A DNA stretch of 64,000 nt from a virus. Below the pieces are notes generated by a model. That model was given only the letters and a program-made list of their open reading frames with translations. It ran no database searches and was not told where the DNA came from. The translations under genes were made by a program, and so were the position numbers. The first letter of the stretch is position 1. Every line of letters begins with the position of its first letter. The stretch is taken from positions 1 to 64,000 of the IMG/VR virus record IMGVR_UViG_3300042452_000786, one strand, 5' to 3'. Positions 1-64,000 of the stretch are shown one piece after another.

Positions 1-1
1 C

Positions 2-391
2 CAGAATCCCAATCACAAACTTCCACAAGATCTATTCCCTGCACCAATCAAGGTGCAACACGCTGATCAGAACTGGTCATTCTTCCAGCCATTTGACACC
101 CATCAATTGGCACAGTGGGGCCAAGCTGTACGTAACTGCGTAGGTAATGCCAGCAGTTACGCCGAAGGTGTACGCAAGAAACAACACTTTATTGTGTTGT
201 GTATGGTTGATGGTGCACCACGCTTTACCATCCAACTCGAAGTCAATATGGGACTCATGAGTGTCAAACAGATTGTTGGGATGCACAACTCCAGGCTGAC
301 GGAGACAGACCGTGATCTGTACTCAGCAGCTTTCGGCAAAGCTTTACAAGCTCAAGAAGAGCGTCTAAAGTCCGAAGCAGAAGCCGCCTGA
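2..391 (+). CDS. PcfJ-like domain protein, C-terminal part (5'-truncated by window)
   Basis: Frame open from base 2; motif LxxWGxxVRNCVG..SY...FTIQL...VKQIVG.HN resembles the PcfJ family. Confidence 0.6.
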   Translation, partial: QNPNHKLPQDLFPAPIKVQHADQNWSFFQPFDTHQLAQWGQAVRNCVGNASSYAEGVRKKQHFIVLCMVDGAPRFTIQLEVNMGLMSVKQIVGMHNSRLTETDRDLYSAAFGKALQAQEERLKSEAEAA

Positions 392-394
392 CCA

Positions 395-589
395 ATGCCT
401 AAATCACGTTCTGATGAGGGGCTCGTAGTCACTTACGATGAAGAGTCCCTTACTTTCTCGTTTGATTGGAATCCTAAAACTCATCCTGAGTACAACTTTC
501 TTGAAGAAATGACTTCAAGTGAGTTGCTAAAAATGCTTACACACTACCTTGAATTGACTGATGAAGAAACAAAACAACAACGCTCCTAA
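395..589 (+). CDS. hypothetical protein
   Basis: ATG ORF tightly packed in the + strand gene run. Confidence 0.6.
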   Translation: MPKSRSDEGLVVTYDEESLTFSFDWNPKTHPEYNFLEEMTSSELLKMLTHYLELTDEETKQQRS

Positions 590-881
590 GTTCTCTCCGG
601 GAGATAGAGTTGCTGAACGTCCAAAAGCATCTGCAATTCCAGGATTGCGGCCTGAATCAATTAAACGTACAGCACAGTACAGAACACAACGTTATGGAAC
701 TGTGATAGAAACAATTACAAAAGAATCTAAAACAAGAACAAACAAAACAACCATGTTGACTTACATCCGTGTTCTATGGGATGGCATGCAATCGCCATCT
801 GACCACGCACAAATGAGGATTTGCCTTGAATCAGATCTGCCCCAGGTGATTGATGAGTACTGCGCTGTTATCGGAGGCTAA
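561..881 (+). CDS. hypothetical protein (possible SH3/KOW-like barrel)
   Basis: FSPGDRV...YGTV...YIRVLWD pattern. Confidence 0.55.
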   Translation: MKKQNNNAPKFSPGDRVAERPKASAIPGLRPESIKRTAQYRTQRYGTVIETITKESKTRTNKTTMLTYIRVLWDGMQSPSDHAQMRICLESDLPQVIDEYCAVIGG

Positions 882-885
882 TCTA

Positions 886-1116
886 ATGTCAATCAGGAAC
901 ATGAAAAAAGACAGACTTACTGATGCAGTCTGTGATTACTTAGATGAAAAAGAACTCATGGAATTTCTTACAGATTTAAAAAGCATTCTGCAAAAAGAAG
1001 AAGATAGGCTTACTGTGCAAATTGATATTTTTAAAACTGCAAAAACTTTGATTTTTGATTCACTTGTATTCACTGAAAAGCCAATCGATGAAACCAAAGA
1101 TTCTACCTTTGATTGA
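886..1116 (+). CDS. hypothetical protein
   Basis: ATG at 886 just after the previous stop; helical, charged. Confidence 0.55.
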   Translation: MSIRNMKKDRLTDAVCDYLDEKELMEFLTDLKSILQKEEDRLTVQIDIFKTAKTLIFDSLVFTEKPIDETKDSTFD

Positions 1117-1273
1117 AGAATGTGTAGAAAATGGCGCGACGAGAGGTTATCATCGCGCTTATAAATATACAGAAAATCCAGGAGTAGAACAAATTCTTGA
1201 TTCAATTTCTGAATGCATTATGAGTGAATTCCATGAACGTTTTTATTTTGATCAAAAGGAGTACCAGGAATGA
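1088..1273 (+). CDS. hypothetical phage protein
   Basis: ATG 1088; stop overlaps next ATG (ATGA). Confidence 0.55.
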   Translation: MKPKILPLIEECVENGATRGYHRAYKYTENPGVEQILDSISECIMSEFHERFYFDQKEYQE

Positions 1274-1614
1274 CTAACCAACACCCAATCACCCCACCGC
1301 CTGAGCTGGTGCAGCAGTGGGTGGGCAACGCCTACCTATCAGATGTGCACCACAACGAAGAAGACTGGGCGTACGAACAACACATCGCCACCCGCGCCGC
1401 CCAATGGGGCGCCGACCAGGAGCTGGAGGCGTGCGTTGGATGGCTCGACCGAAATGATTACTTCGACTCTGCAGGTGAACTCCGCGCCGTCAGACGCCCC
1501 AAGCCGCCGAGCTTGAAGGAGCAGGCGCTGGAAATCTTGCAAAGGCTTTCTAAATATCAAGAAGATTCTGATTGGGACACTATCCGCCGCGCACTGGAGG
1601 CGCTACCTGAATGA
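1270..1614 (+). CDS. modular hypothetical cyanophage protein (HPITPPPELVQQW type)
   Basis: ATGA-coupled ORF in a GC-rich island. Confidence 0.65.
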   Translation: MTNQHPITPPPELVQQWVGNAYLSDVHHNEEDWAYEQHIATRAAQWGADQELEACVGWLDRNDYFDSAGELRAVRRPKPPSLKEQALEILQRLSKYQEDSDWDTIRRALEALPE

Positions 1615-1811
1615 CTGAACTATCACCACAAGCGCAGGCGGTACTAGATGGATTTCGTGCTGTGCCAACTCTTATGGATAGACCGTCTATTGCCGGTGCC
1701 CTGAAAGCTGCTGCGGATCAGGTAGTGCCGGCCAACGGAAGCCGTAAGAACAACGAGATCCGCGCCGAACTCCTCGCCATCGCCGCCGAGCTGGAGGGTG
1801 GCAATGACTGA
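1611..1811 (+). CDS. modular hypothetical protein (LSPQAQAVLD type)
   Basis: ATGA-coupled ORF. Confidence 0.6.
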   Translation: MTELSPQAQAVLDGFRAVPTLMDRPSIAGALKAAADQVVPANGSRKNNEIRAELLAIAAELEGGND

Positions 1812-2136
1812 CTTTCGTGCGCTGTGCGTCGAGCTGCTCCAATTTGGAGATCAAGCAGGAGAAATTGCAGCAAATGAAGGACTGTGGCCGGATTGCGACC
1901 CAGGCCCTGATTGGCTGCTAGACCGAGCCCGCGCCGCCCTGGCCCAGCCTGAGCCGCAGGGGCCGACGGATGAGGAACTGTGTAAGTTTTTCCGTGCAAA
2001 TGATGATCTAATGCGACACTGTGAGGCGGGGACTGATTGGGATGAGCCCTTGATGACGGAGCATGAGTTTCCGGCGGTTGCCCGCGCCGTCCTCGCCCTC
2101 TGGGGCCGCACCGCCACTACCGGAGAACAACAATGA
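1804..2136 (+). CDS. modular hypothetical protein (MTDFRALC...AQPEPQGPTDEEL)
   Basis: GGAGG upstream; shares the AQPEPQG module with the next ORF. Confidence 0.65.
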   Translation: MTDFRALCVELLQFGDQAGEIAANEGLWPDCDPGPDWLLDRARAALAQPEPQGPTDEELCKFFRANDDLMRHCEAGTDWDEPLMTEHEFPAVARAVLALWGRTATTGEQQ

Positions 2137-2651
2137 CTGAATCCAATTTCCGTTCGCTGTGCCAAGAGCTGATGGATGCCATCGACTCTGGTATTCCTCG
2201 TGGACGTATCAAACAATCGCCACTTGCTGTTCGTGTTGACGCCGCGCTGGCCCAGCCCGAGCCGCAGGGGCTAATGCCCGAAGTAGATGACATTCTGCGT
2301 TTGGCTGCAATCATCCGTAGGGTTGACGGCAACCACGACAAAGGCGCTGCTGCGTTGGCGGAGGCAATCTTGAGCCATCCCGACAGCCGCTGGCAACACG
2401 CCCAGCCCGAGCCGCAGGGGCCGACGGGCCGCCCCACTATCGAGCCGGTGCCGGTGAGCGATCCGCCGGGGCCGGAGGATTGCGATGCGGAGGGGAGGTG
2501 TTGGTGGTTTTCACCTCCAGCCTGTGGGCCTAACACGATCCGTCCGTGCTGGACTTTTGACTCGGAAACTCTGGAAGGGGACACCCACTGGCTGCCCCAC
2601 TGGGCGCTGCCGGTGCCTGCACCCGCCAACACTATTAACCAGGAGGACTAA
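2133..2651 (+). CDS. modular hypothetical protein (two AQPEPQG modules; C-terminal CDAEGRCWW...THWLP module)
   Basis: ATGA coupling, internal repeats. Confidence 0.65.
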   Translation: MTESNFRSLCQELMDAIDSGIPRGRIKQSPLAVRVDAALAQPEPQGLMPEVDDILRLAAIIRRVDGNHDKGAAALAEAILSHPDSRWQHAQPEPQGPTGRPTIEPVPVSDPPGPEDCDAEGRCWWFSPPACGPNTIRPCWTFDSETLEGDTHWLPHWALPVPAPANTINQED

Positions 2652-2941
2652 TGGCCATGGAAATCCAAACACTTCGCGGCAACTTTTCTCAATTCAGCAA
2701 AGGCTTGTCAATTCGCGTATCAGACGGAAATGCAACGCTTGATACTTACATTGACCACAAGAAATTGCGAGCTTTTGCTGCCATGCTTGTTGATATTGCC
2801 GATGACGCACTTTCCAAGATTGGAGAAGAAGCTCAAGATTGCCAATCGAAACTACGCGACTGTTTTAATGATCTGCAAAGCGGCGATTGGAAAGCGCCCC
2901 TTGTCGAGCCGGTGCCTGGGGTGGAGGGTGCCGATGCTTAA
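2651..2941 (+). CDS. hypothetical protein
   Basis: AGGAGG Shine-Dalgarno before ATG. Confidence 0.6.
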   Translation: MAMEIQTLRGNFSQFSKGLSIRVSDGNATLDTYIDHKKLRAFAAMLVDIADDALSKIGEEAQDCQSKLRDCFNDLQSGDWKAPLVEPVPGVEGADA

Positions 2942-3046
2942 CATCCTGCTCGCCCTCACCCTGCTGCTCGCCCTCGGCGCAGCGGTTGAACTAAGTGTGA
3001 TGATGATTTTTGTTAAGTTACTACCACTGTTGCTTAGGTTGCATTA

Positions 3047-3394
3047 ATGAAATGTCGTCAATGTAATAGCAAGAACACACGTGTTACTTGCACTGATCAC
3101 TTTGATACATTTACTAAGCGTTACTGCCGATGCCTTGATTGTCATTCAAAGTTTCGAACTGTTGAGCATTACGAAAAACCAAAACCTGGGCCCTTAAAAG
3201 GCTTACCTAGAGGTGGCAACATTGCCAAAGGCTCTGCTCATGGTAGTGCAATTCTTACTGAAAAGAATATATTTCAAATTCGAAATTTGTATCAAGAAGG
3301 TAAAACTTACAAGGTAATTGCAGAAAAATATGGTATTTCAACTTCTTATGTTTCAAAAATTGTTAATCTTAAAGCATGGAAACACTTGATCTAA
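3047..3394 (+). CDS. NrdR-like Zn-ribbon fused to a C-terminal helix-turn-helix
   Basis: MKCxxC...TRV.....RYCRCxxCxxKFRTVE as in the NrdR N-terminus; C-terminal YKVIAEKYGISTSYVSKIV HTH. Confidence 0.65.
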   Translation: MKCRQCNSKNTRVTCTDHFDTFTKRYCRCLDCHSKFRTVEHYEKPKPGPLKGLPRGGNIAKGSAHGSAILTEKNIFQIRNLYQEGKTYKVIAEKYGISTSYVSKIVNLKAWKHLI

Positions 3395-3567
3395 ACGAAA
3401 CTCCTATTCAAGCATGTGGAAGTTTTGATCCTTTGATTGATGAATACGCGCTGACCGTCACCAGTGGTTCTCTTGTTGTTACTTTTGAATTTCTAAAGAA
3501 AAAAGACATTGAGCACCTGATCTCATGTCTTTCTTGTATGATTGCTACCGAAGAAGAACCTAACTGA
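3376..3567 (+). CDS. hypothetical protein
   Basis: Fills the gap between the Zn-ribbon gene and thyX. Confidence 0.45.
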   Translation: METLDLNETPIQACGSFDPLIDEYALTVTSGSLVVTFEFLKKKDIEHLISCLSCMIATEEEPN

Positions 3568-3568
3568 A

Positions 3569-4222
3569 ATGACTGCTGTCAAACTCACTTGGTGCACACC
3601 AAACGCAGAAGAAATGATTGTGCACATGGCGCGTGTCAGTGCACCTAAAAATCAAGGAAACATTGAAACAGCGCCTAAACTTCTTCGTTATCTCATCAAA
3701 CACAAACACCTGTCTCCTTTTGAGATGGCAAACATGTGTGTAGAAATTAATACAACCAGAGCAATTGCTCCTCAAATTCTTCGTCATCGCTCATTCTCCT
3801 TCCAAGAGTTTAGTCAAAGATACGCAGATACAACTGAGATTGGTAACGCTGTAATGCCACATTTGCGCAGACAAGATTTAAAAAATCGTCAAAACTCTAT
3901 TGATGATCTTGATACTGAACAGATTAGCCAGTACTACAGAAGAATGAGTCAACTCTTTGAAGATGCTGAACATCTTTACAAGGAAATGACAAGCAGCGGT
4001 ATAGCAAAAGAGTGCGCCAGGTCGGTGCTTCCTCTTGCAACACCAACGCGCCTCTACATGAATGGTTCGTTGCGTTCCTGGTTGACGTACATCGCTCTCC
4101 GGGAAAAACACGGAACCCAGATGGAACACATGATCATTGCAAAAGATATCAAAACCATTTTTTGCGGTCAATTCCCAACCATCGCTGACGCCATAGGCGG
4201 TGAAGAACCTTGGGAAATTTAA
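3569..4222 (+). CDS. thyX: flavin-dependent thymidylate synthase
   Basis: RHRSFSFQEFSQRY signature, HLSPFE, KECARSVLP. Confidence 0.97.
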   Translation: MTAVKLTWCTPNAEEMIVHMARVSAPKNQGNIETAPKLLRYLIKHKHLSPFEMANMCVEINTTRAIAPQILRHRSFSFQEFSQRYADTTEIGNAVMPHLRRQDLKNRQNSIDDLDTEQISQYYRRMSQLFEDAEHLYKEMTSSGIAKECARSVLPLATPTRLYMNGSLRSWLTYIALREKHGTQMEHMIIAKDIKTIFCGQFPTIADAIGGEEPWEI

Positions 4223-4326
4223 ATTACGTACCAAAAACATAAGATACAGGTCAACAACAATTGATTAACTGCCTGGGCACCGAAAGGATAAGTCCCAGGC
4301 TTCGTTGTATTTACACGCACAACCAG

Positions 4327-5277
4327 ATGGACAACGCAGTAACTGCACCAGCAAAACTTCCTAAAGTTCCAGATAAAGCTTTGGAAGCATTAAAGGAAGG
4401 AATTCAATCAGTCCTTGATTCCAAAGACTGGTCTGGATTTCTTACCGCAATCAGACGTATCCACAGCTACAGCTTCAACAATCGCATGTTGATCATGCTG
4501 GGACAATCCAAGCGTGGCTGGGATTTATCTCCGTTTGTTGCAGGTAAAACAAAATGGAACACTGAATTCAATCGCCAACTAAAAGAAGGCGAATACATCA
4601 AACCAATTTGGATTCTTGCTCCTGTTCTCATTGATAAGCGTGACGACAATGGCAATACCATTCGGAAGCCAGATGGTTCTACGGAAAAGGTCCCGATTCG
4701 TTTCCGTGGCGTACGAGTTTATGACCACCGTCAAACTCACGGTGATCCGATCCCTGAACCTGACACAGAAAAAATGATGTCTGAATTGACTGCAGACATT
4801 TCAGAGCAAGTAATGAATGGGATGGTCAACGTTGCTACAGCAAGATCTATTAACGTCGAACAAGAAATTTCAAAAGGTAACATGGGCGGCGCACACGGAC
4901 GCTGTTGGTTCTTGAATCAAGGTCGCGCCAGCAAGATTGAAATCTTGGAAGGTCTTAACCTTGCAACGCGTGTCAGTGTCATGGCTCACGAGCTAGGCCA
5001 CGCTATCCTCCACAACCGTGATGAGTACCAAGAACACGACTCCGCATCAATCAAAGAACTTGAAGCAGAGTCCGTGGCGTATCTTGTTTGTTCTCATTAC
5101 GGTGTGGATCTTGGTAGTCGCAGCTTCCAGTACATTGTTCATCACAACACTGCATCTGATGATGTCGTCGCGGATCTCCTGAAGTCAGGTGACAGGATCT
5201 TCAAGGCGTATGCTGAAATCACAACGGTCGTAGACAAGCACCTGGAAACGTTTAACCTGAAACCTGTGGTACATTAG
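4327..5277 (+). CDS. ArdC-like ssDNA-binding / zincin metallopeptidase (antirestriction-type) protein
   Basis: N-terminal HSYSFNNRMLI...W....RQLKEGE..IWILAP; C-terminal HELGH and ELEAESVAY. Confidence 0.8.
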   Translation: MDNAVTAPAKLPKVPDKALEALKEGIQSVLDSKDWSGFLTAIRRIHSYSFNNRMLIMLGQSKRGWDLSPFVAGKTKWNTEFNRQLKEGEYIKPIWILAPVLIDKRDDNGNTIRKPDGSTEKVPIRFRGVRVYDHRQTHGDPIPEPDTEKMMSELTADISEQVMNGMVNVATARSINVEQEISKGNMGGAHGRCWFLNQGRASKIEILEGLNLATRVSVMAHELGHAILHNRDEYQEHDSASIKELEAESVAYLVCSHYGVDLGSRSFQYIVHHNTASDDVVADLLKSGDRIFKAYAEITTVVDKHLETFNLKPVVH

Positions 5278-5280
5278 TCC

Positions 5281-5451
5281 GGTCCGGCCGGACCCAGTGG
5301 CCACTGGTAACGCAGCTATCCTCGTCAATGGCTGTGTTAAAAGAGGAGTCACCGTTGAGTTGAAGCAACGGTGAAGCCAACATAAAGTAAGCGAGACAGC
5401 AGGCCTACCTGCCGTTAAAATCCGTGCATCCGGAATCTCGCTCACTTTTTT
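5281..5451 (+). ncRNA. candidate structured ncRNA (two palindromes, H-type pseudoknot, multiloop, U-tract)
   Basis: Extended -10 TGgTACATT at 5267-5275; several hand-identified stems; T6 at 5446-5451. Confidence 0.5.
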
Positions 5452-5454
5452 GTA

Positions 5455-6045
5455 ATGAAACTCCAGGCTGATCTTTTTCCTTTTCTTACAACGCTGGAAG
5501 ATAACTGGCAAGTAATCCTTGAAGAACTGGATAACATTCTTTACAACGAAGTTGAATCAAATAAAAGTTACTTTGCACCCTGGCATGAAACAGACATCTA
5601 CAACGGAAGCTGGGATGTCTACGGTCTCTATTCTTTTGGAGACAAACTAGACAGTAACTGTAAGTTCTGCCCCAGGACTACAGAAATTGTTGAACAGATT
5701 CCAGGTCTTGTAACTGCTGGGTTTTCTGCTCTTGGTTTGAATACACACATCAAACCGCACGTCGGCTACACAAATGAAGTGTTGCGCTGTCACCTTGGTT
5801 TAATGGGGCCACAGCTCCACAAACCAGAAAAGATCAAGAATCCCTGGCTTAGAGTTGGTATCGCACCAGAAGACATGCTTCCTGCTTGTGGACTGCGAGT
5901 GGACGACAAAATTCTGCAATGGGAACCAGGCAAAGCTTTTGTGTTTGATGACACGTACGAGCATGAAGCCTGGAACTACGGCGAGCGCACGCGGTTTATT
6001 CTCCTTATCGACTTTAAGAAGAACGAATTTTCTGCTTTGCTTTGA
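5455..6045 (+). CDS. aspartyl/asparaginyl beta-hydroxylase family 2OG-Fe(II) dioxygenase
   Basis: FSAL...HIKPHVG...LRCHLGL...WEPGKAFVFDDTYEHEAWN...RFILLIDF. Confidence 0.9.
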   Translation: MKLQADLFPFLTTLEDNWQVILEELDNILYNEVESNKSYFAPWHETDIYNGSWDVYGLYSFGDKLDSNCKFCPRTTEIVEQIPGLVTAGFSALGLNTHIKPHVGYTNEVLRCHLGLMGPQLHKPEKIKNPWLRVGIAPEDMLPACGLRVDDKILQWEPGKAFVFDDTYEHEAWNYGERTRFILLIDFKKNEFSALL

Positions 6046-6313
6046 GGGTGGGACTGCACCGTGATCATCGGTACAGTCCGTCAGTTACCAGACAAGGGAA
6101 GCGATAAAAACCTTGTCTCCCTCTAGAATAAGGCCCTGTCATCGCTCTTCTTCAGGCCCCAAGCAAATCTAACATGCACACAATGATTAATCTCTCTGAG
6201 CACCTTGAAGATGCTATACAGTATCGAAACTATTTATTAACACTACCTTGACTGATCTTTCTTCTCCACCCCCGTTGGTATAATAGTATCTATGTGCTTA
6301 TTGAAAATGTACT

Positions 6314-6544
6314 GTGGCTACCCTGACAAAACCTAAGTTAATAGGATGTGTTTCCAGTGATTCCGGCTGCCTCTCTGTGTTGGATCCTGCTCATCTCCAG
6401 GTATCTGAAACTGGTTCAATCAACTTTCCAAAGTGGAACCTCTATACTTCTTTTGAGACTGAAGTCGGGGACGGAGAATTTACCGTCTTTGAACAACGTG
6501 ACAACAAAGGAAGACTTCGTCGCATCGTTATTGAATTGGAATGA
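6314..6544 (+). CDS. hypothetical protein
   Basis: TGgTATAAT at ~6276-6284 upstream; IGCVSSDSG...DP...GDG pattern. Confidence 0.55.
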   Translation: MATLTKPKLIGCVSSDSGCLSVLDPAHLQVSETGSINFPKWNLYTSFETEVGDGEFTVFEQRDNKGRLRRIVIELE

Positions 6545-6798
6545 AGATCGTTGATCCGGCAAAAGAACCTAATCGTTGGTTGGAAGCAGTACTTTTGGAC
6601 ATGCTAGAAGAAGGTACGCCTGAATCAAAAAAGATGCTTGCAGACGGCATACGAATGCTGTCTAACTGGATAGAACCAGGCTTAATAGATCAGTTATTTG
6701 GTCACTGGGTAGAGCGTTACAACCAGCTTTTGGCCGAACACGAAAAGTCTCAAAGTAGTTCTCACCAACAGTATTCATCAACAGATCTTCTGGCGTAA
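6541..6798 (+). CDS. hypothetical protein
   Basis: ATGA-coupled to the previous ORF. Confidence 0.55.
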   Translation: MKIVDPAKEPNRWLEAVLLDMLEEGTPESKKMLADGIRMLSNWIEPGLIDQLFGHWVERYNQLLAEHEKSQSSSHQQYSSTDLLA

Positions 6799-7261
6799 TA
6801 GGAGCAATATCAAACAGCTTTCGCACAGGATCATCTACGTAAGGCGGCCTGTACCAAAGAAATTCCAGCTTGTTGTAATCAATAACCCATTCAGAATGGT
6901 GCCGATGCCAGCGGCTCCAGGCGTGGAACTGACGCTCAGGGTCTCTTGAAGTGCAGTCCAGCACAATTCCGTCGCCAGGTTCAATGTGCCAGCGCAAACG
7001 AAGAACCTCCTCAAAGCCACGACGGATTGCTTTTAATCCAGAGCGGCCAACCAGTTGCTTTGTTACTGAGCGTGAACGTTTGTTCTTACGCTTTTTATAC
7101 CAATCATTAAGTTGGCGTGAAGATTTACCGATGCAGAATCCCACATTCCACATATAAAACCCAGGTTGATACTCAACTAAAGGTTCCAGAAAGACTTTAC
7201 AGAGTTGCCCTTCCACTCGGAATGTAGAGCTTGTAAACTTGCGGCAAACTCGGTAACTCAT
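6662..7261 (-). CDS. hypothetical protein
   Basis: 199-aa ATG ORF with no competing long + ORF. Confidence 0.6.
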   Translation of the reverse strand: MSYRVCRKFTSSTFRVEGQLCKVFLEPLVEYQPGFYMWNVGFCIGKSSRQLNDWYKKRKNKRSRSVTKQLVGRSGLKAIRRGFEEVLRLRWHIEPGDGIVLDCTSRDPERQFHAWSRWHRHHSEWVIDYNKLEFLWYRPPYVDDPVRKLFDIAPITPEDLLMNTVGENYFETFRVRPKAGCNALPSDQITDLLSLVLSS

Positions 7262-7262
7262 T

Positions 7263-7547
7263 TTGGAAGAACTCCTAAAGCTAATTCAGTCAGACCCCGA
7301 ACTGTGGGACATCGTTGAGCAATTGAAGCACCAGGATGAGGATCTTGTTGACTTCCTACTCAGCGTAGCTCAAATGCTTTCGATTGAGTTCGAAGAAATG
7401 CACAGGACAGATCTCAGTGACAAGCTGTCTGCTCTTTTTGGTGGCCTGCCTGAAAAAGCTTTTGTCATGGTTCCTCTGTTTCTGCACATTGCTCTTGACA
7501 TCTTCTTAATGAGAGCAATCCCTGATGCAAAGTCTATCCGGGATTGA
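7263..7547 (+). CDS. hypothetical protein
   Basis: Acidic helical ORF, TTG start. Confidence 0.55.
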   Translation: MEELLKLIQSDPELWDIVEQLKHQDEDLVDFLLSVAQMLSIEFEEMHRTDLSDKLSALFGGLPEKAFVMVPLFLHIALDIFLMRAIPDAKSIRD

Positions 7548-7550
7548 ACA

Positions 7551-7784
7551 ATGCAAATCGGTTACGTACTATGCTCTCCAGATCTGAACCGTATTCTGTG
7601 TCTGGATAACAAGAAGCAAGGTGTAGAACTTGTTGAAGTTAAAAGCACCAAAGAAATCAACAGATCGATCTGTTTATCTGATCTAACAGAAGTCAAAAAT
7701 GTTTACGAAAGACTTCGTGAAGCTGGTCTCGTCCAGGGCTTGGACATTGTTAACGTGGCAAAGCTCTACAAAAAGTTCTATTGA
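7551..7784 (+). CDS. hypothetical protein
   Basis: ATG ORF directly upstream of polA. Confidence 0.55.
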   Translation: MQIGYVLCSPDLNRILCLDNKKQGVELVEVKSTKEINRSICLSDLTEVKNVYERLREAGLVQGLDIVNVAKLYKKFY

Positions 7785-7796
7785 GTTGGTATTGAC

Positions 7797-9650
7797 ATGA
7801 GTCCACTGCGAGTCGTGCTAGACGTAGAGACCAACGGTCTGCTGCACGAGCTTGATCGTGTGCATAGCCTTGTCCTGCGTAACATCGATACAGAAGAGGT
7901 TTACAGCTGCACTGATCAACCTGGTTACCTTCCTGTCGCCAGGGGGTTGGCGCTGCTGTCAGAGGCCACGCAGATCGTTGGCCACAACATCATCTCCTTT
8001 GACTTCAGGGCAATACAAAAGGTATATCCCTCATTTCAGATGAGGCAAGACTGCGACATTTACGACACCTTGGTTGTCAGTCGTGTGCTGTGGCCTGAGC
8101 TGGAACCTGTTGATCGGCAAAAGTTTGCTCACATTGCATCTAAATACATTGGTCGTCATTCCCTGGCTGCCTGGGGTGAACGACTCGGTGTAGCCAAAAT
8201 CAAGTTCCAAGAAGAAAGTAAGAAGGATCCAGATGTCGATAATGTCTGGGATGTATGGAGTGATTCCATGCAAACTTACTGCGAAGGTGACACTCTGGTC
8301 TCCTTAAAGCTGTACGAATACTTCCAGACGCAGCCACTGGATCCTCGTTGCCAAGAACTGGAACATGAATTTGCTAAGGTCATGGCCAGGCAAGAGCAAT
8401 TTGGTTTCCCGTTTGACGAAAAGAAAGCGTTTGCTCTCGTCAACATGCTTAAGGTAAAGCGTGATGAGATCAATGACAAACTTCAAGAGGTGTTCCCTCC
8501 GGTCAGGACTGAGCGGTGGTCAAGTAAGACTGGAAAACGCCTGAAGGATCACGTTGAAGTATTCAATCCAGCATCCAGACATCAGACATCAACACGGCTT
8601 ACTCGTAAATATCCCGAGATCATGTTTGGTGTTACGGAGAAGGGCTCTCCGAAAGTTGATGACGACGTACTAGAAACACTAGGTGAAAAGTATCCAGAAG
8701 CAAAACTGCTTGCAGAATACCAGCTGCTTAACAAACGCCTGGGTCAAATTGCAGAAGGAAAAGAAGCGTGGTTAAAACACAGTCAAAAGTATAAAGATGG
8801 AAGGATACATGGTAGTGTAAAAACTAATGCTTGTGTCAGCGGTAGGTGCAGTCACGTATCTCCGAACATGGCTCAAGTTCCCAGTGTTGGTCATCCTTAT
8901 GGAGCTGATTGTCGTGCTCTCTTCTATGCTCCTGATTCTTGGCGTCTGGTGGGTGCTGATGCTTCTGGACTCGAACTCAGAGCCCTAGGCGCTTGGCTTG
9001 CTCACTTCGATGGCGGTGAATATGCCAAGCTTGTTAGTACTGAAGGTTTTGATATTCACACCTACAATGCTAAACTTTTTGGCATCTATGATGGCAACGA
9101 AGATATAACTAAAGCAACAAGAGATCTTTCAAAGAGGCTTATTTATTGCATCCTATATGGCGGCGGTTCAAAGAAAACAGGATCAATTGTTTCTCCAGGT
9201 TTAAGTGAGACAAAGCAATATGAAGTCGGTAAAGCAACTATTGATACGTTTTATAGAAACCTTCCGGCTATTAAAAGACTTAAAGATAAAATCGAAGAGC
9301 GCATTGATGCTCGCGGTTACCTTGTTGGCATTGACGGCAGACGGCTACAGATTCGCTCTAAGCACTCGGCTCTTAACCAGCTCCTGCAGTCGACGGGTGC
9401 AATCTCAGTAAAAAAAGCTACAGTTATTTTGTATGATGCTTTAAATAATGAAGGTCTTAAGTGGGGAGAAGATTATGCTTTTGTAGCGCACATTCATGAT
9501 GAAGTACAGGCAATGGTTCGTCCTAAGTATACAGAATTGTATAAGAAATTGGCTATTGATTCTTTCCGTAAATCAGGTGAGTACTTTCAGTTGCTTTGTC
9601 CTTTCACTGGTGAAGCTAGGGAAGGACAGAACTGGATGGAGACTCATTGA
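7797..9650 (+). CDS. polA: family A DNA polymerase (T7 gp5-like) with 3'-5' exonuclease
   Basis: ExoI DVETNG, ExoII GHNIISFD, motif A DASGLELR, motif B KRLIYCILYG (Tyr at the 762-equivalent position), motif C HIHDE. Confidence 0.97.
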   Translation: MSPLRVVLDVETNGLLHELDRVHSLVLRNIDTEEVYSCTDQPGYLPVARGLALLSEATQIVGHNIISFDFRAIQKVYPSFQMRQDCDIYDTLVVSRVLWPELEPVDRQKFAHIASKYIGRHSLAAWGERLGVAKIKFQEESKKDPDVDNVWDVWSDSMQTYCEGDTLVSLKLYEYFQTQPLDPRCQELEHEFAKVMARQEQFGFPFDEKKAFALVNMLKVKRDEINDKLQEVFPPVRTERWSSKTGKRLKDHVEVFNPASRHQTSTRLTRKYPEIMFGVTEKGSPKVDDDVLETLGEKYPEAKLLAEYQLLNKRLGQIAEGKEAWLKHSQKYKDGRIHGSVKTNACVSGRCSHVSPNMAQVPSVGHPYGADCRALFYAPDSWRLVGADASGLELRALGAWLAHFDGGEYAKLVSTEGFDIHTYNAKLFGIYDGNEDITKATRDLSKRLIYCILYGGGSKKTGSIVSPGLSETKQYEVGKATIDTFYRNLPAIKRLKDKIEERIDARGYLVGIDGRRLQIRSKHSALNQLLQSTGAISVKKATVILYDALNNEGLKWGEDYAFVAHIHDEVQAMVRPKYTELYKKLAIDSFRKSGEYFQLLCPFTGEAREGQNWMETH

Positions 9651-10440
9651 CTAAAGACTCAGGTTGCTCTTTTTGTTTTTTTCTGTTCTTAAGCTTGTTT
9701 TTGACTGCTCTAATTACTCTACCTTGCGCAACAGACATTAAACCTTGGGCTGCAGGTGCCAATAAATAACTCAATGGTTGCATTAACGATGTAGATGCAG
9801 GAGATTCAATTCCTGCTGTTTTTAAATACTGTCCGCCAATCCTTGTAGCATTTATTTCAGAAACAATTTTTGGTAAGTGTAAAGCATAAGAAGCAAGCAT
9901 ACCTTTGGCAAATGCTCCTCTATTTGTTTCTGCTTTAGCACTTAAAGCAGCGGCTGCATAAGGAGCGGCGCCAGACAGAACACCGCTTGCTAATTGAGAA
10001 GGTCCTGCAAACTTTTGATAATCTTGTGCTCTATGTCCAAGCTCGTGAGCAAGAATAAAATCCGTTGTTTGCGGACCAGTTACAAGCATTCCTTGATTAT
10101 TTGGGATACCTGTTGCAATGTATTTAGAAGCTAAATGGGGTATATATGCACCAGCTTCAAAGTTTTTTGGCAAACCTGGAATGTCTTTTGGAGAAACAAC
10201 AAAAGGATCTGATAAACTTGTTGCTGCTTTGTGCACATCTACGATTTTTTGTCTTAATGCATCTCCTTCTGGTGTATTAATGTTTGTATGTAAACGGCTG
10301 TTGTGTGTCATAAAGGCGTTGTTTACGCCCATTATTCCCAATCCCGTTCCCATTCCAGCTATCTGAGTAACTAAAGCAAATCGCTTGTAGCCACCTTTCT
10401 TTTTCTCTTCTTCTTGTGTTCCTGTAGTTGTTAATTCCAT
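9616..10440 (-). CDS. putative membrane-associated neutral zinc metallopeptidase
   Basis: ILAHELGHRAQ plus downstream SEINAT, with hydrophobic segments between. Confidence 0.6.
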   Translation of the reverse strand: MELTTTGTQEEEKKKGGYKRFALVTQIAGMGTGLGIMGVNNAFMTHNSRLHTNINTPEGDALRQKIVDVHKAATSLSDPFVVSPKDIPGLPKNFEAGAYIPHLASKYIATGIPNNQGMLVTGPQTTDFILAHELGHRAQDYQKFAGPSQLASGVLSGAAPYAAAALSAKAETNRGAFAKGMLASYALHLPKIVSEINATRIGGQYLKTAGIESPASTSLMQPLSYLLAPAAQGLMSVAQGRVIRAVKNKLKNRKKQKEQPESLVNESPSSSVLP

Positions 10441-10523
10441 ATCGTTAACTTAATTGTTGCAATTAAGGTTCCTACCAGGCAGCTGATGATGTAAACAATC
10501 ACTGGGCGGTTGTTCATTTTTTG

Positions 10524-10676
10524 TTAAGCAGGAGGGAATCCTTCGTCAAGATTCGGAATAGCAGTTGTGGTCGGTTTTACACTTCCCATTGTCTGGTATT
10601 TTTTGTTTCCAGCTCCAAGACGTTCTTCAATAAAGTTCCTCAAGAATTCCTCTGTTACTGCATTGTCTCTGTTCAT
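10524..10676 (-). CDS. small protein MNRDNAVTEEFLRNFIEERL... (50 aa, not in ORF track)
   Basis: Translated by hand; ATG overlaps stop of the upstream basic peptide. Confidence 0.55.
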   Translation of the reverse strand: MNRDNAVTEEFLRNFIEERLGAGNKKYQTMGSVKPTTTAIPNLDEGFPPA

Positions 10677-10774
10677 TTCTTTTTACCTCCGTTTTTTGCT
10701 TTCTTGGCAGCAGCATTGCCAGCATTCTGCTTGGCATTTGCTGACTGTGTTTTCTTGTTTGTAGCTTTTGCCAT
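10673..10774 (-). CDS. small Lys/Ala-rich basic peptide MAKATNKKTQSANAKQNAGNAAAKKAKNGGKKK
   Basis: Translated by hand; TAGTAT -10-like box 4 nt upstream of ATG. Confidence 0.55.
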   Translation of the reverse strand: MAKATNKKTQSANAKQNAGNAAAKKAKNGGKKK

Positions 10775-10841
10775 TTTAATACTATTTTCCTCTTGCCATC
10801 CTACCAAAAGCAACTACACTGGTTGCGCTCCACCCAAAACC

Positions 10842-11012
10842 ATGGAACCTCAGCGTATCAACGACATCAAAAAATCCCTTCACGACATGACCATGGAGGA
10901 GCTTCAGGAAATGTCGGATGATCTCGGTAATCTCATTGCAGTCTTGGTTACGCGCCAGGTCGCAATTGAAGACACAATCCTCGATCGCCTTGAGGCTGCA
11001 TTCAGTAAATGA
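10842..11012 (+). CDS. hypothetical coiled-coil protein (MEPQRIND...)
   Basis: Internal ATG of track ORF 10521; ATGA-coupled to the dCMP deaminase gene. Confidence 0.55.
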   Translation: MEPQRINDIKKSLHDMTMEELQEMSDDLGNLIAVLVTRQVAIEDTILDRLEAAFSK

Positions 11013-11479
11013 CTCCTCAAGAAGAAAAGTGGCACATCCGTTTCTTGCGGTTAGCTGCTGAAGTTTCTACCTGGAGCATCGATCCATCAACGAAAGTCGG
11101 TTGTGTCCTGGTAAAAAACAAAAGAGTTATTTCAACAGGATACAACGGCTTTCCTAAAAACATCAGCGATAGCTTTGATCGTTTGATGGACCGTGAACAA
11201 AAGTACGAAATTACTGTTCATGCAGAAGTTAATGCTGTCACAACAGCTGCACTCCACGGTGTCAGTACTGAAAACTGTACTGCTTACGTCACTTTCTCTC
11301 CATGCAGTCGCTGTGCTTCTGTACTTGTTAACGCTGGTGTTACTGCCGTCTACGTTGCGGGAGGCAGTGTTATTCCTGACCGTTGGTTAGATAACTTCAT
11401 ACTAGCCAGCAAGATCCTGGCAGAGGCCAGGGTAAAGTACAAAGTCGTCGACGCTTCTCAACCTCTTCAATTGCCATGA
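11009..11479 (+). CDS. dCMP deaminase (ComEB family)
   Basis: STKVGCV, TGYNG, HAE and SPCSRC zinc motifs. Confidence 0.93.
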   Translation: MTPQEEKWHIRFLRLAAEVSTWSIDPSTKVGCVLVKNKRVISTGYNGFPKNISDSFDRLMDREQKYEITVHAEVNAVTTAALHGVSTENCTAYVTFSPCSRCASVLVNAGVTAVYVAGGSVIPDRWLDNFILASKILAEARVKYKVVDASQPLQLP

Positions 11480-12183
11480 ACCTCATCTTTGCTTCTGCTT
11501 TTTACGTCGGAGAAACTTTTACAGACAGTGGTCTGCGTTTTATGCAACTCACTATCCCTTCAACTGGGAAGAATGCGGCTCCGGTACCTCTGTATGTTGT
11601 CCCCAACAAAGCTGCAGGTGAAACATTCGATGCATTCGCTCCAGGGTGTAACCTCCTGGTAAGTGGTCGCCTCTACCCAAACCGTAACGACTACAAGATG
11701 TATGTCGTACCAAACCAACCCCTTCAGGTTGTCGCTAAAGAAGTAAACGTCAACCAGGTAAATCTTGCAGGCGGTGTTGGTTACATCGCAGAACAAAAGA
11801 TGGAAGATCTCTACAGTTTCTCGCTGATGTGTAAAGCTCCCTCCCAGGCAATCCTCAACCACTCCTGGCAGGACAGCATGGGTTTCCGCGTGGAAAGCTG
11901 GGGTGACGACGCTAAGCGGCTGAACAACTTGCTCTACGTCGGTCGCCAGATGGCTTTGGCTGGTTCGCTTCGTTACAACACCTGGCAAGCTCAGGACGGT
12001 TCTCATCGCGCCACATACCAAGTCAGGGTTCGGGCGTCACAGTACTCCCTCTTTGGTAAAAATCAAGCCAAGGACACGCAGCAAGCAGCCCCTGCACTGC
12101 CTGTTCAGCAAGGGGGAGAGGTCAGAACCGTTGTGGCAGCAGCGCCCTCATCCTTTGAAGAGACCGTTGACCCGCCGTTCTGA
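11476..12183 (+). CDS. ssb: single-stranded DNA-binding protein (tandem OB-fold)
   Basis: VNQVNLAGGVG...FRVESWG...GRQMALAGSLRYNTW; acidic tail ending DPPF. Confidence 0.75.
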   Translation: MNLIFASAFYVGETFTDSGLRFMQLTIPSTGKNAAPVPLYVVPNKAAGETFDAFAPGCNLLVSGRLYPNRNDYKMYVVPNQPLQVVAKEVNVNQVNLAGGVGYIAEQKMEDLYSFSLMCKAPSQAILNHSWQDSMGFRVESWGDDAKRLNNLLYVGRQMALAGSLRYNTWQAQDGSHRATYQVRVRASQYSLFGKNQAKDTQQAAPALPVQQGGEVRTVVAAAPSSFEETVDPPF

Positions 12184-12374
12184 TCCATAAGATAAAGTAA
12201 TGAATGATGGGTGGGACAGGGTGTCCTACTCGACTACGCTTGCACAGGTGGAACCGGCTGCAGTTGCTTCGGCTGCAGCTTTTCATCCTTGGGCCGACGC
12301 CGGTGGTGGCTTTAAACCATCCGCTGTTCAGGTTTAACTCCTGTTCCAAGGACAACTGCCCACTTACAAAAGAC

Positions 12375-13298
12375 ATGTCTGTTCTCGACCGTTACCTAAA
12401 CACTGAAAAGTATCAAGGTGAAATGCGTGATCTGGTTAATGCCCAGATCCTCAATGACAAAACTCAGTGTGGTCTCTTCTTGAAAGATACTGCACTTGCA
12501 CGTATCGGCTGGTCTGGAAACGCTAAGCAGTTTCCTAAAGCTGAAGAGTACGTCCACACGTACAACAATGGCGACAAGAACGAAGGCATCTTCTTTAAGA
12601 CGCCGCGCATGGTGGTTCTCCACTGTGGTTTCCGTAAAGATGTAACCTTCATCGAAAACTCTGATAAAGGTGGCATCGAAGGTCTCTACCCCAGGGATTC
12701 ATTTCTGTATGACGATTGGGAAGCTGCTAACCCCAACAAGCCAAGCCCCTACAAGCGTCGTCGCCTTGTACTGATCTTCCTGGTGGACGCAAACGGTGTA
12801 GCTGTGCACAAAAAACCGTTGATCCTTTCGATTCACGGCGGTGCATCGAACCTGTTCTGCGACGCTTACTCCACGTTCATCGAGCAGCTTGAATCTGCTT
12901 TTGCTGATCGTATGGGTCTTAAGTCTGCTGCAGGTTTTGACCCCAAGCAAACTGCCGCTGCTATCTTCACTCCGACATTTGGCTCGCAGCTCTACGGCGG
13001 TGACAAAGCCAAGTCTTGGATTGCTTATCCCGAAAAGTGGGTGACGCCTACTGCTGAAACCGTGGAAGATTTCTTCCCCAAAGCAGAAGATGACATCGAT
13101 TTCATCGAGAGCGTCTGGGAAACCTGCCCTCCTGAAGTGTACGCCTCCAGCTTCTTCAAGCAGTGTGAAAAGGAGATTGGCTATCACGCCATCAAGCCGG
13201 GTCTTGACTTCACCCTTCCGCCCGTTGAGTCCTCAAAAAACTCCCGTGTTCTGCTCGGGGCCAGGGATGAAGACACGGGTGAAATCACCCTCGACTGA
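12375..13298 (+). CDS. conserved replication-region protein (possibly DUF5895-like or ssDNA-annealing)
   Basis: Strong codon bias, next to SSB, followed by a terminator; family call tentative. Confidence 0.5.
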   Translation: MSVLDRYLNTEKYQGEMRDLVNAQILNDKTQCGLFLKDTALARIGWSGNAKQFPKAEEYVHTYNNGDKNEGIFFKTPRMVVLHCGFRKDVTFIENSDKGGIEGLYPRDSFLYDDWEAANPNKPSPYKRRRLVLIFLVDANGVAVHKKPLILSIHGGASNLFCDAYSTFIEQLESAFADRMGLKSAAGFDPKQTAAAIFTPTFGSQLYGGDKAKSWIAYPEKWVTPTAETVEDFFPKAEDDIDFIESVWETCPPEVYASSFFKQCEKEIGYHAIKPGLDFTLPPVESSKNSRVLLGARDEDTGEITLD

Positions 13299-13317
13299 TC
13301 GTTGACTGTTGTTTATG

Positions 13318-13343
13318 GCCGGGCCGTTTGGTCCGGCTTTTTT
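13318..13343 (+). terminator. intrinsic terminator
   Basis: GCCGGGCC-GTTT-GGTCCGGC followed by T6. Confidence 0.8.
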
Positions 13344-13344
13344 C

Positions 13345-13569
13345 GTGGCTAGCAAATTATCTGAGATCAAGAAGCACCTAAAAAAGTATGGGTGGCTCCT
13401 AGTAAAAAACGGAACAAATCATTTCATCTATGGCAAAGATGAAAAGATGATCCTTATACCAAAAGGCAGGAAGATATACTCCAGGAGTTATAAGCAACTC
13501 CTGTGGAAGATTGAAGGTAGGACTGATGTCAGTAAAGAGCGTCAGCTCAGTTTTGATATCGAGTCTTAA
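13345..13569 (+). CDS. hicA: HicA-like mRNA interferase
   Basis: EIKKHLKKYGW....GTNHFIY......IP resembles the HicA GSH motif and fold. Confidence 0.65.
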   Translation: MASKLSEIKKHLKKYGWLLVKNGTNHFIYGKDEKMILIPKGRKIYSRSYKQLLWKIEGRTDVSKERQLSFDIES

Positions 13570-13792
13570 TTACATCAGCTTCTAGGTTTGCAAGCCTTTT
13601 AACCAGGCCACGAATCACTCCTTGACGGAGAACTGCTAAATGCAAAAGCTTCAACGCACCTAGCTTGATTTGTTCTATGTCAGTTACAGCTTCAATTTCT
13701 TTTGTGAGTTTTGCAATCAAAAACTCATCTTCAAGTGTTGACTCAAAGTTCATCGCGTCAAACGGAACTTCAGTCAGCTCAAACTCAGACAT
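13547..13792 (-). CDS. NblA-like protein (divergent)
   Basis: TLEDEF...two amphipathic helices, like the NblA LSLEQQF pattern. Confidence 0.45.
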   Translation of the reverse strand: MSEFELTEVPFDAMNFESTLEDEFLIAKLTKEIEAVTDIEQIKLGALKLLHLAVLRQGVIRGLVKRLANLEADVIKTRYQN

Positions 13793-13860
13793 TGTCTTTG
13801 AGCATAATGCCCAGTCTACATAGTTCACGCCTTGCTTGTGTTACCACGTATACAAAAAAC

Positions 13861-14553
13861 ATGAACAGCGCACTCACTCTTGAATCCAGCAACGGTAAAA
13901 CCGGTCCCATTGCAGTCAGCACAACCTCAAGAACTAGCTGTGCTCCAGGGTGCCCGCTGTCTGGTGTAAACGGCTGCTACGCAGAGGCTGGTTACTACAC
14001 CAGGATGCACTGGGATGCTGTAACAGCGGGTACACGTGGTCAAGGTCCAGTAGATTTCATCAACCGCGTTGCTACCCTGCCAGTCGGTTCATTGTTTCGT
14101 CACAACGTTGCTGGCGATCTGTGGCCTGGTGTCAGACCAAACCTGATCGATGGCGTCAGGCTCACCATGCTGGCTGAGGCTTCTCGTCACCTGACAGCTT
14201 GGACCTATACGCACCACGAAAGAAACCTGGAAAACCTGGCTGCAATCAGAGCTGCACTCCGCAGAGGGTTCACCGTCAACCTTTCGACCGAGTCCAAGAG
14301 GGATGCAGCCACCTTCTACAAGCGTGGTTATCCGGTTACCTGCGTCGTACCTGCGGATTCCCCCAGGTCGTTTAGGTACAAAGAGACTCTGTTCAGGCAG
14401 TGCCCAGCAACGGTAGAAGGCTCGACGGTAACGTGTGCAACTTGCGGTGGCGCTAAGGGTAAACCCCTGTGCTCCCTGGCAAACCGTAATTTTGTCATTA
14501 CTTTTCCCGTCCACGGTTCCCGCTCGAAAGCTGCAGCGTTGCAGTGCAGTTGA
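13861..14553 (+). CDS. Cys-rich Gp88-like (radical-SAM-like) phage protein
   Basis: SNGKTG...SCxxxCxxxxxxxCYA, FRHNVAGD, WTYTH, C-terminal CPA..TCATC..C. Confidence 0.55.
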   Translation: MNSALTLESSNGKTGPIAVSTTSRTSCAPGCPLSGVNGCYAEAGYYTRMHWDAVTAGTRGQGPVDFINRVATLPVGSLFRHNVAGDLWPGVRPNLIDGVRLTMLAEASRHLTAWTYTHHERNLENLAAIRAALRRGFTVNLSTESKRDAATFYKRGYPVTCVVPADSPRSFRYKETLFRQCPATVEGSTVTCATCGGAKGKPLCSLANRNFVITFPVHGSRSKAAALQCS

Positions 14554-14603
14554 CTCTCCGTTTGCAGTGCAGTTGACTCTCCGTTTGCAGTGCAGTTGAC
14601 TCT
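14539..14603 (+). repeat. tandem repeat, 23-bp unit TTGCAGTGCAGTTGACTCTCCGT, about 2.8 copies
   Basis: Copies start at 14539, 14562 and 14585. Confidence 0.95.
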
Positions 14604-14650
14604 GCGGAGGAAAAACCTAGACTGTCACTGCAATCTCGCCTTGTCCTAGG

Positions 14651-14785
14651 ATGGCTAGCAAGTCCCTGAGCGGCTCACCACATAAAGATGGGGTGCCAAA
14701 ACGCACCTCGATCGGTCACGGTCGACGTAAGCGCGGCTCATTCAAGGTCCGCAGCCAGAAGAAATACCGGGGACAAGGTCATTGA
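14651..14785 (+). CDS. small basic peptide (44 aa, ...KKYRGQGH)
   Basis: Translated by hand: MASKSLSGSPHKDGVPKRTSIGHGRRKRGSFKVRSQKKYRGQGH. Confidence 0.7.
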   Translation: MASKSLSGSPHKDGVPKRTSIGHGRRKRGSFKVRSQKKYRGQGH

Positions 14786-14802
14786 TTCTGAAACCACAAC
14801 GT

Positions 14803-15000
14803 ATGTCTGACTCTTCTTCTTCTAGTTCTGGTGGAACTGGATTCATTGGTCTTTTGCAAGTTTTGTTTATCGGTTTAAAGCTGACCAATTACATTACTTG
14901 GCCATGGTGGCAAGTGCTTTTGCCAACCATCATTGGTTTATCTCTAGTTGGTATTCTTCTTTTGTTTGCGCTACTTATTATTTATTTACCACGCAAATAA
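14803..15000 (+). CDS. small two-TM membrane protein
   Basis: GFIGLLQVLFIGLKLT..ITWPWWQVLLP, a common phage membrane family. Confidence 0.7.
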   Translation: MSDSSSSSSGGTGFIGLLQVLFIGLKLTNYITWPWWQVLLPTIIGLSLVGILLLFALLIIYLPRK

Positions 15001-15054
15001 AGTCCAACGGTCCTGGGCATGACCTAAAAAGGCTCACACACAACACCACCCACC

Positions 15055-15888
15055 ATGTCTACAGTTGTATCTCAACTGACGACTGCACAACAGCTGATCT
15101 ACAGCCGTACTCGCATCGTCAACTCCACATCAAGGATTAGCCCTGAATTGTATGGCAGCCTTGAACCCAGAGACATCCTTTCAATCTCCCTGCAAGGAGA
15201 CAAAGTTCACTGCCTACTTGCAGATGGAGAGATTGCAGTTGATCGCTCAACTGTTATTGCCAACTTCTGGGAGTACAGGACACGTACACCCTCGTTCTTT
15301 GACTACAAGATTTGGCGCCAGGTAGAAAATCCGGAGGGGTTTTCAGGTGTTGCAGTTGGTGCAATTAATTATTCAATGATTCCAAACCGCATTGCCGTTG
15401 ATCGACACGGGGTCCGCAAGCTTTACTTTGTTAACGAAAACGAGAAGCTGTGCACCTGTGGTTCCTGGCAACAACTTAATGAACACAAGTTGGAACTGGA
15501 AAAAGAGTTTAAAGAGCACGGTCAACGTTGCTTTGAACCTACCTGTAAGCACTTAAGGTGGGCTGAAGCCAACACCAAGCTGCAGGCGCTGCGTTACCTG
15601 ACAAAAGATAACAAGGGAGAATACAACCCACGGCTTTGTGTTTACACTTTTGATCACCGCCGTGGCATGCTTCTCTATCGCATCACCTATGACGGAGTAA
15701 AAAGTAAAGGTCAATGGTTTCCAGTTGAAGGCTGGAAAGAAAAAGAAGTCTATGGAAAGAGCGGTATTCCTAGCGGAGAATGCTGGGATACTTTCTTTTC
15801 TGCTCTAAGTCAGACTGAACCATTCAAGCTTGTCAAGTTTTCGCACGGTGTTGCAAGCTTGATGAACAGCACACGTTCCAAAAACTGA
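15055..15888 (+). CDS. SWIM zinc-finger domain protein
   Basis: CTC...CKH motif. Confidence 0.65.
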
Positions 15889-15905
15889 TTACCCACGAAC
15901 ACATC

Positions 15906-16502
15906 ATGGCTGACAAACAGAGTTACATTCAATTGGCAGAATCCGTTCAGCACATTACTTTTCTCAAAGATTTTCCTGACGCCAGTGAAGATGAGAAGGC
16001 TGAGCTGGAGGCGCACCTCAAGGATCTTGCTTCCAGGCAAGAGTCCAAGTTTGATTCAATCATTGGATTGATCAAGAAGTGTGATGCTTATATAGATGCA
16101 TTGCAGAGTGAGCTTGATGAGATTAAAACAAATCTTGATGCTTGGAAGAAGAACAAGGAGAAGATTACGAACATTATTAAGTTTGCTTATCAACAGGATC
16201 TGATTGGTGGTACGCCAACAGGTGTTAAGTATCAAGCAACTATTAAGCGCGTTAAACCTAGGTTGGTTGATAACTTTGAGCACTGGAGCGATGCGGAAAA
16301 AACGGAGTACGGACTGCGTAAAACAACGACCGTTACACGGATCAAAGATGACGTTGTTGTTGACGTTAAGCAGGAGGATCTTCCTGATAAAACACGAGTC
16401 AGGGAATCGTTGACTGCGGATGACGGGGCTGCTCCAGTGTCGTCCCAGCTTGTTCCTGGGTTTGCGTTTGTGTACGAACGTCGTAAGAGGTTGACAAACT
16501 GA
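15906..16502 (+). CDS. Siphovirus Gp157-like coiled-coil protein
   Basis: [20 protein letters not shown] pattern. Confidence 0.6.
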
Positions 16503-16513
16503 TAAGATAAAAA

Positions 16514-16696
16514 GCGGGTGCGCGTCAGGCACATAGCCTGAAAGGCGGCCCTTGCTAAGTCCTGGGTTTCCAGGCCAGGGGGATGGCCTCCCCTGCTCGA
16601 AGGGTGCAACAAGGAACGTTGCATTAAACGAAGGATCCCCTCAGCCACATCGTAGAAGCACTGTTAAGGTGATCGTGGGTGGACATCCTCGCCCTA
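16514..16696 (+). ncRNA. candidate multibranch structured ncRNA
   Basis: Extended -10 TGaTAAGAT at 16500-16508; closing stem plus at least 5 hairpins. Confidence 0.5.
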
Positions 16697-16715
16697 CATT
16701 TAATCTGTGTTAATC

Positions 16716-16880
16716 ATGCCTCAAAAGAAACCCGGCGACCCCGGCCTTTACGCAAACATTCGAGCTAAACAAGAGCGCATCAAGCAAGGCAGCGGTGAAA
16801 CCATGCGCAAGCCTGGCGAGAAAGGCGCTCCAACAGAAAAAGCATTTAAGGATTCCGCTAAGACTGCAAAGAAAAAGTAA
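16716..16880 (+). CDS. small basic phage protein (GLYANIRAK...GSGETMRKPGEKGAPT type), 54 aa
   Basis: Translated by hand; recognisable widespread phage peptide family. Confidence 0.75.
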   Translation: MPQKKPGDPGLYANIRAKQERIKQGSGETMRKPGEKGAPTEKAFKDSAKTAKKK

Positions 16881-16956
16881 GTAAAACGATTTCCTAACAC
16901 TGCTTGTCGTTGCAGGGCTTCTGTGGTTACGCTGTACGCGGACACCGGAGCCCTCA

Positions 16957-17283
16957 ATGACCGAGTTTTACGTTGAGAATTTTAAGTCTTATTCAGCGAT
17001 TTTCAAAAAACACGCATGTTACATTGCGGAACTCATGGAGATCCTAGAAAATGCAATTGTTTTTAGGGGTATCCCGCCAGTGGGCAGAACAGAAAAACTG
17101 TTCAGGATAACCCTAGACCTGCTCTATCACGTCGACCAATCTTATAAGAAAAAGTATGAGATTGATGAGCCTGAGTTCAAGCTGACAACTTACATGAGTG
17201 AAGAAGATGTCATTGGTGCACTGCGAACTGCAATCAAAGAAGAACTTATTGATCTCAACGGTAACAACAATGGAACCAAATGA
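16957..17283 (+). CDS. hypothetical protein
   Basis: GGAG Shine-Dalgarno, ATG. Confidence 0.55.
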   Translation: MTEFYVENFKSYSAIFKKHACYIAELMEILENAIVFRGIPPVGRTEKLFRITLDLLYHVDQSYKKKYEIDEPEFKLTTYMSEEDVIGALRTAIKEELIDLNGNNNGTK

Positions 17284-17452
17284 AAAAACGGAAACCAAGC
17301 GTTGGACACTTCCTGTTGATGAGGACGGTGTTCTTATCCTCCCAGATGAACTCTGGGCTGAGTTGGGGTGGAAAGAAGATGACTCCCTGGAATGGGTTGA
17401 TCAAGAAGATGGTTCATTTCTTCTCGTAAAAGTTGAAGAAAGTGACGAGTAA
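17270..17452 (+). CDS. AbrB/MazE/SpoVT-like DNA-binding protein
   Basis: VDEDGVLILPDEL..ELGWKEDDSLEW. Confidence 0.75.
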   Translation: MEPNEKTETKRWTLPVDEDGVLILPDELWAELGWKEDDSLEWVDQEDGSFLLVKVEESDE

Positions 17453-17642
17453 AGATCAACCGGACTGGGTCTGCAACAACTGCAATGAACAGTTTGGAAA
17501 ATGGTGGGTCGATGATCAATACATCGGCCCTTCTTCTTATTACGCCACGTACCACTCAGGTCCCTGTGAAGTCTGTAACCAAGTCAAATACGTTACAGAA
17601 GCCAGGGATTTTGGTTATCTCAGATCTGACTGGAAGAATTAG
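17442..17642 (+). CDS. small zinc-finger protein
   Basis: CNNC...CEVC. Confidence 0.55.
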   Translation: MTSKDQPDWVCNNCNEQFGKWWVDDQYIGPSSYYATYHSGPCEVCNQVKYVTEARDFGYLRSDWKN

Positions 17643-18952
17643 CGGCTGATCTCTTCGAAGTCCATCGAAGCGTAAATGTTTGCTCCATTTGAACTTGCAG
17701 CCGCAACTAACGTCAATTCATACGGCGTGCTAGTAAACGGTTCTCGTTCCAGCTGGAACTTAAACAACGCTTCTTTAAGGATGTCAATTGTGTTGCGGGA
17801 TTGGTTGGATGCACTGGAGTAACCAGAAGCAAGGATGCGTCCGCTAGCAAACGATGTTCCTGTGATGTTGTACTCAACTGCAGAATCTACTCCGGCGCTT
17901 ACCCACGTACCGCCTGTTGTTGTTCCGCTTGCAATGACTTGCCAGTTGTAGTTAGCGTTGTTTGTAATGCCCATAATTGAAAGGGCTGTAAGAATGACAA
18001 TTGCATCTAAACGATTGGGAGAAGCTTTAAGGCGAATTGAGATTACAGGGTAGTAAGTTCCTGCTGTGGTTAAAGCATGAGGTGTAGTAATCGGAACGCT
18101 GATTGCTTTCTGAGCGCCACGTAATTCGTATCCTCCTTCTGATAAAACAGAAGAGCAAATTTGTTTTAGCGTACTGCTACTTGCTGTTGTTGCTGTGTTT
18201 TCAATCTCATAACGCAGCGGCAGAGAAGCAGTCGTAATGTACGTTGATGCAATTACGTTTGCATGTTGGAACACGTGGCAAGCAACAAACTTGCCGTCAA
18301 TAACAAAACCCAGCCGCACACTGCCAAGACCTAACCACTCAATATCCATCCACAGGATTTGAGCTTTGGTAACATCCAAAGTCATTCCGGAGATCCCCGT
18401 TCCATCCAAGGGATCAAGGTTCCAGTTGGATTGAGAAACTCGTGTTTCAGTTACTGTTCCAGTAACAATGCTGCGTTCAACAAAAGAAAGGGAGTTAGCA
18501 CCTGTGCCGTTTAGCTCCAGGTACATGCCATTGTCGTTGCCGTAATAGCCGACACGCTGTCTCAACCCTGTTTTGGCAGGGCTCATTACAAAAGTACTCA
18601 GCACCAGCAAAGATTTGCCGGGTTGGTAAGAAAAAACTTTGGTGGTTTCGCGGTAAACCCTGGAGCCAGATGTAGTCGTTACGGCTAAATCAACTAAACC
18701 TTGGTTGGCGTTAAACGTTGTTGTGCCACCAGATGCAGTAGACGTTGCCCACAGCCCGTTCTCCCGGTAACGATGGCTGGAATCAAACAGAGTCAAGGGC
18801 GTAGAAACCCGAAGGCGACCAAAAGAATCAATAGAAGAAGGTTGTGCTGCTGTACCAGAGTCAAGAATGACCCTCAGTGGTTCATCCAATAAACCGGATA
18901 CCTTAACTACCTCGTAACGAGCTTCATCTCTTGGGTCAATAATTGTTGCCAC
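17639..18952 (-). CDS. putative virion structural protein, paralog of 42843-45767
   Basis: Thr/Ser/Gly-rich beta protein with DSFGRLRVSTP, YQPGK and WNLDPLDGTG motifs. Confidence 0.7.
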   Translation of the reverse strand: MATIIDPRDEARYEVVKVSGLLDEPLRVILDSGTAAQPSSIDSFGRLRVSTPLTLFDSSHRYRENGLWATSTASGGTTTFNANQGLVDLAVTTTSGSRVYRETTKVFSYQPGKSLLVLSTFVMSPAKTGLRQRVGYYGNDNGMYLELNGTGANSLSFVERSIVTGTVTETRVSQSNWNLDPLDGTGISGMTLDVTKAQILWMDIEWLGLGSVRLGFVIDGKFVACHVFQHANVIASTYITTASLPLRYEIENTATTASSSTLKQICSSVLSEGGYELRGAQKAISVPITTPHALTTAGTYYPVISIRLKASPNRLDAIVILTALSIMGITNNANYNWQVIASGTTTGGTWVSAGVDSAVEYNITGTSFASGRILASGYSSASNQSRNTIDILKEALFKFQLEREPFTSTPYELTLVAAASSNGANIYASMDFEEISR

Positions 18953-19037
18953 GCCGCGCCTAAAAAACTATCTACTCAGTTTAACGGTTGCATTCCAGAT
19001 TAGAAAGGTTAAGCTGTCCCTGTTACTACTTCCTGTC

Positions 19038-19277
19038 ATGCGGGAATCTAAAAAGATCAGGTACAAGGGAAAGCCTTCTGAGATCCTGGAGTCTATCCTT
19101 TACGAAGGCTACGAAATTAAAAGTCTTAAGCACGGCAACACAGGCCACACTCTATACAGCTCGCCAAGCAAGGAATATGAGTGGGAAAACTGCTGGGGCA
19201 TGGATCTTCAGACAGCAAAAAACAATGTGCTGAAGTACAACCAACACCTGACTGAAACAAGTTCGGTGCCAGGGTGA
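19038..19277 (+). CDS. hypothetical protein
   Basis: ATG ORF. Confidence 0.5.
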   Translation: MRESKKIRYKGKPSEILESILYEGYEIKSLKHGNTGHTLYSSPSKEYEWENCWGMDLQTAKNNVLKYNQHLTETSSVPG

Positions 19278-19323
19278 AACGCCCGTAGAATCAACACTGT
19301 ATCGATTTTGTGGTAGCTGAGAA

Positions 19324-19584
19324 GTGGTTCGCCCGGTGATGACTGATCTCATGGATGACCTGGCAATGGACATCCATGCTTATCTTCTTGAAATTTCTAC
19401 CGAATACCAAGGAAATAACTACGTCCTGATTCCAATTACGGATGTCGTTAAGAAGTTTCAACGGAATCACCGCACCATTCAGCGGCGCATTGGTGCGCTT
19501 AAAGATGAAGGGCTTCTTGTTCCTGTCATCCGCAAAAACACGATTGCGCTCTACCACGTTAAAGAACAGGAGGACCAACCATGA
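19324..19584 (+). CDS. winged helix-turn-helix protein
   Basis: ITDVVKKFQRNHRTIQRRIGALKDEGLL. Confidence 0.7.
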   Translation: MVRPVMTDLMDDLAMDIHAYLLEISTEYQGNNYVLIPITDVVKKFQRNHRTIQRRIGALKDEGLLVPVIRKNTIALYHVKEQEDQP

Positions 19585-19886
19585 CGGATAAGCCGAGTGA
19601 TAGCAGTCATCTTGAAGCTCTTTCGTTCCTCCTTTCTTCTTTTACAGACAACGGCAGATCGCTTAGAGCATTTACAGCTAACCCTCAGGAACTGGCTATC
19701 ACAATCTTGACTGCAGGTCTGCTTGCCAATTCAAAGCTGATGGTCAGCCCAGAGGATGCGGTCAAATGTGCTTTTGATATTCACTCCAGGATTCAAAGGC
19801 ACGTGAGCCAGCATCAGTCGATGACGTTTGCAGCCAACATCGAGAACTGTTTTACGGGATCGCACCCTGAAGTTGAAGGCGATTGA
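19581..19886 (+). CDS. hypothetical protein
   Basis: AGGAGG Shine-Dalgarno, ATGA coupling. Confidence 0.6.
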   Translation: MTDKPSDSSHLEALSFLLSSFTDNGRSLRAFTANPQELAITILTAGLLANSKLMVSPEDAVKCAFDIHSRIQRHVSQHQSMTFAANIENCFTGSHPEVEGD

Positions 19887-20277
19887 CGCTGTGACCTTCT
19901 CGGGATAGCAGCTTCATTGATCCTGCTGTTGCCTTTAAGGATTTTCTTAGGCTGCGGCACGCTGCTTCTGGATTGGTGTGGTCACCGCAGGTAAACGCGT
20001 CAATTGCTGCGTATCCGTGCTCAGGCCAGGTGTGAATTGAGAGGTGTGATTCGGATAAAAGGGCAACCGCAGTCACCCCCTGGGGTTCAAATTTATGGGA
20101 AACCATGCCCAAAAGCGTTGCGCCAGAAGCGTCTGCTGCTTGCGTCATGGCTTCCTTGATGAAGGCTTCATCATCGAGCAGGTTCGGATCGCCGCCCTGT
20201 AACTCGTAAATGCAATGCCGTCCTACAACACCAGGAACTTCATACACCTCTGCTGAACCATGCAATTTTCTCTCCAT
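19852..20277 (-). CDS. speD: S-adenosylmethionine decarboxylase proenzyme
   Basis: HKFEPQGVT..LLSESHLSIHTWPE.GYAAIDAFTCG; start trimmed relative to the track ORF. Confidence 0.93.
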   Translation of the reverse strand: MERKLHGSAEVYEVPGVVGRHCIYELQGGDPNLLDDEAFIKEAMTQAADASGATLLGMVSHKFEPQGVTAVALLSESHLSIHTWPEHGYAAIDAFTCGDHTNPEAACRSLRKSLKATAGSMKLLSREGHSVNRLQLQGAIP

Positions 20278-20355
20278 TTTACGCAGGGTGTATCGATCTA
20301 AAACGTAGACAGGCACTGGTTTAGGCGGTACCTTTTGTTGAACTGCTGCACCCTC

Positions 20356-21267
20356 ATGCCCCCTGCGTTGCTTGAAATTCCTGCAGCAGTTCTTGGAAGA
20401 GAAGAACTGGAGCGCAAAATTCATACAACGTACGATCGGACTGCATCGTATAAGCAGTTCGTGGATTATCGATCGGAAGGAGATACCCGGCTCCAGGATA
20501 ATATCGGAAGGCTGTACCGAACTCCCTACGGTGCATTGGCATCCACTACCACAATCTTGAGTGCTACTGGTGGTAACAAAGCTGCTCTTGAACGTTGGAA
20601 TCAGAAAAACCCGGGTAAACGAGAGGAGGCGGCAAAGCGTGGAACTCTTGTACACTCTTACATGGAGCGGTACATGCTGGGAGAGCGCAATTTTGAAATC
20701 GATTCTGCTGTTGAACCGTTTTGGCGAGACCTTCCTAAAAACCTGGATAAACTGGGTCGTTGTATTTGGGCAGAAAATCCTCTCCACGATGCGTTTCCTT
20801 GGTGCGTAGGAGCAGATGGCATCTCCAGGGTGTGGCATCCTGGTCGATGCGAATCCGAGGTTCGTGGCTGGGCCGGGGCGCCAGATTTAATTTTTGAATA
20901 CAAAGGTAAAATTGTATTAGGAGATCTAAAGACAAGCGCAAACCGATACTACGCACGCTGGCCAGGGCCTGAAACACCAAAATCGGAATACGGCTTGAAG
21001 CGTGCAGGATTCCTCAAGTACGAAAAGTGCCAACGTCAAATGGCTTCCTACGCTTTAGCGTGTGAGCACACCATCGGCATTAAGCCCGAAATCTTAATGA
21101 CCTTTGTGTGTACAGAAGAAACTACTCAAGTATTTGCTATTCAAGGCTCTACAATCGACAAGTACAAAGAAAAATGGTGGGACACTGTAGATAAGTTTTA
21201 CGATGAACTCAGCAACAAAAAGCTAAACGAAATTGACATGAAAGTTGTTGATGGAGATAAAGGCTAA
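20356..21267 (+). CDS. PD-(D/E)XK exonuclease
   Basis: STTTILS, RGTLVH, AGAPD...GDLKTS, QMASY. Confidence 0.85.
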   Translation: MPPALLEIPAAVLGREELERKIHTTYDRTASYKQFVDYRSEGDTRLQDNIGRLYRTPYGALASTTTILSATGGNKAALERWNQKNPGKREEAAKRGTLVHSYMERYMLGERNFEIDSAVEPFWRDLPKNLDKLGRCIWAENPLHDAFPWCVGADGISRVWHPGRCESEVRGWAGAPDLIFEYKGKIVLGDLKTSANRYYARWPGPETPKSEYGLKRAGFLKYEKCQRQMASYALACEHTIGIKPEILMTFVCTEETTQVFAIQGSTIDKYKEKWWDTVDKFYDELSNKKLNEIDMKVVDGDKG

Positions 21268-22184
21268 TGAAAGAGAAAAAATATAACTATGTTTATGCTG
21301 TTATCAATTTTGATCAGCGCCTTGCTTATATTGGCTCCAGAGGTAGCAATAAACCACCCCTGGAAGACTCCTACATGGGCAGTTTCAAAAAAGACTCAAA
21401 GTTTGTACCTGTTAAAAAAATTATCCTTAGTGAACATCCTGCAAGAAAAGAAGCTTATGATGCCGAGAGAGAATGGCAAATAAGGTTCAATGTGGCAAAA
21501 AGTAAACTCTTTGTTAACAGAGGTATCCTGACTTCTTCGGGTTTCAGTAACGCTGGAAATATCGGAGGCATCGGGCACATGAAAGGAAAAACGCACACAA
21601 AAGAAACAAAAAGACAAATTAGAAATAAAATGAAAAGCCGATTTAAAAATGTAACAGTCAAAAATATTGATACAGGAGAAGTGTTTAGTTTTGACTCTAT
21701 CGGCCAAGCGTCTCGCGAGTTGAAGATTTCCTCTACTCAGTTAACTTTTTTGTTGCAAGGCAAATACAAAAGAACTCACAATTACTGCCTTGAAAACACT
21801 GATACAAGCATTTTTGAAACAAAGTTTGTTTTAAAGAACTCCACTACCGGAGAACTTGTTGAGGCTACATCTCAAGCTGAGATGGCTAATAAAATTGGTG
21901 CCGGCTCAGGAAGCGTGTCCCGTGTCTTCAGCGGTTTAAGGCTTTCCGTTAAAGGTTATTGTTTACCGGAAACAGACGTTAGCTTGCTTGGTATTAAAAA
22001 CCGCACTATAAAATTATTCAATACTTGCACTGAAGCAGTTGAAGAATTTAAGGGAGTTACTTCAGCCGCTAAGAAAATTGGCGTCAGCCACTCGTTGGTG
22101 TCAATGGTATTGAAAGGAAAGAGGCCGCGAGCGGGTAATTACGTGCTCTGTCCGGTGTTTAAAGGCGGGGACTCACAGGACTAA
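21267..22184 (+). CDS. free-standing GIY-YIG homing endonuclease with NUMOD3 and three NUMOD1-like repeats
   Basis: YVY...YIGSR, GKTHTKETK, repeated F.S...A.R.L.I; AT-rich. Confidence 0.85.
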   Translation: MKEKKYNYVYAVINFDQRLAYIGSRGSNKPPLEDSYMGSFKKDSKFVPVKKIILSEHPARKEAYDAEREWQIRFNVAKSKLFVNRGILTSSGFSNAGNIGGIGHMKGKTHTKETKRQIRNKMKSRFKNVTVKNIDTGEVFSFDSIGQASRELKISSTQLTFLLQGKYKRTHNYCLENTDTSIFETKFVLKNSTTGELVEATSQAEMANKIGAGSGSVSRVFSGLRLSVKGYCLPETDVSLLGIKNRTIKLFNTCTEAVEEFKGVTSAAKKIGVSHSLVSMVLKGKRPRAGNYVLCPVFKGGDSQD

Positions 22185-22323
22185 TGGTGAGACGGGAAAA
22201 TGCAGATGCATTCCCCGTACATTGGAAGGACAGAAAGACTACAGGATCGATGGCTGCCACGGGCTGCGCCAGGGGCTACTCTCAATCTGATGTCAACCCT
22301 CAAAAGCTCGAAATAAAGACATC

Positions 22324-24927
22324 GTGACGACAGCAACCCCGGAGCCACAGCGTCCAAGGAAAGGTCTCAAGCCTGGACAGATTGATCTCAGTCTGATACC
22401 GGTTGATTGGGCGCTTACTCCGCTGCGGGATAAGCGTGCATACGTTGCTGGTTGGACATCTCAACCTTTTTCCATTGAGCAAATCCGCAAGGAGCTGGAT
22501 GAAGGGCGTGCGACTGGGGTTGGCCTTCTGAGTGGACAGTGGTCCAATGAATACGCGCTTGTTTGGGTTGATATTGATGGTCCGGATGCCATCCCAGCCT
22601 TAGAAGAGCTGGCTGGTGGTCAACTTGATGTTATTTTCCCGCCCACACTGACTGTTTCATCGGGTAAGCCCGGCAGGCAGCGGATGCTTTACAGCGTCCC
22701 GACAGCCAAAATTCCGCTGTTGCCGGATAAAGCAACAATCAAAATCGGAATTCCGTCGTTTGAAATCCTGTTTCGCTCCAGGCAAGGAGCAATCATGGGT
22801 GTCCATCCTGAAACGGAAGGATACTATACAACAACCCACGGTGGCTTTGAGTTTGCTAAGAATCCTCCGGAGCTGCCGGAGTGGATGTATGCCGCAATTG
22901 GTCGTGCTTTTCCCACCAACAAGTACCGCAAACCTGTAACCGGTGGTGTAGTAACTCAGAGCATCAACATTCACTACGAGGATGGCTCTAAGTTCCAGAT
23001 GGAAGAAGCCGTCAACGAGGCCAAGGTTTACCTGGAGCACCTTGACCTTGAACGGGCTATCGATTACGAAGAGTGGTTAGCCGTAGGTATGGCTCTCCAC
23101 CAGGTGGATGATTGCTTGCTCAGTTCCTGGATTGAGTGGTCTGCTCAGGCAGAGAACTTTGAGGCGGGTGCTTGTGAAGATAAGTGGCGCACATTTGAAC
23201 GGCTTCCAGGTGGTCCAAGTCCTGAAGGTGCTCGTGGTCTGCAGACGCTCAGGGCAAAGGCAAAGGAAGATGGTTACTTAGAGCTTGGTGGTTTTGTTGT
23301 TGAATCACCTGAAACTCTTGCACAGCGTGCTCAAGAATTGTTTGGTGAAGAAGGAGAAGGCGAAGAAGGTGCTTTTGTTCCTGGTATTGCTGGTCTTTTT
23401 CAACGGAACATGCGGCATCTTTTTGGTGGCCCTGATGAAGATGAGGAAGAGGAAATCAGGAGCACTGCAAAAGGACGTGGTCGTCCAAAAACTCCACCGT
23501 CGTCGGAGCTGGCAAATCTTGTTACCGGAATGGTTAATGAGATTGGTTGGAGGTACGACCCCAAATACGACACCTTTATGTTCTACCACCGCGATCGTGG
23601 TATCTGGCGTCGTGAAGACTATGCTCAAGAATTTAAGCACACGGTTCAAGATCTGTTTATTCGTGAAGCAATCCCCACGCCAAGTGGTTTTACCTCTCAC
23701 TTAATCAATGACGTTGTCAACCTGACTCAGGCGTACATCTCGCAGCCTGATTGGAATGACGACGACGACATGCTGGCTTTCAGTAACGGTGTCCTAGAGA
23801 TCAGTACCGGTGAATTTTTGGACCACGACCAGGAAAACTACCTGACCTGGGGTTTGGATTTTGATTATGATCCCAGTGCTGACCCTGGTCCCATCATTGA
23901 TTGGCTGCGTCGGACGCAATACAACGATGAGGATCGGGTCCAGGTGCTCAGGGCCTGGTTAAGAGCTTGTCTGCTTGGGCAAGGTCACGAGCTGCAGCGT
24001 TTCATGGAGGTCATTGGTCCGGGAGGTCGTGGTAAATCGACTTTTGCTAACCTCTGCTGTGCTCTTGTTGGCTCAGGCAATTACGCCAGTACAACGTTGA
24101 ACCAGCTGGAGCAGAGTCGGTTTGAGGTGGCATCTATTAAAGGGAAGCGGCTGACACTGATCAATGACTCGGAACGTTACGGCGGTTCTGCTCAAATCTT
24201 TAAGGCCCTGACCGGTGGTGACAATCTTCGCTTTGAAGAAAAGAATAAGAATGTGGGTGAACCGTTTGTGTACACCGGCATGGTTATGGTCTGTGCCAAC
24301 GAACCAATTCAAACTACAGACAATACTTCGGGTCTTACCAGGAGGAGGCTGACGCTTGAGTTTAATCGTCCCCTCTACGATAAAAACTCGGAAGCCAAAG
24401 AGATGATTAAGCTCGATAACGGTATTGTAAGAGGCTTATGGAAGAATTATTTACCCGGCTTGGTGAACTGGGTTCTGCAGATGACCGACAAAGAAATGCG
24501 GGAATATCTGTTGGATACTTATGACAAAGTCCCATCGTTGCGTCGCGTCAGGAATGAAATCCTACTGAACAGTAACAACTTGATTGAGTGGCTGCAGTCA
24601 GAAGTTGTGCATGCTCCAGATCACACCTCTTCTGTTGGTAAGAAGATTCCAGCAGCAAAGGATGCTCCAGAGCGGTACAACAACAGCAATCACCACCTGT
24701 ATGCAAGCTACTGTTCTTACGCGGAAGATACTGGTAGTAAGCCAGTGGGCCAGAAACGATTTATTGCTTTGCTGTTAGATTGTTGTGTCAACCAGCTTGG
24801 CCTGAAAGATGTGCGTCAGTTCAGCAAGCAAGGTCGTCCATTTATTAAAGGACTTGCTATCCGAGCTGGAGATACCAAGTTTCAGGATTATCCGACTATT
24901 CTTCCTGAAGGAATGAAGGATTTGTAA
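22324..24927 (+). CDS. primase-polymerase + PriCT-2 + D5-type SF3 helicase
   Basis: VDID primase motif, DYEEWLAVGMALH PriCT-2, D5_N FSNGVL, Walker A GPGGRGKS. Confidence 0.92.
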   Translation: MTTATPEPQRPRKGLKPGQIDLSLIPVDWALTPLRDKRAYVAGWTSQPFSIEQIRKELDEGRATGVGLLSGQWSNEYALVWVDIDGPDAIPALEELAGGQLDVIFPPTLTVSSGKPGRQRMLYSVPTAKIPLLPDKATIKIGIPSFEILFRSRQGAIMGVHPETEGYYTTTHGGFEFAKNPPELPEWMYAAIGRAFPTNKYRKPVTGGVVTQSINIHYEDGSKFQMEEAVNEAKVYLEHLDLERAIDYEEWLAVGMALHQVDDCLLSSWIEWSAQAENFEAGACEDKWRTFERLPGGPSPEGARGLQTLRAKAKEDGYLELGGFVVESPETLAQRAQELFGEEGEGEEGAFVPGIAGLFQRNMRHLFGGPDEDEEEEIRSTAKGRGRPKTPPSSELANLVTGMVNEIGWRYDPKYDTFMFYHRDRGIWRREDYAQEFKHTVQDLFIREAIPTPSGFTSHLINDVVNLTQAYISQPDWNDDDDMLAFSNGVLEISTGEFLDHDQENYLTWGLDFDYDPSADPGPIIDWLRRTQYNDEDRVQVLRAWLRACLLGQGHELQRFMEVIGPGGRGKSTFANLCCALVGSGNYASTTLNQLEQSRFEVASIKGKRLTLINDSERYGGSAQIFKALTGGDNLRFEEKNKNVGEPFVYTGMVMVCANEPIQTTDNTSGLTRRRLTLEFNRPLYDKNSEAKEMIKLDNGIVRGLWKNYLPGLVNWVLQMTDKEMREYLLDTYDKVPSLRRVRNEILLNSNNLIEWLQSEVVHAPDHTSSVGKKIPAAKDAPERYNNSNHHLYASYCSYAEDTGSKPVGQKRFIALLLDCCVNQLGLKDVRQFSKQGRPFIKGLAIRAGDTKFQDYPTILPEGMKDL

Positions 24928-25146
24928 AGGGTGCGCCCGGATGTGGTCAGGATCGCCGCCATCGAGTCACCAGTCCTTCGTTGCCATCATAGGAGTCCTT
25001 TCGGCTGGGCTCAGCGGTTGCGGGTGAACTGATCGACAAACCACGCCTGGTACTCAGCGGGTTTGGTGGCTGCTTCCAGGATGACCTGGCGCTGCTCAGG
25101 CGACACTTGATACGTGTCCAATAATTGAAGAACGCGGGAGGAGGGG

Positions 25147-27114
25147 TTAGAACAGGTCATTCCAGGTCGATCCGTTATGGCACTGCAGCTTATTAGTCGT
25201 TTGGTCGTAGTACACGTCGCCCGCTTGTGCTGAAGCGGGAGTGTTCTGAGGGATAAATCGCACTTGGCCAGATTGCTTAATCCGAAGACGTTCAACGGCA
25301 GTGGTTGATCCAGAGGGGGTGGTTAAAAACTCTATTCTTCCGGGACAGCTATTGGCGGCCGCGACTCCATCAACTCTAAAATCTATTGACGTAAATACTC
25401 TGTAATCAACTCCGTCGCTTCCGCGCGAAATAACCGAGGCGATCAAATCTCCGTCAAGAACAAGACCTGGGGAGTAGGGACTTGTGGACCTCGTTTTATT
25501 GAATCTGATCCCGGCTCCGTTTACGTCGTCGCCCCAAGCCAGAAGATGAACGGGTGGGATTCCGCCGCTTGAGGCCACCGTCAACGCTGCCCCAAATGTG
25601 GCAGGTGACAACCTAACTCCGACCTTACCATCGTTATCGATAACGAATGGAGTGGCGTCGGGGGAGGCTTGATCTTCAACCACAAAAGCGTGGCCAGTTC
25701 CTGTCTGGGTGACTGTAAGCGCAGCGTTGCTGTTGTCTTCAACTAGGATGTGGCGGCGCGAGTATTCTCTTGTTAAGCGAGTAGAGGCGTCGGCATCGAT
25801 GACCTGAGTCGTGGCAGAAAGCTGACTGGGCTGCGTGAAGGCTAAAACCTGGCCAGCAAATGGATTTACAACAAAGTAACCAATTCTTGAGGTGCTTACA
25901 TTTTGAACAGCATTATTCAAGAGAAGAACGTTGACGGCATTTGTTTGGACAACTATGCCAAACTCCGTCTTGGAAGGCGTGTTTGTGTCACTGATTGCGT
26001 TATTGCTTACCGTTACGTTCTGCGAAGTGTGAACCGCAATGGCGCAAAATCGGATATTGCTGTTTTGCATGGCATTGACGATGGTGTTGCCCGCCACCAA
26101 TGCGTCCCTGGTGCCTGAAAAGATTCCAATGGCAGCCGTGTCGCAACCATAGACAGAGTTTCCAGCCAGCACCAGTCCCCTGACATCAGGCAAGTCAAAA
26201 ACTACAGGTGGCACTGCAGTGCCAGCTGTGAACTCTGAGCAGTTTCCAACCACGTTGCCTTGCACAACCAGGTTAGTCACAAAATGCGGGCTTGGGTTGT
26301 TGTAGAGAAGTGTGTAGCTGTCAACAGAAAGGTTGTTCAGGACGGCAACGTTGTCAATGTCTTCCAGAGAAATGCAGTCAAGGCCTTGGCGGTAGAAATA
26401 GCATCCTTCGATCACAGCGTTCTTGCATCGGTATGGCGCGTCGTTGGTAAAGGCAATGGCTTGCCACCTGTAGCCGTCCGAGTTGTCCGGATTTCCACCG
26501 CACTCCAGGAACTGGCAGTCTTGAATTTTAATGTCATCAATGTCTGTTGAAAGAAAAACGCTAATGCCTTCTACATTTTCAAAAATGCAGTTTCTAAGTT
26601 TTATGTTTTGGGATCTAAAGAAAGCAATTAGAGGACTTCTGTTTGTGCCAATGTTGCCCTTGTTTCCGTCAATGCGTAAAGACTCTAGTTCAATGTCTAC
26701 GAGCAGGGATGCGTTGAATAAAATCCCGGTTTGCGCAGGCCAGTTTTGAGTCGCCAGTTTAAGTATTGACTGCCCGCTCTCCCCCTTAAGATGAGTGTTA
26801 GAAATAAACGTAATTCTGCTGGCTACAATGTATGTGCCAGGGGGGAAGTAAATTGTCTTTCCTGCACAGGCATTTACCGCAGCCTGAATAGCCGCAGCGT
26901 CGTTTGTTACGCCATCGCCAACCGCTCCGAAGTCTTTTACTGACACCACATCGCGCAGCTTGCTCTCAACCGTCCGCGCAACTGCGCCGGTGCCGGACTG
27001 CGTAAAACTTAACTTTGTTGCTTCAATTGCCGCATTTACAGCAACTTGTGGATTGGTAATTGAGCTATTGCCGGGTACAGCAACTACGTCAGGTTGCTTT
27101 CCTATATATGACAC
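25147..27114 (-). CDS. tailspike with right-handed beta-helix (pectate lyase 3-like)
   Basis: VSVKDFGAVGDGVTNDAAAIQAA..IYFPPGTY; PbH1-like repeats. Confidence 0.88.
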   Translation of the reverse strand: MSYIGKQPDVVAVPGNSSITNPQVAVNAAIEATKLSFTQSGTGAVARTVESKLRDVVSVKDFGAVGDGVTNDAAAIQAAVNACAGKTIYFPPGTYIVASRITFISNTHLKGESGQSILKLATQNWPAQTGILFNASLLVDIELESLRIDGNKGNIGTNRSPLIAFFRSQNIKLRNCIFENVEGISVFLSTDIDDIKIQDCQFLECGGNPDNSDGYRWQAIAFTNDAPYRCKNAVIEGCYFYRQGLDCISLEDIDNVAVLNNLSVDSYTLLYNNPSPHFVTNLVVQGNVVGNCSEFTAGTAVPPVVFDLPDVRGLVLAGNSVYGCDTAAIGIFSGTRDALVAGNTIVNAMQNSNIRFCAIAVHTSQNVTVSNNAISDTNTPSKTEFGIVVQTNAVNVLLLNNAVQNVSTSRIGYFVVNPFAGQVLAFTQPSQLSATTQVIDADASTRLTREYSRRHILVEDNSNAALTVTQTGTGHAFVVEDQASPDATPFVIDNDGKVGVRLSPATFGAALTVASSGGIPPVHLLAWGDDVNGAGIRFNKTRSTSPYSPGLVLDGDLIASVISRGSDGVDYRVFTSIDFRVDGVAAANSCPGRIEFLTTPSGSTTAVERLRIKQSGQVRFIPQNTPASAQAGDVYYDQTTNKLQCHNGSTWNDLF

Positions 27115-27301
27115 AGCATTTCATCTTTGCTTTATTCTACTTTACAAGAACAAGACTTACATTTTTTGCAGTTCTTTTTCTTGCTCCAGGTTTTGTCTCC
27201 TGGGATTACCTCAGTCCCGTACTCAAAGTCATCGTAGTCAGTCTGGTTACGCAACCAACTTGCAAATTCCTGCATGTATTTTTTGATAAGCTGTGTCGGC
27301 A

Positions 27302-27664
27302 TCAGATAGAAAGTCTTTTGCGGTTCTGTTTTATGATTCCTGGAGATTTTTCTTGAAAGTCTTTCCAGGTTGGATATGCTTCCATGTATCGGTTTGTACC
27401 AGTGCGATTCTCCCGCATCCACCTGTCAACACTTCGATCATCAATGTAAGGAACCATATCAAAAGAAGCAGCCTGTTTTACGCCAGGTTGGCCAAATTTT
27501 CTGCGAAGATCGTCAAAAAAACCAGGTGGCGGGGGAGTCCCTGGCTTGTTCATTTTTTCTAGTACATCAGGAGGTACCTCTTGTCCAGGTGATCCTCCCC
27601 ATGCAGGCTGCTCTTGATTGCTTGCAAGAAAATTTTTCAAAAAAGCAATGCCACTATAGTCCAT
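27302..27664 (-). CDS. hypothetical protein (possibly virion-internal)
   Basis: Pro-rich; N-terminal AFLKNFLA. Confidence 0.55.
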   Translation of the reverse strand: MDYSGIAFLKNFLASNQEQPAWGGSPGQEVPPDVLEKMNKPGTPPPPGFFDDLRRKFGQPGVKQAASFDMVPYIDDRSVDRWMRENRTGTNRYMEAYPTWKDFQEKSPGIIKQNRKRLSI

Positions 27665-27666
27665 GA

Positions 27667-28563
27667 TCAGGAACCAAAAGCTCCTTTACCCTGCATCCCC
27701 TTAAGAACACCTAAGTTCTTCAAGAAATCTTCGGCTCGGTCGCCCACCGGCATCTGGGAAGACGCGTTCTGAGGGTTTGTTTTGGCAGCAGCCAGAGCAT
27801 TAGCTTGAAAGTACGGTGCGCTTACAGCTTGACCCTGGGTCATGGCGCCGCCGGGAAGCTCAAAAGGCTTCATGATAGGGTCTGTACCAGCAAGGGAGCT
27901 GGTGTCAAAGCCACCTGCAGCGTAGTCGGCGGCTTCTGGTTGTGCGGTCGTGCCAAGGAGTTGAGAAGCTTTACCGCTCTTGGCGTACTCACGCTGAGCC
28001 AGCATGGGGTTAGCTCGGGCCCACTCAGCCATTGGTCCCTGGTAACCCATGGCAGAGATGATCTCCTCCATGTTCCCACGGCCTGCAGCGCTCTGAGAGC
28101 GGTAGTAGCTTGCCAGGGGAGTGTCGGTCGGAGCTTTTGTCTGGCCCGCTAACGCCTGCATAGCCGCAAGGTCCTTGGGGGCTCCAGCGCCACGGGAAGC
28201 AGCACCAAAATAAGGATCCATTTCGCTGCTGCCGAAGTAGCGATCAAATTGACCCTGAGGATTCAAAGCGTATTGCTTGTAGAGATCGGATTGAGTGCGG
28301 TCAGGTGTTACGCCGTCACGGGTGCCACGAACAATGGGAGTGGGGCGTTGCCCAGGAAATCCTGCACCTGCACGAAAATTCTCTGCTGCCTGTCCAGCCG
28401 CTAACTCAGCCTGTTTGTAGTTAGTGGGAAGGTTGCGGACGCCAGGTTGCCACATTTTGTCGGGGCGATCAGTTAAACCTTGCACACGATTTAACCAATC
28501 AACTGCATCTTGGAGTGGGCCCCAAGGCTTCCCACCTGTTGGACGACTAATAGGAACAGGCAT
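27667..28563 (-). CDS. Ala/Gly/Gln-rich disordered protein (possible internal virion protein)
   Basis: 298-aa ORF; amino-acid composition. Confidence 0.6.
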   Translation of the reverse strand: MPVPISRPTGGKPWGPLQDAVDWLNRVQGLTDRPDKMWQPGVRNLPTNYKQAELAAGQAAENFRAGAGFPGQRPTPIVRGTRDGVTPDRTQSDLYKQYALNPQGQFDRYFGSSEMDPYFGAASRGAGAPKDLAAMQALAGQTKAPTDTPLASYYRSQSAAGRGNMEEIISAMGYQGPMAEWARANPMLAQREYAKSGKASQLLGTTAQPEAADYAAGGFDTSSLAGTDPIMKPFELPGGAMTQGQAVSAPYFQANALAAAKTNPQNASSQMPVGDRAEDFLKNLGVLKGMQGKGAFGS

Positions 28564-28612
28564 TTAATTACAACAATCCTTTCTTACAATAATAGTATCG
28601 ATAAACGTAACA

Positions 28613-28801
28613 ATGGACGTTCTTCAAACTTTTGATAACGGAACAACAATTGAATTTGGTGAAGATAATCACGGCAACCAAGTTCATCGCATCTGTACTC
28701 CCAGTGGGTCGATGTGCCGGTTTGCAGAGCCATACCACGTAGCACTCACCTATGCGCAGCAATACGAAGAGTTCTACGCGGTTAAGCCGGACTCAAAGTG
28801 A
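28613..28801 (+). CDS. hypothetical protein
   Basis: ATG ORF, TAGTAT upstream. Confidence 0.5.
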   Translation: MDVLQTFDNGTTIEFGEDNHGNQVHRICTPSGSMCRFAEPYHVALTYAQQYEEFYAVKPDSK

Positions 28802-28827
28802 GTCTTGTTGAGACAGACCTAAGAACT

Positions 28828-29164
28828 GTGTGGGTACTACTTGTGCCAGTACATTCTTAAAGTGCACGGCTATGTACTCTCACAGGTAGAACCCACACTC
28901 AGAAACCACCGCTTGGTCCGCCCCAAAGGGGCAGAAATTTGTCTTGAAATGGTAGCGTTGTGAACATTTCGGTGTTTGTGGTTCTCAAGAAATTGCTTTG
29001 TTTGGCTGAGATCCCTTGCGGTGCAAGGGCATCTGATAAACGACCAAGAGGAGTCAAGATTTCGGCTATTTCACTTCCCGTGTAATTTTGTGGGTACTAC
29101 TCTTGACCGTATATTGGAGGCCCAAAAAGCCAAAAATGTACGGGCACAGGGCTAACCCACAAAA
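28828..29164. repeat. pair of related long imperfect inverted repeats (28828-28898 and 29086-29164)
   Basis: Both start with TGTGGGTACTACT and end with ACCCACA. Confidence 0.8.
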
Positions 29165-29222
29165 AGTCTTCTAAGATAAAAAAGGCGTTTTTTTGACTCC
29201 TTTTGGTCGTTTATTAAAACCC

Positions 29223-29251
29223 TTGACACGACAGGGGTTTCGACCTACTCT
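29223..29251 (+). promoter_or_regulatory. sigma70-type promoter with -35 inside a palindrome
   Basis: TTGACA-17 nt-TACTCT; AAACCCTTG-N6-CAGGGGTTT overlaps the -35. Confidence 0.65.
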
Positions 29252-29272
29252 GCACTTGAACACTAAAACCTC

Positions 29273-30439
29273 ATGGAAATTCTGCGTTTTTTCTTTGAGT
29301 CCAGCCTGTCCAGCGATGATGCAGTGGCTTTTGCCAAAGCTGTTCAGATCTGCTTCCACACCCTTGGTGGCGACAGGTGTTGGTGTATGGACAAGAGCAA
29401 ACACTCTTCTTTTCAGGGGTTTGTCACCAGTCACGGTTCCCGGTTGCTCTACAAAAACCAAGACGCCAGACCGTTTCTTCTTGCTCTCAGCAACCGCTTC
29501 TACAGTGACGACAGGCCAGTTATTGTTCGCAGGTCCTGCTGCACCTCTAAGTACTGTCTGAACCCCTCCCACGTTTATTACGGCACCAGGAGCGACGTTG
29601 CGCTTGAAAACGAAACCAAAAAACCACAAGCAAAAAAACGCCGCACTGTGGTAACAGTAGAAATGGCGGAACAAATGCGTCAATGTCGAGACGCAGGTGA
29701 GACTATCCTGAAACTGTCAAGACGATACAAGCTGCCTTATCACGTTGCACGTCGCATCTGCAGTGAAAATGCATATTCCAGTTACAACGGAAACTTCAGT
29801 ACGAAATATTTAGAAAAGTTGTGGCAAAAAACGATTGAAAACTGCGTCGAAATTTGTAAGAATAATCCAGAAGCATCCCGCTCCTACAACCTGGCGTATC
29901 ACGTGTCAACTCATCTTGAATGCCCCTGGCACCGGAAAGGACAATCCAGTCACAAAGGCAACTTTGGCCTCATGGGAGAATGCCTGGACTGCATGGAAGA
30001 GATTAAGAAAGGACGCTGCACGGTTGATGTGCGGGAGTTTGATCTTGACTGGTATTGGCAGGTCAAGCGCTTCTGGGAACAGGTTGATATTAAATCCAAT
30101 GACGAGTGTTGGCCTTGGCGCGGAGCAACACGTCGGGACAACAAAGAATCGTTGGCGTATTTTCCGTCTCCTTTTCACTCGGGTAAAGTTCATTCCGCTC
30201 CCAGGGTTGCTTTTTGGTTGAGCCGTGGGTACACAGGCAAATATCGCGTCTTTAACAAAAATACGTGCGAGCCCTTTTGCTGCAACCCGTTGCACATTAC
30301 AATAAGGGAATTGAAAGGCTGCCCTGATCCAACGGGTATTGCCGATATACAACTGGTTCATACCAATGTCTTCCAGCACTACAGAAAAAATCTTCAGCAA
30401 GAGCAGTCAAATTCTGCCGTCGAACTACCACCTTCCTGA
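29273..30439 (+). CDS. protein with two degenerate His-Me (HNH-like) zinc-loop domains and a central HTH
   Basis: CWCM...KYCLNPSH and CWPWRG...PFCCNPLH. Confidence 0.7.
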   Translation: MEILRFFFESSLSSDDAVAFAKAVQICFHTLGGDRCWCMDKSKHSSFQGFVTSHGSRLLYKNQDARPFLLALSNRFYSDDRPVIVRRSCCTSKYCLNPSHVYYGTRSDVALENETKKPQAKKRRTVVTVEMAEQMRQCRDAGETILKLSRRYKLPYHVARRICSENAYSSYNGNFSTKYLEKLWQKTIENCVEICKNNPEASRSYNLAYHVSTHLECPWHRKGQSSHKGNFGLMGECLDCMEEIKKGRCTVDVREFDLDWYWQVKRFWEQVDIKSNDECWPWRGATRRDNKESLAYFPSPFHSGKVHSAPRVAFWLSRGYTGKYRVFNKNTCEPFCCNPLHITIRELKGCPDPTGIADIQLVHTNVFQHYRKNLQQEQSNSAVELPPS

Positions 30440-30704
30440 AAAACAATACGTCGGTTGCGTTCGCATCGGCCCCAAAAATTACTACACTCCTTACTACGCT
30501 TCAATTGATGAAGCTGCATTGGAGTTGCGTTGCTTGGAAAAACAACTCAGTTATGAGCTGATTAAAACTGTAGAGGAAGACGGCTTCTACCCTCATCGCG
30601 CTATACTTATAGAAGAAAAGTATCAACAATCCGGCAGGACTAATGGTCTATATACCGGATTGAACATGCAAGATGGCTCGTTATCTGTCGACAGTCCCGA
30701 ATAA
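30366..30704 (+). CDS. possible AP2-like DNA-binding protein
   Basis: YVGCVRIG.KNYY...Y.SIDEAA pattern. Confidence 0.4.
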   Translation: MSSSTTEKIFSKSSQILPSNYHLPEKQYVGCVRIGPKNYYTPYYASIDEAALELRCLEKQLSYELIKTVEEDGFYPHRAILIEEKYQQSGRTNGLYTGLNMQDGSLSVDSPE

Positions 30705-31347
30705 TCTAGGGTTTTTTAACCTAGGGACTGTACAAAGTTATCCAACGGGTGGAACAGGGCCGACAGCATATGGACCTACATCATATTTCGGTTCTGATCC
30801 ACTCCCTGCGAACGCTGGAGATAGCCTCTACACTGCTGTTGATCTGGGCAATTTTAGCTCTCCGTTCAGGTCTATAACAATAACCAACTCACATGGTGGC
30901 TTATCTCGGCGTCAAACAACATTTTACAGGCTGAGTTTAACGACACCTAGGGCTATTCAGTTTACCCAGAATTACAGCCAGTTTGCTTACACGGCAAACA
31001 CAAACAAGAACACCCTGGTAGCTTTCTATAAAATTGCAGAAGGCACAAAAAGAGTAGAGCTGCCAATCAACAACTTAGGTTACGTTTACAAAAGCACTGG
31101 TCTGGATTACGACAGCGAAGACGTTGATTATTCTGACTATCCAATTACCAGGCTCGACCCAGGGGAATACCTTTTTTTAATTACAAACGATATCCGTTAC
31201 TTAGAAACAACGTATTCGATTACATTAAACATTGCTTCAACCGACTGGCGTTATGTATATGAAGGCGTTGATGATGCGCTTGACTTTGGCTTAGTAACAG
31301 AAGCGCTAAACACAGAAAGTGTTGACTTTGGTCTTATCAGGTCTTAA
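30673..31347 (+). CDS. beta-rich hypothetical (possibly structural) protein
   Basis: T/S/Y-rich; LDPGEYLFLI; C-terminal DFGL repeats. Confidence 0.55.
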   Translation: MARYLSTVPNNLGFFNLGTVQSYPTGGTGPTAYGPTSYFGSDPLPANAGDSLYTAVDLGNFSSPFRSITITNSHGGLSRRQTTFYRLSLTTPRAIQFTQNYSQFAYTANTNKNTLVAFYKIAEGTKRVELPINNLGYVYKSTGLDYDSEDVDYSDYPITRLDPGEYLFLITNDIRYLETTYSITLNIASTDWRYVYEGVDDALDFGLVTEALNTESVDFGLIRS

Positions 31348-31371
31348 GCTGTACTGAAATTCAGCAATGCC

Positions 31372-31626
31372 ATGAAAGTCATCACTGTGCAGAAACTTCA
31401 AGAGGATCTTGAGGCAATCCTGGATGACGTGTCAGACAACAAAGCTATCTATAAAATCCAAACCGAAAACGGCGATCTTATTTTGATGCCTTACGACCAC
31501 TACGAAGTAATGGCAGACGCATACAAAGAATGGGTTGACGAACCTAAAAGTAGTTTAAAAGAGGAATTCGACCCTTATCCTTTGCCTGTTATGTATGTTG
31601 ACGATGCTGAACCTAAACCGCTTTAA
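31372..31626 (+). CDS. Phd/YefM-family antitoxin-like protein
   Basis: MKVITVQKLQEDLEAILDDV....I......LILMPYDHYE. Confidence 0.7.
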   Translation: MKVITVQKLQEDLEAILDDVSDNKAIYKIQTENGDLILMPYDHYEVMADAYKEWVDEPKSSLKEEFDPYPLPVMYVDDAEPKPL

Positions 31627-31647
31627 CTGTTAAACCTACACCAATTT

Positions 31648-32289
31648 TTACATAGCCCAGATAGTTGCATTCGTGTTTTTGCCGAGAGCTGGAACTTTTC
31701 TCGCGCCTCTTGCAATGTACCAAGCATCGCTTCCCATCGGAGGCTCAGGAGCAGGAGCAGGAGCAGGAGCAGGCGGGGGCGGAGGCTCAGGAGCAGGTGC
31801 AGGAGCGGGTGCAGGAGCAGGAGCCGGTGCAGGTGCAGGAGCAGGCGGTTTCCTTTCTTCTTCAACCTTTTCTACAGCTCTACCGTATTCTTTTTGTGCT
31901 GCTGTTAACTGCTCTCTTGCAACATTAGCTGCTTCTTTAAACATGTTCTCCCATTCAACTTGCTGACCTCCTTGAGGTTGCTCGGTGCCTTCTTTTTGTT
32001 GCGCAAAAGGTTGCTTAGCTTCTTTTAAGTATCTGTCGCCAGTTGGAAGCGAGCTGAGATAAGAAGCAATTTCTTGAGTGCGACGACCAGCTTGCCTTGC
32101 ACCTAATTCAGCAGGAGTACCAACTTCTTTATACCGCTCTCCCAGGGCAACTTGTGTATCCGCTTTAATACGACCAAGTCTTTCCTCTAAACGTTTATAA
32201 TCTTCTTCAGGCACAATGCTCCGATACACCGTAGCAGAGGTTGGCGACGGCATGTAAACCGTTGGTGCGCTTGGGCTAGATCCACCCAT
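31648..32289 (-). CDS. Pro-Ala repeat protein (possible virion protein)
   Basis: MGGSSPSAP N-terminus; (PA)n tract near the C-terminus. Confidence 0.7.
   Translation of the reverse strand: MGGSSPSAPTVYMPSPTSATVYRSIVPEEDYKRLEERLGRIKADTQVALGERYKEVGTPAELGARQAGRRTQEIASYLSSLPTGDRYLKEAKQPFAQQKEGTEQPQGGQQVEWENMFKEAANVAREQLTAAQKEYGRAVEKVEEERKPPAPAPAPAPAPAPAPAPAPEPPPPPAPAPAPAPEPPMGSDAWYIARGARKVPALGKNTNATIWAM
31744..31846. repeat. hexamer tandem repeat (GCAGGA)n encoding Pro-Ala
   Basis: Seen directly. Confidence 0.9.
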
Positions 32290-32345
32290 TTTTTTTACTT
32301 GACACGTACTTCTATACTGATTTTACTGTCGATGAATCCGTACAG

Positions 32346-32750
32346 ATGCTGAAGACCGACGAGTCCCAGCGGTCCCAAGATGAGAACCAGGAGAAGTTCA
32401 GCCCAAGTGATTCGGCGCATGGTAATTGTTATCCCTATCTGAACGAGTTTAGCGAATTTATCTCTGGAGTGTCCATTGATGCGTTGAAATACAAGTTGAT
32501 GACACACCGTCAACGTTTAACTGCAGAAGCAATGTGGGCAGCAAACAACTACGGTGGATCAAAAGCCAATTGCGCAAAACACCTAAAAGAAATTTACGGC
32601 CCTCGCTGGTACAAAGTAGTAAAAATAGAGGATTACATGGAGCCAGTCAGACTGTACTACGAATATGTTTTGATACTGGCGCACCAAAACCAGTGGAATA
32701 AACGCCAAGAATTGGCTAAGCTAATCGAAAGCAAGGCGACCGAGGTTTGA
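32346..32750 (+). CDS. hypothetical protein
   Basis: ATG ORF in the + run. Confidence 0.5.
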   Translation: MLKTDESQRSQDENQEKFSPSDSAHGNCYPYLNEFSEFISGVSIDALKYKLMTHRQRLTAEAMWAANNYGGSKANCAKHLKEIYGPRWYKVVKIEDYMEPVRLYYEYVLILAHQNQWNKRQELAKLIESKATEV

Positions 32751-32751
32751 A

Positions 32752-33336
32752 TTGGAGTCCGTAGATTGGCTGGATGTATTGGATCGTACAGAGTACGAGC
32801 CTGTTTCTGGCAGCATAAATACATACCAGAGCTACCGGTTTTCCAATTTAAACATCGAGGAAGTAACAGTAGACAACTACGAAGATAAACTTGTTCCATC
32901 GTTGGCTGAACAAGTCAGTATGTTCATTCCACCATCTGGTAGCTTTGAAACTCCCGACTTAAGTCGATACTTAGAACTTGTTTGCAGTTACGAGACAAGC
33001 ACTGCAGACATTGTTTTTGGTTTATCTTTGGCTGACCAAATTCGGTTGACGTTCAGCGATATGAAAACCAGTACAATTTGCGACCGTTACCCAGAAATCA
33101 ACTTGGCTGAAAAACGAAGGTATCGTTGTGTTGCTGAGTACCTGATTCGCCAGGGGGAACTGACCAAACTACGAGATGAAAACGGGAAACTCATCAAGAA
33201 AATTGGTAACATGCAAAAAGCTGTTGTGCTTTACAAGCCGTTACCAAAACTGCTTGAAACCTTAAAGAAATCAGGACTCGGTCACCTTATCAAGAAAAGC
33301 CAGAAATCCGAACTGGAAGTTAATGCAGAATCTTGA
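32752..33336 (+). CDS. hypothetical protein (possible winged helix)
   Basis: 194-aa ORF. Confidence 0.6.
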   Translation: MESVDWLDVLDRTEYEPVSGSINTYQSYRFSNLNIEEVTVDNYEDKLVPSLAEQVSMFIPPSGSFETPDLSRYLELVCSYETSTADIVFGLSLADQIRLTFSDMKTSTICDRYPEINLAEKRRYRCVAEYLIRQGELTKLRDENGKLIKKIGNMQKAVVLYKPLPKLLETLKKSGLGHLIKKSQKSELEVNAES

Positions 33337-33766
33337 TAAACTAAATCAACTGGAAAAAACCATGAGCACACGCCGCAAAGAAATGATTGCAAAAATGCTG
33401 TTGTCAGCCCCAACTGAAACAGAACAAGCAATGATGAAAGTTGCTATCGAGCGCATCTGCGCCGATATGTGCGAATATTTCAGAGGGTTTTACAGCATTG
33501 AAGGCCCCGGAGCAATGGTGTATGTTCCAGAAGCAGACGAAAAGGATAGCATGTTTTATTTGACAGTTGAGTGCTTAATGAACGCACTTACTGATTTCAA
33601 TAAACGAGATATGGAAGGTCCAGCAGAGATAATGAAAAAAGCTATTGCACGCGCAGAATCTATTGAACCAGACAAAGAATCTCTTTTTATCATTCAAGAT
33701 GCGCAACAAATGTCCTTGATTCATTACAAACATGACAACCAAGAACACAGCTTTATGCGGATGTGA
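33323..33766 (+). CDS. hypothetical protein
   Basis: Coupled ORF. Confidence 0.6.
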   Translation: MQNLDKLNQLEKTMSTRRKEMIAKMLLSAPTETEQAMMKVAIERICADMCEYFRGFYSIEGPGAMVYVPEADEKDSMFYLTVECLMNALTDFNKRDMEGPAEIMKKAIARAESIEPDKESLFIIQDAQQMSLIHYKHDNQEHSFMRM

Positions 33767-34389
33767 ACAAACCAAAAATTCCGTGGCATGAATACAAGAA
33801 TTTTCTTGGCCGTGTAAAACACATTACTCATGATTGGCTCACCCCAGTTGATTATTTACCTTATATTGACGCATTACTTGGTGATATTGATCTTGATCCT
33901 TGTTCAACACATCATGCAAATGCGCAATTTTTAAGGGCAAGAAAAGTTTACACCCTAAAAGAAGACGGTCTGAACATCAATGAACCTTGGACTGGTAAGG
34001 TTTATCTGTTTCCACCAACCTATGGTCGCTGTTCTTTCAGTAAAGAACGTGGTACATGGCGCTGGAGTATGAGAGCTTCAGGAGTTTCAAAAGCTCCTTC
34101 AGTTATTTGGTTTAGGCGCTTGCTAAAAGAGTGGAAGCTTCGGAATATCAGCGAAGCTTTGTTTTATACTATCTACCCAGAAATGCTAAGGGTGTGCCCA
34201 GAGGTGTGGGATTATCCGATGTGTTTCCCAAAAGACCGAGCAAATCTAGTTCACGGACACAAGTTATTTACTTTGAAAGCCCCTGTCCATTGGGGGTACT
34301 TCATCTATTTACCTCCAATGGATCTTGGCTCAAATCAGATAGAGAAATTTGACGAAATTTTTTCGCACATTGGCAAGGTTATTTACTAG
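33763..34389 (+). CDS. phage Dam-like N6-adenine methyltransferase homolog with altered catalytic motif
   Basis: DWLTP, DLDPCS, DGL...W; motif IV reads FPPTY instead of NPPY. Confidence 0.7.
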   Translation: MNKPKIPWHEYKNFLGRVKHITHDWLTPVDYLPYIDALLGDIDLDPCSTHHANAQFLRARKVYTLKEDGLNINEPWTGKVYLFPPTYGRCSFSKERGTWRWSMRASGVSKAPSVIWFRRLLKEWKLRNISEALFYTIYPEMLRVCPEVWDYPMCFPKDRANLVHGHKLFTLKAPVHWGYFIYLPPMDLGSNQIEKFDEIFSHIGKVIY

Positions 34390-34600
34390 CCCTGAACGAG
34401 TTTTTAAACGAATACGTTCCATCACCAGGACCAGCAACTACGAAACGGTCTTCCGATGCTCTTTCCTGACCTAAACGGTCAGCAATTTTACGACGCTTGA
34501 TGTAACTGGCAACAAACTGCTTGCTTGTTTTGTTGTCGACAGCACGTTTTGTTTCTGCGTACCTTGCGTCAACGTCGTATGTTTGGCTAAGCTGTTGCAT
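34379..34600 (-). CDS. hypothetical protein
   Basis: TAGAAT 6 nt upstream of ATG (leaderless). Confidence 0.55.
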   Translation of the reverse strand: MQQLSQTYDVDARYAETKRAVDNKTSKQFVASYIKRRKIADRLGQERASEDRFVVAGPGDGTYSFKNSFRASK

Positions 34601-34620
34601 AGAAGTATTCTAGACCCACC

Positions 34621-34908
34621 ATGGCTTGCGGAGAAGCAACAGCCCATCAAATCTGTACTGTCTGCGATTCGGTTAAAAACTTGCTGCTGGACAAGAACAA
34701 AAAATATGGAGACTCAGCGTTAAACCCTGTTCGTATTTTCAGTCAAGCAACTGAAATTGAACAACTTCTTGTGCGTATCGACGACAAGCTAAGCCGCATC
34801 CAGAAAGGAGCCGGTTTGGTTGCTAACGACGAAGACATCATTCAAGATCTAATTGGTTACTTGGTTTTGTTGAAAATTGCTACTTCTAAATTCGCTATTC
34901 GCAAATAG
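34621..34908 (+). CDS. nucleotide-modification-associated domain 1 (DUF1599-like)
   Basis: KNKKYGDS...VRIDDKLSRI...DIIQDLIGY. Confidence 0.8.
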   Translation: MACGEATAHQICTVCDSVKNLLLDKNKKYGDSALNPVRIFSQATEIEQLLVRIDDKLSRIQKGAGLVANDEDIIQDLIGYLVLLKIATSKFAIRK

Positions 34909-35007
34909 CGAATACAGGGATTGATTAAATGAATTACGAAGACTTCATTGAAAACTATCCTCTTGAATTGCAGTTAGTCGATGCTTTAGACCGTCTTAAT
35001 CCCTTTT

Positions 35008-35742
35008 CTACTGTTGCTGCGGAGACTGTTGACCACCTGGCTTCATGCTCCAGTAACGAAAAAATCTCCTCATTACCTCTCCAGATTCATCCCAAGCAGA
35101 AATCTTTCTCTCTAAATATTCAACAGCTTTAATTTGATACGGAGACCCATTCCAAGTCTCGCAAAGATTGAGCAAACAATACTTGTTTTCACAGGTGTGT
35201 TTGAAGTACGTCGTTATTTCCCTGTCTGGCTCCAGGTAAGTATTCAACTCTGCACGTCTACGCGCAACAACAATATCGCCACCTGACTGCCAAAGAGTGT
35301 TGATGTAAGGGCTCCACTCACGTATGATCTCTTTACGAGGAGCACCGCTATTAATCAACTGCAGAAGCCTGCTGTTTTTAAATGAAACAATTCCCAAGTT
35401 GTAAGCAAAACTTACAAGTGCGGCTTTTTTGTTATCGTTTAGCCTGACAAAAATGTACGGTTCCAGCTCTTTAGAAAACGCTTTTAAATCTTCTACCAGT
35501 TGTTTGTCAATTTTCTCTTTATCTGTTCTATCGTAAAAATTAACGGAGCGTTTTCCAAGTTTGCGGCTGCCGTATCCAATGCGCCAAAAATCTTCCCCAT
35601 ACAACTTGTATGCTGCATACCGGTTCATCCCAATGCAAGTTTGCGGGATCGTGTATTTTTTGATTAGGTCCACTCCTTTTTGCACCAGTAGCGGGTAGAC
35701 CGTTTTATTTTTCTCGTGTTCCTGTTCTTTTTTATGGGACAT
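35008..35742 (-). CDS. GH24 lysozyme-like protein lacking the catalytic Glu
   Basis: GVDLIKKY, IGYG, ALVSFAYNLG, RRRAE; no FEG. Confidence 0.7.
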   Translation of the reverse strand: MSHKKEQEHEKNKTVYPLLVQKGVDLIKKYTIPQTCIGMNRYAAYKLYGEDFWRIGYGSRKLGKRSVNFYDRTDKEKIDKQLVEDLKAFSKELEPYIFVRLNDNKKAALVSFAYNLGIVSFKNSRLLQLINSGAPRKEIIREWSPYINTLWQSGGDIVVARRRAELNTYLEPDREITTYFKHTCENKYCLLNLCETWNGSPYQIKAVEYLERKISAWDESGEVMRRFFRYWSMKPGGQQSPQQQ

Positions 35743-36118
35743 TCACTGATGCTACGTAGCTTACTTCAGAGTAGGCATCTAGCTCTAAAATGACAACGTA
35801 ATTTTTAGTAGCGTCTGTTACAGTAACGCCGACGGCTCCTTTTCCTTTGCCATCTTTTGCAATGTTAGTAAACTTTTTATATCCAGTTGGAGCAGTGCTT
35901 GCTGTGTAAGCATCTTCTTGAAAAATTTCTACTGTGTTAACGCCAGAGGTTTTAACCATGTTTACCGTGATGTCTCCAGTAGAACCTGGATCGATTCTGA
36001 ATGCACGAAAACTTAAGCCGCCGGTAGAGCCAGCCGTGCTGTTACCAAGATAAGTGATTTCACTACCTGCATTAACAAAAAAATTATCTAGTGTTGCAGT
36101 AATTGTGCGAATTGGCAT
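35732..36118 (-). CDS. beta-rich putative structural protein
   Basis: Amino-acid composition and gene context. Confidence 0.55.
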   Translation of the reverse strand: MPIRTITATLDNFFVNAGSEITYLGNSTAGSTGGLSFRAFRIDPGSTGDITVNMVKTSGVNTVEIFQEDAYTASTAPTGYKKFTNIAKDGKGKGAVGVTVTDATKNYVVILELDAYSEVSYVASVNVP

Positions 36119-36123
36119 GGCGG

Positions 36124-36339
36124 TTACGAGACTTGTCCTAAGGTAGAAAAATTAAAATTGATGTTGGCATCAATCCCATGATCCTTGAGAATGCCTAAAA
36201 ACATTTGACGATCAAGTGCTTTTTGGTGAAGGATCTCAATAAACGCTTCTTCCAGTTCATCCCTATCTAGGTTTTGAATTGCAAGGGCAGCAGCGTGGAT
36301 TGAAAACTCCACATCCATTGGAAGGCCTACAGCGTCCAT
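36124..36339 (-). CDS. nblA: phycobilisome degradation protein NblA
   Basis: LPMDVEFSIH.....IQNLDRDELEEAFIEILHQK...RQMF.GILK fits the NblA two-helix pattern. Confidence 0.75.
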   Translation of the reverse strand: MDAVGLPMDVEFSIHAAALAIQNLDRDELEEAFIEILHQKALDRQMFLGILKDHGIDANINFNFSTLGQVS

Positions 36340-36385
36340 GGTTGATCTGAACCGTGTACCTATCCTAACAGCGCTGAATTAAACA

Positions 36386-36544
36386 TCAACAAGAAGGCCG
36401 AACCATTTCTGGGAGCGGGCGATAGGTTTGATCCACTGCAAAATGCGGATCATCAAATGCGCCGTCAAAAACTTTTTCAGAGTTGTCAGGGAATAGTGAC
36501 GTTACGTATTTTTGCAGGTGGTCTTTTGGTGTAATGTGATCCAT
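36386..36544 (-). CDS. small hypothetical protein (52 aa, not in ORF track)
   Basis: Translated by hand: MDHITPKDHLQKYVTSLFPD... Confidence 0.4.
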   Translation of the reverse strand: MDHITPKDHLQKYVTSLFPDNSEKVFDGAFDDPHFAVDQTYRPLPEMVRPSC

Positions 36545-36681
36545 GGATTTGCAAGATTTTTCGGATGTAAACAGAACTCATCCCGTAAGCACTCAAAAAA
36601 GCTACGGCAAAAGTTAAGACAACAGGTTCCACTTGAAAGTCGCCTTTAAACTACTATATTGTAAACAGCCTGAGACCCTGA

Positions 36682-37476
36682 ATGAACACGAGTTTTCTTG
36701 CTGAAGAACTTATGCACTCAGCCGTAGGAGGTGTAAGCAAAAGCTTAATTACAAGGACATTTAAAGAGCAGTACGGTTGCACAGAAGAGGAAGTAGAGCA
36801 ACTAATCCGCTTGTGCCGATTCAAGTCAAAGCCAGACAGGATTGATTACGACAGGTTTTACGATATTCCTTTGACACTGAAAGCAAAAAAATACTGCTAT
36901 CCGTTTACGCAGCTTTACGAAATTGCTGGGTTTCTGCCAGAGAAGGACTGTGAAAAGCTGATTGAGCTAGCAGACGGAAATTTACGGCCGTCTACGGTGG
37001 CCGATCCGACTGACACAGGCACTGTTAACGATTACAGAACAAGCCATACCGCAGACTTTAATTGTTTCACCGATCCTTTGTTTTTTTCAGTAGATAAACG
37101 AATCACGCAAATGCTTGGTCTTTATCCGTTCCTGGGAGAGACTATGCAAGCGCAGAAATATGAGATTGGTCAGTACTACAAAGAGCACTGGGACTTCTTT
37201 AACCCGATTACGGAAGAATATAAAACCTACTGTGAGTGGATGGGACAGAGAACTTGGACTGCAATGATCTATTTAAATGATGTAAAAGAAGGAGGAGAAA
37301 CTTACTTCAAACACTTAAAGTTGCGCATTAAACCTAAAAAAGGAACGCTTATTGCCTGGAATAATCTTTATAGAAACGGCTTACCTAATATGAAAACTAT
37401 GCACGAAGCTTGTCCACCCGTGAGTGGGCCAAAATATGTAATCACTAAATGGTTTCGCAGCTGGAGTTTAATTTAG
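36682..37476 (+). CDS. prolyl 4-hydroxylase-like 2OG-Fe(II) oxygenase
   Basis: RTS, Y..GQYYKEHWD, YLNDVKEGGET.F, HEACP, KYVITKW. Confidence 0.9.
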   Translation: MNTSFLAEELMHSAVGGVSKSLITRTFKEQYGCTEEEVEQLIRLCRFKSKPDRIDYDRFYDIPLTLKAKKYCYPFTQLYEIAGFLPEKDCEKLIELADGNLRPSTVADPTDTGTVNDYRTSHTADFNCFTDPLFFSVDKRITQMLGLYPFLGETMQAQKYEIGQYYKEHWDFFNPITEEYKTYCEWMGQRTWTAMIYLNDVKEGGETYFKHLKLRIKPKKGTLIAWNNLYRNGLPNMKTMHEACPPVSGPKYVITKWFRSWSLI

Positions 37477-37817
37477 TTTGCTGAGATCCTGAATGTGACA
37501 ATAGCATTAGTTCCACCAATTTCTTTGTAGAAATTAGCACGAACTTTTTTCATTGGAAATCCATAACTGTTATAAACGTAGTTACCGTTTTCTTTGATAA
37601 TCTCAGAAAGCAAAGGAGCATATGTCGTTCCATCTAGAGTTCCCTCAAGTCGGACAACTATACTTTCATCGATGTTAGTTACGTTTACATTAAGAGTGTA
37701 GTTTCTTGTCGAAAGATAGTTAATGACATAAACTTCAGCAGGATCGGTGTATCCAGGAAAATCCAAAGCGTCATAAATAAAAAACGCTGTTTGCTGGTAA
37801 CTCTCAAAGAAACTCAT
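37473..37817 (-). CDS. putative structural protein
   Basis: VVRLEGTLDG beta-sandwich motif. Confidence 0.55.
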   Translation of the reverse strand: MSFFESYQQTAFFIYDALDFPGYTDPAEVYVINYLSTRNYTLNVNVTNIDESIVVRLEGTLDGTTYAPLLSEIIKENGNYVYNSYGFPMKKVRANFYKEIGGTNAIVTFRISAN

Positions 37818-37878
37818 TAGCAGTGAATTTTTTTATGACTTGATTAACAGTATGCCGTATGTGATTTCAGCATTACTA

Positions 37879-40497
37879 TCAGTCGTGTGCCTTAATTAGG
37901 ACATAGCCAGGGGTGACGCCTAAGCCAGCTGCGCTTACTCTAACGCGCATCAGTGCAGCGTTGATATCAAGCACGGTCAACTGCACCGTGCTACTAGCCA
38001 CAGCGGTGAGCGGGGTGCCGATTGAATACCAGCTGGCTCCGTTGTCGTCTGAACCTTCCATCTGAAGCGCAGGGGCGGTGGTGGCAGCGCCGATGTTTAC
38101 CACCAGCTGGGCGCGGTTGCCTGCGTCCCTGGTATCGAGGCTTGGCGTCGTCGAGTTTAGTGTGGTCAGCACGATCGAGCGGTCAATCAGCTGGCGCACG
38201 GCTTCGGAGCTGTTGCTGTTCTGCAGGCGGTTGATTGCCCTGGTAAACGATGGCGTGGTGCCGCCCACGGTCTGCACATAGCGCACCCGGTTGCCGACAA
38301 TCCTAATCAGCGGTGAGCGGTAGATTCCCGTGCCGGTAATCCTCGGGAAGTCGTAGACCTTGAACCAGTTGCCGCCCGAATCGTCGGATTCTTCAATCGC
38401 CACATCCAGCGTTGGCGTGCTGCCCGTGACTGCGGTGACCGGGATGCTGACGCTGTAGCTGGTGCCAAATGTCGGCGTGAATGCCGCCGTGGTCGTGGTT
38501 GTTGTCAACGCGGCTGAGGCCACATCCGCGATGATGCCCGGCAGCGCCAGGTTGGCAGAGGTGACGGCTGCAACGGTGCCTGTGCCGATGTTGGCGGTGA
38601 CGGTGCCGCTCACCGGCTGGGTGCCCAACGCACCGCCCAGCACCTGCACCGGCAGCGCATGGCTGCCAACGGGATCGCTACTCGCTACTCGGATCTTCTG
38701 CCGTCCCTGATCCTCAATCTGAATAAATCCGGTTGTCAGTGTGGTGGTGCTGGCCGGCGCAGTGCTGCCGTTCTGCACCACGATGAACAGGTACAGCACC
38801 GTCTCAGGATCGGGGACGTTCTCGATCCTGCTGGCTCGGTTTGTCCACTGGTAACCGGTGTTACTGGCCACCAGCGCATCAGAGAATCCGGCCGTGAGTA
38901 CGTCGAAGTTGATCTGCCCGACATGGCCAGGCGATGCAGTGGTGTTGATCGTGGCGGTGGTGTTGCCGCTGTTCCAGCCACGGCGCTGTGCGTCGAAGCT
39001 GGCATTGGTCGCAGTGGTGCCGCTGTACTCCAGCTGGATGTAATTCCAGCCGTACAGGGTCAGGGTGCCACTACCGGATGCTGGCCATGCTGCAACGGTG
39101 AAGTTAACTGTGAGCCCTGAGACGCTGGCAATGGCATAGCGGCCTGGGATGCCAGCGGCGCCAGTGATTCGCGACAGTCGGACGCCCTGGCCGACATTGG
39201 CCGCTGTGAACGGGTTGGTGGTGGGGAAAGTAACCGTGACGCTGGTGGCGCTGTTGATTGTGTAGGACAGCGCCTCGCCAATGAGATCGGCCAGCTCGTA
39301 TCTGAATGTCTGGTTAGCGATCCTCTGAGACAGGATCACCTTCAGGCGTGCCAGCAATGAGCCTGAGAACGTATCAATCGAGCGGATCACCGTTTCGCTG
39401 TTGGTGGTGGTGCCGGTCGTGATGACAAGGTTCCCGGCCGACTGGTTCACCGTCATGCCGCTGCCCGTCTGCAGCAGGGTGAACTCCTCGGCCGCTTTGC
39501 CGACGATCCCGCTACCGACTTCAGCAAAGCCAGCACGCATAAATGCCGGGGCGCTGTTGGTGACCGGCACAGGCGAGGCCCGCAGCTCGCTGTTAGTCAG
39601 TCCGCTACCGCCAGCTGGCAAAACCACCGGCAGACGGCCGCTGTCCAGTGCCGGAAGCTTCCCGTTCACTGCTGCCAGCGTCGTCTCTGTTGCGGCGCCA
39701 GTCGGAAGCGGTAGGGCACTGGCGCTTACTGGCTGCGTGGCCTGCCAGAACGTGCCAGACACCGGCACCGCCGTGGCTCGCAGCTGGACATCAGTCAGTG
39801 GGCCGGAAACCGTGGGGGTTCCACTGATAGTGACCGCAGGGGTTCCAGTGATCGAAACACTTCCACTGATCGGCTGAGTCGCCTGCCAGAACGTGCCAGA
39901 CACCGGAACTGCCGTGGCTCGGAGCTGCGTGTCCGTGAGCGGGCCGCTTACGGAAACCGCTGCTGCGCGGAGTTGCGCATCAGTTAACGGTCCTGAGACT
40001 GCAGCTGTACCTGTAATTGAAACACTACCGCTGATTGGTTGCGTAACGCCGCTACCATCCACTGGCACGCGACCGCTTACCAGTGCTGGTGTTTTCCCGT
40101 CAATGCTGGTTAAACTGCTGTTACCACTTGTTTGATTGGCTGCAGTAGCTGCGCCTGTTGGCAATGGCAAACTGCTTACACTTGCCGATACAGCAGAAGC
40201 ACGTAATTCCGAATCCGTAAGGCCGCCAGAACTTGTACCTTCTTCTACAAAAATCTGAAGCCTATCACCAGAACTCATTGCACTGGTATCGTAGGTTAAC
40301 GCAAGAGTTGTATTACCCCCACCAGTACTAACTGTTCCCCCTAGAGAATTAACATCAAACTCGTAAATTATAATGTTGTCTGTTACATTTGTAATCAATA
40401 AAAACTTTTCTAACGTATACGTACCAGGAATTGTTACTGTTCCAACAGTAGAAACACCCGGCGTAAAGGTGTAACTTGTAATCAATTTCTTAGCCAT
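37879..40497 (-). CDS. large tail-associated protein with GPLTDxQLRA repeats
   Basis: T/S/G/A-rich; internal repeats (26-nt identical at 39740 and 39881). Confidence 0.75.
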   Translation of the reverse strand: MAKKLITSYTFTPGVSTVGTVTIPGTYTLEKFLLITNVTDNIIIYEFDVNSLGGTVSTGGGNTTLALTYDTSAMSSGDRLQIFVEEGTSSGGLTDSELRASAVSASVSSLPLPTGAATAANQTSGNSSLTSIDGKTPALVSGRVPVDGSGVTQPISGSVSITGTAAVSGPLTDAQLRAAAVSVSGPLTDTQLRATAVPVSGTFWQATQPISGSVSITGTPAVTISGTPTVSGPLTDVQLRATAVPVSGTFWQATQPVSASALPLPTGAATETTLAAVNGKLPALDSGRLPVVLPAGGSGLTNSELRASPVPVTNSAPAFMRAGFAEVGSGIVGKAAEEFTLLQTGSGMTVNQSAGNLVITTGTTTNSETVIRSIDTFSGSLLARLKVILSQRIANQTFRYELADLIGEALSYTINSATSVTVTFPTTNPFTAANVGQGVRLSRITGAAGIPGRYAIASVSGLTVNFTVAAWPASGSGTLTLYGWNYIQLEYSGTTATNASFDAQRRGWNSGNTTATINTTASPGHVGQINFDVLTAGFSDALVASNTGYQWTNRASRIENVPDPETVLYLFIVVQNGSTAPASTTTLTTGFIQIEDQGRQKIRVASSDPVGSHALPVQVLGGALGTQPVSGTVTANIGTGTVAAVTSANLALPGIIADVASAALTTTTTTAAFTPTFGTSYSVSIPVTAVTGSTPTLDVAIEESDDSGGNWFKVYDFPRITGTGIYRSPLIRIVGNRVRYVQTVGGTTPSFTRAINRLQNSNSSEAVRQLIDRSIVLTTLNSTTPSLDTRDAGNRAQLVVNIGAATTAPALQMEGSDDNGASWYSIGTPLTAVASSTVQLTVLDINAALMRVRVSAAGLGVTPGYVLIKAHD

Positions 40498-40669
40498 TAG
40501 CTTAAAGCAATAACAAAGGGAACGGGGTTTTTGCCAGGGGCTCCAGCTGGTCCTGTATTTCCGATATCTCCTTTAGGTCCTTGCGGTCCAGCTGTGACAA
40601 CTTTGACAACTTCTGTTTGTACAGTTTTAACAAGGACGTTATTAATTGGAGTTGTTATGAGAATTGTTG

Positions 40670-41008
40670 TCATGCTGTGTAACCCTCAGAAACGTAAAAA
40701 GTCCCTTCTAAATAATACTCTTTTCTTCCGCTTGGATTTGTTAATAGCACATCGTAGTAACACTTATCAGGCAAAGAAGTTGTTTGCGTATCTGTAAGAC
40801 TAAGCAAAATTTGTCCGTTAGGTCTACTTGTATATGTGACGGTAAAATCAACGTACTTTGTTGTACGGGTCAAGTCCCAAATTTGAGATGCAACAGTCCA
40901 ACCAGTTAAGTTAATGTTGGTGTTTTCTTCATCGATAAACTGCAGCGACATGTCATAAACAGCACGCCGCTGTATGGTGTCATCAAATTTGGCTGGGTGG
41001 ACCGACAT
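40670..41008 (-). CDS. BppU-N-like baseplate/tail adaptor
   Basis: INLTGWTV.SQI...GQILLSL..TQT...YYDVLLT...LEG. Confidence 0.65.
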   Translation of the reverse strand: MSVHPAKFDDTIQRRAVYDMSLQFIDEENTNINLTGWTVASQIWDLTRTTKYVDFTVTYTSRPNGQILLSLTDTQTTSLPDKCYYDVLLTNPSGRKEYYLEGTFYVSEGYTA

Positions 41009-41059
41009 ATTAAAGCTTATTAGCCACTTTTAACTACCCCAATTTTAAGTGGGAAACAT

Positions 41060-41356
41060 TTAAAAAAACACCCGCACTGGCTGTTCAGGCGTGACGACAT
41101 AGACGTCCCACCCTTCAGGCAGCTCACCGATGTAGTTGACGTGCCAGCCGTTCAACAGCACGGGTGGGGTAAGCACCTCGCCGGTCTCGGGGTCGTAGGT
41201 GCCTCCTGTGTAGATGGGGCCGATGACATCCAAGGCGTGCGTGTGGCTGGCGGTGAGCACCACGGTGTCGCCGTCTTCATTGGTGGTGGTAAGGCCAGCA
41301 GCATCCAGCGCAGCCATGCCGGTGGATTCGTCGGGGAAGCGGATGTAGTGCGTCAT
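41060..41356 (-). CDS. tail fibre-associated small protein
   Basis: YIRFPDE...DVIG.I...GWHVN...P.RVF. Confidence 0.6.
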   Translation of the reverse strand: MTHYIRFPDESTGMAALDAAGLTTTNEDGDTVVLTASHTHALDVIGPIYTGGTYDPETGEVLTPPVLLNGWHVNYIGELPEGWDVYVVTPEQPVRVFF

Positions 41357-42393
41357 TGCGTGATCGCCTGCAAAGTGCTGTTGGGGAGGCGCTGGGGCCA
41401 GTAGGTGAGGCGGCGGATGGTGCCGTTGAAGTATGAGCTGGATACAGTTTCAAAACCAATCCGAGCCGTAGTTACCAAAGGCATGGATCCAGTAGCACTG
41501 GTTGCAACCGTTGATCCTGCAAGAACCACCCCAAAATCATTTACCTTGAATGCTGCGGCAGTTTTTCCTGATTGGCCGGGGGTGTAAGCATTTGTTGTAG
41601 TTGAAACTGATGAAACGCCACCGCTAACAACGTTCAGTCGGATTGTCTTTGCGCCTGGCAGCCTGTACTGCAAACCGATGTAGTTGTTATTTGTGCCGTC
41701 GTCAAAGTACGCGGGATTGGGCCAATGGCTTCCTGTGCTTGGATCACACTTCCACTCCGCAAACACCGTCCCCTCATCCTGCCGATACCAGGAGCTGAAG
41801 TTTGCCCCCGTGATGCTGGCAACGTCCGCGCTGCGGGTGGCTGCGGCGGTGGTGGTGGGGATGTAGCTGGTGGCAAAGGCGCCGGCTTCTAGTTGGGCGC
41901 TGGTGACACTGCCTGTCACCGTCAGCGTCAACGTGCCAGCAGATGGCGTAAATGTCAGTGTTGTCCGCGCCGGAAACGCACCGCTACCAACAGCTGGGCC
42001 TGCCGTGCTTGCTCCAGAAAGTGTGACAGTCCCCGAGCCGTAAAAGGACAAGGTGTGAGCGACCGCTGTAACGGTGACTGATTGAGTCGATAGCGTTGCT
42101 GTATTCAGTAGCAGATTCGTCCTCTGCTCCTCCGGCAGCAGGCCTAGGCTTTCGCCGGTCGTGGGGTTGTGGTCAAACCTCGGCACATCCACAGCTGCCG
42201 TCTGCAGCGTTCCCGCACTGTCGATGTAGGTTGCGCTGCTGGCGCGAGTAAACGTAACTAAATTTAGACCAGTTGCAGAATCAATTAAACTTTTAGTAGA
42301 CGCAAAGTTTAAATCTAGAACAGCAGATTTAAAAGTATTTGAAACAAAACTGCCAACAGCGGCGCCACGTGCACTAGGAATTGCTAAAAACAT
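41353..42393 (-). CDS. head/tail fibre protein with ConA/LamG-like domain
   Basis: TFTRASSATY, PRFDH, GLL.EEQRTN, QLE.G.FATSYIPT. Confidence 0.75.
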   Translation of the reverse strand: MFLAIPSARGAAVGSFVSNTFKSAVLDLNFASTKSLIDSATGLNLVTFTRASSATYIDSAGTLQTAAVDVPRFDHNPTTGESLGLLPEEQRTNLLLNTATLSTQSVTVTAVAHTLSFYGSGTVTLSGASTAGPAVGSGAFPARTTLTFTPSAGTLTLTVTGSVTSAQLEAGAFATSYIPTTTAAATRSADVASITGANFSSWYRQDEGTVFAEWKCDPSTGSHWPNPAYFDDGTNNNYIGLQYRLPGAKTIRLNVVSGGVSSVSTTTNAYTPGQSGKTAAAFKVNDFGVVLAGSTVATSATGSMPLVTTARIGFETVSSSYFNGTIRRLTYWPQRLPNSTLQAITQ

Positions 42394-42398
42394 ATTTA

Positions 42399-42803
42399 TC
42401 AGGAAGTGGTATCACCAGCAAACAAGTACTCGTTTGCAACAACGCTAATTAACGATGAAACAGAATATTGCCCGCTAGTTTTATTTGCACTGGACCTTAA
42501 ACGCAAAGTGACGCCTGCACCAGCAGAAACCGCAACCTGACCTGTACCGTACTGAACAACGCTGCAGTTAAATCCAACGCCTAATCCACTTGGGATTGTT
42601 AAAGTAACTGCGGAACCGTTTGTAAAAACAATGACTTTACCGTTATCTGTTGTCTTTAAAGTATACGTTGTACCTGATTGAGTGTTAATAGCTTGCGCTG
42701 TAAACTGATAGTTATCAGCAAAAATGCCAGGAACATCAACATAGGAATTAAAAACCATTATCCCGTTGCTTGGGTTAAGTGAAACGTATCCAGAGATGTC
42801 CAT
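42399..42803 (-). CDS. small tail fibre-like protein
   Basis: TYTL..TDNGK...QYGTGQV. Confidence 0.6.
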   Translation of the reverse strand: MDISGYVSLNPSNGIMVFNSYVDVPGIFADNYQFTAQAINTQSGTTYTLKTTDNGKVIVFTNGSAVTLTIPSGLGVGFNCSVVQYGTGQVAVSAGAGVTLRLRSSANKTSGQYSVSSLISVVANEYLFAGDTTS

Positions 42804-42842
42804 AGTAAATTTTTATCTTGAGTCAATTTTAAAGCAAGATAA

Positions 42843-45767
42843 TCAAGCTTGTGCTTCTGTCCAGGACATACGCGCCTGGATGGAGTTAGTAGCAACTGAA
42901 CTTACATTTGTTACCCTAACGGTAACCACATCTGGACCATCAGGATAAAGATTCGCAACAGTAGTAGGAACGTTAGCGTTTACGCCACCGCCAAGAATAC
43001 TTGTACCTAAATCACGAACAAGAGTAAGTTCCTGTTGAACAACGGATGGAGTGTATACAAAGAATGAGAAGATGCTTTCACCGCCCGTCACAGTTGTGCC
43101 AGCTGAATGGTAGGAGACCTGTGCCAGGCTAGAGCCGCCAGCTGCCGAAAAAGTTCCGGAGCTTACCCGACCATTGAGGATGAGTTCAACGCGGAAGATA
43201 GCAGCGGTCCCAGTAGCAGCGATGTCCATCTGGCGCAAAGTCAGCTGCATACGATTAATCAGGTCTCTTGCACCAAGAGCACCGATCAAACCAGAGTCAA
43301 CGCTTGGTGCCAGGCGAACACTCATTAGAGCAACAGTACCGCTTGCAGCAATGTTAGTCAAGGCTGTTGTCATGCCAGCCTGGAATACGAATGATTTGTC
43401 GTCGTCGTAACGACCATCCATGATTACAGCGGAGCCCCAGTGCGAAAGCGTAGAAGCAAATTGCGCGGGGAAGGATGCAACCTGTACTGGTGCAGTTGCA
43501 CTATATGTAAAAGTTTGAGCTGTAGCTGCGCCGCCACCGCTGCTTAAACCACCAGAACCACTGATGTTTGTAACAGCCCTGGTCAAACCAGTAAACGTTG
43601 TTGCTGTCTTGCTGTTGTAACGGATGTATTCAATTGCAGCACCTGTATTACCCGGCGCAGTAACAATTACAACACCTGACTGCGGAAAGTTAGCGGTGCT
43701 TGCAACTGTAAGCGTGCTGAGTTCTGTGTTAGAAAGAGTTGCAGCTAACGTCGTAAAAAGCGGAATAGTATTGCACTCATAACGAGAGCACATGTTGCCG
43801 GAACGCATGTAAGCTTCCGTATTACGGTTGCTGTTAGAAATGCGGTGACAATAAATGACCTCACCGTTTTGATCTTTAAAGCCGAAGCGAATTGCGCCAG
43901 CACCGTACCAGGAGTAATCGATATACATCATCTGCATCTTTGTAAGATCCAGATTGAATCCGGCGCTTCCAGTGCCGTTGCAACGATCAAGATTCCACTG
44001 AGATTGCGAATATCTTTCATCAATACGCTTACTGGCAATACAGTTTGAAACGTTTGTAGCAGAACGGTATTCAGGATAAATAACCATTGAAGTATTACTG
44101 CTAATCGATTGGACCAAATAGGTCATGCCTCGAATAACAACGTAATCACCAGGAACTAACTGCTGTGCAAATTGAGTATTTGTACCGGTTACAGAACCAG
44201 AACCGGAGTTTACTGCCAGAGTTCCAGAAAGCTGTTTCGTACTGCTCCGTTTAACGGCGTACAAGGTTTGTCCATCAAACTCAAAAAAGAATCCGTTTTG
44301 TTCATCAAAAAGACCAATACGACTGCGAGCGCCGTACCAACCAGAAGGCGAAACAATGATAGCAGAACCTGTAGCTGTAGCAGCACTAGGAGTAGATGCT
44401 GCAGTGTAAGTAAAACTCAAGTCAGTTGGAACAGTTTGGACAAGAAACGTTCCGTTGTAAGCAGTTTCATTGCAACCAGTAACCACAACATAGGGTCCAC
44501 CTGGGACTGGATAGAGAGTTGATGTTGAGCCAGCAGCTGCAGTAATAGTTCCAGTTGGTGCGCTTCTTACATCAAACTGGAACACAGTCGGACTAAGAAC
44601 AGCTTTAACTGTCCAATTGCCATTAGGAGGGTTTGTAGTCGCTGTTGTACCTGTCACAAAAACAGGGTCACCAACAGCAAAACCGTGCGGGTTTGTCGTT
44701 GTGCAGTTGATTGTTAAACTGTTGTTGATGAATTGTGAATAGGTAAACGCCAGGCCTGCACCAGCGTTAACAGCAATGCCAGTGTCAGAGACGTAAGACG
44801 GGTTTAAGTTGTGTGGGAATTTAAGGTTGACAGTGACAGTAGCGCCAGAAGAAGTAATCGAATCTACGTTAAATTCTGGTTTTACGCATGTACCAGTACT
44901 GAATTGAATGCCTTTACCGGACTGGTAACGGAAATAACGACGCGTTTGGCGAATCAGTTGGTTACCTGAATAAGGATAGCCAGCAGTAAAAGCAACGCCA
45001 CCATCAAACGAACGATGGATAATGCTTCCGTACGGACGAGGATAAAGGTTGGTAGAACCTGCAGTGTTATTGATTGTGCCTGTTGGAGCGTTGATTACTG
45101 CAAAAGTAAACGTATTAGATGTTGGAGTAGTACGTACAACCCACGAACCGTTAGGTGGGTTTGTTGTTGCAGTAGTGCCAACAACATAAACGGCATCACC
45201 GATGCTTAAGCCGTGGGCATTTGTTGTTGTACAGGTAATAGTTGTAGTCGAAAAAGTAAATGCAGTTGTACCTGTTAACGGAATACCCGAGCCCGTATAA
45301 AAGTTACCGCTGAAAATATACGTTTTTGTTGCGTCAAAAATTGAACCAGCACCAATTGTATTAGTTGCTACATACGTAAAGTTCACACCAGCGCTGACAG
45401 TGTTTACTAGGAACCAACCGTCAGCCAAAGGATTGGTCGTACTCTGGACGTAAATAGGCGTACCGACTGCGGGAGGCGTGGTCGTCAGAACAGTGACAAC
45501 GCGTGTGCCAGCGCCGGATACACCTGTAATGGTTAACGGTGTAGTAACGTCATAGAATGCACTGGGCCGGTTACTTAACAGGTTCAGCGATTCCCACTTA
45601 GTTGACTGAGTGCTGTATTCAAAGTCAGTATCGATCAGTGCCTGCGGCGTAGAAACACGCAGTTTGCCCACAGGGTCCTGCAGAGTTTCACTGGGGGCAA
45701 TCGGAACGGGATTATAGAAACGATCAGTCCCGTCCGGGAACATGTGCTGAAAAGATGTAGCAGGCAC
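42843..45767 (-). CDS. large virion structural protein with HG(L/F)xxG beta-repeats
   Basis: 974 aa; DPVGKLRVSTP core paralogous to 17639-18952. Confidence 0.75.
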   Translation of the reverse strand: MPATSFQHMFPDGTDRFYNPVPIAPSETLQDPVGKLRVSTPQALIDTDFEYSTQSTKWESLNLLSNRPSAFYDVTTPLTITGVSGAGTRVVTVLTTTPPAVGTPIYVQSTTNPLADGWFLVNTVSAGVNFTYVATNTIGAGSIFDATKTYIFSGNFYTGSGIPLTGTTAFTFSTTTITCTTTNAHGLSIGDAVYVVGTTATTNPPNGSWVVRTTPTSNTFTFAVINAPTGTINNTAGSTNLYPRPYGSIIHRSFDGGVAFTAGYPYSGNQLIRQTRRYFRYQSGKGIQFSTGTCVKPEFNVDSITSSGATVTVNLKFPHNLNPSYVSDTGIAVNAGAGLAFTYSQFINNSLTINCTTTNPHGFAVGDPVFVTGTTATTNPPNGNWTVKAVLSPTVFQFDVRSAPTGTITAAAGSTSTLYPVPGGPYVVVTGCNETAYNGTFLVQTVPTDLSFTYTAASTPSAATATGSAIIVSPSGWYGARSRIGLFDEQNGFFFEFDGQTLYAVKRSSTKQLSGTLAVNSGSGSVTGTNTQFAQQLVPGDYVVIRGMTYLVQSISSNTSMVIYPEYRSATNVSNCIASKRIDERYSQSQWNLDRCNGTGSAGFNLDLTKMQMMYIDYSWYGAGAIRFGFKDQNGEVIYCHRISNSNRNTEAYMRSGNMCSRYECNTIPLFTTLAATLSNTELSTLTVASTANFPQSGVVIVTAPGNTGAAIEYIRYNSKTATTFTGLTRAVTNISGSGGLSSGGGAATAQTFTYSATAPVQVASFPAQFASTLSHWGSAVIMDGRYDDDKSFVFQAGMTTALTNIAASGTVALMSVRLAPSVDSGLIGALGARDLINRMQLTLRQMDIAATGTAAIFRVELILNGRVSSGTFSAAGGSSLAQVSYHSAGTTVTGGESIFSFFVYTPSVVQQELTLVRDLGTSILGGGVNANVPTTVANLYPDGPDVVTVRVTNVSSVATNSIQARMSWTEAQA

Positions 45768-45830
45768 TGGCTTACTATTAATCTAGGCTGTTTAAATTCT
45801 AGCAGCGTTGTCAATTAAGCAGAAATTCTT

Positions 45831-46286
45831 TTAGCAACCAAGGTTAGATTTAAGCAGCCATTGGAATTTTTTGTGCGCACGCGCCCGCTCTACTGCCAAA
45901 TCAAGAGTTAGGTCATCGCCAATAGCACCAGCTTGCTTTGCAATTTCAGCAAATTTATCTGCTAACAGATCAGAGTTTGCTGCCAGTGTGCCGATCAAAC
46001 CTTCCTGATCAAAGCAGTCGTCTGGAACAGCAGGAAGTGTGGAATAGTTGAGGTCTTCAACTGTTTTAGGAGCAGCAATATCCAAAGAACGAAGATGCTC
46101 AGCGATTGCATCAAGGCCATCTTGAAGCTCTTCATACATTGACTCCGTCAGTTTATGGATTGAGTAGAACTTACAGCCGATTAAATTCCAGTGCACAATA
46201 TACGTCTGATTAAGCAAGTAAGACGTATCACGCAATGCTTGCACCAATGCAATGTAGCAACCTGTTTTTTTGTCTGTTTTAGCCAT
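45831..46286 (-). CDS. dps: Dps family DNA-protection / mini-ferritin
   Basis: HWN..G..FYSIH...E.MYEEL...LDAIAEH ferroxidase motif; KFQWLL. Confidence 0.88.
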   Translation of the reverse strand: MAKTDKKTGCYIALVQALRDTSYLLNQTYIVHWNLIGCKFYSIHKLTESMYEELQDGLDAIAEHLRSLDIAAPKTVEDLNYSTLPAVPDDCFDQEGLIGTLAANSDLLADKFAEIAKQAGAIGDDLTLDLAVERARAHKKFQWLLKSNLGC

Positions 46287-46291
46287 AAGTG

Positions 46292-46591
46292 TCACCATTT
46301 TTCACGATTAGCCCAATATGCAGCTGAACCTTTGCCTTTAGCAATGTTTTTAGCATGTCGAGCTTTAAAACTTGCACGTTTTTGTTTCATGCGTTCAGAC
46401 TCACCTTCTTTAGGTTTGCCTGCTGTTTCTGCACCTTGCTCCCCAAACCGAATGATCTTTTCGCCGCCAGTGACATCTTTCCCGCACGCTTTAACAACAT
46501 GAGATTTGGTGGGATGCCCTGGAGTGCGGACAGGTTTATTGCACTGCATGTGTGCTTTGGATAGCTTTTTTGCTTTAGCTCGATCAGACAT
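46292..46591 (-). CDS. basic conserved phage protein (KIIRFG...FKARH...AAYWA)
   Basis: Recognisable widespread phage family; Lys-rich. Confidence 0.7.
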   Translation of the reverse strand: MSDRAKAKKLSKAHMQCNKPVRTPGHPTKSHVVKACGKDVTGGEKIIRFGEQGAETAGKPKEGESERMKQKRASFKARHAKNIAKGKGSAAYWANREKW

Positions 46592-46593
46592 TG

Positions 46594-46782
46594 TCAGACC
46601 TTGATTACCCCACGGGCTACTTTGTCATTAACACTGTCAGGAACTTCACCCTTTGTTAACTGATCGAACCCAGACGGAATCCGTCCCTTCTGCAAGGAAT
46701 CAATGCTGTCGATATAGTTAGCAAGAAAAACCGTTGAGTCGCGTTTAGCTTGCGATCCATCCGATGTAGGAATCACTGGCAA
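46594..46782 (-). CDS. small hypothetical protein
   Basis: Contains VFLANYID. Confidence 0.45.
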   Translation of the reverse strand: MPVIPTSDGSQAKRDSTVFLANYIDSIDSLQKGRIPSGFDQLTKGEVPDSVNDKVARGVIKV

Positions 46783-47155
46783 TGTACGGAATAGCCGCGT
46801 CAGTTTGCGGTAGCTTTATGGAACAAGGTTTTTGCTCCATCCATTGCTTTAGTTTACCAAGCCTCTCCTCCGAGTAACAGGGATGGCTGTCTGTATACCA
46901 GACTTCAAGAAGAGTCGACGCTTTCGACTTGTTGCAGTTTGTACAACAACAAGCTAGGTTGTTTTTTACGTTATGACCACCTCTATGTTTTGGTAAGATA
47001 TGGTCAATCGTAGCCGTACCTTCGCTTAATTGTTTATCGCAGTAAGCACATTTCCATTGCCACTCTTCAAAGATGTGCTGTCTGAATTTTCGACGCGCAA
47101 GCTTAGGACTGAGAACAATAAGATTTGCTAAAAGGTCTTGCTCACAGTGGAACAT
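46745..47155 (-). CDS. HNH endonuclease
   Basis: CAYC...TIDHILPKHRGG....NLACCCTNCN. Confidence 0.88.
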   Translation of the reverse strand: MFHCEQDLLANLIVLSPKLARRKFRQHIFEEWQWKCAYCDKQLSEGTATIDHILPKHRGGHNVKNNLACCCTNCNKSKASTLLEVWYTDSHPCYSEERLGKLKQWMEQKPCSIKLPQTDAAIPYIASDSYIGWIAS

Positions 47156-47225
47156 GTCTGTCATGCATCCATGACAAAACTGTATGGTGCATACACCTGC
47201 CTTTTGCGCTATGCTTTTGTCGCCA

Positions 47226-47309
47226 GGGAGCATGGCGGAATTGGTAGACGCAGCGGATTTAAAATCCGCAGGCGGCAACGCTGTGGGGGTTCAAGTCCCC
47301 CTGCTCCCA
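47226..47309 (+). tRNA. trnL: tRNA-Leu(UAA)
   Basis: Acceptor GGGAGCA/TGCTCCC, anticodon arm GCGGA-TTTAAAA-TCCGC, long variable arm, TTCAAGT T-loop; no intron, no encoded CCA. Confidence 0.95.
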
Positions 47310-47311
47310 TT

Positions 47312-47384
47312 GCTGGATTAGCTCAGTGGTCAGAGCACTCGCCTTGTAAGCGAGGGGCCGTCAGTTCAAATCTGACATTCAGCT
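47312..47384 (+). tRNA. trnT: tRNA-Thr(UGU)
   Basis: Acceptor GCTGGAT/ATTCAGC, anticodon arm CTCGC-CTTGTAA-GCGAG, TTCAAAT T-loop. Confidence 0.93.
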
Positions 47385-47611
47385 TAATCAATCAAAGCGG
47401 AGATGTCGTTGCAATCTTCCGCTGGGTCATATTCAGCATCCTCTAGTAGCTTCAGTAAGAAGTAGTGGAGTTTGTCTGTAACCCAGCGTAAATCTTCATC
47501 GCTGACATTGCAAACGATGGCATTAAGACGAATTTCGCGGGAGGGTTCACGAATGTAATCAGCGATTAGCTCAAGCGCTCGATAACGACCTTTCGTAAAC
47601 TCTCCCAACAC
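47384..47611 (-). CDS. hypothetical protein
   Basis: GAGG Shine-Dalgarno. Confidence 0.5.
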   Translation of the reverse strand: MLGEFTKGRYRALELIADYIREPSREIRLNAIVCNVSDEDLRWVTDKLHYFLLKLLEDAEYDPAEDCNDISALID

Positions 47612-47612
47612 C

Positions 47613-47816
47613 TCAAAGAACCTCGCTGATTGCTTCTGCTTCGTTCATTTTTTGTTCCTCTTTCTGGAAAATTTCCAGCAGCTCCAAAGCACCTTGAACT
47701 TTTAAGTACCCTTCTTTAAGAGCAAAAACATTAGTTTCGGCTTGGCGAATTTGGTTGGCAAGGTCAGCCAGTTGCTCTTTGAGCTTGGGACCCATTTCTT
47801 TGATGATTGCTTCCAT
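47613..47816 (-). CDS. small coiled-coil protein
   Basis: LKVQGALELLE motif common in phage peptides. Confidence 0.6.
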   Translation of the reverse strand: MEAIIKEMGPKLKEQLADLANQIRQAETNVFALKEGYLKVQGALELLEIFQKEEQKMNEAEAISEVL

Positions 47817-47820
47817 GAGA

Positions 47821-49080
47821 TCAAAGTTTTTTAAAGTTTAACCAACACCAGCCACTTCCGCCACCCTCAACAAAAAACCTGGGGTCAGTGTTCTTGAAAC
47901 TGTAACGAACATTTTTTCCAGCTTCTGCGCCGGTCTTTGCCCAGCCTCCGTTAACGAGATCAAGCTCTCCATACGGGTCCTGTACCAGCCAGTATCCATC
48001 CCCATATCCAGAAATAACCACGAAGTGACCACTACCAGAAGGATCAGATACAGCTCCATGATGAAGAATACCGGCAACAACAGGTTTGCCTTTGTCGATC
48101 TGATCTTTGACATCTTGCTCATCTGCTGTCTGCGTGAATTTAGCATCAACGTTTAATTCTTTCAAGGCACAGATATGTGGGTAACGCGCTGGACTATCAC
48201 CGTACTTATTGACAATCTTTAAGTAATCTATATCGTCATTAATACCAGGCACGTCTAAGTACTTTAAGCACATAGCAATGCTGCTGGATTGGCATTGGCG
48301 CCAGCCTTGAGGACCGTTATCAACTTGATAAAAGTAAGGGAAGTTGCGCAGGTAACGAAGATCACCTGTAGTCGCATACGGCTTGACTTCTGTTGTTGTT
48401 ACAAGTCCCTCCCAATGTTCATCAAACACCCACCACTTACCGAGGCCAAAGCCTAATTCAAGAAGCGTGTGTTTATCTTTTTTATCAAGAACCTTACAGT
48501 TTCGAATTGTACGTTTTGCAACAACTGAAGACTTTTCATCATTGCTTAATTCCGATGAAGGAATAGGACGTTTTTTGAACCAGGTTTTTGTGTTGCTGGT
48601 AATCTCAACTGTTCCTGTTTTTAACTCGGGAGCAGCAGAACAAAAAACTTCAACTTCTTGAGTTCGTCTACGACTCAAACCTTCTAAAATTTTTCCATCT
48701 CCTTTGTTCCAGCGGGGCAGCTCTTCTTTGGCTACTGTGTTTGGGTCTTCTCCAGCATTTAGGCGCTTAAGTAGAGTGGATTGACCAAGGGCACCGGCCC
48801 CGACGTTAAAACAAAAAGAAACAAGAGCATCAAACTGATGCTGATTAATCGGCACCTTAACAAGGTTCTCTACTGCTTTTTCTGTGCTGGCAAGATCAGC
48901 CTTCAATAAAATTTCTGCATGCGCCGACGTAATCTGCGTATTTGGTTTAACGTCTGGACCTGTGTGACCGTAACCTACAGTCCAAATCCCTACGGCATCT
49001 TTATAGGAGACGCAACGTAAACCTTCAAAAGCTTTAATTAGTTCGATTCCAGCTTTAGATGTTTTCATTAACGCAGTCAA
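47821..49080 (-). CDS. modular endolysin: GH24 lysozyme + C39-like peptidase
   Basis: FEG..D..G.WTVGYGHT; C-terminal QCQSSS, GHFVV, QDPYG. Confidence 0.9.
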   Translation of the reverse strand: MTALMKTSKAGIELIKAFEGLRCVSYKDAVGIWTVGYGHTGPDVKPNTQITSAHAEILLKADLASTEKAVENLVKVPINQHQFDALVSFCFNVGAGALGQSTLLKRLNAGEDPNTVAKEELPRWNKGDGKILEGLSRRRTQEVEVFCSAAPELKTGTVEITSNTKTWFKKRPIPSSELSNDEKSSVVAKRTIRNCKVLDKKDKHTLLELGFGLGKWWVFDEHWEGLVTTTEVKPYATTGDLRYLRNFPYFYQVDNGPQGWRQCQSSSIAMCLKYLDVPGINDDIDYLKIVNKYGDSPARYPHICALKELNVDAKFTQTADEQDVKDQIDKGKPVVAGILHHGAVSDPSGSGHFVVISGYGDGYWLVQDPYGELDLVNGGWAKTGAEAGKNVRYSFKNTDPRFFVEGGGSGWCWLNFKKL

Positions 49081-49102
49081 CTCAACTTACATCTTAATTG
49101 AT

Positions 49103-51568
49103 TCAAGCCGTCTCCAGTGCGGTAACTTTGTTTTCTAAAGTTTCAATGCGATCCACTGCTTCTTGAAGTGCTTTAATGGCCATCCAATACATTTGTTGTT
49201 CTTTAACGCCGAGTTGATCAGGTTGGCTTTGTGTTGCTTTTTGGAATACTGTAATAACTTCCGGAGAAATTTCAGCAACCTGCTGAGCAATAACACCAAA
49301 ATTTAAATCACTTTCATTTGACTGATCTTTGTACTGATAGCTGACAATTTCCCACTGCTTTAAATGCTCCCACGTACTGTTTGCAGGTAAAATATTTTTT
49401 TTAAGATTGATGTCAGAAAGATTGACGTTATTTGCTTGAAAATTTGCAATGCCGCCGTTAGATCGAATTGCAGCTCTTGTTGCTGCGTTATCTGTGCATA
49501 ACAGAAAATCATTAACATTTCCGTTTGGAGCAGCGTTGTCATAAGCAATTAACAACCCATTACAATTTGACGCAGTACTGTCTACATTGCGAAAGGCGCA
49601 TCGATGGGAACCTTGCCAACAAAACTCGTGCGTTCCAATTGGAGCTACGCTTGTACCAAGTGCTAATGTCCCAATGCCAGTCAATCGCATGCGTTCAACA
49701 CTTGTAGTTCCAAAAACAAGTGGTGTTGCACCGTTTGTAAGAATTAAACCAGTGCTTGTATTCTGGAACGTTAAAACTCCAAGGTTTGCGTTTGCTTGTC
49801 CACCAGTTGTGCCAGTTGCAGTTGATCCATACTGTGAGATCGCAGTGCCAATAAATGTAGATCCTGATGTGTAATTTTGTACCTGGGCTTCAATGCGTGC
49901 TTCACCACCATTAGTCGCATTACGGCAAACAATACGATTACCGTCACCAATAACTTCAAATTTGTTTTCAGGACTACTCGTCCCAATTCCCACGCGGCCG
50001 GAGCTGTCGATGCGGAGGCGTTCCGTAGGACTAGCAGCGCCGTCGGCCGTAGTGGAGAACACTAGGCGGCCCGGCATGTCATTACTGCCAGGCGTTGCAT
50101 CTACCCCCGCTACAATACTGGCTCCTGGAGTATCAAGGTCGGTGCCATCTGCACCGCAGAAGTAAATTTCTCCTAGTGTATCGCCGTTTTGAACAATAGT
50201 ACTAGAGCCGTTAACACTACCACGGGATTTGCCCAGCATGAGCAAAGGGCCGGCTGTGCTCGCATTGTTGAGAATTATGTTTACACCTGATGATGCGTAA
50301 CCTGTGCCTTCTGTTTGAAGAACCCCTGTTTGGCCATAAAGACTACGTGCCGTACTCGATCCCACCAGCAGCTTGCCGGAGCTGTCGATGCGGAGACGCT
50401 CAGCATTCACTGTCCAGAGTGTTAATGCATTACTTTGATAACCTATGTATCCATTTGGGTCGACACTGTTAACAAAACGTAGATATAAATCCGCGTTAGA
50501 CGTTTGAAATGTTGCGGGCGTAATTGCGCTACCAGAAACGTGCAAAGATGTGCTAGGACTACTAGTCCCAATCCCCACGCGGCCGGTGCTGTCGATGCGC
50601 ATGGCCTCGAGCATCGTGCCGCCTGCATTATTAACTGAAAATTGCAAATAACCAGCATAGTTGGCTGATGTGGCATTTACTTTGCGGCCTGCTATTTGTC
50701 CAAAAGCGCTTGAGCCACCTCCGGTCTGGCTGACCCCACCTAGGCTGATTGCACCACCAGTGTCGGCAGCGAGTGCGCTGGATGTCCAAACACGGAGGGC
50801 ATTAGATCCGCCGCCGTTGTCGTTGATGGGGCTGGTAGCAAATCTGAGATCGAGCAGGCTTCCTGGGCTGCTTGTTCCGATGCCTACGTTGCCGGAACTG
50901 TCGATGCGGAGACGTTCGGTTGTACCGTCTGCAGTTCTAAACCGATGCTGGTTACTGTCAAAAACAGCTAAATTGGCAAGCGTTGGGTGCGAACCACCGT
51001 ACAATTCAATGTTTGCGCCGTTTCCTGCGCCACCGAATATGGTTAAGTTTCCTGTACTGTTAGAACAATCAATAATTCGACTACCACGTATATTTACTCC
51101 AGCAACATCAACAGTTAGTGATGATGTGTCAAATGTGACTGTTTTTGTTCCATTAGAAGTAAAACCAGCAGACCCTGAAGAAAGACGGTAAAAACCTGTA
51201 TCCGTATCTTGATCAAATGTAATAGAGGGAACAGTTGCAGTGCCGTCAGGGAAATTTGCTCCAACGTTGATGTAATCTGCTCCCGCTAAAATAATGCCGA
51301 AAAACGTGGCTCCTCCAGCTGGAGCATTTTTAAATACAATGTCTGTTCCTACAAGCCTAAAACCTTCTGTTGCGGTGTCGTCGGGACGCAAAACAACGCC
51401 GTTAACAGAAATCAAGCATTGTTGTGGGTTAATAGGAAACGGTACTGGAGAAGCTCCGCCGACCCTAAGTGGAAATGTTGTTGTGACTCCGTTAAAAGAA
51501 GCCCGAATATCATCAATGTTTAAGTAGCTGCTATAGGCTGCTTGAAGATTGTTACCAAGATAGGCCAC
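49103..51568 (-). CDS. tail fibre with C-terminal peptidase S74 intramolecular chaperone
   Basis: ERLRIDSSG.VGIGTSSP repeats; SDINLKKNI...GVIAQ...IKALQE. Confidence 0.88.
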   Translation of the reverse strand: MAYLGNNLQAAYSSYLNIDDIRASFNGVTTTFPLRVGGASPVPFPINPQQCLISVNGVVLRPDDTATEGFRLVGTDIVFKNAPAGGATFFGIILAGADYINVGANFPDGTATVPSITFDQDTDTGFYRLSSGSAGFTSNGTKTVTFDTSSLTVDVAGVNIRGSRIIDCSNSTGNLTIFGGAGNGANIELYGGSHPTLANLAVFDSNQHRFRTADGTTERLRIDSSGNVGIGTSSPGSLLDLRFATSPINDNGGGSNALRVWTSSALAADTGGAISLGGVSQTGGGSSAFGQIAGRKVNATSANYAGYLQFSVNNAGGTMLEAMRIDSTGRVGIGTSSPSTSLHVSGSAITPATFQTSNADLYLRFVNSVDPNGYIGYQSNALTLWTVNAERLRIDSSGKLLVGSSTARSLYGQTGVLQTEGTGYASSGVNIILNNASTAGPLLMLGKSRGSVNGSSTIVQNGDTLGEIYFCGADGTDLDTPGASIVAGVDATPGSNDMPGRLVFSTTADGAASPTERLRIDSSGRVGIGTSSPENKFEVIGDGNRIVCRNATNGGEARIEAQVQNYTSGSTFIGTAISQYGSTATGTTGGQANANLGVLTFQNTSTGLILTNGATPLVFGTTSVERMRLTGIGTLALGTSVAPIGTHEFCWQGSHRCAFRNVDSTASNCNGLLIAYDNAAPNGNVNDFLLCTDNAATRAAIRSNGGIANFQANNVNLSDINLKKNILPANSTWEHLKQWEIVSYQYKDQSNESDLNFGVIAQQVAEISPEVITVFQKATQSQPDQLGVKEQQMYWMAIKALQEAVDRIETLENKVTALETA

Positions 51569-51624
51569 GTTTTTGAGTCACACTTATTGTTCTATTGTAT
51601 TTGTGGTTGACGCAGGTCGCCGTG

Positions 51625-51969
51625 TTATGGCGTTTGCTCTAGATAGCTTACAGAAATATCCAGGGCACTTGAAGTATCCGCACGTGCTCGCAGGATGTCA
51701 TTTGAACTCAAGATAATTTTGTTACCGTTGATTAATTCAAGGGTAGAGCCGCCAGGAATAGGTGCGTTACGGATTAAGTAAACGTCGTCTCCGGTGCTTG
51801 TTACTAGATAAACATCTGCACTAGCACTTGATCCAACCTTATTGGAAATAAGAACGCTAAGAACTATAGACGTTGCTGTGGAGCCAATTGACAAAACGTT
51901 TGTTGTTGAGTTGCTTACCGCATCAGTAACCAAACTGGATTTGGTAGCCATTTTAAAAATATTGGCCAT
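51625..51969 (-). CDS. small virion structural protein
   Basis: MANIFK...GNKIIL...D.L.A, common phage family. Confidence 0.65.
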   Translation of the reverse strand: MANIFKMATKSSLVTDAVSNSTTNVLSIGSTATSIVLSVLISNKVGSSASADVYLVTSTGDDVYLIRNAPIPGGSTLELINGNKIILSSNDILRARADTSSALDISVSYLEQTP

Positions 51970-51970
51970 A

Positions 51971-52375
51971 TTAGCTCAGAGCAACTATAAGCGCAAGGTT
52001 ATCGGAAGAACTAAATCCTCCGGTTACAGAAAGATTTCCTGCGATAGATACATTACCTGGGATAGTAATTGCACCAGCCGCATCTGCTGTAAGTCTAGCA
52101 ACTCCCCCAGTTACAATTGCAAATTGATCCGTGCCGGGGGAAATAAAACCTGTGTTCGGATCTCCAAAGAACTTTAACGCACAATTGCTTAAAGATCCTG
52201 GAAACAATGCAGAGTTGTTTCCATTTTCAAGCATAAGCGGATATCCGCCAGCTTGTGTACCGTCGTGAACAACGCAAACATGTTTTGTTGTATCGACAGT
52301 AACTTCACCGACAACACCAGTAAAATTGCTGGTTTCAGCTGTAGTGCCGCGTCGAAACTGTACTTGTGTTGCCAT
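51971..52375 (-). CDS. Mtd-N / hyaluronidase-like fibre N-terminal domain protein
   Basis: QVQFRRGTTAE...GEVTVDT...VHDG..AGG. Confidence 0.75.
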   Translation of the reverse strand: MATQVQFRRGTTAETSNFTGVVGEVTVDTTKHVCVVHDGTQAGGYPLMLENGNNSALFPGSLSNCALKFFGDPNTGFISPGTDQFAIVTGGVARLTADAAGAITIPGNVSIAGNLSVTGGFSSSDNLALIVALS

Positions 52376-52475
52376 TTTAGAACTTTAAACCGGGCGCACC
52401 GGTAGCCGCAAACTACTTCTGAAATTCATTATAGGTTGTTAAACACTTTAGAATAGGAGAAAAAGCAAGCTTCGC

Positions 52476-52727
52476 GTGGCACCTGACACAATTATTGCAA
52501 TCTTATCTGGTATCGCAGGTGCGGTCACTGGTTTTTCTAAGGCGTTGTCAAATTTTAATCAAAAAATCAATTCAAGGTTTGAGTCAATTGAGAAAGATTT
52601 GGACAGGCTTGAAGAGCGTGTTCTTCACGATTACGTTTTAAAAGAAGACTTTCTACGCGAAATTGAAGCCGTCCATAACAAGCTTGACAGAATTTTAGAC
52701 TATCTCCTCAGTTTAAATAAAAACTGA
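52476..52727 (+). CDS. TM plus coiled-coil small protein (holin-like?)
   Basis: N-terminal hydrophobic helix; YVLKEDF coiled coil. Confidence 0.55.
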   Translation: MAPDTIIAILSGIAGAVTGFSKALSNFNQKINSRFESIEKDLDRLEERVLHDYVLKEDFLREIEAVHNKLDRILDYLLSLNKN

Positions 52728-53153
52728 CTACACAGCCAACCAAGAAACTGTTGTGGAATTGTACATGAATAAACCAGGAACTAAATTGTCGTAGTGTAGC
52801 TGACCATCAATAGGATTTGCAGGCTTGCCATTACCCCTGGAAGCAACAGCTTTTGGAGTTTGCCAGCTAGTCCCATCAAATAATTTATGGATGTAAGTAC
52901 TAGATGTGTCTAACCAAGATTCACCTTTTGAAAATGAAACAAATCCTGCCGCTGGCGTATTGGGTGCAGTTGCACCAATGTAAGTAGGGCCAACTTTAAT
53001 GAGCCCTGTTGAAGGCGAAGAAGTACTATCAGCGAAGAACAAACCTGGATCGCCAGAGTTGTAATTAATTGCAACTTCACCAGTACCTAATCTGATTGGG
53101 TAAGGGCGATCATAAAGAACATTAGAACGACGACCGAGAACTTGAATAGCCAT
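52728..53153 (-). CDS. tail fibre-like small protein
   Basis: GEVAINY...GLFF, GESWLDT, GQLHYD. Confidence 0.65.
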   Translation of the reverse strand: MAIQVLGRRSNVLYDRPYPIRLGTGEVAINYNSGDPGLFFADSTSSPSTGLIKVGPTYIGATAPNTPAAGFVSFSKGESWLDTSSTYIHKLFDGTSWQTPKAVASRGNGKPANPIDGQLHYDNLVPGLFMYNSTTVSWLAV

Positions 53154-53155
53154 AA

Positions 53156-55456
53156 TCAAACGTTAATGTACAATCCGGCATCAACCACTGCATCCTGATC
53201 GGTCAGCGGTGAGTAGGTGCTACAGTCAATTGTACTTGTAGAAGAAGCAGGGTCAACAGGATCCCCGTTTAAGTAAGAACCACTATCAACAAGACCTGAC
53301 TCAAAATTTTGATTGTAGTTGATTAAAGGTTGATTAAGCGTTCCAAATTTAATATCGTTTATAAGGGTAGGATCTACATTTAAAAGCTTGCTAAGCATTG
53401 AAATCATACGGTTTGTTGTATTTAAAGGTTTACCACTGCGGTCTAATTGATTAGTGTAATCTTTTCGAATGTTGTCAGTTACCAACATAGTCAAAAGCTG
53501 CGGATCGTAATTTGCAACTTGTTGTGGTTGATTGTAATCACCAATAATAGGTTTGTTTCCGGACCACGGCATTCCTTTTTGTACAAGCATTAATCTTTCT
53601 GCTGCTTGTTTTAACTTCTCATTCTCTTTATCAAAGTTACGATAAAAAGTATCTAGATCGTCGCCAATAGGTTTATCACTTGGCTCAAGCAACCAGTTTG
53701 AAACATATTCATGTTCTCTTAAATTATTGACAGTGCAATAACCGCTAGTTGCATTGGAAAATGGGTAAACAATTACAAAACTGTCTTTGTTTAGAACACT
53801 TGTAATTGTGTACTCGCCTGATATAGCAGAGCCGCTTGTAAAATCAAGTTGAATTTTAGTGTTTGCTTCTAAGCCGTGATCTGATGCATAAACTGTAACG
53901 TTTGGACCGGTCTGAATATAACGTGCAGTTAAATCAATCTCCTGGTTTCCTTCATTGTGTTGAAGAGAAAACATTGCTGCATAAATGTGTTTGCACCAGC
54001 GCAACTGATAGTACATCAAGTTAGGATACGAGGTGCCTGCTTTATCTTTGTAATTTGGAAGTTGATAAAAATTGTTAATTGAAATATAACCTAAATCAGA
54101 AAAACTACCTGGAATGTCTCGGGTATCGGTGATTGTGCCGTCTTTATTTTGGGTTTGACCTGGTTTTGTAGACGTAATTGCAGTTACAGGAAATTTTCTA
54201 GCCTGTACTTCTTTGTACAAGTTATAACCAGAGCGACGAATGTAGTCTTGACAGCCGCACTGCCAACGTAATTCAGTTGTTAAAAACCTACCAACAGCAA
54301 AACCTCTGTGGGCTGGGACAATTGTTTCTGTAATACCGTTTGCAGTTCTTGCTCCATAGCTGTCGTCTCTTTGGAAAATAATTTCACTTGTTGTTACATC
54401 TACACCTGTAACGGTATATCCTACATAGTCATCGTACCTGTAACCGGGGATTAATCTGTTTAACGTCAAGTTACCAGAAGTACTGCCGCTATCAATTGTT
54501 GAAAAAGTAAGTTGAGTTGGCGTTATTACTGTAATCTCATATTGCCCAGAAGAAACAACTCCTCCAGTAATAGAAACAAAAACTTTATTTCCAGTTGACA
54601 ACCCGTGCTGTGAAGAACAATTTACAGTAACAATTGAACCGGTTCTGGAGTAAGTTGAAATTACTCCTGGATCACGTTCTACAATTCGATCGGCAAGCCG
54701 TTCTCCTGCAAAAAGAAGGGCTGGCGTAGGCAAAAAACGAAGTTGTACTCTAGTTGAAACCCAACGAGTATCGTTAAATGTTGTTGAAAGGTAGTATTTT
54801 ACAGTTCCACTTGTTGTTAGTGGAGAAGCCGAAGTCACCGTAAAAGTGTTTTGCGTTTTACTTACAACAGGAAGTGTTACGTCTAATGCGCCACCAGATT
54901 GAAAATCAAGATAAACGTTTTCACCAACCAAAAACCCATGGTCACTTTTGGTTACTGTTATGGAAGTACCTACTTGAGCGTAGCTTGCGTTTATAACTTC
55001 TCCGAGATAACGAACAGCAAGAATAGGTAAACCAAATTTGTAAAAACTAAATGAGTTGGTATCTCGCATACCAACAAACTGCCCGCCTGTTTCTTGATTT
55101 ATTGACGGAAAAGTAAATACACGCGCAGGGATAAATTCTCCAGGGTACTGTTGATATGCACAGTACACTCTGTAATCTCCTCTGGATTTTCGTTCTGATG
55201 CAGAAGAACCTAAAACACTTTGGGTTATTGCGTATAACTCGTAACCGCGTCTCCATCTGGCCCAAAGAGAATCTTGATCGTAGTACTTAATTCGACTACG
55301 AACTTCATCTTTATCCGGCGTAAACTTAAACGGGTTTGCATCTAATGAATATGCAGGTGATTTCCGAAACTGTTTTGGATCTTCAAAACCACCAAAAGAC
55401 TTTCCGTTGAAATTTAATTTAGCTGGATTTTTGAATCCGCTAGAATTAAAGGGCAT
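53156..55456 (-). CDS. large protein with HGxxxG beta-repeats and a split SWIM-like CxC...CxH motif
   Basis: WQCGCQDY...WCKHIYA; three DHG/QHG repeats. Confidence 0.7.
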   Translation of the reverse strand: MPFNSSGFKNPAKLNFNGKSFGGFEDPKQFRKSPAYSLDANPFKFTPDKDEVRSRIKYYDQDSLWARWRRGYELYAITQSVLGSSASERKSRGDYRVYCAYQQYPGEFIPARVFTFPSINQETGGQFVGMRDTNSFSFYKFGLPILAVRYLGEVINASYAQVGTSITVTKSDHGFLVGENVYLDFQSGGALDVTLPVVSKTQNTFTVTSASPLTTSGTVKYYLSTTFNDTRWVSTRVQLRFLPTPALLFAGERLADRIVERDPGVISTYSRTGSIVTVNCSSQHGLSTGNKVFVSITGGVVSSGQYEITVITPTQLTFSTIDSGSTSGNLTLNRLIPGYRYDDYVGYTVTGVDVTTSEIIFQRDDSYGARTANGITETIVPAHRGFAVGRFLTTELRWQCGCQDYIRRSGYNLYKEVQARKFPVTAITSTKPGQTQNKDGTITDTRDIPGSFSDLGYISINNFYQLPNYKDKAGTSYPNLMYYQLRWCKHIYAAMFSLQHNEGNQEIDLTARYIQTGPNVTVYASDHGLEANTKIQLDFTSGSAISGEYTITSVLNKDSFVIVYPFSNATSGYCTVNNLREHEYVSNWLLEPSDKPIGDDLDTFYRNFDKENEKLKQAAERLMLVQKGMPWSGNKPIIGDYNQPQQVANYDPQLLTMLVTDNIRKDYTNQLDRSGKPLNTTNRMISMLSKLLNVDPTLINDIKFGTLNQPLINYNQNFESGLVDSGSYLNGDPVDPASSTSTIDCSTYSPLTDQDAVVDAGLYINV

Positions 55457-55465
55457 TGTCTTGCA

Positions 55466-56257
55466 TCAATAGTATCCGCCTTGGACACCTACATAGAAAC
55501 CATTAGTTAGCGCAGTGGGACCGCTTACTGCTGCATAAAGAGCTTGTCCACGTTGCAACATTAAACCACGAATTTTAGGCGATGTCAGGCTGTTTGTACT
55601 TGTAAAGTTTGCGCCAGCCTGAGGAACTGGGTGGTTAATGAGAGGAAGAACGTTATTAGAGCTGAGGCTAAAAAACTGGTTATCGTAAGTTGCGGGGATG
55701 CTAGCAACAAATAAAGGAAAGAACTGGTTTGTATTTGTAAGAGTTGCTGCGTTAACAAGATAGAAACAAAAGTCAAGTGGCAGGTAAGCATTGACATTAC
55801 CGGTAATTGGTCCTGAGACAGAGGCCGCTGTTGTGCCGGTAAAGGTTGTTAGAGTTACGGAAGTAACTGTAATAATTTCATCTGCTGGTAAGCTGCCAGA
55901 GCTGTAGCTGGTGTAATCCAGAACAACTTTTTGTCCAATCTGCGCGTTGTGACCAGCTGCAATTGTTACGGTAACTGTTGTTCCATTTGCAGAGTAAGTT
56001 CCCGTTGTTGGGGACTGCGCGTCAATAGCTGTGTTATTTCGTTTTGCGTATTGAAACCAAATTTCGTCAATGTATGCGCCACTGACAGATGTATCAGTTA
56101 GAGAGGAATCAACATCAAAAATTTTTGTAGCGTTGCCAACAGATGTCGGCACCAGTGTGGTAGAAAATGTTTGGCCCGAAGCAACAGTGACAAGAGTGCT
56201 TGTAGTTGCTGGACGATCAACCAGCATTGGTTGTTTATTTGAACTAGAAGACGACAC
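55466..56257 (-). CDS. putative virion structural protein
   Basis: NKQPMLVDRP N-terminus, ends GGYY. Confidence 0.65.
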   Translation of the reverse strand: MSSSSSNKQPMLVDRPATTSTLVTVASGQTFSTTLVPTSVGNATKIFDVDSSLTDTSVSGAYIDEIWFQYAKRNNTAIDAQSPTTGTYSANGTTVTVTIAAGHNAQIGQKVVLDYTSYSSGSLPADEIITVTSVTLTTFTGTTAASVSGPITGNVNAYLPLDFCFYLVNAATLTNTNQFFPLFVASIPATYDNQFFSLSSNNVLPLINHPVPQAGANFTSTNSLTSPKIRGLMLQRGQALYAAVSGPTALTNGFYVGVQGGYY

Positions 56258-56311
56258 TGCGTTTTACGTTTCTGATTTTTAGATTCTAGTCTAGGTCAAC
56301 AGTTATGGCAT

Positions 56312-56626
56312 TCAGTAGAGAAAGGGAACCCTGATTTCTGCTCTTCCTACATCAGGCAACGGCTCTGTGGATGGCGTACCAGTTGAGTTTATGAACGCTT
56401 GAAGGGCTTCTCCTGCCATACGCGCTTTACGAGGAGCGCCGGTCATTCCAGGCCCTGTACTGGTTGCAGATGGACGTTCGTAGGGAGGAGCGTTGCGGTT
56501 CAGTCCCAGGGTGTAGCCAAGTTTAAAGTCGCCTGGCCTTGCCACGGGAGGCTCATTTTTCCTACCCCAATCGTCTGGATGCTCCGTAGGCTGCACAAAA
56601 CGATTAAAGCTGCTAAGACGTCGCAT
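56312..56626 (-). CDS. hypothetical disordered protein
   Basis: Directly follows the M23 gene. Confidence 0.5.
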   Translation of the reverse strand: MRRLSSFNRFVQPTEHPDDWGRKNEPPVARPGDFKLGYTLGLNRNAPPYERPSATSTGPGMTGAPRKARMAGEALQAFINSTGTPSTEPLPDVGRAEIRVPFLY

Positions 56627-57298
56627 CTATCCCAACCCAAATGAGGAATACACGTTGGAAGGAGCAGCAGCTGATGTCAGCATTTTATAGATGGAGTTAG
56701 CTGAAAGAGGCGACTCTTTTTGTTGCTGAAGGTTTTCTTCAATAAAAGAAGTAAGGTAGTCTTTAGAAGATTTTTGTTTTTTTGGTTGAACGTAGAAGTT
56801 GTATGTAACGTTTGTACCAAAAGCGTCAGTTAATTGAGTTTGAGGTTGCGGTTGAACAGTTGTTTGCTGTGTGGGTTGAAGCTGAGTTTCTTTTCCTCCT
56901 TTGGTGTGAAGAAGACGAACTTCGTATCCTTCTGGGGTTGTAATGCTTCCGTACCCTTTGCCAGGTTTAAAAGTTCCTGGGCCCTCCCAGAACAGCTGCT
57001 CTCCTCCTGCAATACCGTAATCAATGCCCTTGTGGTCTGTTGATGCACCAGCCGTAGGAGCGACCCTAGGGCCGTAACCAGAAGTAATTGCAAATCCCGG
57101 AGACCACTTGTCTCCTTGTTGCCGATAGAGCGGTGTACGAGCAGATCCAATTTTTAAACGTTGTAAACCTGAGCGCCAAGTAGATGGATCAATATACTGA
57201 CCGTCTTTAAGAACACGAACATCGAGATGTGGGCCAGTAGAAGGGAGAACGTCTTCTCCGCTTTTTGCTACATATCCGACGTGCATGCTGTTGGTCAT
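56627..57298 (-). CDS. circularly permuted M23 (LytM-like) peptidase
   Basis: STGPHLD..IDP precedes ITSGYGPR...HKGID...GYG...LLH. Confidence 0.75.
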   Translation of the reverse strand: MTNSMHVGYVAKSGEDVLPSTGPHLDVRVLKDGQYIDPSTWRSGLQRLKIGSARTPLYRQQGDKWSPGFAITSGYGPRVAPTAGASTDHKGIDYGIAGGEQLFWEGPGTFKPGKGYGSITTPEGYEVRLLHTKGGKETQLQPTQQTTVQPQPQTQLTDAFGTNVTYNFYVQPKKQKSSKDYLTSFIEENLQQQKESPLSANSIYKMLTSAAAPSNVYSSFGLG

Positions 57299-58026
57299 CA
57301 GCTCATACCAAAACCAAAGTTCTGAGGAGTGCTGGCGGCGCCAGCAATTGCACTAGCCATGTCAGCAACGTTTAAATTGTTACGGCGACCAAGAGCTAAG
57401 GTTCGCATGAAATCCATGGGATCAACAGATTCTTTTTGGTCTTCATCTGTTAAATAAATGTTGTAGGTAATTCCACCTGGGGTTTGAGCTTGTCTTGCAG
57501 CTACGGGTTGTTGTGTAAGTTGTTGTGTGGGTTGCGTTGTTTTTGGAGTTGTGCCAAAAACTTTTTGTAGATCTTTTAAAGACTTGACCGGTTGTCCGTA
57601 ATAGCTTTTACCGCTTTGCGTGGGGAACGATGCCCACTCCGGAGATAAAGCGGCCGCAACTTCTGGAGACAACCCTTCTTTTTCTAAACGTGCAAAACCA
57701 CCAATTGGTTTTAAACGTTGATGCGCTAAGTACGTACCAGCAATGTCTTGCTCTTTAGGGCCAAAACCTTTTAGTCCAAGTTTTTTTGAAACAGATTGCC
57801 AAGTCGGTGTTAAAAATTGATAGGCTCCAGCGGCGGTGCTGGTGTATCCACCTGAACTGATTGCTTGATCTGGATGGCGACTTAAATCAGAAAACTTTTT
57901 ACCACTGAACTGTGTTTGGTAGCCTTGAGGACCAGCTGTTCCTTCTGCGTAACGAATTGCGTTAAGCAGCTTTTGCACAGAAGGATTCTGTACTTGTTGT
58001 TGGTAAAAAGCTAGATCTTCTGCCAT
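57298..58026 (-). CDS. lambda-R-like lytic transglycosylase (GH104)
   Basis: LNAIRYAEGT, STAAGAYQFL..TW, EWASFP; start trimmed to MAEDL. Confidence 0.88.
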   Translation of the reverse strand: MAEDLAFYQQQVQNPSVQKLLNAIRYAEGTAGPQGYQTQFSGKKFSDLSRHPDQAISSGGYTSTAAGAYQFLTPTWQSVSKKLGLKGFGPKEQDIAGTYLAHQRLKPIGGFARLEKEGLSPEVAAALSPEWASFPTQSGKSYYGQPVKSLKDLQKVFGTTPKTTQPTQQLTQQPVAARQAQTPGGITYNIYLTDEDQKESVDPMDFMRTLALGRRNNLNVADMASAIAGAASTPQNFGFGMS

Positions 58027-58048
58027 GACTGATGCAGCTGATGAGGAT

Positions 58049-58528
58049 TTAGCGGAAGCTGTTGTTGAGCATAAGTCGAGTGCCAACAGCAACGTCAGCG
58101 GGGCCAGGAAGTGCTTGGATAAACTCAGCGCCTTCCCGATTAAACCGATACCTCGCTTGTTCAGGATTTCGGTAATTGGGGACATAAAGATGAAGGGCTA
58201 GTCGATCCGTCTCGTATAGATAAATTGCCGTCCAGGTTTTTAGCGTGTCCCTAAAATCAGAAGTTGCAATCGTACGATCAACGTCACCAGCGATGCTTTC
58301 AATACGATTACGAGGAACGGTGTTATTGTTCACGCTACCTGTCATGTCTGTGCGTTTTTCAGCCTCATCGCACCGACCGACCTGTTCGACAATCTTGCTA
58401 TACCAGAACGAATCTGGGATGTTGTTGACAGCTTCCTCTAGCCGCGCTTGGTCACCAGCGGGGATGGATGTAGTGTTGTACCCCAGGTGCCAGCGGACCT
58501 TTGATTTAAGGAAGGTATCGAGTTGCAT
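58049..58528 (-). CDS. putative head-tail adaptor / head completion protein
   Basis: Helical KVRWHLGY N-terminus; position after the capsid genes. Confidence 0.55.
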   Translation of the reverse strand: MQLDTFLKSKVRWHLGYNTTSIPAGDQARLEEAVNNIPDSFWYSKIVEQVGRCDEAEKRTDMTGSVNNNTVPRNRIESIAGDVDRTIATSDFRDTLKTWTAIYLYETDRLALHLYVPNYRNPEQARYRFNREGAEFIQALPGPADVAVGTRLMLNNSFR

Positions 58529-58602
58529 TAGTTTTTATTAATGCGTTTTTGGGTATCGCAGGCTATAGCTATACCCAGTAACACACTAGCACGCGCAAAT
58601 TA

Positions 58603-59043
58603 TCACTCTACGCGGACAAGATTTTCTTTAAAAATCTCATCCCAATCGACGCGTTTAATTGATCGGAGTTGCTCTAACTTCTGGAAACGTTCAGCTGGCA
58701 ACGACGTTTGCAAGTCTTTAATGTCACGGGCTGTCTTAAGTCCGACGCCAGGGAGAGAGTCTGCGATCTGACGTGCAGTTGCTGTGTTGATATTGATGCG
58801 GACATCAAGAGGGAAAGTTTCCCGTGTTGTTGGCTTGGCTGGACGAACGCCTTCAGCTTCAAGCTGAGCAGTTAGACGTTCTTCCGTCCGAATTTTTTCG
58901 TTGGTGGCTTCAAGATGAGGCGTCAAGTCGTTTTCTTCGACATAGATAACCTCATCTTGAGAGTCCACACACATTAAGACACCGTCTCCGTGTTTAGAAA
59001 CAACTTCAACGAGTCCGCCAGTCAGTTTGTATTGGTAGAGCAT
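58603..59043 (-). CDS. helix-hairpin-helix (ComEA-like) DNA-binding protein
   Basis: ININTAT...LPGVGLKTA..I.......F..LEQL. Confidence 0.8.
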   Translation of the reverse strand: MLYQYKLTGGLVEVVSKHGDGVLMCVDSQDEVIYVEENDLTPHLEATNEKIRTEERLTAQLEAEGVRPAKPTTRETFPLDVRININTATARQIADSLPGVGLKTARDIKDLQTSLPAERFQKLEQLRSIKRVDWDEIFKENLVRVE

Positions 59044-59100
59044 TCCATAGGAGTGACAACTACCAATACAATACCAACATTAACCTTGTTGCGCTACTGA

Positions 59101-59907
59101 TCAGATGTCGTCGCCACCCACTTGGGAAGCAAAGTCAATCAGACCCTCAATGTCGCGCCAGGAGACGGCGGCTTGAGGACGAATGTAGTTCACGCGACAC
59201 ACAAGGTAGCCTGCACGTCCAGCATCAAAATCAGTTTGGCTGATGAAGATACCGGCGCCATTTACCGTTGTGGAGGTGATGGCAGTGGTGTTGAACACCT
59301 TGAAGGTGGTGTCCGAAGTTACTTTGTACATCATGCTGTTGGCAAGGTCGCCAGCAACAATTGTGCTAGTAACGCTGGACGGGAAGGGAAGACCAGCAGC
59401 CGTAACGCCAGACAGGCCCTGAGTAAACAGGGAGCTGGCAGCAGTGATGCTTGATGTAGCAGCGGCAAGACCGTTCAGCTGAGTAGCAGGAATACCAAAA
59501 GGTACGCCAGCGTTGTTAGGACCAAGAACCAGCAGCTCGGAAGTGGTACCACCAATGTTGGCAGTCACAGGATCAGCGGGGAAACCAGTAACTGTGTAGT
59601 CTTGGGCCACCGCGATCGACGCACCCACAACGTAGGTAGGACGAGCTGAAGAAGCTGGCACCACGAGAGAGGTGCGGTTGTCGCGCACACGGTCGTCAGG
59701 ACGACGATCCGGGGAAGGCACGGTGATGTCAAAGCTCTTGAAGTTAGCTTTGTCAGCAGCAAGGTTGCTGATCCTGACGTAACCAATAGTTTCGTAAGCT
59801 TCAACACCTGGCCAACCAAACACACCCTCGCCGTTGTAACCAGAGAGGCGGTTAACCTGGTTGCCTGGTTGCAGAATTGCACCAGCGTTTGATTTATAAG
59901 TAGCCAT
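59101..59907 (-). CDS. putative capsid decoration / minor capsid protein
   Basis: GAGGAGG Shine-Dalgarno, directly after MCP, highly biased codons. Confidence 0.6.
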   Translation of the reverse strand: MATYKSNAGAILQPGNQVNRLSGYNGEGVFGWPGVEAYETIGYVRISNLAADKANFKSFDITVPSPDRRPDDRVRDNRTSLVVPASSARPTYVVGASIAVAQDYTVTGFPADPVTANIGGTTSELLVLGPNNAGVPFGIPATQLNGLAAATSSITAASSLFTQGLSGVTAAGLPFPSSVTSTIVAGDLANSMMYKVTSDTTFKVFNTTAITSTTVNGAGIFISQTDFDAGRAGYLVCRVNYIRPQAAVSWRDIEGLIDFASQVGGDDI

Positions 59908-59921
59908 TGTTAGTTACCTCC

Positions 59922-61874
59922 TCAAACGATGGTGAAAGCTGCGGTGACGAAGTCCTTGTTCAGGTTGGCAAAGCCAGCGTACAGCTGCCAAATCAAGATG
60001 ATAAAGCGGCTGAAGTCATCGTTGTTGTTGATGAGAACCTGAGCGTTGGGGCCACCGATGCCCACGCCAACGGCCTGAGGACCGAAGAACAGAGCAGGAG
60101 GAGTGTTGTGAGACACAGCGCCGAGACCGTCGCCAGTGTCCACAGTGATGGACTTGTCAGCAAAGTTGGTGGACTCGAAGAAACGTACGCCTTCAAAGAC
60201 AAAGCCAGAAGGCATGATCGGTTCACCAGCCACGAATTGAGCTTGGCCGTACTGACCGCCGCCATAGATGGAGGCGTTGGGAGCCATGGCACCCATAAGG
60301 GGGTTAGGCTGGCCCATGCCAGGGTAACGAGCCACTTCACGGAAACCTTGGTCAGCACGCAGATCCTTCATGAAAGAGGGATCAGCAATACAGCGGTAGT
60401 AACCGTCAGCAAAGACAGGCACATTGCGCTTGCGGAGTTGCTTGACAACTTCCAGAAGGTCAGTTTTGACGTTGAACTTATAACGCTCAGAAGCGTATTC
60501 TGTAGCGGAATAAGCAGTCAGCGTGGTAGAGCCAGTCTTGATCTTACCGTTGGGGTAGTAGTAACCACCTTGGGTGTCAGAAGAGGCACCACGAGCTTCC
60601 GATTTCGAAAACTCATCAAGGAACACACGATCGCGCCAGCGGCGATAGTCGTCTAGCAGGGTCAGCGAACCGATGGACTGGTGGAACATGTTAAGGTTCC
60701 CGGTGTCCAGCAGCAGACGCTGAGCGGTCATCAGAGTCTCACGAGCAATTTTGAAAGTGCTCGGGAGGTTGGAGTTGTTCGGGTCGGCAGGACCAGTGTA
60801 CTCACGCAGAGAGACGAGCACTTTGTCCTTAACGATGGAGCGGCTATTAGCCGTACCAATCGTTTGGTCTTGGGTACGCTCACGCTGAGTTTTGGTGCCG
60901 GGGTTGCCCCAGAAACGGTACCGGTCTAACTGAACAGTTTGACCAGGCTGTTTAGTGAAGTCGTGGACAACAACAGGCTCGGCTGCCATTTCCACAATAT
61001 AAGCCGGGTGGGGACGGTACAGCTCCGCGCCCAACAGCTTGGGAAAATCGTTCTCCTGATCTCCAGTCTCCTGAAGGGGTGGACTATCTCTTCACCCTGT
61101 AAGGGTGCCGGGCGCTAATGGCGTATTACGAATGAAGCGTCATTCACCGCCTAGTCTCTGCACCTTCCAACTACGTACTTAGTTGGCTTGGCTCAGGATT
61201 ACCCTCGACTTGACGTTAGGGCTTCCCTGAATTCACCCGGTTTTCACTGATCAGTTGCCTGATCAGGCGACAACGTTGACTACTCAGCTAAGTCGTGTTA
61301 GGATTGGAATCAAGTTGTTTTTATACAACATGGAACCAAAACTTGTTCCTGGATTTGAAAACCTTTACTTGAGCTTTTCTGGGACTCCTTATCAAAAAAT
61401 CAATGAAGACTTTGTTGAATTAAAGGTCAGCTCATCAAGCATGTACGACAGGGTTTCTGTTCTTAAAAATGAAAAGAAAGAAAGGCACCATGTACACGTT
61501 CTTATGGCTGTGACATTTTTAGATTTAGATTTAGCTTTACACGGAACCGGAAGTGCTTCTCTTCAAGTTGATCACAAAGACGGAAACAAAAGAAACAATT
61601 CTCTTGAAAACCTTGAAGTTGTTACAAAAAGAGAGAATTACGATAGGGCGTTAAAAGCTGGGTGCTACTCTAAAAATGGTTACGCCAGTAAAGGTAGGCC
61701 AAAGAAAACATTAAGAAAGTTTTCGGAGGATGACATTGTGCAGATTAAAGAAATGAGATCAGACGGTCTTTCTTATAGAAAAATTGCTGCTTACTTTAAC
61801 TGCAATCACTTGGCCATTTATCAAATCTTAAAAGGAAAAACCTATCAGGATCTGAGTTAGCTATCGATAAACAT
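59922..61874 (-). CDS. major capsid protein, spliced: exon 1 61874-61863 (MFID) joined to exon 2 61052-59922 (NDFPKLLGAELYRP...), 380 aa
   Basis: HK97-like features (GQTVQL, GVRFFEST, FFGPQAVG, DDFSR..W); in-frame join across the group I intron. Confidence 0.88.
61276..61304 (+). promoter_or_regulatory. sigma70-type promoter for the intron HNH gene
   Basis: TTGACT-17 nt-TAGGAT with TG extension. Confidence 0.75.
61330..61860 (+). CDS. intron-encoded HNH homing endonuclease, antisense to the intron
   Basis: HVHVLMA..F...QVDHKDGNKRNNSLENLEVVT..EN; C-terminal HTH. Confidence 0.9.
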   Translation: MEPKLVPGFENLYLSFSGTPYQKINEDFVELKVSSSSMYDRVSVLKNEKKERHHVHVLMAVTFLDLDLALHGTGSASLQVDHKDGNKRNNSLENLEVVTKRENYDRALKAGCYSKNGYASKGRPKKTLRKFSEDDIVQIKEMRSDGLSYRKIAAYFNCNHLAIYQILKGKTYQDLS

Positions 61875-61989
61875 GTTGGTAATTCAGCGTAAGTTTTAGC
61901 TGAAACCAGGATCTGGAGGATCCTTGGGTACAGTAGTTTCCGGTTTCCCGTAACCGCTGCTTGCCTGGAACTTCCGTCCCATTGAAAAA

Positions 61990-61998
61990 ATTATAGCA
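61990..61998 (-). promoter_or_regulatory. extended -10 promoter of the capsid gene
   Basis: TGcTATAAT on the minus strand, ~115 nt upstream of ATG. Confidence 0.6.
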
Positions 61999-62026
61999 AC
62001 CCTTTATCAATCCAGATTATTTAAGT

Positions 62027-62290
62027 TCAGTAGTTGACCATATGCGGAGCATTGTGACCGGCAAGCATATTACCTGCTGTATATGACGTTGGAGCCATTG
62101 TACCGGTTGCTCGATAAGGATTGATGTAACCGTCTGCTGGTTGCAGTGAGATGGAAGAAGCTTGAACTTCAGGGTTAATTCCAGCGGTAGCACTCATCAT
62201 GCCAAGGGCTGCTGCTGGATCTTCCTGTTGCGCAGTTTTTTTACGACCTTTTGATTTGCTAACTGCTTTTTTTGCTTTTGCTTTGTCCAT
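62027..62290 (-). CDS. hypothetical protein with Lys-rich N-terminus
   Basis: Coupled ORF in the head module. Confidence 0.6.
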   Translation of the reverse strand: MDKAKAKKAVSKSKGRKKTAQQEDPAAALGMMSATAGINPEVQASSISLQPADGYINPYRATGTMAPTSYTAGNMLAGHNAPHMVNY

Positions 62291-62727
62291 CAGCGGTTAC
62301 CTTTCTTTTGGGGAACGGGAGGCATAATACCCATGGGAAGTTGTCCACGCATCGGCATCATTTGTGACATCATCATTTGCTCACTGGCGAGCATCTGATC
62401 TTGTGTAATTTCTGTTGCTTTAACATTACGATCTGTAAACAAACCATGTTGTGGCAACGGAGATCCTGGAAGGTTTAACTTTAGGTAGGCAGCATCCAGG
62501 TTTTGTGCCATTGGAGGTTGCGGAGCACGAGGATCACCAACACCGGTTCCGTCACTCATCATTCGCACAGCAGCAAAATGATCTGTGTTACCTGCTTGAA
62601 CCTGCTGTGCAAGATCGTAACCACCAAAACCAACCAATGAAGGTGAGCCAATTGGTCCGCCAGCTGTGCCAATACTGGCCAAGAACTGTTGCGTCCTGGC
62701 ACCCACACTGGCTTTTTTTGATGCCAT
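62290..62727 (-). CDS. hypothetical Met/Pro/Gln-rich protein
   Basis: ORF in the head module. Confidence 0.6.
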   Translation of the reverse strand: MASKKASVGARTQQFLASIGTAGGPIGSPSLVGFGGYDLAQQVQAGNTDHFAAVRMMSDGTGVGDPRAPQPPMAQNLDAAYLKLNLPGSPLPQHGLFTDRNVKATEITQDQMLASEQMMMSQMMPMRGQLPMGIMPPVPQKKGNR

Positions 62728-62735
62728 TTTTTTAG

Positions 62736-62767
62736 AAACAAAAACGGGGCAGCTATTGCTACCCCTT
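62736..62767 (-). terminator. intrinsic terminator after the scaffold gene
   Basis: Minus strand GGGGTAGC-AATA-GCTGCCCC-GTTTTTG. Confidence 0.75.
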
Positions 62768-62820
62768 ATTTTACAGTTACTATGTTTTCTAATAAACGGA
62801 TTATATCAACAATCCGAGTA

Positions 62821-63822
62821 TCACTCCATCACCATCAGCTTCTGACGGAAAGCATCGGGAGATGCCATGTTCAGATAGCGCCAGGCATTGGAAGGATCAC
62901 GTTCGGCCAGAGCACCAAAACCGTTCCAGAAGTCAGCGGGGTTGCCCTGAACTTGGGGCTGCGGGGGAGCAGGCATTTCAGGACGCTGAGGAGCCACAGG
63001 ACGCTGGAACTGTTGACCAACGGCTTGAGGGGCACGGCTGTAACCAATTTCTTCATCGGGCACCGGATAGGGGCCATTTTCACCGAAAAACTCACAAGTG
63101 TAGTCAGCCAGGACGTCCGGATCGGTCAGGATGGTCTCATAGGAGCGGTGCTCGTTAGAGAGTTCCTGGAGCAGACCAACAGCCTCAGTGAGCTGCTGGT
63201 TGGTAGCAATCAGAGCATCTTCTAACTGACACGCGTAGCTATTGAGAATAGCTGGCACGTCAGCACCGAAGTGATCAATGACCTGAAGACTAGCTTCGCT
63301 TACCCCGCTTGCGCGGAGTTGGTCCGGGCTGATTTCCTGCGAAGTTTGGGAATAACCGTTGGAGTAAGCCTGGTTGTTGTTGATCCCAGGCATAGAGGTC
63401 GGCATCCCCGCGTTGTTGTACTGGGGAACCGGTTGGGAATTGTAGTTGACCGGTGCGACTTGTTGGTTCGCGCTCGATTGTTGACCCTGGAACGGGAATT
63501 GGACGGGCGAACTCAGGAGCCCCACTACCCGGTTGAATGCCTCCTTGTAAGGGTTCTCCGATTGTGGTGCTGTTTGTTGGGGCGCCAGGGATTCCTGGTG
63601 GTAGTACGGTGTAGGGCTGGATTGGTAGTTGCTGACCCCCATCTGGGCCTGCATTTGCGGGGCTGGGGCCACCGCTTGCTGGTAAGGCGCCACCCATTGG
63701 GGAGACGTTGCCACCGCCGGGGCCTGAGCCGCCGTCTGTGCTACCGGAGCCGCGTAGCTGATCGGCTGGGTCTGGGATACTTGGGGTACCGATTGGATCG
63801 GCGCTGCGGTATCGGCCTGCAT
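62821..63822 (-). CDS. putative capsid scaffolding protein
   Basis: AGAGG Shine-Dalgarno; Q/P-rich disordered N-half, coiled coil, helical C-terminus; upstream of MCP. Confidence 0.65.
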   Translation of the reverse strand: MQADTAAPIQSVPQVSQTQPISYAAPVAQTAAQAPAVATSPQWVAPYQQAVAPAPQMQAQMGVSNYQSSPTPYYHQESLAPQQTAPQSENPYKEAFNRVVGLLSSPVQFPFQGQQSSANQQVAPVNYNSQPVPQYNNAGMPTSMPGINNNQAYSNGYSQTSQEISPDQLRASGVSEASLQVIDHFGADVPAILNSYACQLEDALIATNQQLTEAVGLLQELSNEHRSYETILTDPDVLADYTCEFFGENGPYPVPDEEIGYSRAPQAVGQQFQRPVAPQRPEMPAPPQPQVQGNPADFWNGFGALAERDPSNAWRYLNMASPDAFRQKLMVME

Positions 63823-64000
63823 AGGTTACCTCTTTTTGTAGGCTTTCGAGAGTTCGGTAAAGGAAGGGAGTGAGATCTAATCTCGGATCCGCAGCCATCG
63901 GAAGATTGGGTTGCTGCGGATGTGGTGTTCGCATCTCTTGATTGATTAGATCAATAAATGCGGAGTAGGCCCTCTGTACTTCCCCTACCATTCGGAATGG
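63290..64000 (-). CDS. C-terminal part of upstream gene (probable portal), truncated by window
   Basis: Frame open to the window edge; position before scaffold and MCP; identity from synteny only. Confidence 0.45.
   Translation of the reverse strand, partial: PFRMVGEVQRAYSAFIDLINQEMRTPHPQQPNLPMAADPRLDLTPFLYRTLESLQKEVTYAGRYRSADPIGTPSIPDPADQLRGSGSTDGGSGPGGGNVSPMGGALPASGGPSPANAGPDGGQQLPIQPYTVLPPGIPGAPTNSTTIGEPLQGGIQPGSGAPEFARPIPVPGSTIEREPTSRTGQLQFPTGSPVQQRGDADLYAWDQQQPGLLQRLFPNFAGNQPGPTPRKRGKRS

What the first reader, a model, noticed from the sequence alone, without database searches (positions are those of the whole stretch)
10524..62727. Shared amphipathic F-L-x-x-[FY]-I motif in about 10 unrelated minus-strand proteins: candidate capsid cargo-loading signal
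Seen: EEFLRNFIEE (10524-10676), IAFLKNFLAS (27302), EDFLKNLGVL (27667 C-terminus), KQFVASYIKR (34379), KDHLQKYVTS (36386), TVFLANYIDS (46594), EALQAFINS (56312), KDYLTSFIEE (56627), MDFMRTLAL (57298) and QQFLASIG (62290). All lie on the virion-gene strand, and the motif mostly sits in otherwise low-complexity or disordered sequence. Inference: a common docking helix recruiting diverse cargo, including muralytic enzymes, to the capsid interior, scaffold or portal. This would be analogous to T4 capsid-targeting sequences or encapsulin cargo peptides. The motif is short, so chance matching is a real risk.
Basis: partly seen in the sequence, partly recalled or inferred. Interest (0 to 1): 0.75.

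Follow-up and report, generated by a model that had tools for sequence, protein, structure and literature searches.

The report
Shared tail on two phage wall-cutting enzymes
The proposed ten-protein targeting motif is no commoner than chance, but two of the ten, neighbouring cell-wall-cutting enzymes of this cyanophage, share a real, conserved C-terminal tail of about 60 residues that most likely tethers both to one partner.

Summary
All ten peptides exist on the minus strand. Only two fit F-L-x-x-[FY]-I, and one of those lies in a doubtful 50-codon ORF.

The motif is not enriched. A pattern loose enough to cover all ten occurs 36 times in minus-strand proteins against 33 in shuffles. Its rate is 2.06 per 1000 aa here, against 2.05 in T7 and 2.69 in P-SSP7. 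A scoring matrix built from independent sequences finds 10 hits forward and 9 in reversed proteins.

Two carriers are truly related: the M23 peptidase (56627-57298) and the lambda-R-like transglycosylase upstream of it (57298-58026/58185). Both end in a homologous tail of about 60 aa (profile-profile E 9e-6). It has a strand, a helix P-x-D-F-L-x-x-[YF]-phi, a second helix and an aromatic-Gly end.

- The tail follows a disordered P/Q-rich linker.
- It is kept while the upstream enzyme swaps among four catalytic cassettes.
- The two copies co-vary by phage clade.
- It matches no Pfam family.
- In every related locus it matches, it sits on exactly two proteins.
- A distant relative fuses SLT and M23 in one protein.

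Most likely it is a docking module for virion-delivered wall hydrolases. Capsid-interior loading is untested. The other eight sites show no detectable relation to it.

The parts
56627..57298 (-). M23-type peptidase, 223 aa: catalytic domain (residues 1-140), disordered P/Q/T-rich linker and C-terminal tail
   Evidence: tblastn to the S-EIVl 'peptidase M23 family' protein, 44% identity, E 3e-30. Profile against PDB M23 chains, E 7e-4. AF2 gives pLDDT above 90 for residues 1-140 and below 50 for 146-173. 298 homologues of about 200-230 aa in the listed set.
56630..56812 (-). Tail of the M23 peptidase (residues 163-223): strand VTYNFYV, helix 1, helix 2, end ...SSFGLG
   Evidence: Alignments. Tail HMM score 68.9 bits. 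hhalign against the tails of the upstream hydrolase, E 9.3e-6.
56726..56767 (-). Helix 1 of the M23 tail (AF2 residues 178-191). Family consensus: P-x-D-F-L-x-x-[YF]-phi.
   Evidence: In 120 homologues Leu182 is L in 118, residue 185 is Y in 96 and F in 23, residue 181 is F in 75, and Asp180 is D in 62. These are the most informative columns of the tail. The 181-190 block has the highest pLDDT within the tail, about 70.
56669..56701 (-). Helix 2 of the M23 tail (residues 200-210)
   Evidence: AF2 secondary structure. Pro200 is conserved in 91 of 116 sequences that have a residue there.
57298..58185 (-). Lambda-R-like lysozyme/transglycosylase with the same kind of tail (the gene just upstream of M23). 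The ORF is open from 58185, but the true start is probably the ATG at 58026-58024, giving 242 aa.
   Evidence: phmmer to lambda lysozyme 1am7, E 3.9e-11. phrog_90 endolysin, E 1e-27. The upstream 137 bases (about 45 codons) overlap the conserved 159-aa gene. P0008, the database's gene call for the L012-type protein, starts after that overlap.
57301..57474 (-). Tail of the transglycosylase (58 aa): ITYNIYL, then DPMDFMRTLAL, then DMASAIAGAAS, ending NFGFGMS.
   Evidence: Tail HMM score 64.6 bits. The tail is kept at 86% identity in L004, where the catalytic domain is replaced.
58049..58528 (-). Conserved 159-aa neighbour of unknown function. It adjoins the hydrolase pair in every related locus that covers this region. 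It is a candidate partner only.
   Evidence: phrog_29158, E 8.5e-58. 83-94% identity in the more distant related loci (L006-L015) and 59% in S-EIVl.
27620..27649 (-). Listed site IAFLKNFLAS in gp120 (27302-27664). It is a conserved helix of its own family. The relation to the tail is weak and not significant.
   Evidence: Homologues keep G-[IF]-x-F-L-[KR]-x-[FY]. hhalign against the tail: probability 14-23%, E about 1e-3.
27703..27732 (-). Listed site EDFLKNLGVL near the C-terminus of gp298 (27667-28563). It is a conserved island after a diverged stretch of about 80 aa. No relation to the tail was detected.
   Evidence: L018 homologue ends ...PVGDRTREFLQKIAK. hhalign probability 0.3%.
34493..34522 (-). 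Listed site KQFVASYIKR in gp73 (34379-34600). Not related to the tail.
   Evidence: F29 is invariant and Y/F33 is conserved in 14 homologues. hhalign probability 3%.
36497..36526 (-). Listed site KDHLQKYVTS in gp52 (36386-36544). Not related to the tail.
   Evidence: H-L-x-x-Y is invariant in the five aligned sequences; weaker tblastn hits vary at the first position. hhalign probability 2%.
46705..46734 (-). Listed site TVFLANYIDS in gp62 (46594-46782). Not related to the tail.
   Evidence: F-L is conserved but the aromatic at +4 is not, for example FLKSKS. hhalign probability 2%.
56384..56410 (-). Listed site EALQAFINS in gp104 (56312-56626), the gene just downstream of M23. Not related to the tail.
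   Evidence: The segment is conserved as A-[LM]-x-x-F-[IF]. hhalign probability 0.1%.
62668..62691 (-). Listed site QQFLASIG in gp145 (62290-62727), between the scaffold-like ORF and the capsid gene. Not related to the tail.
   Evidence: F-L-x-x-[IF]-G is conserved in homologues of 52-54% identity. hhalign probability 0.2%.
10623..10652 (-). Listed site EEFLRNFIEE in a doubtful 50-codon ORF (10524-10676)
   Evidence: No family match. It is overlapped by a + ORF in the gap after the minus gene 9616-10440. No homologue was found in the loci held.

Best explanation
The ten sites are not one signal. Eight of them are ordinary amphipathic-helix segments of unrelated small proteins, and one of those eight sits in an ORF that may not be a gene.

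The real feature is a homologous C-terminal tail of about 55-65 aa carried by exactly two proteins of this S-EIV1-like cyanophage. These are a lambda-R-like transglycosylase and the M23 peptidase encoded directly downstream of it, in the structural gene block between the capsid gene and the tail genes.

The tail follows a disordered P/Q/T-rich linker.

Inferred mechanism: the tail is a docking module that folds on binding. It ties both wall-degrading enzymes to one common partner, either a virion component or each other. They would then travel with the particle and open the peptidoglycan at infection. The catalytic domain acts as an exchangeable payload.

Shown here: homology of the two tails, their conservation, the cassette swapping, the co-variation by clade and the lack of a confident autonomous fold. 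Inferred: the docking function and virion association. Not tested: which partner it binds, and whether the site is the capsid interior.
For: Chance-level frequency of the broad motif:
- Loose pattern 36 observed against 33.4 in shuffles.
- Independent scoring matrix: 10 forward hits against 9 in reversed sequences.
- Rates equal to those in T7 and P-SSP7.

Only two carriers:
- The tail HMM finds only the two hydrolases in the six-frame genome (68.9 and 64.6 bits; the next hit has E 0.12).
- It finds exactly two proteins in every related locus it matches.
- A search of 1.84 billion representative proteins finds only hydrolase-plus-tail proteins and short tail-bearing fragments (contig-end pieces) of this lineage.

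Homology of the two tails:
- hhalign probability 82.8%, E 9.3e-6 over 55 columns.

The motif is the core of the tail:
- L182 is conserved in 118 of 120 homologues, and residue 185 is aromatic in all 120.

Modularity:
- The gene upstream of M23 carries a lambda-R-like domain, SLT PF01464 in two sequence types (weak L004/L012-type matches of 21-25 bits and strong P0002/L054-type matches of 57-72 bits), or SLT_3 PF18896, always with the same tail. This holds even between phages that are otherwise 98-100% identical, such as the window and L004.

Co-variation:
- M23 tails resemble the transglycosylase tails of their own clade, with BLOSUM sums of 52-102 within clade against -2 to 47 across clades.
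- In L054 both tails end in MLINAFxQxPNY, although the DNA differs at synonymous sites.
- There is no DNA similarity between the two tails in the window.

Structure:
- AF2 gives a confident catalytic domain, a disordered linker and two helices of moderate confidence. No confident fold or docked position is predicted for the tail.

Virion context:
- The genes lie between the capsid gene and the tail genes.
- Apart from S-EIVl, the M23 domain's matches in isolated phages fall, where annotated, in tail or tape-measure proteins.
- A separate GH24 plus C39-like endolysin candidate (47821-49080) and a second GH24 (35008-35742) lack the tail.
- In the distant relative L055, SLT and M23 are fused in one 441-aa protein next to tail genes.
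Against: - No direct evidence places either enzyme in the virion. The S-EIV1 paper was not held, and no solved relative exists for the capsid protein or its 268-aa neighbour.
- The tail occurs only on peptidoglycan hydrolases. That would also fit a wall-binding or regulatory role.
- Co-variation of two adjacent paralogous segments could partly come from old gene conversion.
- The 82.8% profile probability rests on shallow alignments of 9 and 10 sequences.
- The S-EIVl and L053 clades have a longer, different tail that the HMM does not recognise. Only helix 1 (D-[IL]-L-E-A-F) is shared.
- The M23 tails in L006-L008 lack the aromatic-Gly end.
Confidence: 0.6

Rival explanations
1. One reading: one short amphipathic helix (F-L-x-x-[FY]-I) is a common cargo-loading signal. 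It recruits about ten unrelated proteins to the capsid interior, scaffold or portal.
For: - The anchor residues are conserved in homologues of gp52, gp62, gp73, gp104, gp120, gp145 and gp298.
- The sites lie near protein termini in G/P/Q-rich sequence.
- The intermediate pattern occurs 6 times on the minus strand and 0 times on the plus strand.
- gp120 aligns weakly with the whole tail (probability 23%, E 9e-4).
- The best independent matrix hit (GFLNRYL, 72505-72954) lies in the G/A/Q-rich cluster (67818-72954) that an earlier, untested scan note proposed as ejection proteins.
Against: - Frequency equals that in reversed sequences and in unrelated phages.
- Only two of the ten sites fit the stated consensus.
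- One carrier is a doubtful ORF.
- Profile-profile probabilities are 0.1-3% for six of the seven families tested.
- gp52 and gp73 sit among + strand genes without structural annotation.
- Conservation of hydrophobic helix positions is not specific evidence.
Confidence: 0.08
2. The tail is not a virion-docking element. It is instead a substrate- or envelope-targeting, or regulatory, extension of two lysis enzymes, for example a cell-wall-binding module or a membrane-association helix.
For: - The tail is found only on peptidoglycan hydrolases.
- The catalytic families (lambda-R-like, SLT, M23) are typical of endolysins.
- Modular lysins with a C-terminal binding domain after a linker are well known (general knowledge).
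Against: - There is no match to any Pfam wall-binding family, even at E up to 10.
- No confident autonomous fold is predicted (pLDDT 61.6).
- The phage's endolysin-type GH24 proteins lack the tail.
- The genes sit in the structural block rather than beside the GH24 plus C39-like endolysin candidate at 47821-49080.
- An intramolecular regulatory role is unlikely, because the same tail serves two unrelated enzyme classes (M23 peptidase and lysozyme/transglycosylase domains of several families).
Confidence: 0.2
3. The two tails bind each other. They would form a hetero-oligomer that assembles a bifunctional glycosidase plus peptidase complex, whether or not that complex is part of the virion.
For: - There are exactly two carriers per genome, always adjacent.
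- The two tails co-vary clade by clade.
- A relative fuses SLT and M23 in one chain with no tail matching the HMM. This is the classic fused-gene argument for interaction.
- The start of the M23 gene overlaps the stop of the upstream gene by one base (coordinates).
Against: - In the S-EIVl stretch examined, no tail-bearing gene precedes M23, yet M23 keeps a tail with helix 1. The lysozyme annotated about 9 kb downstream has no such tail by eye.
- Nothing could be computed about oligomerisation here.
Confidence: 0.12

Closest known systems
phi29 gp13, a bifunctional tail-tip peptidoglycan hydrolase with a lysozyme-like and an M23 domain (from general knowledge, not checked here)
   Same: It uses the same pair of activities, a glycan cutter plus an M23 endopeptidase, for wall penetration. 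The relative L055 has the fused SLT-M23 form.
   Different: Here the two activities are separate proteins, each with its own copy of a shared tail. No sequence relation to gp13 was tested.
Encapsulin cargo-loading peptides (from general knowledge)
   Same: Both are C-terminal, follow a flexible linker, carry a short conserved hydrophobic core and sit on otherwise unrelated payload enzymes. The shell protein has the same broad fold class as phage capsids.
   Different: The sequence motif differs: D-F-L-x-x-Y plus a second helix and an aromatic-Gly end, about 60 aa rather than about 10-40. Binding to the capsid interior is untested, and there are only two payloads.
T4 capsid-targeting sequence of the internal proteins (from general knowledge)
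   Same: Both involve the idea of a short shared peptide that directs diverse proteins into a phage particle.
   Different: The T4 signal is N-terminal, about 10 residues long and removed by the prohead protease. The tail here is C-terminal, about 60 residues long, and no prohead protease or cleavage site was identified.
Dockerin-type modular docking in cellulosomes (from general knowledge)
   Same: Different glycoside-hydrolase catalytic domains carry one conserved C-terminal docking module after a Pro/Thr/Gln-rich linker, and catalytic cassettes are exchanged while the module is kept.
   Different: There is no sequence or fold relation and no Pfam match. No scaffoldin-like partner is known, and no calcium-binding repeats are present.
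Virion-associated peptidoglycan hydrolase domains inside tape-measure, tail or internal core proteins (for example the T7 gp16 N-terminal transglycosylase)
   Same: A peptidoglycan hydrolase is encoded among structural genes. Apart from S-EIVl, the M23 domain's matches in isolated phages fall, where annotated, in tail or tape-measure proteins.
   Different: Here the enzymes are small free-standing proteins. Their only non-catalytic part is the shared tail, rather than being domains of large structural proteins.

Membership tests
   Loose pattern 36 against 33.4 in shuffles. Scoring matrix 10 forward against 9 reversed. Rate 2.06 per 1000 aa against 2.05 in T7 and 2.69 in P-SSP7.
   Only 2 of 10 fit F-L-x-x-[FY]-I. 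Profile comparisons with the tail give probabilities of 0.1-23%.
   Anchor residues are conserved in the gp52, gp62 (partly), gp73, gp104, gp120, gp145, gp298, M23 and transglycosylase families. This is not specific, because hydrophobic helix positions are usually conserved.
T4-type capsid-targeting sequence | An N-terminal peptide of about 10 residues | tested here: not met
   In the two related carriers the element is C-terminal and part of a module of about 60 aa.
T4-type capsid-targeting sequence | Removed by a prohead protease at a consensus site | not tested
   No prohead protease was identified. The HExxH protein at 9616-10440 has homologues beside the capsid gene in L011 and L015, but it was not examined further.
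Encapsulin-type cargo-loading peptide | C-terminal position, preceded by a flexible linker, on unrelated enzymes | tested here: met
   The linker at residues 146-173 has pLDDT below 50. The tail occurs on M23, lambda-R-like, SLT and SLT_3 domains.
Encapsulin-type cargo-loading peptide | Binds the interior face of an HK97-fold shell | not testable with these tools
   No multimer prediction is available, and no solved relative of the capsid protein exists.
Known cell-wall-binding domains (LysM, SH3b, PG_binding, SPOR) | Sequence match to the family model | tested here: not met
   Pfam scan of 17 tails at E up to 10 gave only scattered single chance hits. The full proteins had no hit.
Known cell-wall-binding domains (LysM, SH3b, PG_binding, SPOR) | An autonomous compact fold | tested here: inconclusive
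   AF2 on the tail alone gave pLDDT 61.6 and two helices. In the full-length protein the tail scored 41-70. The alignments may be too shallow to decide.
Virion-associated peptidoglycan hydrolase | A peptidoglycan-hydrolase catalytic domain | tested here: met
   M23. Lambda-R-like. phrog_90.
Virion-associated peptidoglycan hydrolase | Encoded within the structural gene block | tested here: met
   Minus-strand gene order is portal, scaffold-like ORF, gp145, gp87, capsid, gp268, gp146, gp159, transglycosylase, M23, gp104, gp263, gp766 (weak tail-spike and baseplate matches), gp143 (minor tail). The core order is the same across L002-L016.
Virion-associated peptidoglycan hydrolase | Physically present in the particle | not testable with these tools
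   No proteome was available. The S-EIV1 paper was not held.

The most novel reading that the evidence does not exclude
The tail is a true, transferable virion-loading tag of the abundant S-EIV1-like freshwater cyanophages. It would be functionally equivalent to an encapsulin cargo peptide or the T4 capsid-targeting sequence, but C-terminal and about 60 aa long. Its helix 1 (phi-L-x-x-[FY]-phi) would be the contact element. Degenerate copies of that helix in gp120 and in some small G/P/Q-rich proteins would use the same receptor. Any payload could then be packed into these particles by appending the tail.
Probability: 0.12. Interest if true: 0.7.

Novelty: new variant of a known kind. Interest (0 to 1): 0.4.

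Why it matters
How tailed phages place small free-standing enzymes in the particle is known for only a few model systems. This case offers a compact, sequence-defined candidate docking tag. It sits on interchangeable wall-degrading payloads, in a phage lineage that is common in metagenomes: 298 M23 homologues were found, mostly from metagenome sources, and the one cultured relative came from an arctic lake.

The hypothesis is directly testable with tail-GFP fusions or tail deletions. If it holds, it would give a handle for loading cargo into cyanophage particles and a marker for annotating virion hydrolases.

The negative result also matters. Loose amphipathic patterns of the form phi-phi-x-x-phi-phi occur about twice per 1000 residues in any phage proteome. 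They should not be read as shared signals without a reversed-sequence or foreign-proteome control.

Tried and rejected
- Recent gene conversion as the cause of the tail similarity was rejected. There is no DNA similarity between the two tails in the window or in L007. In L054 the shared MLINAF segment differs at synonymous sites.
- A signal peptide or lipoprotein-like N-terminus on the transglycosylase (LAPLTLLLALDLCS) was rejected. That stretch is the out-of-frame overlap with the conserved 159-aa gene (phrog_29158). The likely start is the ATG at 58026.
- A LysM-like beta-alpha-alpha-beta fold for the tail is not supported. Pfam gives no match, and AF2 predicts two helices and no strands at low confidence.
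- Auto-inhibition by the tail docking on the active site is unlikely. The same tail serves two unrelated enzyme classes, and AF2 predicts no confident docked position for it.
- The similarity between the gp298 C-terminus (VGDRAEDFLKNLG) and the gp145 N-terminus (VGARTQQFLASIG) was judged to be chance. The VGxR part is not conserved in gp145 homologues.
- The ESM Atlas look-up for the tail gave nothing usable.
- Megablast against isolated phages found nothing. S-EIVl is the only isolated relative found by capsid protein search.
- The S-EIV1 paper could not be read.
- A de novo motif search (MEME-type) on real against shuffled proteomes was considered but not run.


Full report
**What the window is.** The window is the first 64 kb of a 75,874-bp phage genome. 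Megablast finds no close relative among isolated phages. The capsid protein is 70% identical to that of Synechococcus phage S-EIVl (KJ410740), and that is the only isolate it matches. The M23 peptidase also has its best isolate match there. Many related contigs exist in IMG/VR, and the M23 peptidase has 298 homologues in the large protein collection. The phage therefore belongs to an abundant, mostly uncultured S-EIV1-like lineage.

**Check of the observation.** All ten peptides are present in minus-strand frames.

- Only EEFLRNFIEE and TVFLANYIDS fit the stated consensus F-L-x-x-[FY]-I.
- The first of these lies in a 50-codon ORF (10524-10676) in the gap after the minus gene 9616-10440. It is overlapped by a + strand ORF and has no family match or homologue in the loci held. 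I treat it as an unverified gene.
- The minus strand is not purely a virion strand. It also carries a protein with a C-terminal S-adenosylmethionine decarboxylase match, an HNH nuclease, a DNA-binding protein and a GH24 lysozyme.
- The genes for gp52 and gp73 lie among + strand genes without structural annotation, and this arrangement is conserved in many related contigs.

**Is the motif more than chance?**

- A pattern wide enough to include all ten sites occurs 36 times in the 66 minus-strand proteins, against 33.4 +/- 5.4 in composition-preserving shuffles. It occurs 13 times on the plus strand against 19.4.
- An intermediate pattern, [FY][LVM]xx[FY][ILV], gives 6 against 2.7 (4% of shuffles reach it) and none on the plus strand. 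This was chosen after seeing the data.
- To avoid circularity I built a 12-column scoring matrix from the tails of the two hydrolase families only and scanned all other proteins. It gave 10 hits of 8 bits or more against 4.0 +/- 1.9 in shuffles.
- Shuffling destroys the i, i+3/i+4 periodicity of real helices. The same scan on the reversed real sequences gives 9 hits.
- T7 and P-SSP7 proteomes give comparable rates: 0.44 and 0.21 per 1000 aa against 0.50 here. For the loose pattern the rates are 2.05 and 2.69 against 2.06 here.

**What is real.** Printing the carriers showed that two adjacent muralytic proteins end alike. Their similarity goes far beyond the six-residue motif.

- The M23 peptidase (56627-57298) ends ...VTYNFYVQPKKQKSSKDYLTSFIEENLQQQKESPLSANSIYKMLTSAAAPSNVYSSFGLG.
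- The upstream lysozyme-like protein (57298-58185) ends ...ITYNIYLTDEDQKESVDPMDFMRTLALGRRNNLNVADMASAIAGAASTPQNFGFGMS.

The enzyme assignments hold. The first protein matches the S-EIVl M23 peptidase (44% identity, E 3e-30) and PDB M23 chains by profile (E 7e-4). The second matches phage lambda lysozyme 1am7 (E 3.9e-11) and phrog_90.

In sixteen related IMG/VR loci both proteins keep this tail. Its architecture is:

- a P/Q/T-rich linker;
- a hydrophobic strand ([IV]TYN-phi-Y-phi, or INI / VTV in other clades);
- a charged spacer;
- helix 1, P-x-D-F-L-x-x-[YF]-phi;
- a variable spacer;
- helix 2, phi-[AS]-x-A-[LI]-T-[SA]-A or MLINAF;
- a terminal P-x-N-Y-F-[GA] or F-G-x-G.

A profile of the transglycosylase tails aligns with a profile of the M23 tails over 55 columns (probability 82.8%, E 9.3e-6). 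In 120 M23 homologues the most informative tail columns are Leu182 (118 of 120), the aromatic at 185 (Y 96, F 23), Phe181, Asp180, Pro178, Pro200 and Asn216-Tyr217.

**Properties of the module.**

1. *Distribution.* An HMM of the tail finds only these two proteins in the six-frame translation of the whole genome. It finds exactly two proteins in every related locus it matches. In 1.84 billion representative proteins it finds only seven true hits, all from this lineage. Three are SLT-type transglycosylases with the tail, and four are short fragments that consist mostly of the tail, read here as contig-end pieces of M23 genes. Three further hits are repeat artefacts.
2. *Independence from the catalytic fold.* The gene upstream of M23 carries four different catalytic cassettes. 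These are a lambda-R-like domain (window, L013-15), an SLT-like domain with a weak PF01464 match (L004/5/16, L012; L009-11 by sequence likeness to L012), an SLT_3 domain PF18896 (L006-8), and a domain with a strong SLT match (P0002, P0011, L054). All have the same kind of tail. The window and L004 are 98-100% identical in the flanking genes yet differ in this cassette, while the tail stays 86% identical.
3. *Co-variation.* The two tails of one phage resemble each other more than they resemble tails of other clades. BLOSUM sums are 52-102 within clade against -2 to 47 across clades. In L054 both tails end in MLINAFxQxPNY.
4. *Not recent gene conversion.* There is no DNA similarity between the tails in the window or in L007. 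In L054 the shared peptide is encoded with synonymous differences.
5. *Structure.* AlphaFold2 on the tail alone gives pLDDT 61.6 and two helices. With a 120-sequence alignment of the whole M23 protein, the catalytic domain is confident (above 90), the linker at 146-173 is disordered (below 50), and the tail forms two helices at 178-191 and 200-210 with blocks scoring about 70 and 63. No confident fold or docked position is predicted for the tail.
6. *No known family.* The tail matches no Pfam family even at E up to 10. The ESM Atlas gave no useful lead.

**Context.** On the minus strand the gene order is portal (63290-65557), a scaffold-like 333-aa ORF, gp145, gp87, the capsid gene, gp268, gp146, gp159, transglycosylase, M23, gp104, gp263, gp766 (weak tail-spike and baseplate matches), gp143 (minor tail) and then the fibres. 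The core of this order is kept in the related loci.

- Apart from S-EIVl, the M23 domain's matches in isolated phages fall, where annotated, in tail or tape-measure proteins of Acinetobacter and Moraxella phages.
- The genome has two further GH24 lysozymes, 47821-49080 (with a C39-like domain) and 35008-35742. Neither has the tail.
- In a distant relative (L055) one 441-aa protein combines SLT (PF01464, 59 bits) and M23 (PF01551, 26 bits, just under the curated cut-off). It has no tail that the HMM detects and lies a few kb downstream of tail-gene homologues. This is the phi29 gp13 arrangement and is a fused-gene argument that the two activities act together.

**The other eight sites.** Their anchor residues are conserved in their own families, except that no homologues were found for the 50-codon ORF:

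- gp73: F invariant and Y/F conserved in 14 homologues.
- gp52: H-L-x-x-Y invariant in the five aligned sequences.
- gp145: F-L-x-x-[IF]-G.
- gp104: A-[LM]-x-x-F-[IF].
- gp120: F-L-[KR]-x-[FY].
- gp298: F-L-x-x-[LI], forming a conserved island after a diverged stretch of about 80 residues.
- gp62: F-L only.

This shows they are functional helices, but it does not link them to each other. Profile-profile comparison with the tail gives probabilities of 0.1-3% for six families. For gp120 it gives 14-23% (E about 1e-3), and that alignment spans helix 1, helix 2 and the aromatic end. gp120 is the only one I would keep as an open lead, and only six homologues exist.

**Mechanism.** The module has these properties:

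- It is separated from the enzyme by a flexible linker.
- It is kept while the enzyme is exchanged.
- It is held alike in two co-encoded proteins by selection on the peptide.
- It is restricted to two wall hydrolases in the structural block.
- It has no confident fold of its own.

The best reading is a docking element that folds on binding a common partner. That partner could be a virion component or the other tail. Both enzymes would then be delivered together at infection, with helix 1 (D-F-L-x-x-Y) as the main contact. This is inference. Neither virion presence nor the partner could be tested.

The logic matches encapsulin cargo peptides. I have no evidence favouring it over the portal, the tail or a neighbouring small protein such as the highly conserved gp159. 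The main rival is a wall-binding or regulatory tail of lysis enzymes. It is weakened by the gene location, by the tail-less GH24 proteins and by the lack of any fold or family match, but it is not excluded.

**Comparison and novelty.** In function the module resembles dockerin-type modules, encapsulin cargo peptides and the T4 capsid-targeting sequence. The enzyme pair resembles phi29 gp13. It is not a member of any of these families by sequence, position or length (see the membership table).

I rate it a new variant of a known kind: modular virion-type wall hydrolases with a previously undescribed shared tail. The ten-protein cargo signal as proposed is not supported. An earlier scan note on this genome had flagged the M23 peptidase as circularly permuted. 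I did not test that claim beyond confirming that the protein is M23-like.

Noticed in passing
window 57298-58185 compared with L004:9138-10001: Two phages that are 98-100% identical in the flanking genes carry different catalytic cassettes in the gene upstream of M23 (lambda-R-like against SLT-like). The upstream overlap and the C-terminal tail are unchanged. This looks like a recent cassette exchange.
   Followed up: partly
window 58049-58528 (-) and 58245-58541 (+): The 159-aa minus-strand ORF matches phrog_29158 (E 8.5e-58) and is 83-94% conserved in the more distant related loci. The 98-aa + strand ORF over it is probably a shadow ORF. The first 45 or so codons of the long transglycosylase ORF are an out-of-frame overlap with this gene.
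   Followed up: partly
window 9616-10440 (-): This 274-aa protein has an HELGH (HExxH) motif and no family match. Its homologues (29-34% identity) lie directly upstream of the capsid gene in L011 and L015. It may be a metalloprotease linked to head assembly.
   Followed up: no
L055:6001-7326: A single 441-aa protein combines an SLT transglycosylase domain and an M23 peptidase domain, as in phi29 gp13. It lies a few kb downstream of homologues of the window's tail genes.
   Followed up: partly
L053:2902-4053: This M23 homologue has an extra N-terminal region of about 200 aa that begins FFFGDSIAVGYGG, which resembles a GDSL esterase motif. Pfam finds only the M23 part. Its tail is of the S-EIVl type (DLLEAFLYGTQY...).
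   Followed up: no
window 27667-28563 compared with L018:3001-3918: gp298 is identical over residues 1-200 apart from a single substitution, then completely different for about 80 residues. It realigns only at the C-terminal PVGDRxxxFL island. This indicates mosaic exchange inside a G/A/P/Q-rich protein upstream of a tail-fibre gene.
   Followed up: no
window 47821-49080, 35008-35742, 56627-58026: One 76-kb genome carries four peptidoglycan hydrolases: a GH24 plus C39-like protein, a second GH24, a lambda-R-like transglycosylase and an M23 peptidase.
   Followed up: partly
window 62821-63822 (-): A 333-aa Q/P/A-rich ORF overlaps the 3' end of the portal ORF. It is conserved in length and sequence (40-78% identity) in the more distant related loci and S-EIVl. 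It is probably the scaffolding protein, so the + strand ORF 62782-63225 is probably not a gene.
   Followed up: partly
genome 70439-70858 and 72505-72954 (beyond the window): A Gly-rich 139-aa protein ends ...AAPWFG, which resembles the aromatic-Gly end of the tails. The best independent matrix hit for helix 1 (AQGFLNRYLQG, 14.4 bits) lies in the 149-aa protein at 72505-72954, in the same cluster of G/A/Q-rich proteins.
   Followed up: no
L023-L045, about 2 kb upstream of the gp244 homologue: Homologues of gp62 (window 46594-46782) lie within a few kb of the gp71-gp128-gp244-gp73 block in other contigs of the lineage (with a gp52-like match in some). In the window, gp62 is 10 kb away from that block.
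   Followed up: no

Follow-up and report, generated by a model that had tools for sequence, protein, structure and literature searches.

Relation to described introns

Group I introns in capsid genes have been reported in mycobacteriophage LittleE and lactococcal phage Tuc2009 (PMC3706429). The intron of LittleE, a Cluster J phage (Pope et al. 2013, PMC3706429), shares many properties with the one described here. It interrupts the major capsid gene, is ~0.8 kb long (819 bp, compared to 810 nt here), follows a 5' exon that ends in U, ends in G itself and carries a homing-endonuclease gene (HEG) on the bottom strand; close relatives of the phage lack the intron, and the most abundant virion protein needs splicing for its production (PMC3706429). 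Capsid-gene group I introns with a bottom-strand endonuclease are thus already known, and the present locus is another instance.

The two systems also differ. The LittleE intron was described only as 'most likely a group I' (PMC3706429), whereas Rfam clearly identifies the present one as group I. The LittleE ORF is called HNH in a figure legend and LAGLIDADG-like in the text (PMC3706429), while the protein encoded here is I-HmuI-like. The LittleE intron lies further inside its gene and its host phage is an actinobacterial siphovirus (PMC3706429); here the intron is found 12 nt after the start codon, in a freshwater cyanophage. Furthermore, unlike in LittleE, the HEG-plus, HEG-deleted and minimal forms of the intron are all found in one population.

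The introns of SPO1 and SP82 (I-HmuI and I-HmuII) are likewise phage group I introns with an HNH endonuclease of ~175 aa, but the gene they split encodes a DNA polymerase and not a capsid protein. Their endonuclease genes are located on the sense strand. In cyanophages, introns are present in psbA of S-PM2, S-CBWM1 and S-SRM01 and in the Pf-WMP3 DNA polymerase gene (I-PfoP3I, PMC3428280). These too are group I introns in protein-coding genes, some of which have HNH or neighbouring endonucleases, but their host genes belong to the photosystem and to replication, not to the capsid. The S-CBWM1 psbA intron is 70% identical to the present core over ~185 nt, and an unannotated stretch of S-SRM01 is 84% identical to it over ~100 nt. 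A literature search found no report of an antisense endonuclease gene in the psbA or DNA-polymerase introns of cyanophages and no published description of an intron in an S-EIV1-type capsid gene. Antisense endonuclease genes do not come up in a 2014 review on group I introns of bacteria (PMC3984707), nor do capsid genes.

A homing-endonuclease gene antisense to the ribozyme is also a property of nuclear rDNA introns (e.g. L2066, PMC9548176). These introns, however, reside in eukaryotic rDNA, encode a His-Cys box nuclease and rely on Pol II-like signals and spliceosomal introns for its expression, in contrast to the phage mRNA, HNH nuclease and putative bacterial-type promoter found here.

The intron and its host gene

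The window analysed here is a 64,000-nucleotide stretch of DNA (positions 1 to 64,000 of IMG/VR virus record IMGVR_UViG_3300042452_000786). It contains the capsid gene of a ~76 kb freshwater phage related to Synechococcus phage S-EIV1, and this gene is very probably split by a self-splicing intron with an antisense homing endonuclease. The gene and the intron are laid out as follows.

61863–61874, minus strand: exon 1, ATG TTT ATC GAT (MFID); in intron-less homologues MFID is followed by NDFPKLLG without a gap
61862–61053, minus strand: group I intron, 810 nt, directly after codon 4 of the major capsid gene
59922–61052, minus strand: exon 2, 376 codons and a stop, starting AAC GAT TTT CCC at 61052

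The initial annotation had proposed a group I intron between codon 4 and AAC GAT, and its coordinates, its length of 810 nt and its end bases all proved correct: U is the last base of the 5' exon and G (61053) is the last base of the intron. The proposed class is borne out by the Rfam covariance model RF00028, which matches 61300–61060 (minus strand) over its full length (1–253) with a score of 93.7 bits (E 8.3e-23; gathering score 50 bits), far beyond chance.

More than 70 intron-less relatives read ATG TTY ATH GAY/AAC GAY TTY CC (MFID/NDFPKLLGAELY; the slash marks the junction) without interruption, which places the intron exactly at 61862–61053. The intron is missing from S-EIV1 and, among the 80 nearest IMG/VR loci, from more than 70, and these sequences read MFID(T/N)DFPK(I/L)LGAELY; alignment of the intron-less homologues shows that they encode exactly the N-terminus predicted for the spliced gene, MFIDNDFPKLLG. 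A ~90% identical contig from a DNA run of the same lake lacks exactly these 810 nt, and intron-plus and intron-less alleles are both present in one lake sample. All aligned intron copies finish with ...GGAG, followed by AAC or AAU. The stop that the initial annotation had noted at codon 6 of the unspliced frame (AGC UAA) is present here and in all copies (31/31).

The host gene encodes an HK97-fold major capsid protein. The protein matches PHROG 1357, a major head protein family (E 3.5e-16), and the Foldseek PDB matches listed for its AlphaFold2 model (pLDDT 77.4, pTM 0.79) are all phage capsid or head entries, the best being cyanophage P-SCSP1u (E 2.4e-13). A Pfam-A search with the protein gave no match, a PDB sequence search gave a chance-level match only, and TIGR04387 scored below its cut-off. 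Distant capsid homologues begin with MFIDEI, MTFIDNQ and similar sequences. The capsid ORF is absent from the S-EIV1 reference record.

Ribozyme core and guide pairing

The elements of the ribozyme are distributed over both ends of the intron.

61060–61300, minus strand: ribozyme core aligned by Rfam, with P2 (61266–61247, GCAA loop), P3–P8, a P7.1 composite hairpin and P9 (GAGA loop)
61860–61866, minus strand: 5' strand of P1, CGAU/AGC; the 5' splice site has a U.G wobble
61852–61857, minus strand: 5' strand of P1a, ACUCAG, an extension of P1 that closes the loop with the endonuclease gene; its partner is CUGAGU at 61287–61282
61268–61275, minus strand: internal guide sequence CGUUGUCG, in which GUUGUCG pairs in P1 and CGUU pairs with the beginning of exon 2 in P10

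Across 20 distinct copies, 1486 of the 1500 pair cells (99%) are canonical, and 19 of the 75 pairs show compensatory changes on both sides. In controls in which the partner was slid by 1–3 columns, canonical cells fell to 30–45% and only 1–5 pairs changed on both sides. The helices drawn by hand in the initial annotation, P3 (CCGGGUG with CGCCCGG), P7 (GACUA with UAGUC) and P8 (CACCCU with AGGGUG), the GNRA-capped P2 and P9, and the insertion between P7 and P3, were all recovered and are supported by covariation in the same copies. The Rfam match, the covariation and the fold of a minimal copy identify the core as a genuine group I ribozyme, and the covariation signal that population data provide for it is strong. 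The P7-to-P3 insertion is a 32-nt composite hairpin, in which GGCG...CGCC encloses GUGAAUGA and UCAUUCGU, with three covarying pairs. Introns of subgroup IA have additional helices in the interval from P7 to the 3' strand of P3 (P7.1/P7.1a or P7.1/P7.2); the peripheral hairpin here is tentatively IA-like and might correspond to IA1, IA2 or IA3.

The pairing of the guide with both exons, also proposed initially, was recovered with a P1 longer than suggested, namely 7 bp formed by CGAU/AGC and GUUGUCG at 61274–61268. In the proposed splicing mechanism, these two strands, ~590 nt apart, would come together as P1 with the U.G pair at the splice site, while the same guide, CGUUGUCG, would pair with the start of exon 2 as P10. 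Among the 20 distinct copies, 136/140 cells are canonical in P1 and 79/80 in P10; the splice-site U.G pair is present in every copy (20/20), and exon position -4 covaries with the guide, as C-G in 14 copies and U-A in six. P1a displays compensatory changes in L088 and L098 (GCUCAG with CUGAGC) and in L138 (GCUCCAC with GUGGAGC). The hairpin that Rfam aligns locally as P1 (61296–61270) was rejected as a forced alignment that is absent from other copies.

That P1 must form over ~590 nt could slow folding. The locus is also a test case for splicing versus translation: in the late gene with the highest expression, the intron sits 12 nt past the start codon, and ribosomes at initiation would occupy the 5' strand of P1. 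In a minimal 230-nt copy, P1 is a 7-bp hairpin with a UAAC loop, and the MFE fold of this copy reproduces helices P1–P9 unaided (z -4.7). The Rfam score of this copy, L111, is 102 bits.

An antisense HNH endonuclease gene

The loop closed by P1 carries an open reading frame antisense to the intron.

61330–61860, plus strand: HNH homing-endonuclease gene, 176 codons, ATG at 61330 and TAG at 61858–61860

The product matches Pfam HNH_3 (E 6.4e-11, 42.2 bits compared to a cut-off of 24.8) and PHROG 59 (E 5.5e-24). A phmmer alignment with I-HmuI (1U3E; E 2.2e-6) covers residues 2–134, i.e. the N-terminal and HNH parts, and aligns the motif QVDHKDGNKRNN...NLEVVTKREN, conserved in 21/21 copies, with that of I-HmuI. 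For a putative C-terminal helix-turn-helix DNA-binding module, HTH_38 (21.9 bits) and HTH_7 (18.1 bits) both score under their Pfam cut-offs, and the alignment with 1U3E ends at residue 134. The gene is intact and free of indels in all 21 copies (21/21), with a dN/dS of 0.07–0.18 and synonymous sites near saturation among copies.

Intron-less alleles, introns with the HEG and introns without it are all found at one conserved site of the capsid gene. The putative endonuclease would most likely act on co-infecting relatives, nicking or cutting their intron-less capsid genes, and repair would then copy the intron into the relative's capsid gene, i.e. homing. The intron-less candidate target of the 176-aa protein reads ATGTTTATYGAT^AACGAYTTYCC. 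The locus adds a second case, among phages, of an endonuclease gene in antisense orientation, and a conserved promoter-like element illustrates a possible route for its expression from within an intron.

Promoter-like elements and the antisense arrangement

The endonuclease and capsid genes each have a promoter-like element.

61276–61304, plus strand: promoter-like site for the HNH gene, TTGACT, 17 nt, TAGGAT with TG before it
61990–61998, minus strand: TGCTATAAT, an extended -10 promoter-like element that lies upstream of the capsid ATG and gives a 5' leader of ~110 nt

The HNH site was turned up by a consensus scan, in which a single site is no more than chance. Its pattern, TTGA(C/G)T-N17-TGnTAnnnT, is kept in 12/12 distinct upstream sequences, and the surroundings of the -10 region are otherwise variable. 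Its -35 box complements the AGUCAA joint next to P1. RNA structure also constrains this box, as well as some of the spacer. Conservation of the pattern suggests a promoter function. Upstream of the capsid gene, a TGnTATAAT element is present 85–125 nt before the ATG in most related loci and probably acts as a promoter. A terminator-like hairpin is found inside the intron at 61349–61332 (minus strand); such sites are no commoner than in shuffled sequence.

The antisense arrangement might itself be functional, such that transcription of the endonuclease gene and splicing or translation of the capsid pre-mRNA control each other. The promoter would be built from the complement of the P1/J1 region of the ribozyme, and the HNH transcript would be fully complementary to the 5' splice-site region, exon 1 and the capsid leader, which would allow mutual control via transcriptional interference or RNA duplex formation. 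If true, such control would put homing early and capsid synthesis late. We regard this proposal as rather doubtful.

Size classes and loss of the endonuclease gene

The same intron is present at the same site in 37 other viral contigs. A search of IMG/VR with a core 18-mer returned 36 contigs, 34 of which, together with the divergent L138, carry the intron at this capsid-gene site. The introns fall into three size classes: 806–810 nt, with the endonuclease gene; 268–274 nt, with most of that gene lost; and 227–230 nt, the minimal intron. In a tree of the core, which has few variable sites, the minimal forms are nested among the HEG-bearing ones. The minimal forms may be ancestral or may have arisen by precise deletion between short UAAC/CAAC repeats. 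The endonuclease gene has disappeared in at least three independent events, and the ORF-less introns left behind look working. A single site offers a natural homing-cycle series of empty alleles, minimal introns, intact-HEG introns and at least three HEG deletions of independent origin.

These losses bear on the role of the gene. Its long retention under strong purifying selection, in a constant antisense orientation and with a promoter-like element of its own, is what would be seen if the protein no longer served homing, or not homing only, and instead excluded other phages by cutting their capsid genes, or if the antisense transcript regulated the capsid pre-mRNA. Repeated independent loss that leaves working-looking introns is, however, the pattern expected of a selfish homing gene and not of one that benefits its host, and such a role is unlikely. 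A selfish homing gene remains the preferred reading.

Splicing of the capsid pre-mRNA

Splicing would join ...AUCGAU to AACGAU... and produce a capsid protein starting with MFIDNDFPKLLG. The 21 exon-2 codons that precede the first in-frame ATG contain 24 variable nucleotide positions, 19 of which are third positions, and 16 of the 17 distinct alleles that bear the intron encode one and the same 21-codon peptide. Since change in these codons is nearly only synonymous, they appear to be translated, which requires splicing. Comparison of alleles and selection on the codons before the first ATG thus point to splicing in RNA. The initial annotation had inferred that production of the major capsid protein depends on splicing, and this selection, the intron-less homologues and the ribozyme core all support it.

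Alternatively, the intron could be an inactive relic, with the capsid protein made from unspliced RNA starting at Met-22 of exon 2 (60989–60987). Gene callers and an ESM Atlas record do start the protein at this residue, and the single metatranscriptome with related sequence, a freshwater run containing few of the stretch's words, yields contigs on exon 2 only (60552–60980), short of both splice sites, with no spliced RNA among them. A relic, however, would account neither for the clear protein-level purifying selection on the 21 codons upstream of Met-22 in intron-bearing alleles, nor for the covariation of the ribozyme core and the exon–guide pairing, nor for the presence of the N-terminal segment in all capsid homologues, down to 25% identity. 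We therefore consider a relic very unlikely. With a spliced capsid gene, the start at Met-22 in the ESM Atlas record and in several library proteins is the misannotation of the N-terminus that had been anticipated, and the presence of the intron leads to mis-called capsid genes in a widespread lineage of freshwater phages.

Placing the 5' splice site locally, at the Rfam P1 hairpin near 61291, would reduce the intron to ~240 nt and leave the HNH gene free-standing between a non-coding leader and the intron. The Rfam alignment, which puts model positions 1–27 on 61300–61270, is compatible with this. The local hairpin, however, lacks a U.G pair at a usable site and is unconserved in other copies, no minus-strand reading frame reaches it, the whole 810 nt are missing from intron-less alleles, and P1 of the minimal copies is a hairpin formed by exon 1 itself. 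A local site is highly improbable, and the distal P1 at 61860–61866 is retained.

Finally, although the source is a metagenome-derived viral contig, an assembly chimera is refuted by the recurrence of the same arrangement in dozens of independent contigs from many samples and in 19 metagenome runs from lakes, each containing 91% or more of the words of the stretch, and its probability is negligible.

Borders of the capsid gene intron

The capsid-like reading frame of the window is open from 61091 to a stop at 59922, with its first ATG only at 60989. Upstream of it lie a short first exon and a group I intron, which were assigned as follows:

61863–61874 (−): exon 1, ATG TTT ATC GAT (MFID)
61053–61862 (−): group I intron, 810 nt
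61268–61275 (−): internal guide sequence
61330–61860 (+): endonuclease ORF, from ATG at 61330 to TAG at 61860, occupying the region from the 5′ splice site to the core
59922–61052 (−): exon 2

On the minus strand, the 5′ junction (61874–61852) reads ...accaacATG TTT ATC GAT / AGCTAACTCAG... and the 3′ junction (around 61053/61052) reads ...GATCAGGAG / AAC GAT TTT CCC AAG CTG TTG GGC... The coordinates and stems proposed in the initial annotation were all borne out on rechecking the sequence, as were the guide sequence CGUUGUCG at 61275–61268 and the stop at codon 6 (AGC UAA) of the unspliced RNA. The group I assignment agrees with a match over the full length of the Rfam model at 61300–61060 (−) (93.7 bits, E 8.3e-23); the model matches nowhere else in the 75.9-kb virus record.

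Most of the nearest relatives lack the intron. In more than 70 of the 80 nearest IMG/VR loci, ATG TTY ATH GAY is joined directly to AAC GAY TTY CC, and the encoded N-terminus runs straight through MFID/NDFPKLLGAELY. The closest locus (L003) is one of these, with 97% amino-acid identity and a leader nearly identical to that of the window. Among isolates, only Synechococcus phage S-EIV1 has a related protein (70% identity); its N-terminus, MFIDTDFPKILGAELY, is uninterrupted in a six-frame ORF with a GTG start (L001, 2992–4143). Distant homologues, down to ~25% identity, also carry 4–8 residues ahead of the FP.LLG motif (MFIDEI, MTFIDNQ, MAWNDID). A ~90% identical contig, from a DNA run of a lake that is a possible source of the window, jumps from 61052 to 61863, an omission of exactly 810 nt. 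Together, the intron-less alleles and this contig set the intron borders, as read from DNA, at 61862–61053.

Structure of the ribozyme

Pairs in P1–P10 were counted in an alignment of 20 distinct copies, from which the P1-loop insert had been removed. Canonical pairs occupy 1486 of 1500 cells, and 19 of the 75 pairs have changed on both sides; when the 3′ partner was slid by 1–3 columns as a control, 30–45% of cells were canonical and 1–5 pairs showed such changes. Seven of the eight P2 pairs have changed, and compensatory changes occur in each of P3, P6a, P7.1a, P8 and P9. Pairing of the guide with both exons, predicted from a single sequence, is upheld by covariation of exon position −4 with the guide (C–G in 14 copies, U–A in 6), by the invariant U·G wobble at the splice site and by P10 (CGUU with AACG; 79/80 cells canonical). 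The local ‘P1’ drawn by Rfam in the window shows no conservation and was rejected. In ORF-carrying copies P1 is lengthened by a 6-bp P1a (ACUCAG/CUGAGU), which covaries to GCUCAG/CUGAGC in L088 and GCUCCAC/GUGGAGC in L138. An energy-only fold of the minimal intron of contig L111 (102 bits in Rfam) recovers P1, P2, P3, P4–P6, the P7.1 hairpin, P8 and P9 (z −4.7).

Splicing

The gene that the intron interrupts is essential, and the genome is near-complete. In the one RNA run that yielded related contigs, these extend over only part of exon 2. The N-terminal codons were compared in 34 intron-bearing alleles, 17 of them distinct. Of the 24 variable nucleotide positions in the 21 exon-2 codons before the first in-frame ATG, 19 fall in third codon positions; 16/17 distinct alleles encode the same peptide, NDFPKLLGAELYRPHPAYIVE. 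These codons thus appear to be translated, so that the start must be the exon-1 ATG and the intron must be removed. Codon conservation therefore argues strongly for splicing.

Its structure and established group I chemistry suggest how the intron would act. The conserved TGCTATAAT element (61998–61990) would probably drive transcription of the capsid gene, and P1 would form across the loop with the assistance of P1a. Guanosine would attack after the U of GAU, with P10 aligning exon 2 for ligation. The in-frame UAA at intron bases 4–6, found in 31/31 copies, would free ribosomes that had initiated on unspliced RNA. By analogy with I-HmuI and I-PfoP3I (PMC3428280), the endonuclease would be made from its own plus-strand transcript and may attack intron-less capsid genes in mixed infections.

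The antisense endonuclease gene

The endonuclease ORF encodes an HNH_3 domain (E 6.4e-11), with a weakly matching HTH in addition; it is matched by PHROG HNH endonuclease families and resembles I-HmuI (PDB 1U3E; E 2.2e-6) at nearly equal length. Its stop codon is complementary to bases 3–5 of the intron, within P1. All 21 copies are intact, with 176 codons and no indels, and pairwise dN/dS is 0.07–0.18, with synonymous sites close to saturation. The divergent capsid lineage of L138 (MWID/NDFPKV) has the same layout, with a 59% identical endonuclease. These sequence comparisons point to a functional gene that has long lain antisense to the intron.

A single promoter-consensus match, such as TTGACT-17-TAGGAT with a TG extension upstream of the gene (61276–61304, +), is at chance level; TTGA(C/G)T-N17-TGnTAnnnT is present in 12/12 distinct upstream sequences, its −10 part within otherwise variable sequence. 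A short inverted repeat, GTTGT-N7-ACAAC (61311–61329, +), runs up to the start codon and is retained by most copies; it could gate endonuclease translation.

Distribution and loss of the ORF

An 18-mer from the core is present in 36 IMG/VR contigs, 34 of which carry the intron at the same capsid-gene site, as does the divergent L138. The introns fall into three classes:

With endonuclease gene, 806–810 nt: antisense ORF intact
Deleted, 268–274 nt (L088, L098, L110, L102): ORF mostly missing, end points differ
Minimal, 227–230 nt: ORF absent; simple hairpin from exon 1 and guide

Both ends of the ORF region are clearly kept in L088, L098 and L110. The minimal hairpin is CGAU/AGC-UAAC-GUUGUCG in L111 and UGAU/AA...GUUGUCA in the L084 group. 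In a core tree built from few variable sites, ORF-less forms appear nested among ORF-bearing ones in at least three places; repeated ORF loss, as in the classical homing cycle, is the simplest reading of these sequences. Intron-plus and intron-less alleles were both found in one lake sample.

L138 (IMGVR_UViG_3300034198_028150) has, in addition to the codon-4 intron, a second group I intron in its capsid gene (1877–2148, −; Rfam 65.7 bits), after codon 36, between ...VVHDF and TKQPGQTV. Two unrelated viral contigs also contain the 18-mer: L092, in which Rfam detects three group I introns inside 1.5 kb (567–2058, −), and L101 (around 1192–1209, −), where a sense-strand HNH ORF lies ahead of a related core and the sequence after the core resembles the 3′ half of a tRNA. 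Stretches 75–84% identical to the core occur in jumbo phages of Klebsiella and Escherichia (e.g. MT708547.1, 302902–303067) and in Synechococcus phage S-SRM01 (209586–209687); no feature is annotated there, and by sequence they are probably group I introns.

Comparison with known introns

Earlier reports describe group I introns in the capsid genes of phages. In mycobacteriophage LittleE the capsid gene contains an 819-bp intron that is spliced in vivo and whose endonuclease ORF is likewise on the opposite (bottom) strand; the same paper cites the capsid intron of lactococcal phage Tuc2009 (PMC3706429). Cyanophage introns are known in psbA and a DNA polymerase, and antisense endonuclease genes have otherwise been described mainly in nuclear rDNA introns (PMC9548176). 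For capsid genes of the S-EIV1 type, a literature search turned up no description of an intron. Given these precedents, the intron is a further, well-supported case of a known element. Three points add interest: the intron lies just 12 nt past the start codon, the promoter-like element on the antisense strand is conserved, and the natural series of homing-cycle stages is unusually complete.

The capsid gene and its annotation

Exon 2 matches PHROG 1357 ‘major head protein’ (E 3.5e-16) and, weakly, the N4-gp56 capsid family; language-model neighbours of the protein bear Phage_capsid_3/4. An AlphaFold2 model built with 30 diverse homologues as input (pLDDT 77, pTM 0.79) has only HK97-fold capsid proteins as top PDB matches (best E 2.4e-13), including those of cyanophages P-SCSP1u and Pan3 and of GP4, N4 and T7. 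Mis-annotation of the N-terminus, anticipated in the initial annotation, does occur, since the ESM Atlas record and several library proteins begin at Met-22 of exon 2.

In most relatives, the capsid ATG follows an extended −10 element, TGnTATAAT, at a distance of 85–125 nt (window 61990–61998, −; likewise L003–L082). This suggests a promoter belonging to the capsid gene itself, with a structured leader of ~100 nt. In the S-EIV1 reference record (KJ410740.1), the capsid gene is unannotated (L001 2917–4143, record 60784–62010): the homologue is a 383-codon ORF, and the record shows an antisense ORF (AHV82227.1) and a 3′ fragment (AHV82228.1). Elsewhere in the window, two tRNA genes lie side by side at 47226–47384 (+) (Rfam 63 and 71 bits).

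Follow-up and report, generated by a model that had tools for sequence, protein, structure and literature searches.

A group I intron in a cyanophage major capsid gene with an opposite-strand HNH endonuclease gene in its P1 loop and a predicted promoter next to the internal guide

In the stretch of 64,000 nucleotides analysed here, referred to below as the window, a mobile group I intron interrupts the gene for the major capsid protein of a freshwater cyanophage of the S-EIVl type. On the opposite strand and within the loop of its first helix P1, this intron carries a homing endonuclease gene. It is considered very likely that the element is mobile by means of this gene and that the gene is transcribed from a promoter of its own. 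The arrangement is described below from the exons inwards, followed by the signals that may drive the two genes and by the explanations that compete with this one.

The intron and its exons

On the minus strand, positions 61300..61060 match the group I intron family RF00028 of Rfam with 93.7 bits, where the gathering score is 50, and positions 1-253 of the model are matched in full. Combined with the boundaries given by intron-less alleles, this match defines an intron of 810 nt (61053..61862, minus strand) whose last base is the terminal G61053. The insertion point lies after codon 4 of the major capsid gene, 12 nt past the start codon. Exon 1 (61863..61874, minus strand) consists of ATG TTT ATC GAT, encoding the residues MFID found at the N-terminus of the S-EIVl protein and in 73 intron-less relatives. 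Exon 2 (59922..61052, minus strand), delimited by comparison with S-EIVl and with relatives from IMG/VR, opens with the codons AAC GAT TTT (N D F P K ...), and its product is 70% identical to the S-EIVl capsid protein and 88-97% identical to the proteins of the IMG/VR relatives.

The S-EIVl capsid gene is devoid of intron, with an N-terminus reading MFIDTDFPK. Among the 78 closest capsid loci of IMG/VR, 73 display the uninterrupted junction ATGTTTATYGAT|AACGAT and five carry the intron. Its removal restores the reading frame of the intron-less alleles, with the exact junction found in these 73 loci and in S-EIVl. In the proposed mechanism, the minus-strand capsid pre-mRNA would self-splice and thereby restore MFID|NDFPK. 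If the intron is retained, ribosomes would halt just within it, at an in-frame stop read from the sequence (AGC UAA; 61857..61859, minus strand), which would end translation of the unspliced capsid mRNA and overlaps the stop codon of the endonuclease gene on the other strand. A capsid start located downstream of the intron (TTG at 61034), with exon 1 as a relic, was also considered; three observations led to its rejection, namely the conservation of exon 1, its covariation with the internal guide, and the fact that it directly adjoins exon 2 where the intron is missing.

Three metatranscriptome runs match small shares of the window, none of them over the intron or the endonuclease gene, and no plus-strand RNA was seen in them. 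RNA-library sequences from relatives, 85-91% identical to the window, include two contigs (X1 and X2) in which exon 2 continues straight into a relative's exon 1, and a third one (X3), about 91% identical to the window, that joins position 61051 to position 61862 and skips exactly 810 nt. Contigs skipping these 810 nt may come from intron-less relatives and are not counted as a proof of splicing.

The P1 loop and the HNH gene

The internal guide sequence CGUUGUCG (61268..61275, minus strand) forms P1 with exon 1 and P10 with the opening bases of exon 2. In P1 proper, the exon bases CGAU followed by the intron bases AGC (61860..61866, minus strand) face GUUGUCG of the guide (61274..61268), and each of the 64 distinct sequences, without exception, forms all seven pairs. 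The guide changes together with position -4 of the exon, as C-G in 21 of these sequences and as U-A in 43. The splice-site wobble is formed by U61863, the last base of exon 1, and G61271 of the guide. In P10, the AACG that follows G61053 is complementary to CGUU (61275..61272). Read from the sequence, the ligated exons CGAU-AACG are thus complementary to the guide over 8 bp. The Rfam alignment proposes a 'P1' of its own, a local hairpin with two mismatches, which was dropped in favour of the covarying exon-guide pairing.

P1 is prolonged by an extension helix of 6 bp, with ACUCAG as its 5' strand (61852..61857, minus strand) and CUGAGU as its 3' strand (61282..61287, minus strand). Both strands are identified by covariation, the helix occurring in at least six versions: ACUCAG/CUGAGU, GCUCAG/CUGAGC, GCUUAG/CUAAGC, GUUCAG/CUGAAC, GCUCCAC/GUGGAGC, and GCUUAU/AUAAGC. 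On the DNA strand opposite to the 5' strand, the same positions encode the last codons of the endonuclease. Together, P1 and its extension close a loop of about 560 nt, across which covariation is seen in the 64 distinct sequences, and this loop is almost wholly the reverse complement of the endonuclease gene. The long-range P1 is missing from the minimum-free-energy structure of the 846-nt pre-mRNA, a prediction that is uninformative for a loop of 560 nt; folding of a mini-construct recovered the extension helix only. Beyond the guide, the Rfam alignment delineates a P2 hairpin with an 8-bp stem and a GCAA loop (61247..61266, minus strand), and then the ribozyme core from P3 to P9, including an insertion of the P7.1/7.2 type (61060..61246, minus strand). 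The core is 76-96% identical across 98 related loci.

The gene nested in the loop (61330..61860, plus strand) encodes an I-HmuI-like HNH homing endonuclease of 176 aa with an HTH-like region at its C-terminus. The protein matches the Pfam domain HNH_3 (PF13392) with an E-value of 5e-11 and 42.4 bits, for a cut-off of 24.8, and its best match in the PDB is I-HmuI itself (1U3E, E 2e-6). The C-terminal matches to HTH_38 (22.2 bits) and HTH_7 (18.4 bits) are weak, both lying under their cut-offs. In an alignment of 18 homologues, the invariant columns include H82, N94, and N103, the catalytic His and Asn being kept. The homologous ORFs of relatives, 174-181 aa in length, are all intact and evolve with a dN/dS of about 0.1 at a dS of 0.6-1.5. 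Directly before the start codon stands a short inverted repeat (61314..61329, plus strand) whose TGTT ... ACAA is invariant in 61 distinct sequences.

A previous reading of the sequence alone (the sequence-only reading) had placed this ORF antisense to the intron with its stop codon 2 nt from the 5' splice site. Both coordinates and intron-less alleles agree with that placement, the stop TAG occupying positions 61858-61860. The layout is conserved. Indeed, in the 98 loci that could be examined because the upstream DNA is present, where HNH homologues are 54-100% identical, the gene lies opposite to the ribozyme core and wholly inside the intron without exception. In all 98 loci, some 30 nt separate the end of the core from the HNH start codon, and the stop codon is separated from the 5' splice site by 2 nt, or by 6 nt in the most distant group.

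Promoter-like sites of the two genes

The HNH gene needs a transcription signal of its own, being the sole sizeable plus-strand gene within a structural module that spans more than 20 kb of the minus strand. A sigma-70-like promoter overlapping the P1 extension is predicted upstream of it and is supported by a conservation pattern among relatives such as expected of a promoter. The site combines a -35 hexamer TTGACT (61276..61281, plus strand), found by promoter scan, with an extended -10 element TG t TAGGAT (61296..61304, plus strand; TG at 61296-97, hexamer at 61299-304), the two hexamers being separated by a spacer of 17 nt. The -10 element ends 25 nt before the HNH ATG and sits just inside the P1 loop. 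On the RNA strand, the -35 hexamer corresponds to the internal loop between P1 and its extension. That this site adjoins the guide had been proposed from the sequence and holds, with a gap of 1 nt between the -35 and the guide. The companion claim, according to which the promoter overlaps the strand closing P1, stands in part: the first 6 nt of the spacer belong to a covarying helix, this helix being the P1 extension and not P1 proper.

A promoter scan of positions 60800-62900 returned this site as its single match. The region-wide count of promoters is not above that of shuffled sequences (3.0 +/- 1.9), but the score of the site is reached by only 1.1% of shuffled 75-nt upstream regions. Comparable TGnTAnnnT sites number 13 in the whole window, both strands included (128 kb of strand). 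At the homologous place, 22-26 nt from the start codon, TGnTAnnnT is present in about 60 of 70 distinct relatives. The bases kept in this set are TG, T-12, A-11, and T-7, together with a nearly invariant TTGA in the -35, whereas positions -10 to -8 vary almost at random. About 10 of the 70 relatives have no good -10 where it is usually found, and the TAGGAT of the window matches the consensus at only four of six positions. In a distant subgroup with a shorter helix, the best -35 shifts onto the complement of the guide sequence (GYGACA).

The capsid gene is preceded by a promoter-like site as well, a putative extended -10 element TGCTATAAT detected by motif scan about 115 nt before the capsid ATG (61990..61998, minus strand). 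Either TGCTATAAT or an equivalent TGCTAAAAT is conserved upstream of exon 1 in related loci. Both promoter-like sites are host-type, TGCTATAAT being a stronger match than the TGtTAGGAT of the HNH gene, and they converge at a distance of about 690 bp. The sequence-only reading had assigned the nuclease to an early phase driven by the host polymerase. This timing is not supported, the capsid gene itself having a host-type extended -10 site close to the consensus. The virus record yielded neither a phage RNA polymerase nor a sigma factor; with host-type sites before both genes, the use of the host polymerase therefore gives no separation in time.

According to the proposed explanation, the host RNA polymerase would transcribe the nuclease gene separately, on the plus strand and from its own promoter, with a start expected near 61311-61312. 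The backwards layout would separate the dosage of the nuclease from the very strong capsid transcript and would keep ribosomes off the ribozyme. Because the two promoters converge, the capsid RNA and the excised intron would be complementary to the whole nuclease mRNA, and they probably damp nuclease expression late in infection. That capsid RNA silences the nuclease in this way is no less likely than an effect of nuclease mRNA on the capsid, since the capsid gene has a near-consensus host-type promoter of its own.

Competing explanations and known systems

The promoter-like motif might instead have no promoter function and owe its conservation to constraints on the minus-strand RNA, the nuclease being expressed otherwise or hardly at all. 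Indeed, demonstrably structured RNA includes the -35 together with part of the spacer, an AGG in the spacer is conserved among relatives although promoters do not need it, and TTGA persists in distant loci despite a wrong spacing to the -10. The conservation of TTGA may thus reflect RNA reasons or descent and not promoter function. Nevertheless, the -10 element falls outside the covarying helix and has no pairing partner, and its fixed TG, T, A, and T around three free middle bases fit contacts with the polymerase and not a helix. Moreover, the strong purifying selection acting on the HNH gene implies that it must be expressed, and no upstream plus-strand gene is there to give read-through. 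This explanation is consequently judged quite improbable. A different possibility accepts the promoter and makes the nuclease mRNA, produced early by the host polymerase, an antisense temporal switch that extends past the 5' splice site through exon 1 and the ribosome-binding site of the capsid gene and delays capsid splicing or translation until late. It would be in line with the convergent promoter-like sites and with an HNH stop that, in every locus, is 2-6 nt away from the splice site. The plus strand of positions 60800-62900 showed no terminator-like site past this stop, so that the transcript may plausibly overlap exon 1 and the capsid ribosome-binding site. However, the host-type sites before both genes, the capsid one being the stronger, give no sign of an early timing; capsid RNA should far exceed nuclease mRNA, so that titration is unlikely late in infection; and in 73 of the 78 close relatives the capsid is produced although the element is absent, hence the capsid gene needs no such switch. 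The antisense control of capsid synthesis put forward in the sequence-only reading is accordingly a speculation, and a very improbable one. A broader proposal, still rather unlikely, is that the sharing of bases between promoter and ribozyme was itself selected. Initiation of the nuclease transcript by the host polymerase on the DNA of the guide and P1 extension and convergent capsid transcription across it would be mutually exclusive and, together with double-stranded RNA formed by the nuclease mRNA with the capsid pre-mRNA or the excised intron, would form a timer confining the nuclease to a pre-capsid window and possibly delaying the first capsid splicing.

The mobility of the intron has also to be weighed against a nuclease that no longer performs homing, either domesticated, for the exclusion of competitor phages or as a splicing helper, or residing in an immobile and vertically inherited intron. 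The age of the arrangement, with a dS near saturation within the family, and the restriction of the element to a single site would suit such a history. The distribution is nonetheless patchy, as a mobile element gives: the intron occurs at this same site in a minority (5/78) of capsid genes that are otherwise near-identical (88-97%). Furthermore, the catalytic residues are intact, and excluding intron-less competitors and homing are one and the same biochemical act. The loss of homing thus appears very doubtful. With a mobile intron, a mixed infection would expose capsid alleles lacking the intron to nicking or cutting by the enzyme near ...TTTATYGAT|AACGAT..., after which repair would copy the intron in.

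In textbook cases, the homing endonuclease gene of an intron shares the strand of that intron, and its expression must fit both the folding of the ribozyme and the transcription of the host gene. Genes of the I-HmuI type are encoded in the sense of their intron and occupy loops other than P1. I-HmuI, I-BasI, and I-TwoI from Bacillus and Staphylococcus phages as well as I-PfoP3I from the cyanophage Pf-WMP3 belong to the same nuclease family as the present protein and reside in phage group I introns of essential genes (PMC3428280). These enzymes are nicking endonucleases, to which the protein of the window is related through its HNH_3 domain and its match to 1U3E.

A capsid intron with an opposite-strand endonuclease gene is already known from the mycobacteriophage LittleE, with another nuclease family and another loop. 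The LittleE major capsid gene contains an intron of group I type, about 0.8 kb in length, whose splicing was shown experimentally (Pope et al. 2013, PMC3706429), whereas the intron described here is read from sequence. As verified at the locus, the endonuclease gene of LittleE is likewise internal to the intron and on the bottom strand, opposite to the capsid gene (PMC3706429). However, its product is LAGLIDADG-like and unrelated to the HNH protein (BLASTP E 50), and the gene stands 3' of a weak ribozyme match (30.7 bits) and not in P1. The LittleE intron is inserted well inside the capsid gene, whereas the present one follows codon 4, and neither a promoter nor an overlap with the guide region is described for LittleE (PMC3706429). 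Apart from LittleE, a literature search for group I introns of phages or bacteria whose endonuclease gene is on the opposite strand yielded only eukaryotic rDNA cases. Thus, nuclear rDNA introns with antisense His-Cys box genes, such as I-DirII of Didymium, share the opposite strand and the own promoter (PMC3073962, PMC9548176). They differ by a eukaryotic Pol II promoter, a spliceosomal intron, and a poly(A) tail, by an rRNA host gene, and by the nuclease family.

The loci examined here point to a large natural family, of about 100 loci and probably many more, that keeps its nuclease gene backwards in the P1 loop, the host gene of the intron being the most highly expressed gene of the phage. 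Bases are shared twice, between the predicted promoter and the guide region and between the last nuclease codons and a ribozyme helix. The sequence set, rich in covariation, is therefore suited to the study of DNA-level and RNA-level signals on the same bases, and the system can show how phages set the dose of a selfish nuclease and how a mobile intron is put together. For annotation, it is of consequence that the capsid gene of these phages comes out of gene callers split or truncated. A stretch 77% identical to the ribozyme core is also found in a tRNA cluster of Klebsiella jumbo phages, where the HNH gene is on the same strand, a different arrangement.

Intron boundaries and the P1 region

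The source IMG/VR virus record is 75.9 kb long and 88% complete, and its first 64 kb make up the window. The window carries its structural genes on the minus strand from ~37.5 kb on, and among cultured phages its capsid protein has a relative in the freshwater Synechococcus phage S-EIVl alone (70% identity). Since the capsid gene of S-EIVl is uninterrupted (it starts MFIDTDFPKILGAELY), exon 1 (ATG TTT ATC GAT, 61874..61863, minus strand) ends at 61863 and the remaining protein (NDFPKLLGAELY...) resumes in exon 2 from 61052 on the same strand, the intron is placed at 61862..61053 (minus strand, 810 nt), with a U before its first base and a G as its last base. Within it, a full-length group I intron match stands at 61300..61060 on the minus strand (Rfam, 93.7 bits; gathering score, 50). 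Searching IMG/VR for exon 2 yields at least 597 relatives. Of those that reach into the N-terminal region, the best 78 are 88-97% identical; 73 of them are intron-less, with ATGTTTATYGAT joined straight to AACGAT, and 5 bear the intron, which fixes the boundaries to the base. The intron is thus distributed among these sequences as patchily as a mobile element would be. Unspliced capsid mRNA would reach an immediate stop, AGC-UAA lying just past the splice site. The RNA libraries, which leave the intron and the HNH gene uncovered, include one contig devoid of exactly these 810 nt that may come from an intron-less relative. In one distant relative (L022), the capsid gene harbours two group I introns, the second (1877-2148, minus strand, 65.7 bits) following the first after ~94 nt, which leaves a very short middle exon between them; the capsid ORF there picks up only at about residue 75.

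P1 proper pairs exon CGAU and intron AGC with the guide strand GUUGUCG (61274..61268, minus strand). In a comparison set of 20 viral and 80 metagenome loci encoding HNH homologues (54-100% identity), all seven pairs form in 64 of 64 distinct strand combinations, and exon position -4 changes jointly with its guide partner (C-G, n=21; U-A, n=43). The ligated exons CGAU-AACG show 8-bp complementarity to CGUUGUCG, the expected P1/P10 guide arrangement. A second helix of 6 bp, starting from intron position +6, occurs in six or more versions in which changes on the two strands compensate each other, among others ACUCAG/CUGAGU (the window), GUUCAG/CUGAAC, GCUUAG/CUAAGC, and GCUCCAC/GUGGAGC, and its 5' strand doubles as the final HNH codons. 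Whereas energy-based folding does not recover the long-range pairs of P1 and its extension, covariation recovers both, and on this comparative ground the long-range P1 structure is real. The closing helix proposed in the sequence-only reading therefore holds as a real, covarying structure under another label: P1 proper being the exon/guide pairing, the helix named there is the P1 extension.

The antisense HNH gene and its putative promoter

The HNH ORF (61330-61860, plus strand) encodes 176 aa; an HNH_3 domain is recognised in them (E 5e-11), the C-terminus matches HTH models weakly, and the closest solved structure is I-HmuI, an intron-encoded nicking enzyme (1U3E, E 2e-6). Its stop codon at 61858-61860 stands 2 nt off the 5' splice site (intron start at 61862), as first read from the sequence. 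Intron and HNH gene occupy opposite strands in all 20 viral loci (Rfam), the same geometry is found in 98 of 98 loci with upstream DNA (blastn with the window's core; the match ends ~30 nt before the start codon), and the insertion point is the same capsid site in all related loci. The homologous ORFs are all intact (174-181 aa), with invariant catalytic residues and a dN/dS of ~0.1, synonymous sites being near saturation. ORF, intron boundaries, and strand layout across loci agree on an antisense gene within the P1 loop, as had been proposed, and the comparison marks this backwards layout as a stable design rather than an accident.

The conserved HNH start is the ATG at 61330, with no Shine-Dalgarno sequence before it. 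The frame is open for 25 further codons upstream (61255-61329, plus strand), through promoter, P1, and P2 DNA, so that for some relatives gene callers report longer products (181-198 aa). The start is adjoined by an inverted repeat (61314-61329, plus strand) whose TGTT ... ACAA is invariant in 61 of 61 distinct main-family sequences. The repeat may fold as a hairpin at the 5' end of the nuclease mRNA or serve as an RNA element of the minus strand; its minus-strand copy contains GUUGU, letters shared with the guide. The gene lies in a stretch of low G+C (61300-62800, 0.34-0.46 versus ~0.55 in the structural genes either side) that also takes in two small ORFs of the minus strand (62027-62290 and 62290-62727), both free of Pfam matches. 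In two related loci, L086 and L102, an extra ~630 nt are inserted into the ribozyme core, between its positions ~150 and ~184. The L102 insert (695-1297, minus, the intron's own strand) codes in sense orientation for a 200-aa LAGLIDADG_2 endonuclease (E 2e-27). This single intron thus carries an endonuclease gene on either strand, the HNH gene running backwards in P1 and the LAGLIDADG gene forwards within the core, a reading that concerns L102, where ORFs were listed, the evidence in L086 being the split core match.

The putative HNH promoter comprises a -35 TTGACT (61276-61281, plus strand) and a -10 TAGGAT (61299-61304) separated by a 17-nt spacer, with TG at 61296-61297. It is the sole promoter-like match in 60800-62900, a count that is not significant as shuffles give 3.0 +/- 1.9; its score is reached by just 1.1% of shuffled upstream regions, and the whole window, both strands counted, has no more than 13 comparable TGnTAnnnT sites. 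Across 70 distinct upstream sequences, TG, T-12, A-11, and T-7 keep a fixed distance of 22-26 nt to the start codon, with almost random bases at positions -10 to -8; the -35 is nearly invariant in its TTGA, and 49 of the sequences have a 17-nt spacing. Best-site scoring favours A-11 and T-7 by construction, and the fairer measure, alignment of 61 sequences, gives T in 59 and A in 54. About ten sequences have no good -10 at the usual position, and the most distant subgroup has a shorter helix region with its best -35 on the guide complement (GYGACA). Shuffle score, site rarity, and the telling pattern of conserved contact bases support the predicted sigma-70-like promoter of the antisense gene.

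On the RNA strand, P1 extension and P1 are separated by an internal loop whose 3' side is the -35, 1 nt off the guide; spacer bases 1-6 constitute the extension helix's 3' strand, and the -10 is located just within the P1 loop. That the same bases act as DNA signal and RNA structure is supported by the comparison for spacer and helix. For the -35, such dual use is plausible: TTGA is also preserved where the -35/-10 spacing is wrong, and it may be kept for RNA reasons.

Transcription of the nuclease and capsid genes

The capsid gene is preceded by a near-consensus putative extended -10 (61998..61990, minus strand, TGCTATAAT), conserved in relatives as TGCTATAAT or TGCTAAAAT. Searches of the 88% complete record for a T7-type polymerase and for sigma-70 region 2 came up empty, the polymerase search having no positive control. 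With both promoter-like sites of host type, both genes look host-transcribed, and early expression of the nuclease, as suggested from the sequence, stays a suggestion: nothing marks the nuclease as early, and the capsid site is host-type as well. The two sites face each other over ~690 bp, and past the HNH stop there is no terminator-like site, so the predicted RNAs are likely to overlap. As capsid RNA is probably in excess over nuclease RNA, capsid transcription is no less likely to damp the nuclease than the nuclease RNA is to act on the capsid gene as the temporal switch proposed from the sequence, which stays speculative; 73 of 78 close relatives express their capsid without the intron element. 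The capsid 5' leader (61875-61990, minus strand, ~115 nt) is conserved in blocks, at GGGACGGAAGTTCCAGG and at a UUCAGC...GCUGAA hairpin immediately before the start codon, and intron-less relatives have such a hairpin too.

Opposite-strand endonuclease genes in other introns

A literature search for opposite-strand endonuclease genes in introns retrieved only eukaryotic rDNA cases. In the rDNA intron of I-DirII, for instance, the endonuclease gene has its own Pol II promoter (PMC3073962, PMC9548176). A phage precedent exists as well: mycobacteriophage LittleE includes a capsid intron with an opposite-strand endonuclease gene (PMC3706429). Opposite-strand orientation is thus already known and not a new kind; new here are the P1 loop, the I-HmuI-type enzyme, and the promoter overlapping the guide region. 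The LittleE endonuclease is LAGLIDADG-like, with no kinship to the present HNH (BLASTP E 50). Its gene occupies another part of the intron, 3' of the ribozyme match, which is weak (30.7 bits), whereas the cyanophage gene sits in the P1 loop. Phage capsid genes have thus acquired the layout at least twice independently. The cyanophage intron offers a clean, covariation-rich natural system for dual-use bases and nuclease dosing.

In the Alcyoneusvirus jumbo phages phiKp_21 and Muenster of Klebsiella (L204/L205, 1801-1966), an unannotated stretch inside a tRNA gene cluster is 77% identical to the ribozyme core and may be an intron. The neighbouring gene on the same strand in Muenster is annotated as an HNH endonuclease, and that in the corresponding position in phiKp_21 only as a hypothetical protein.
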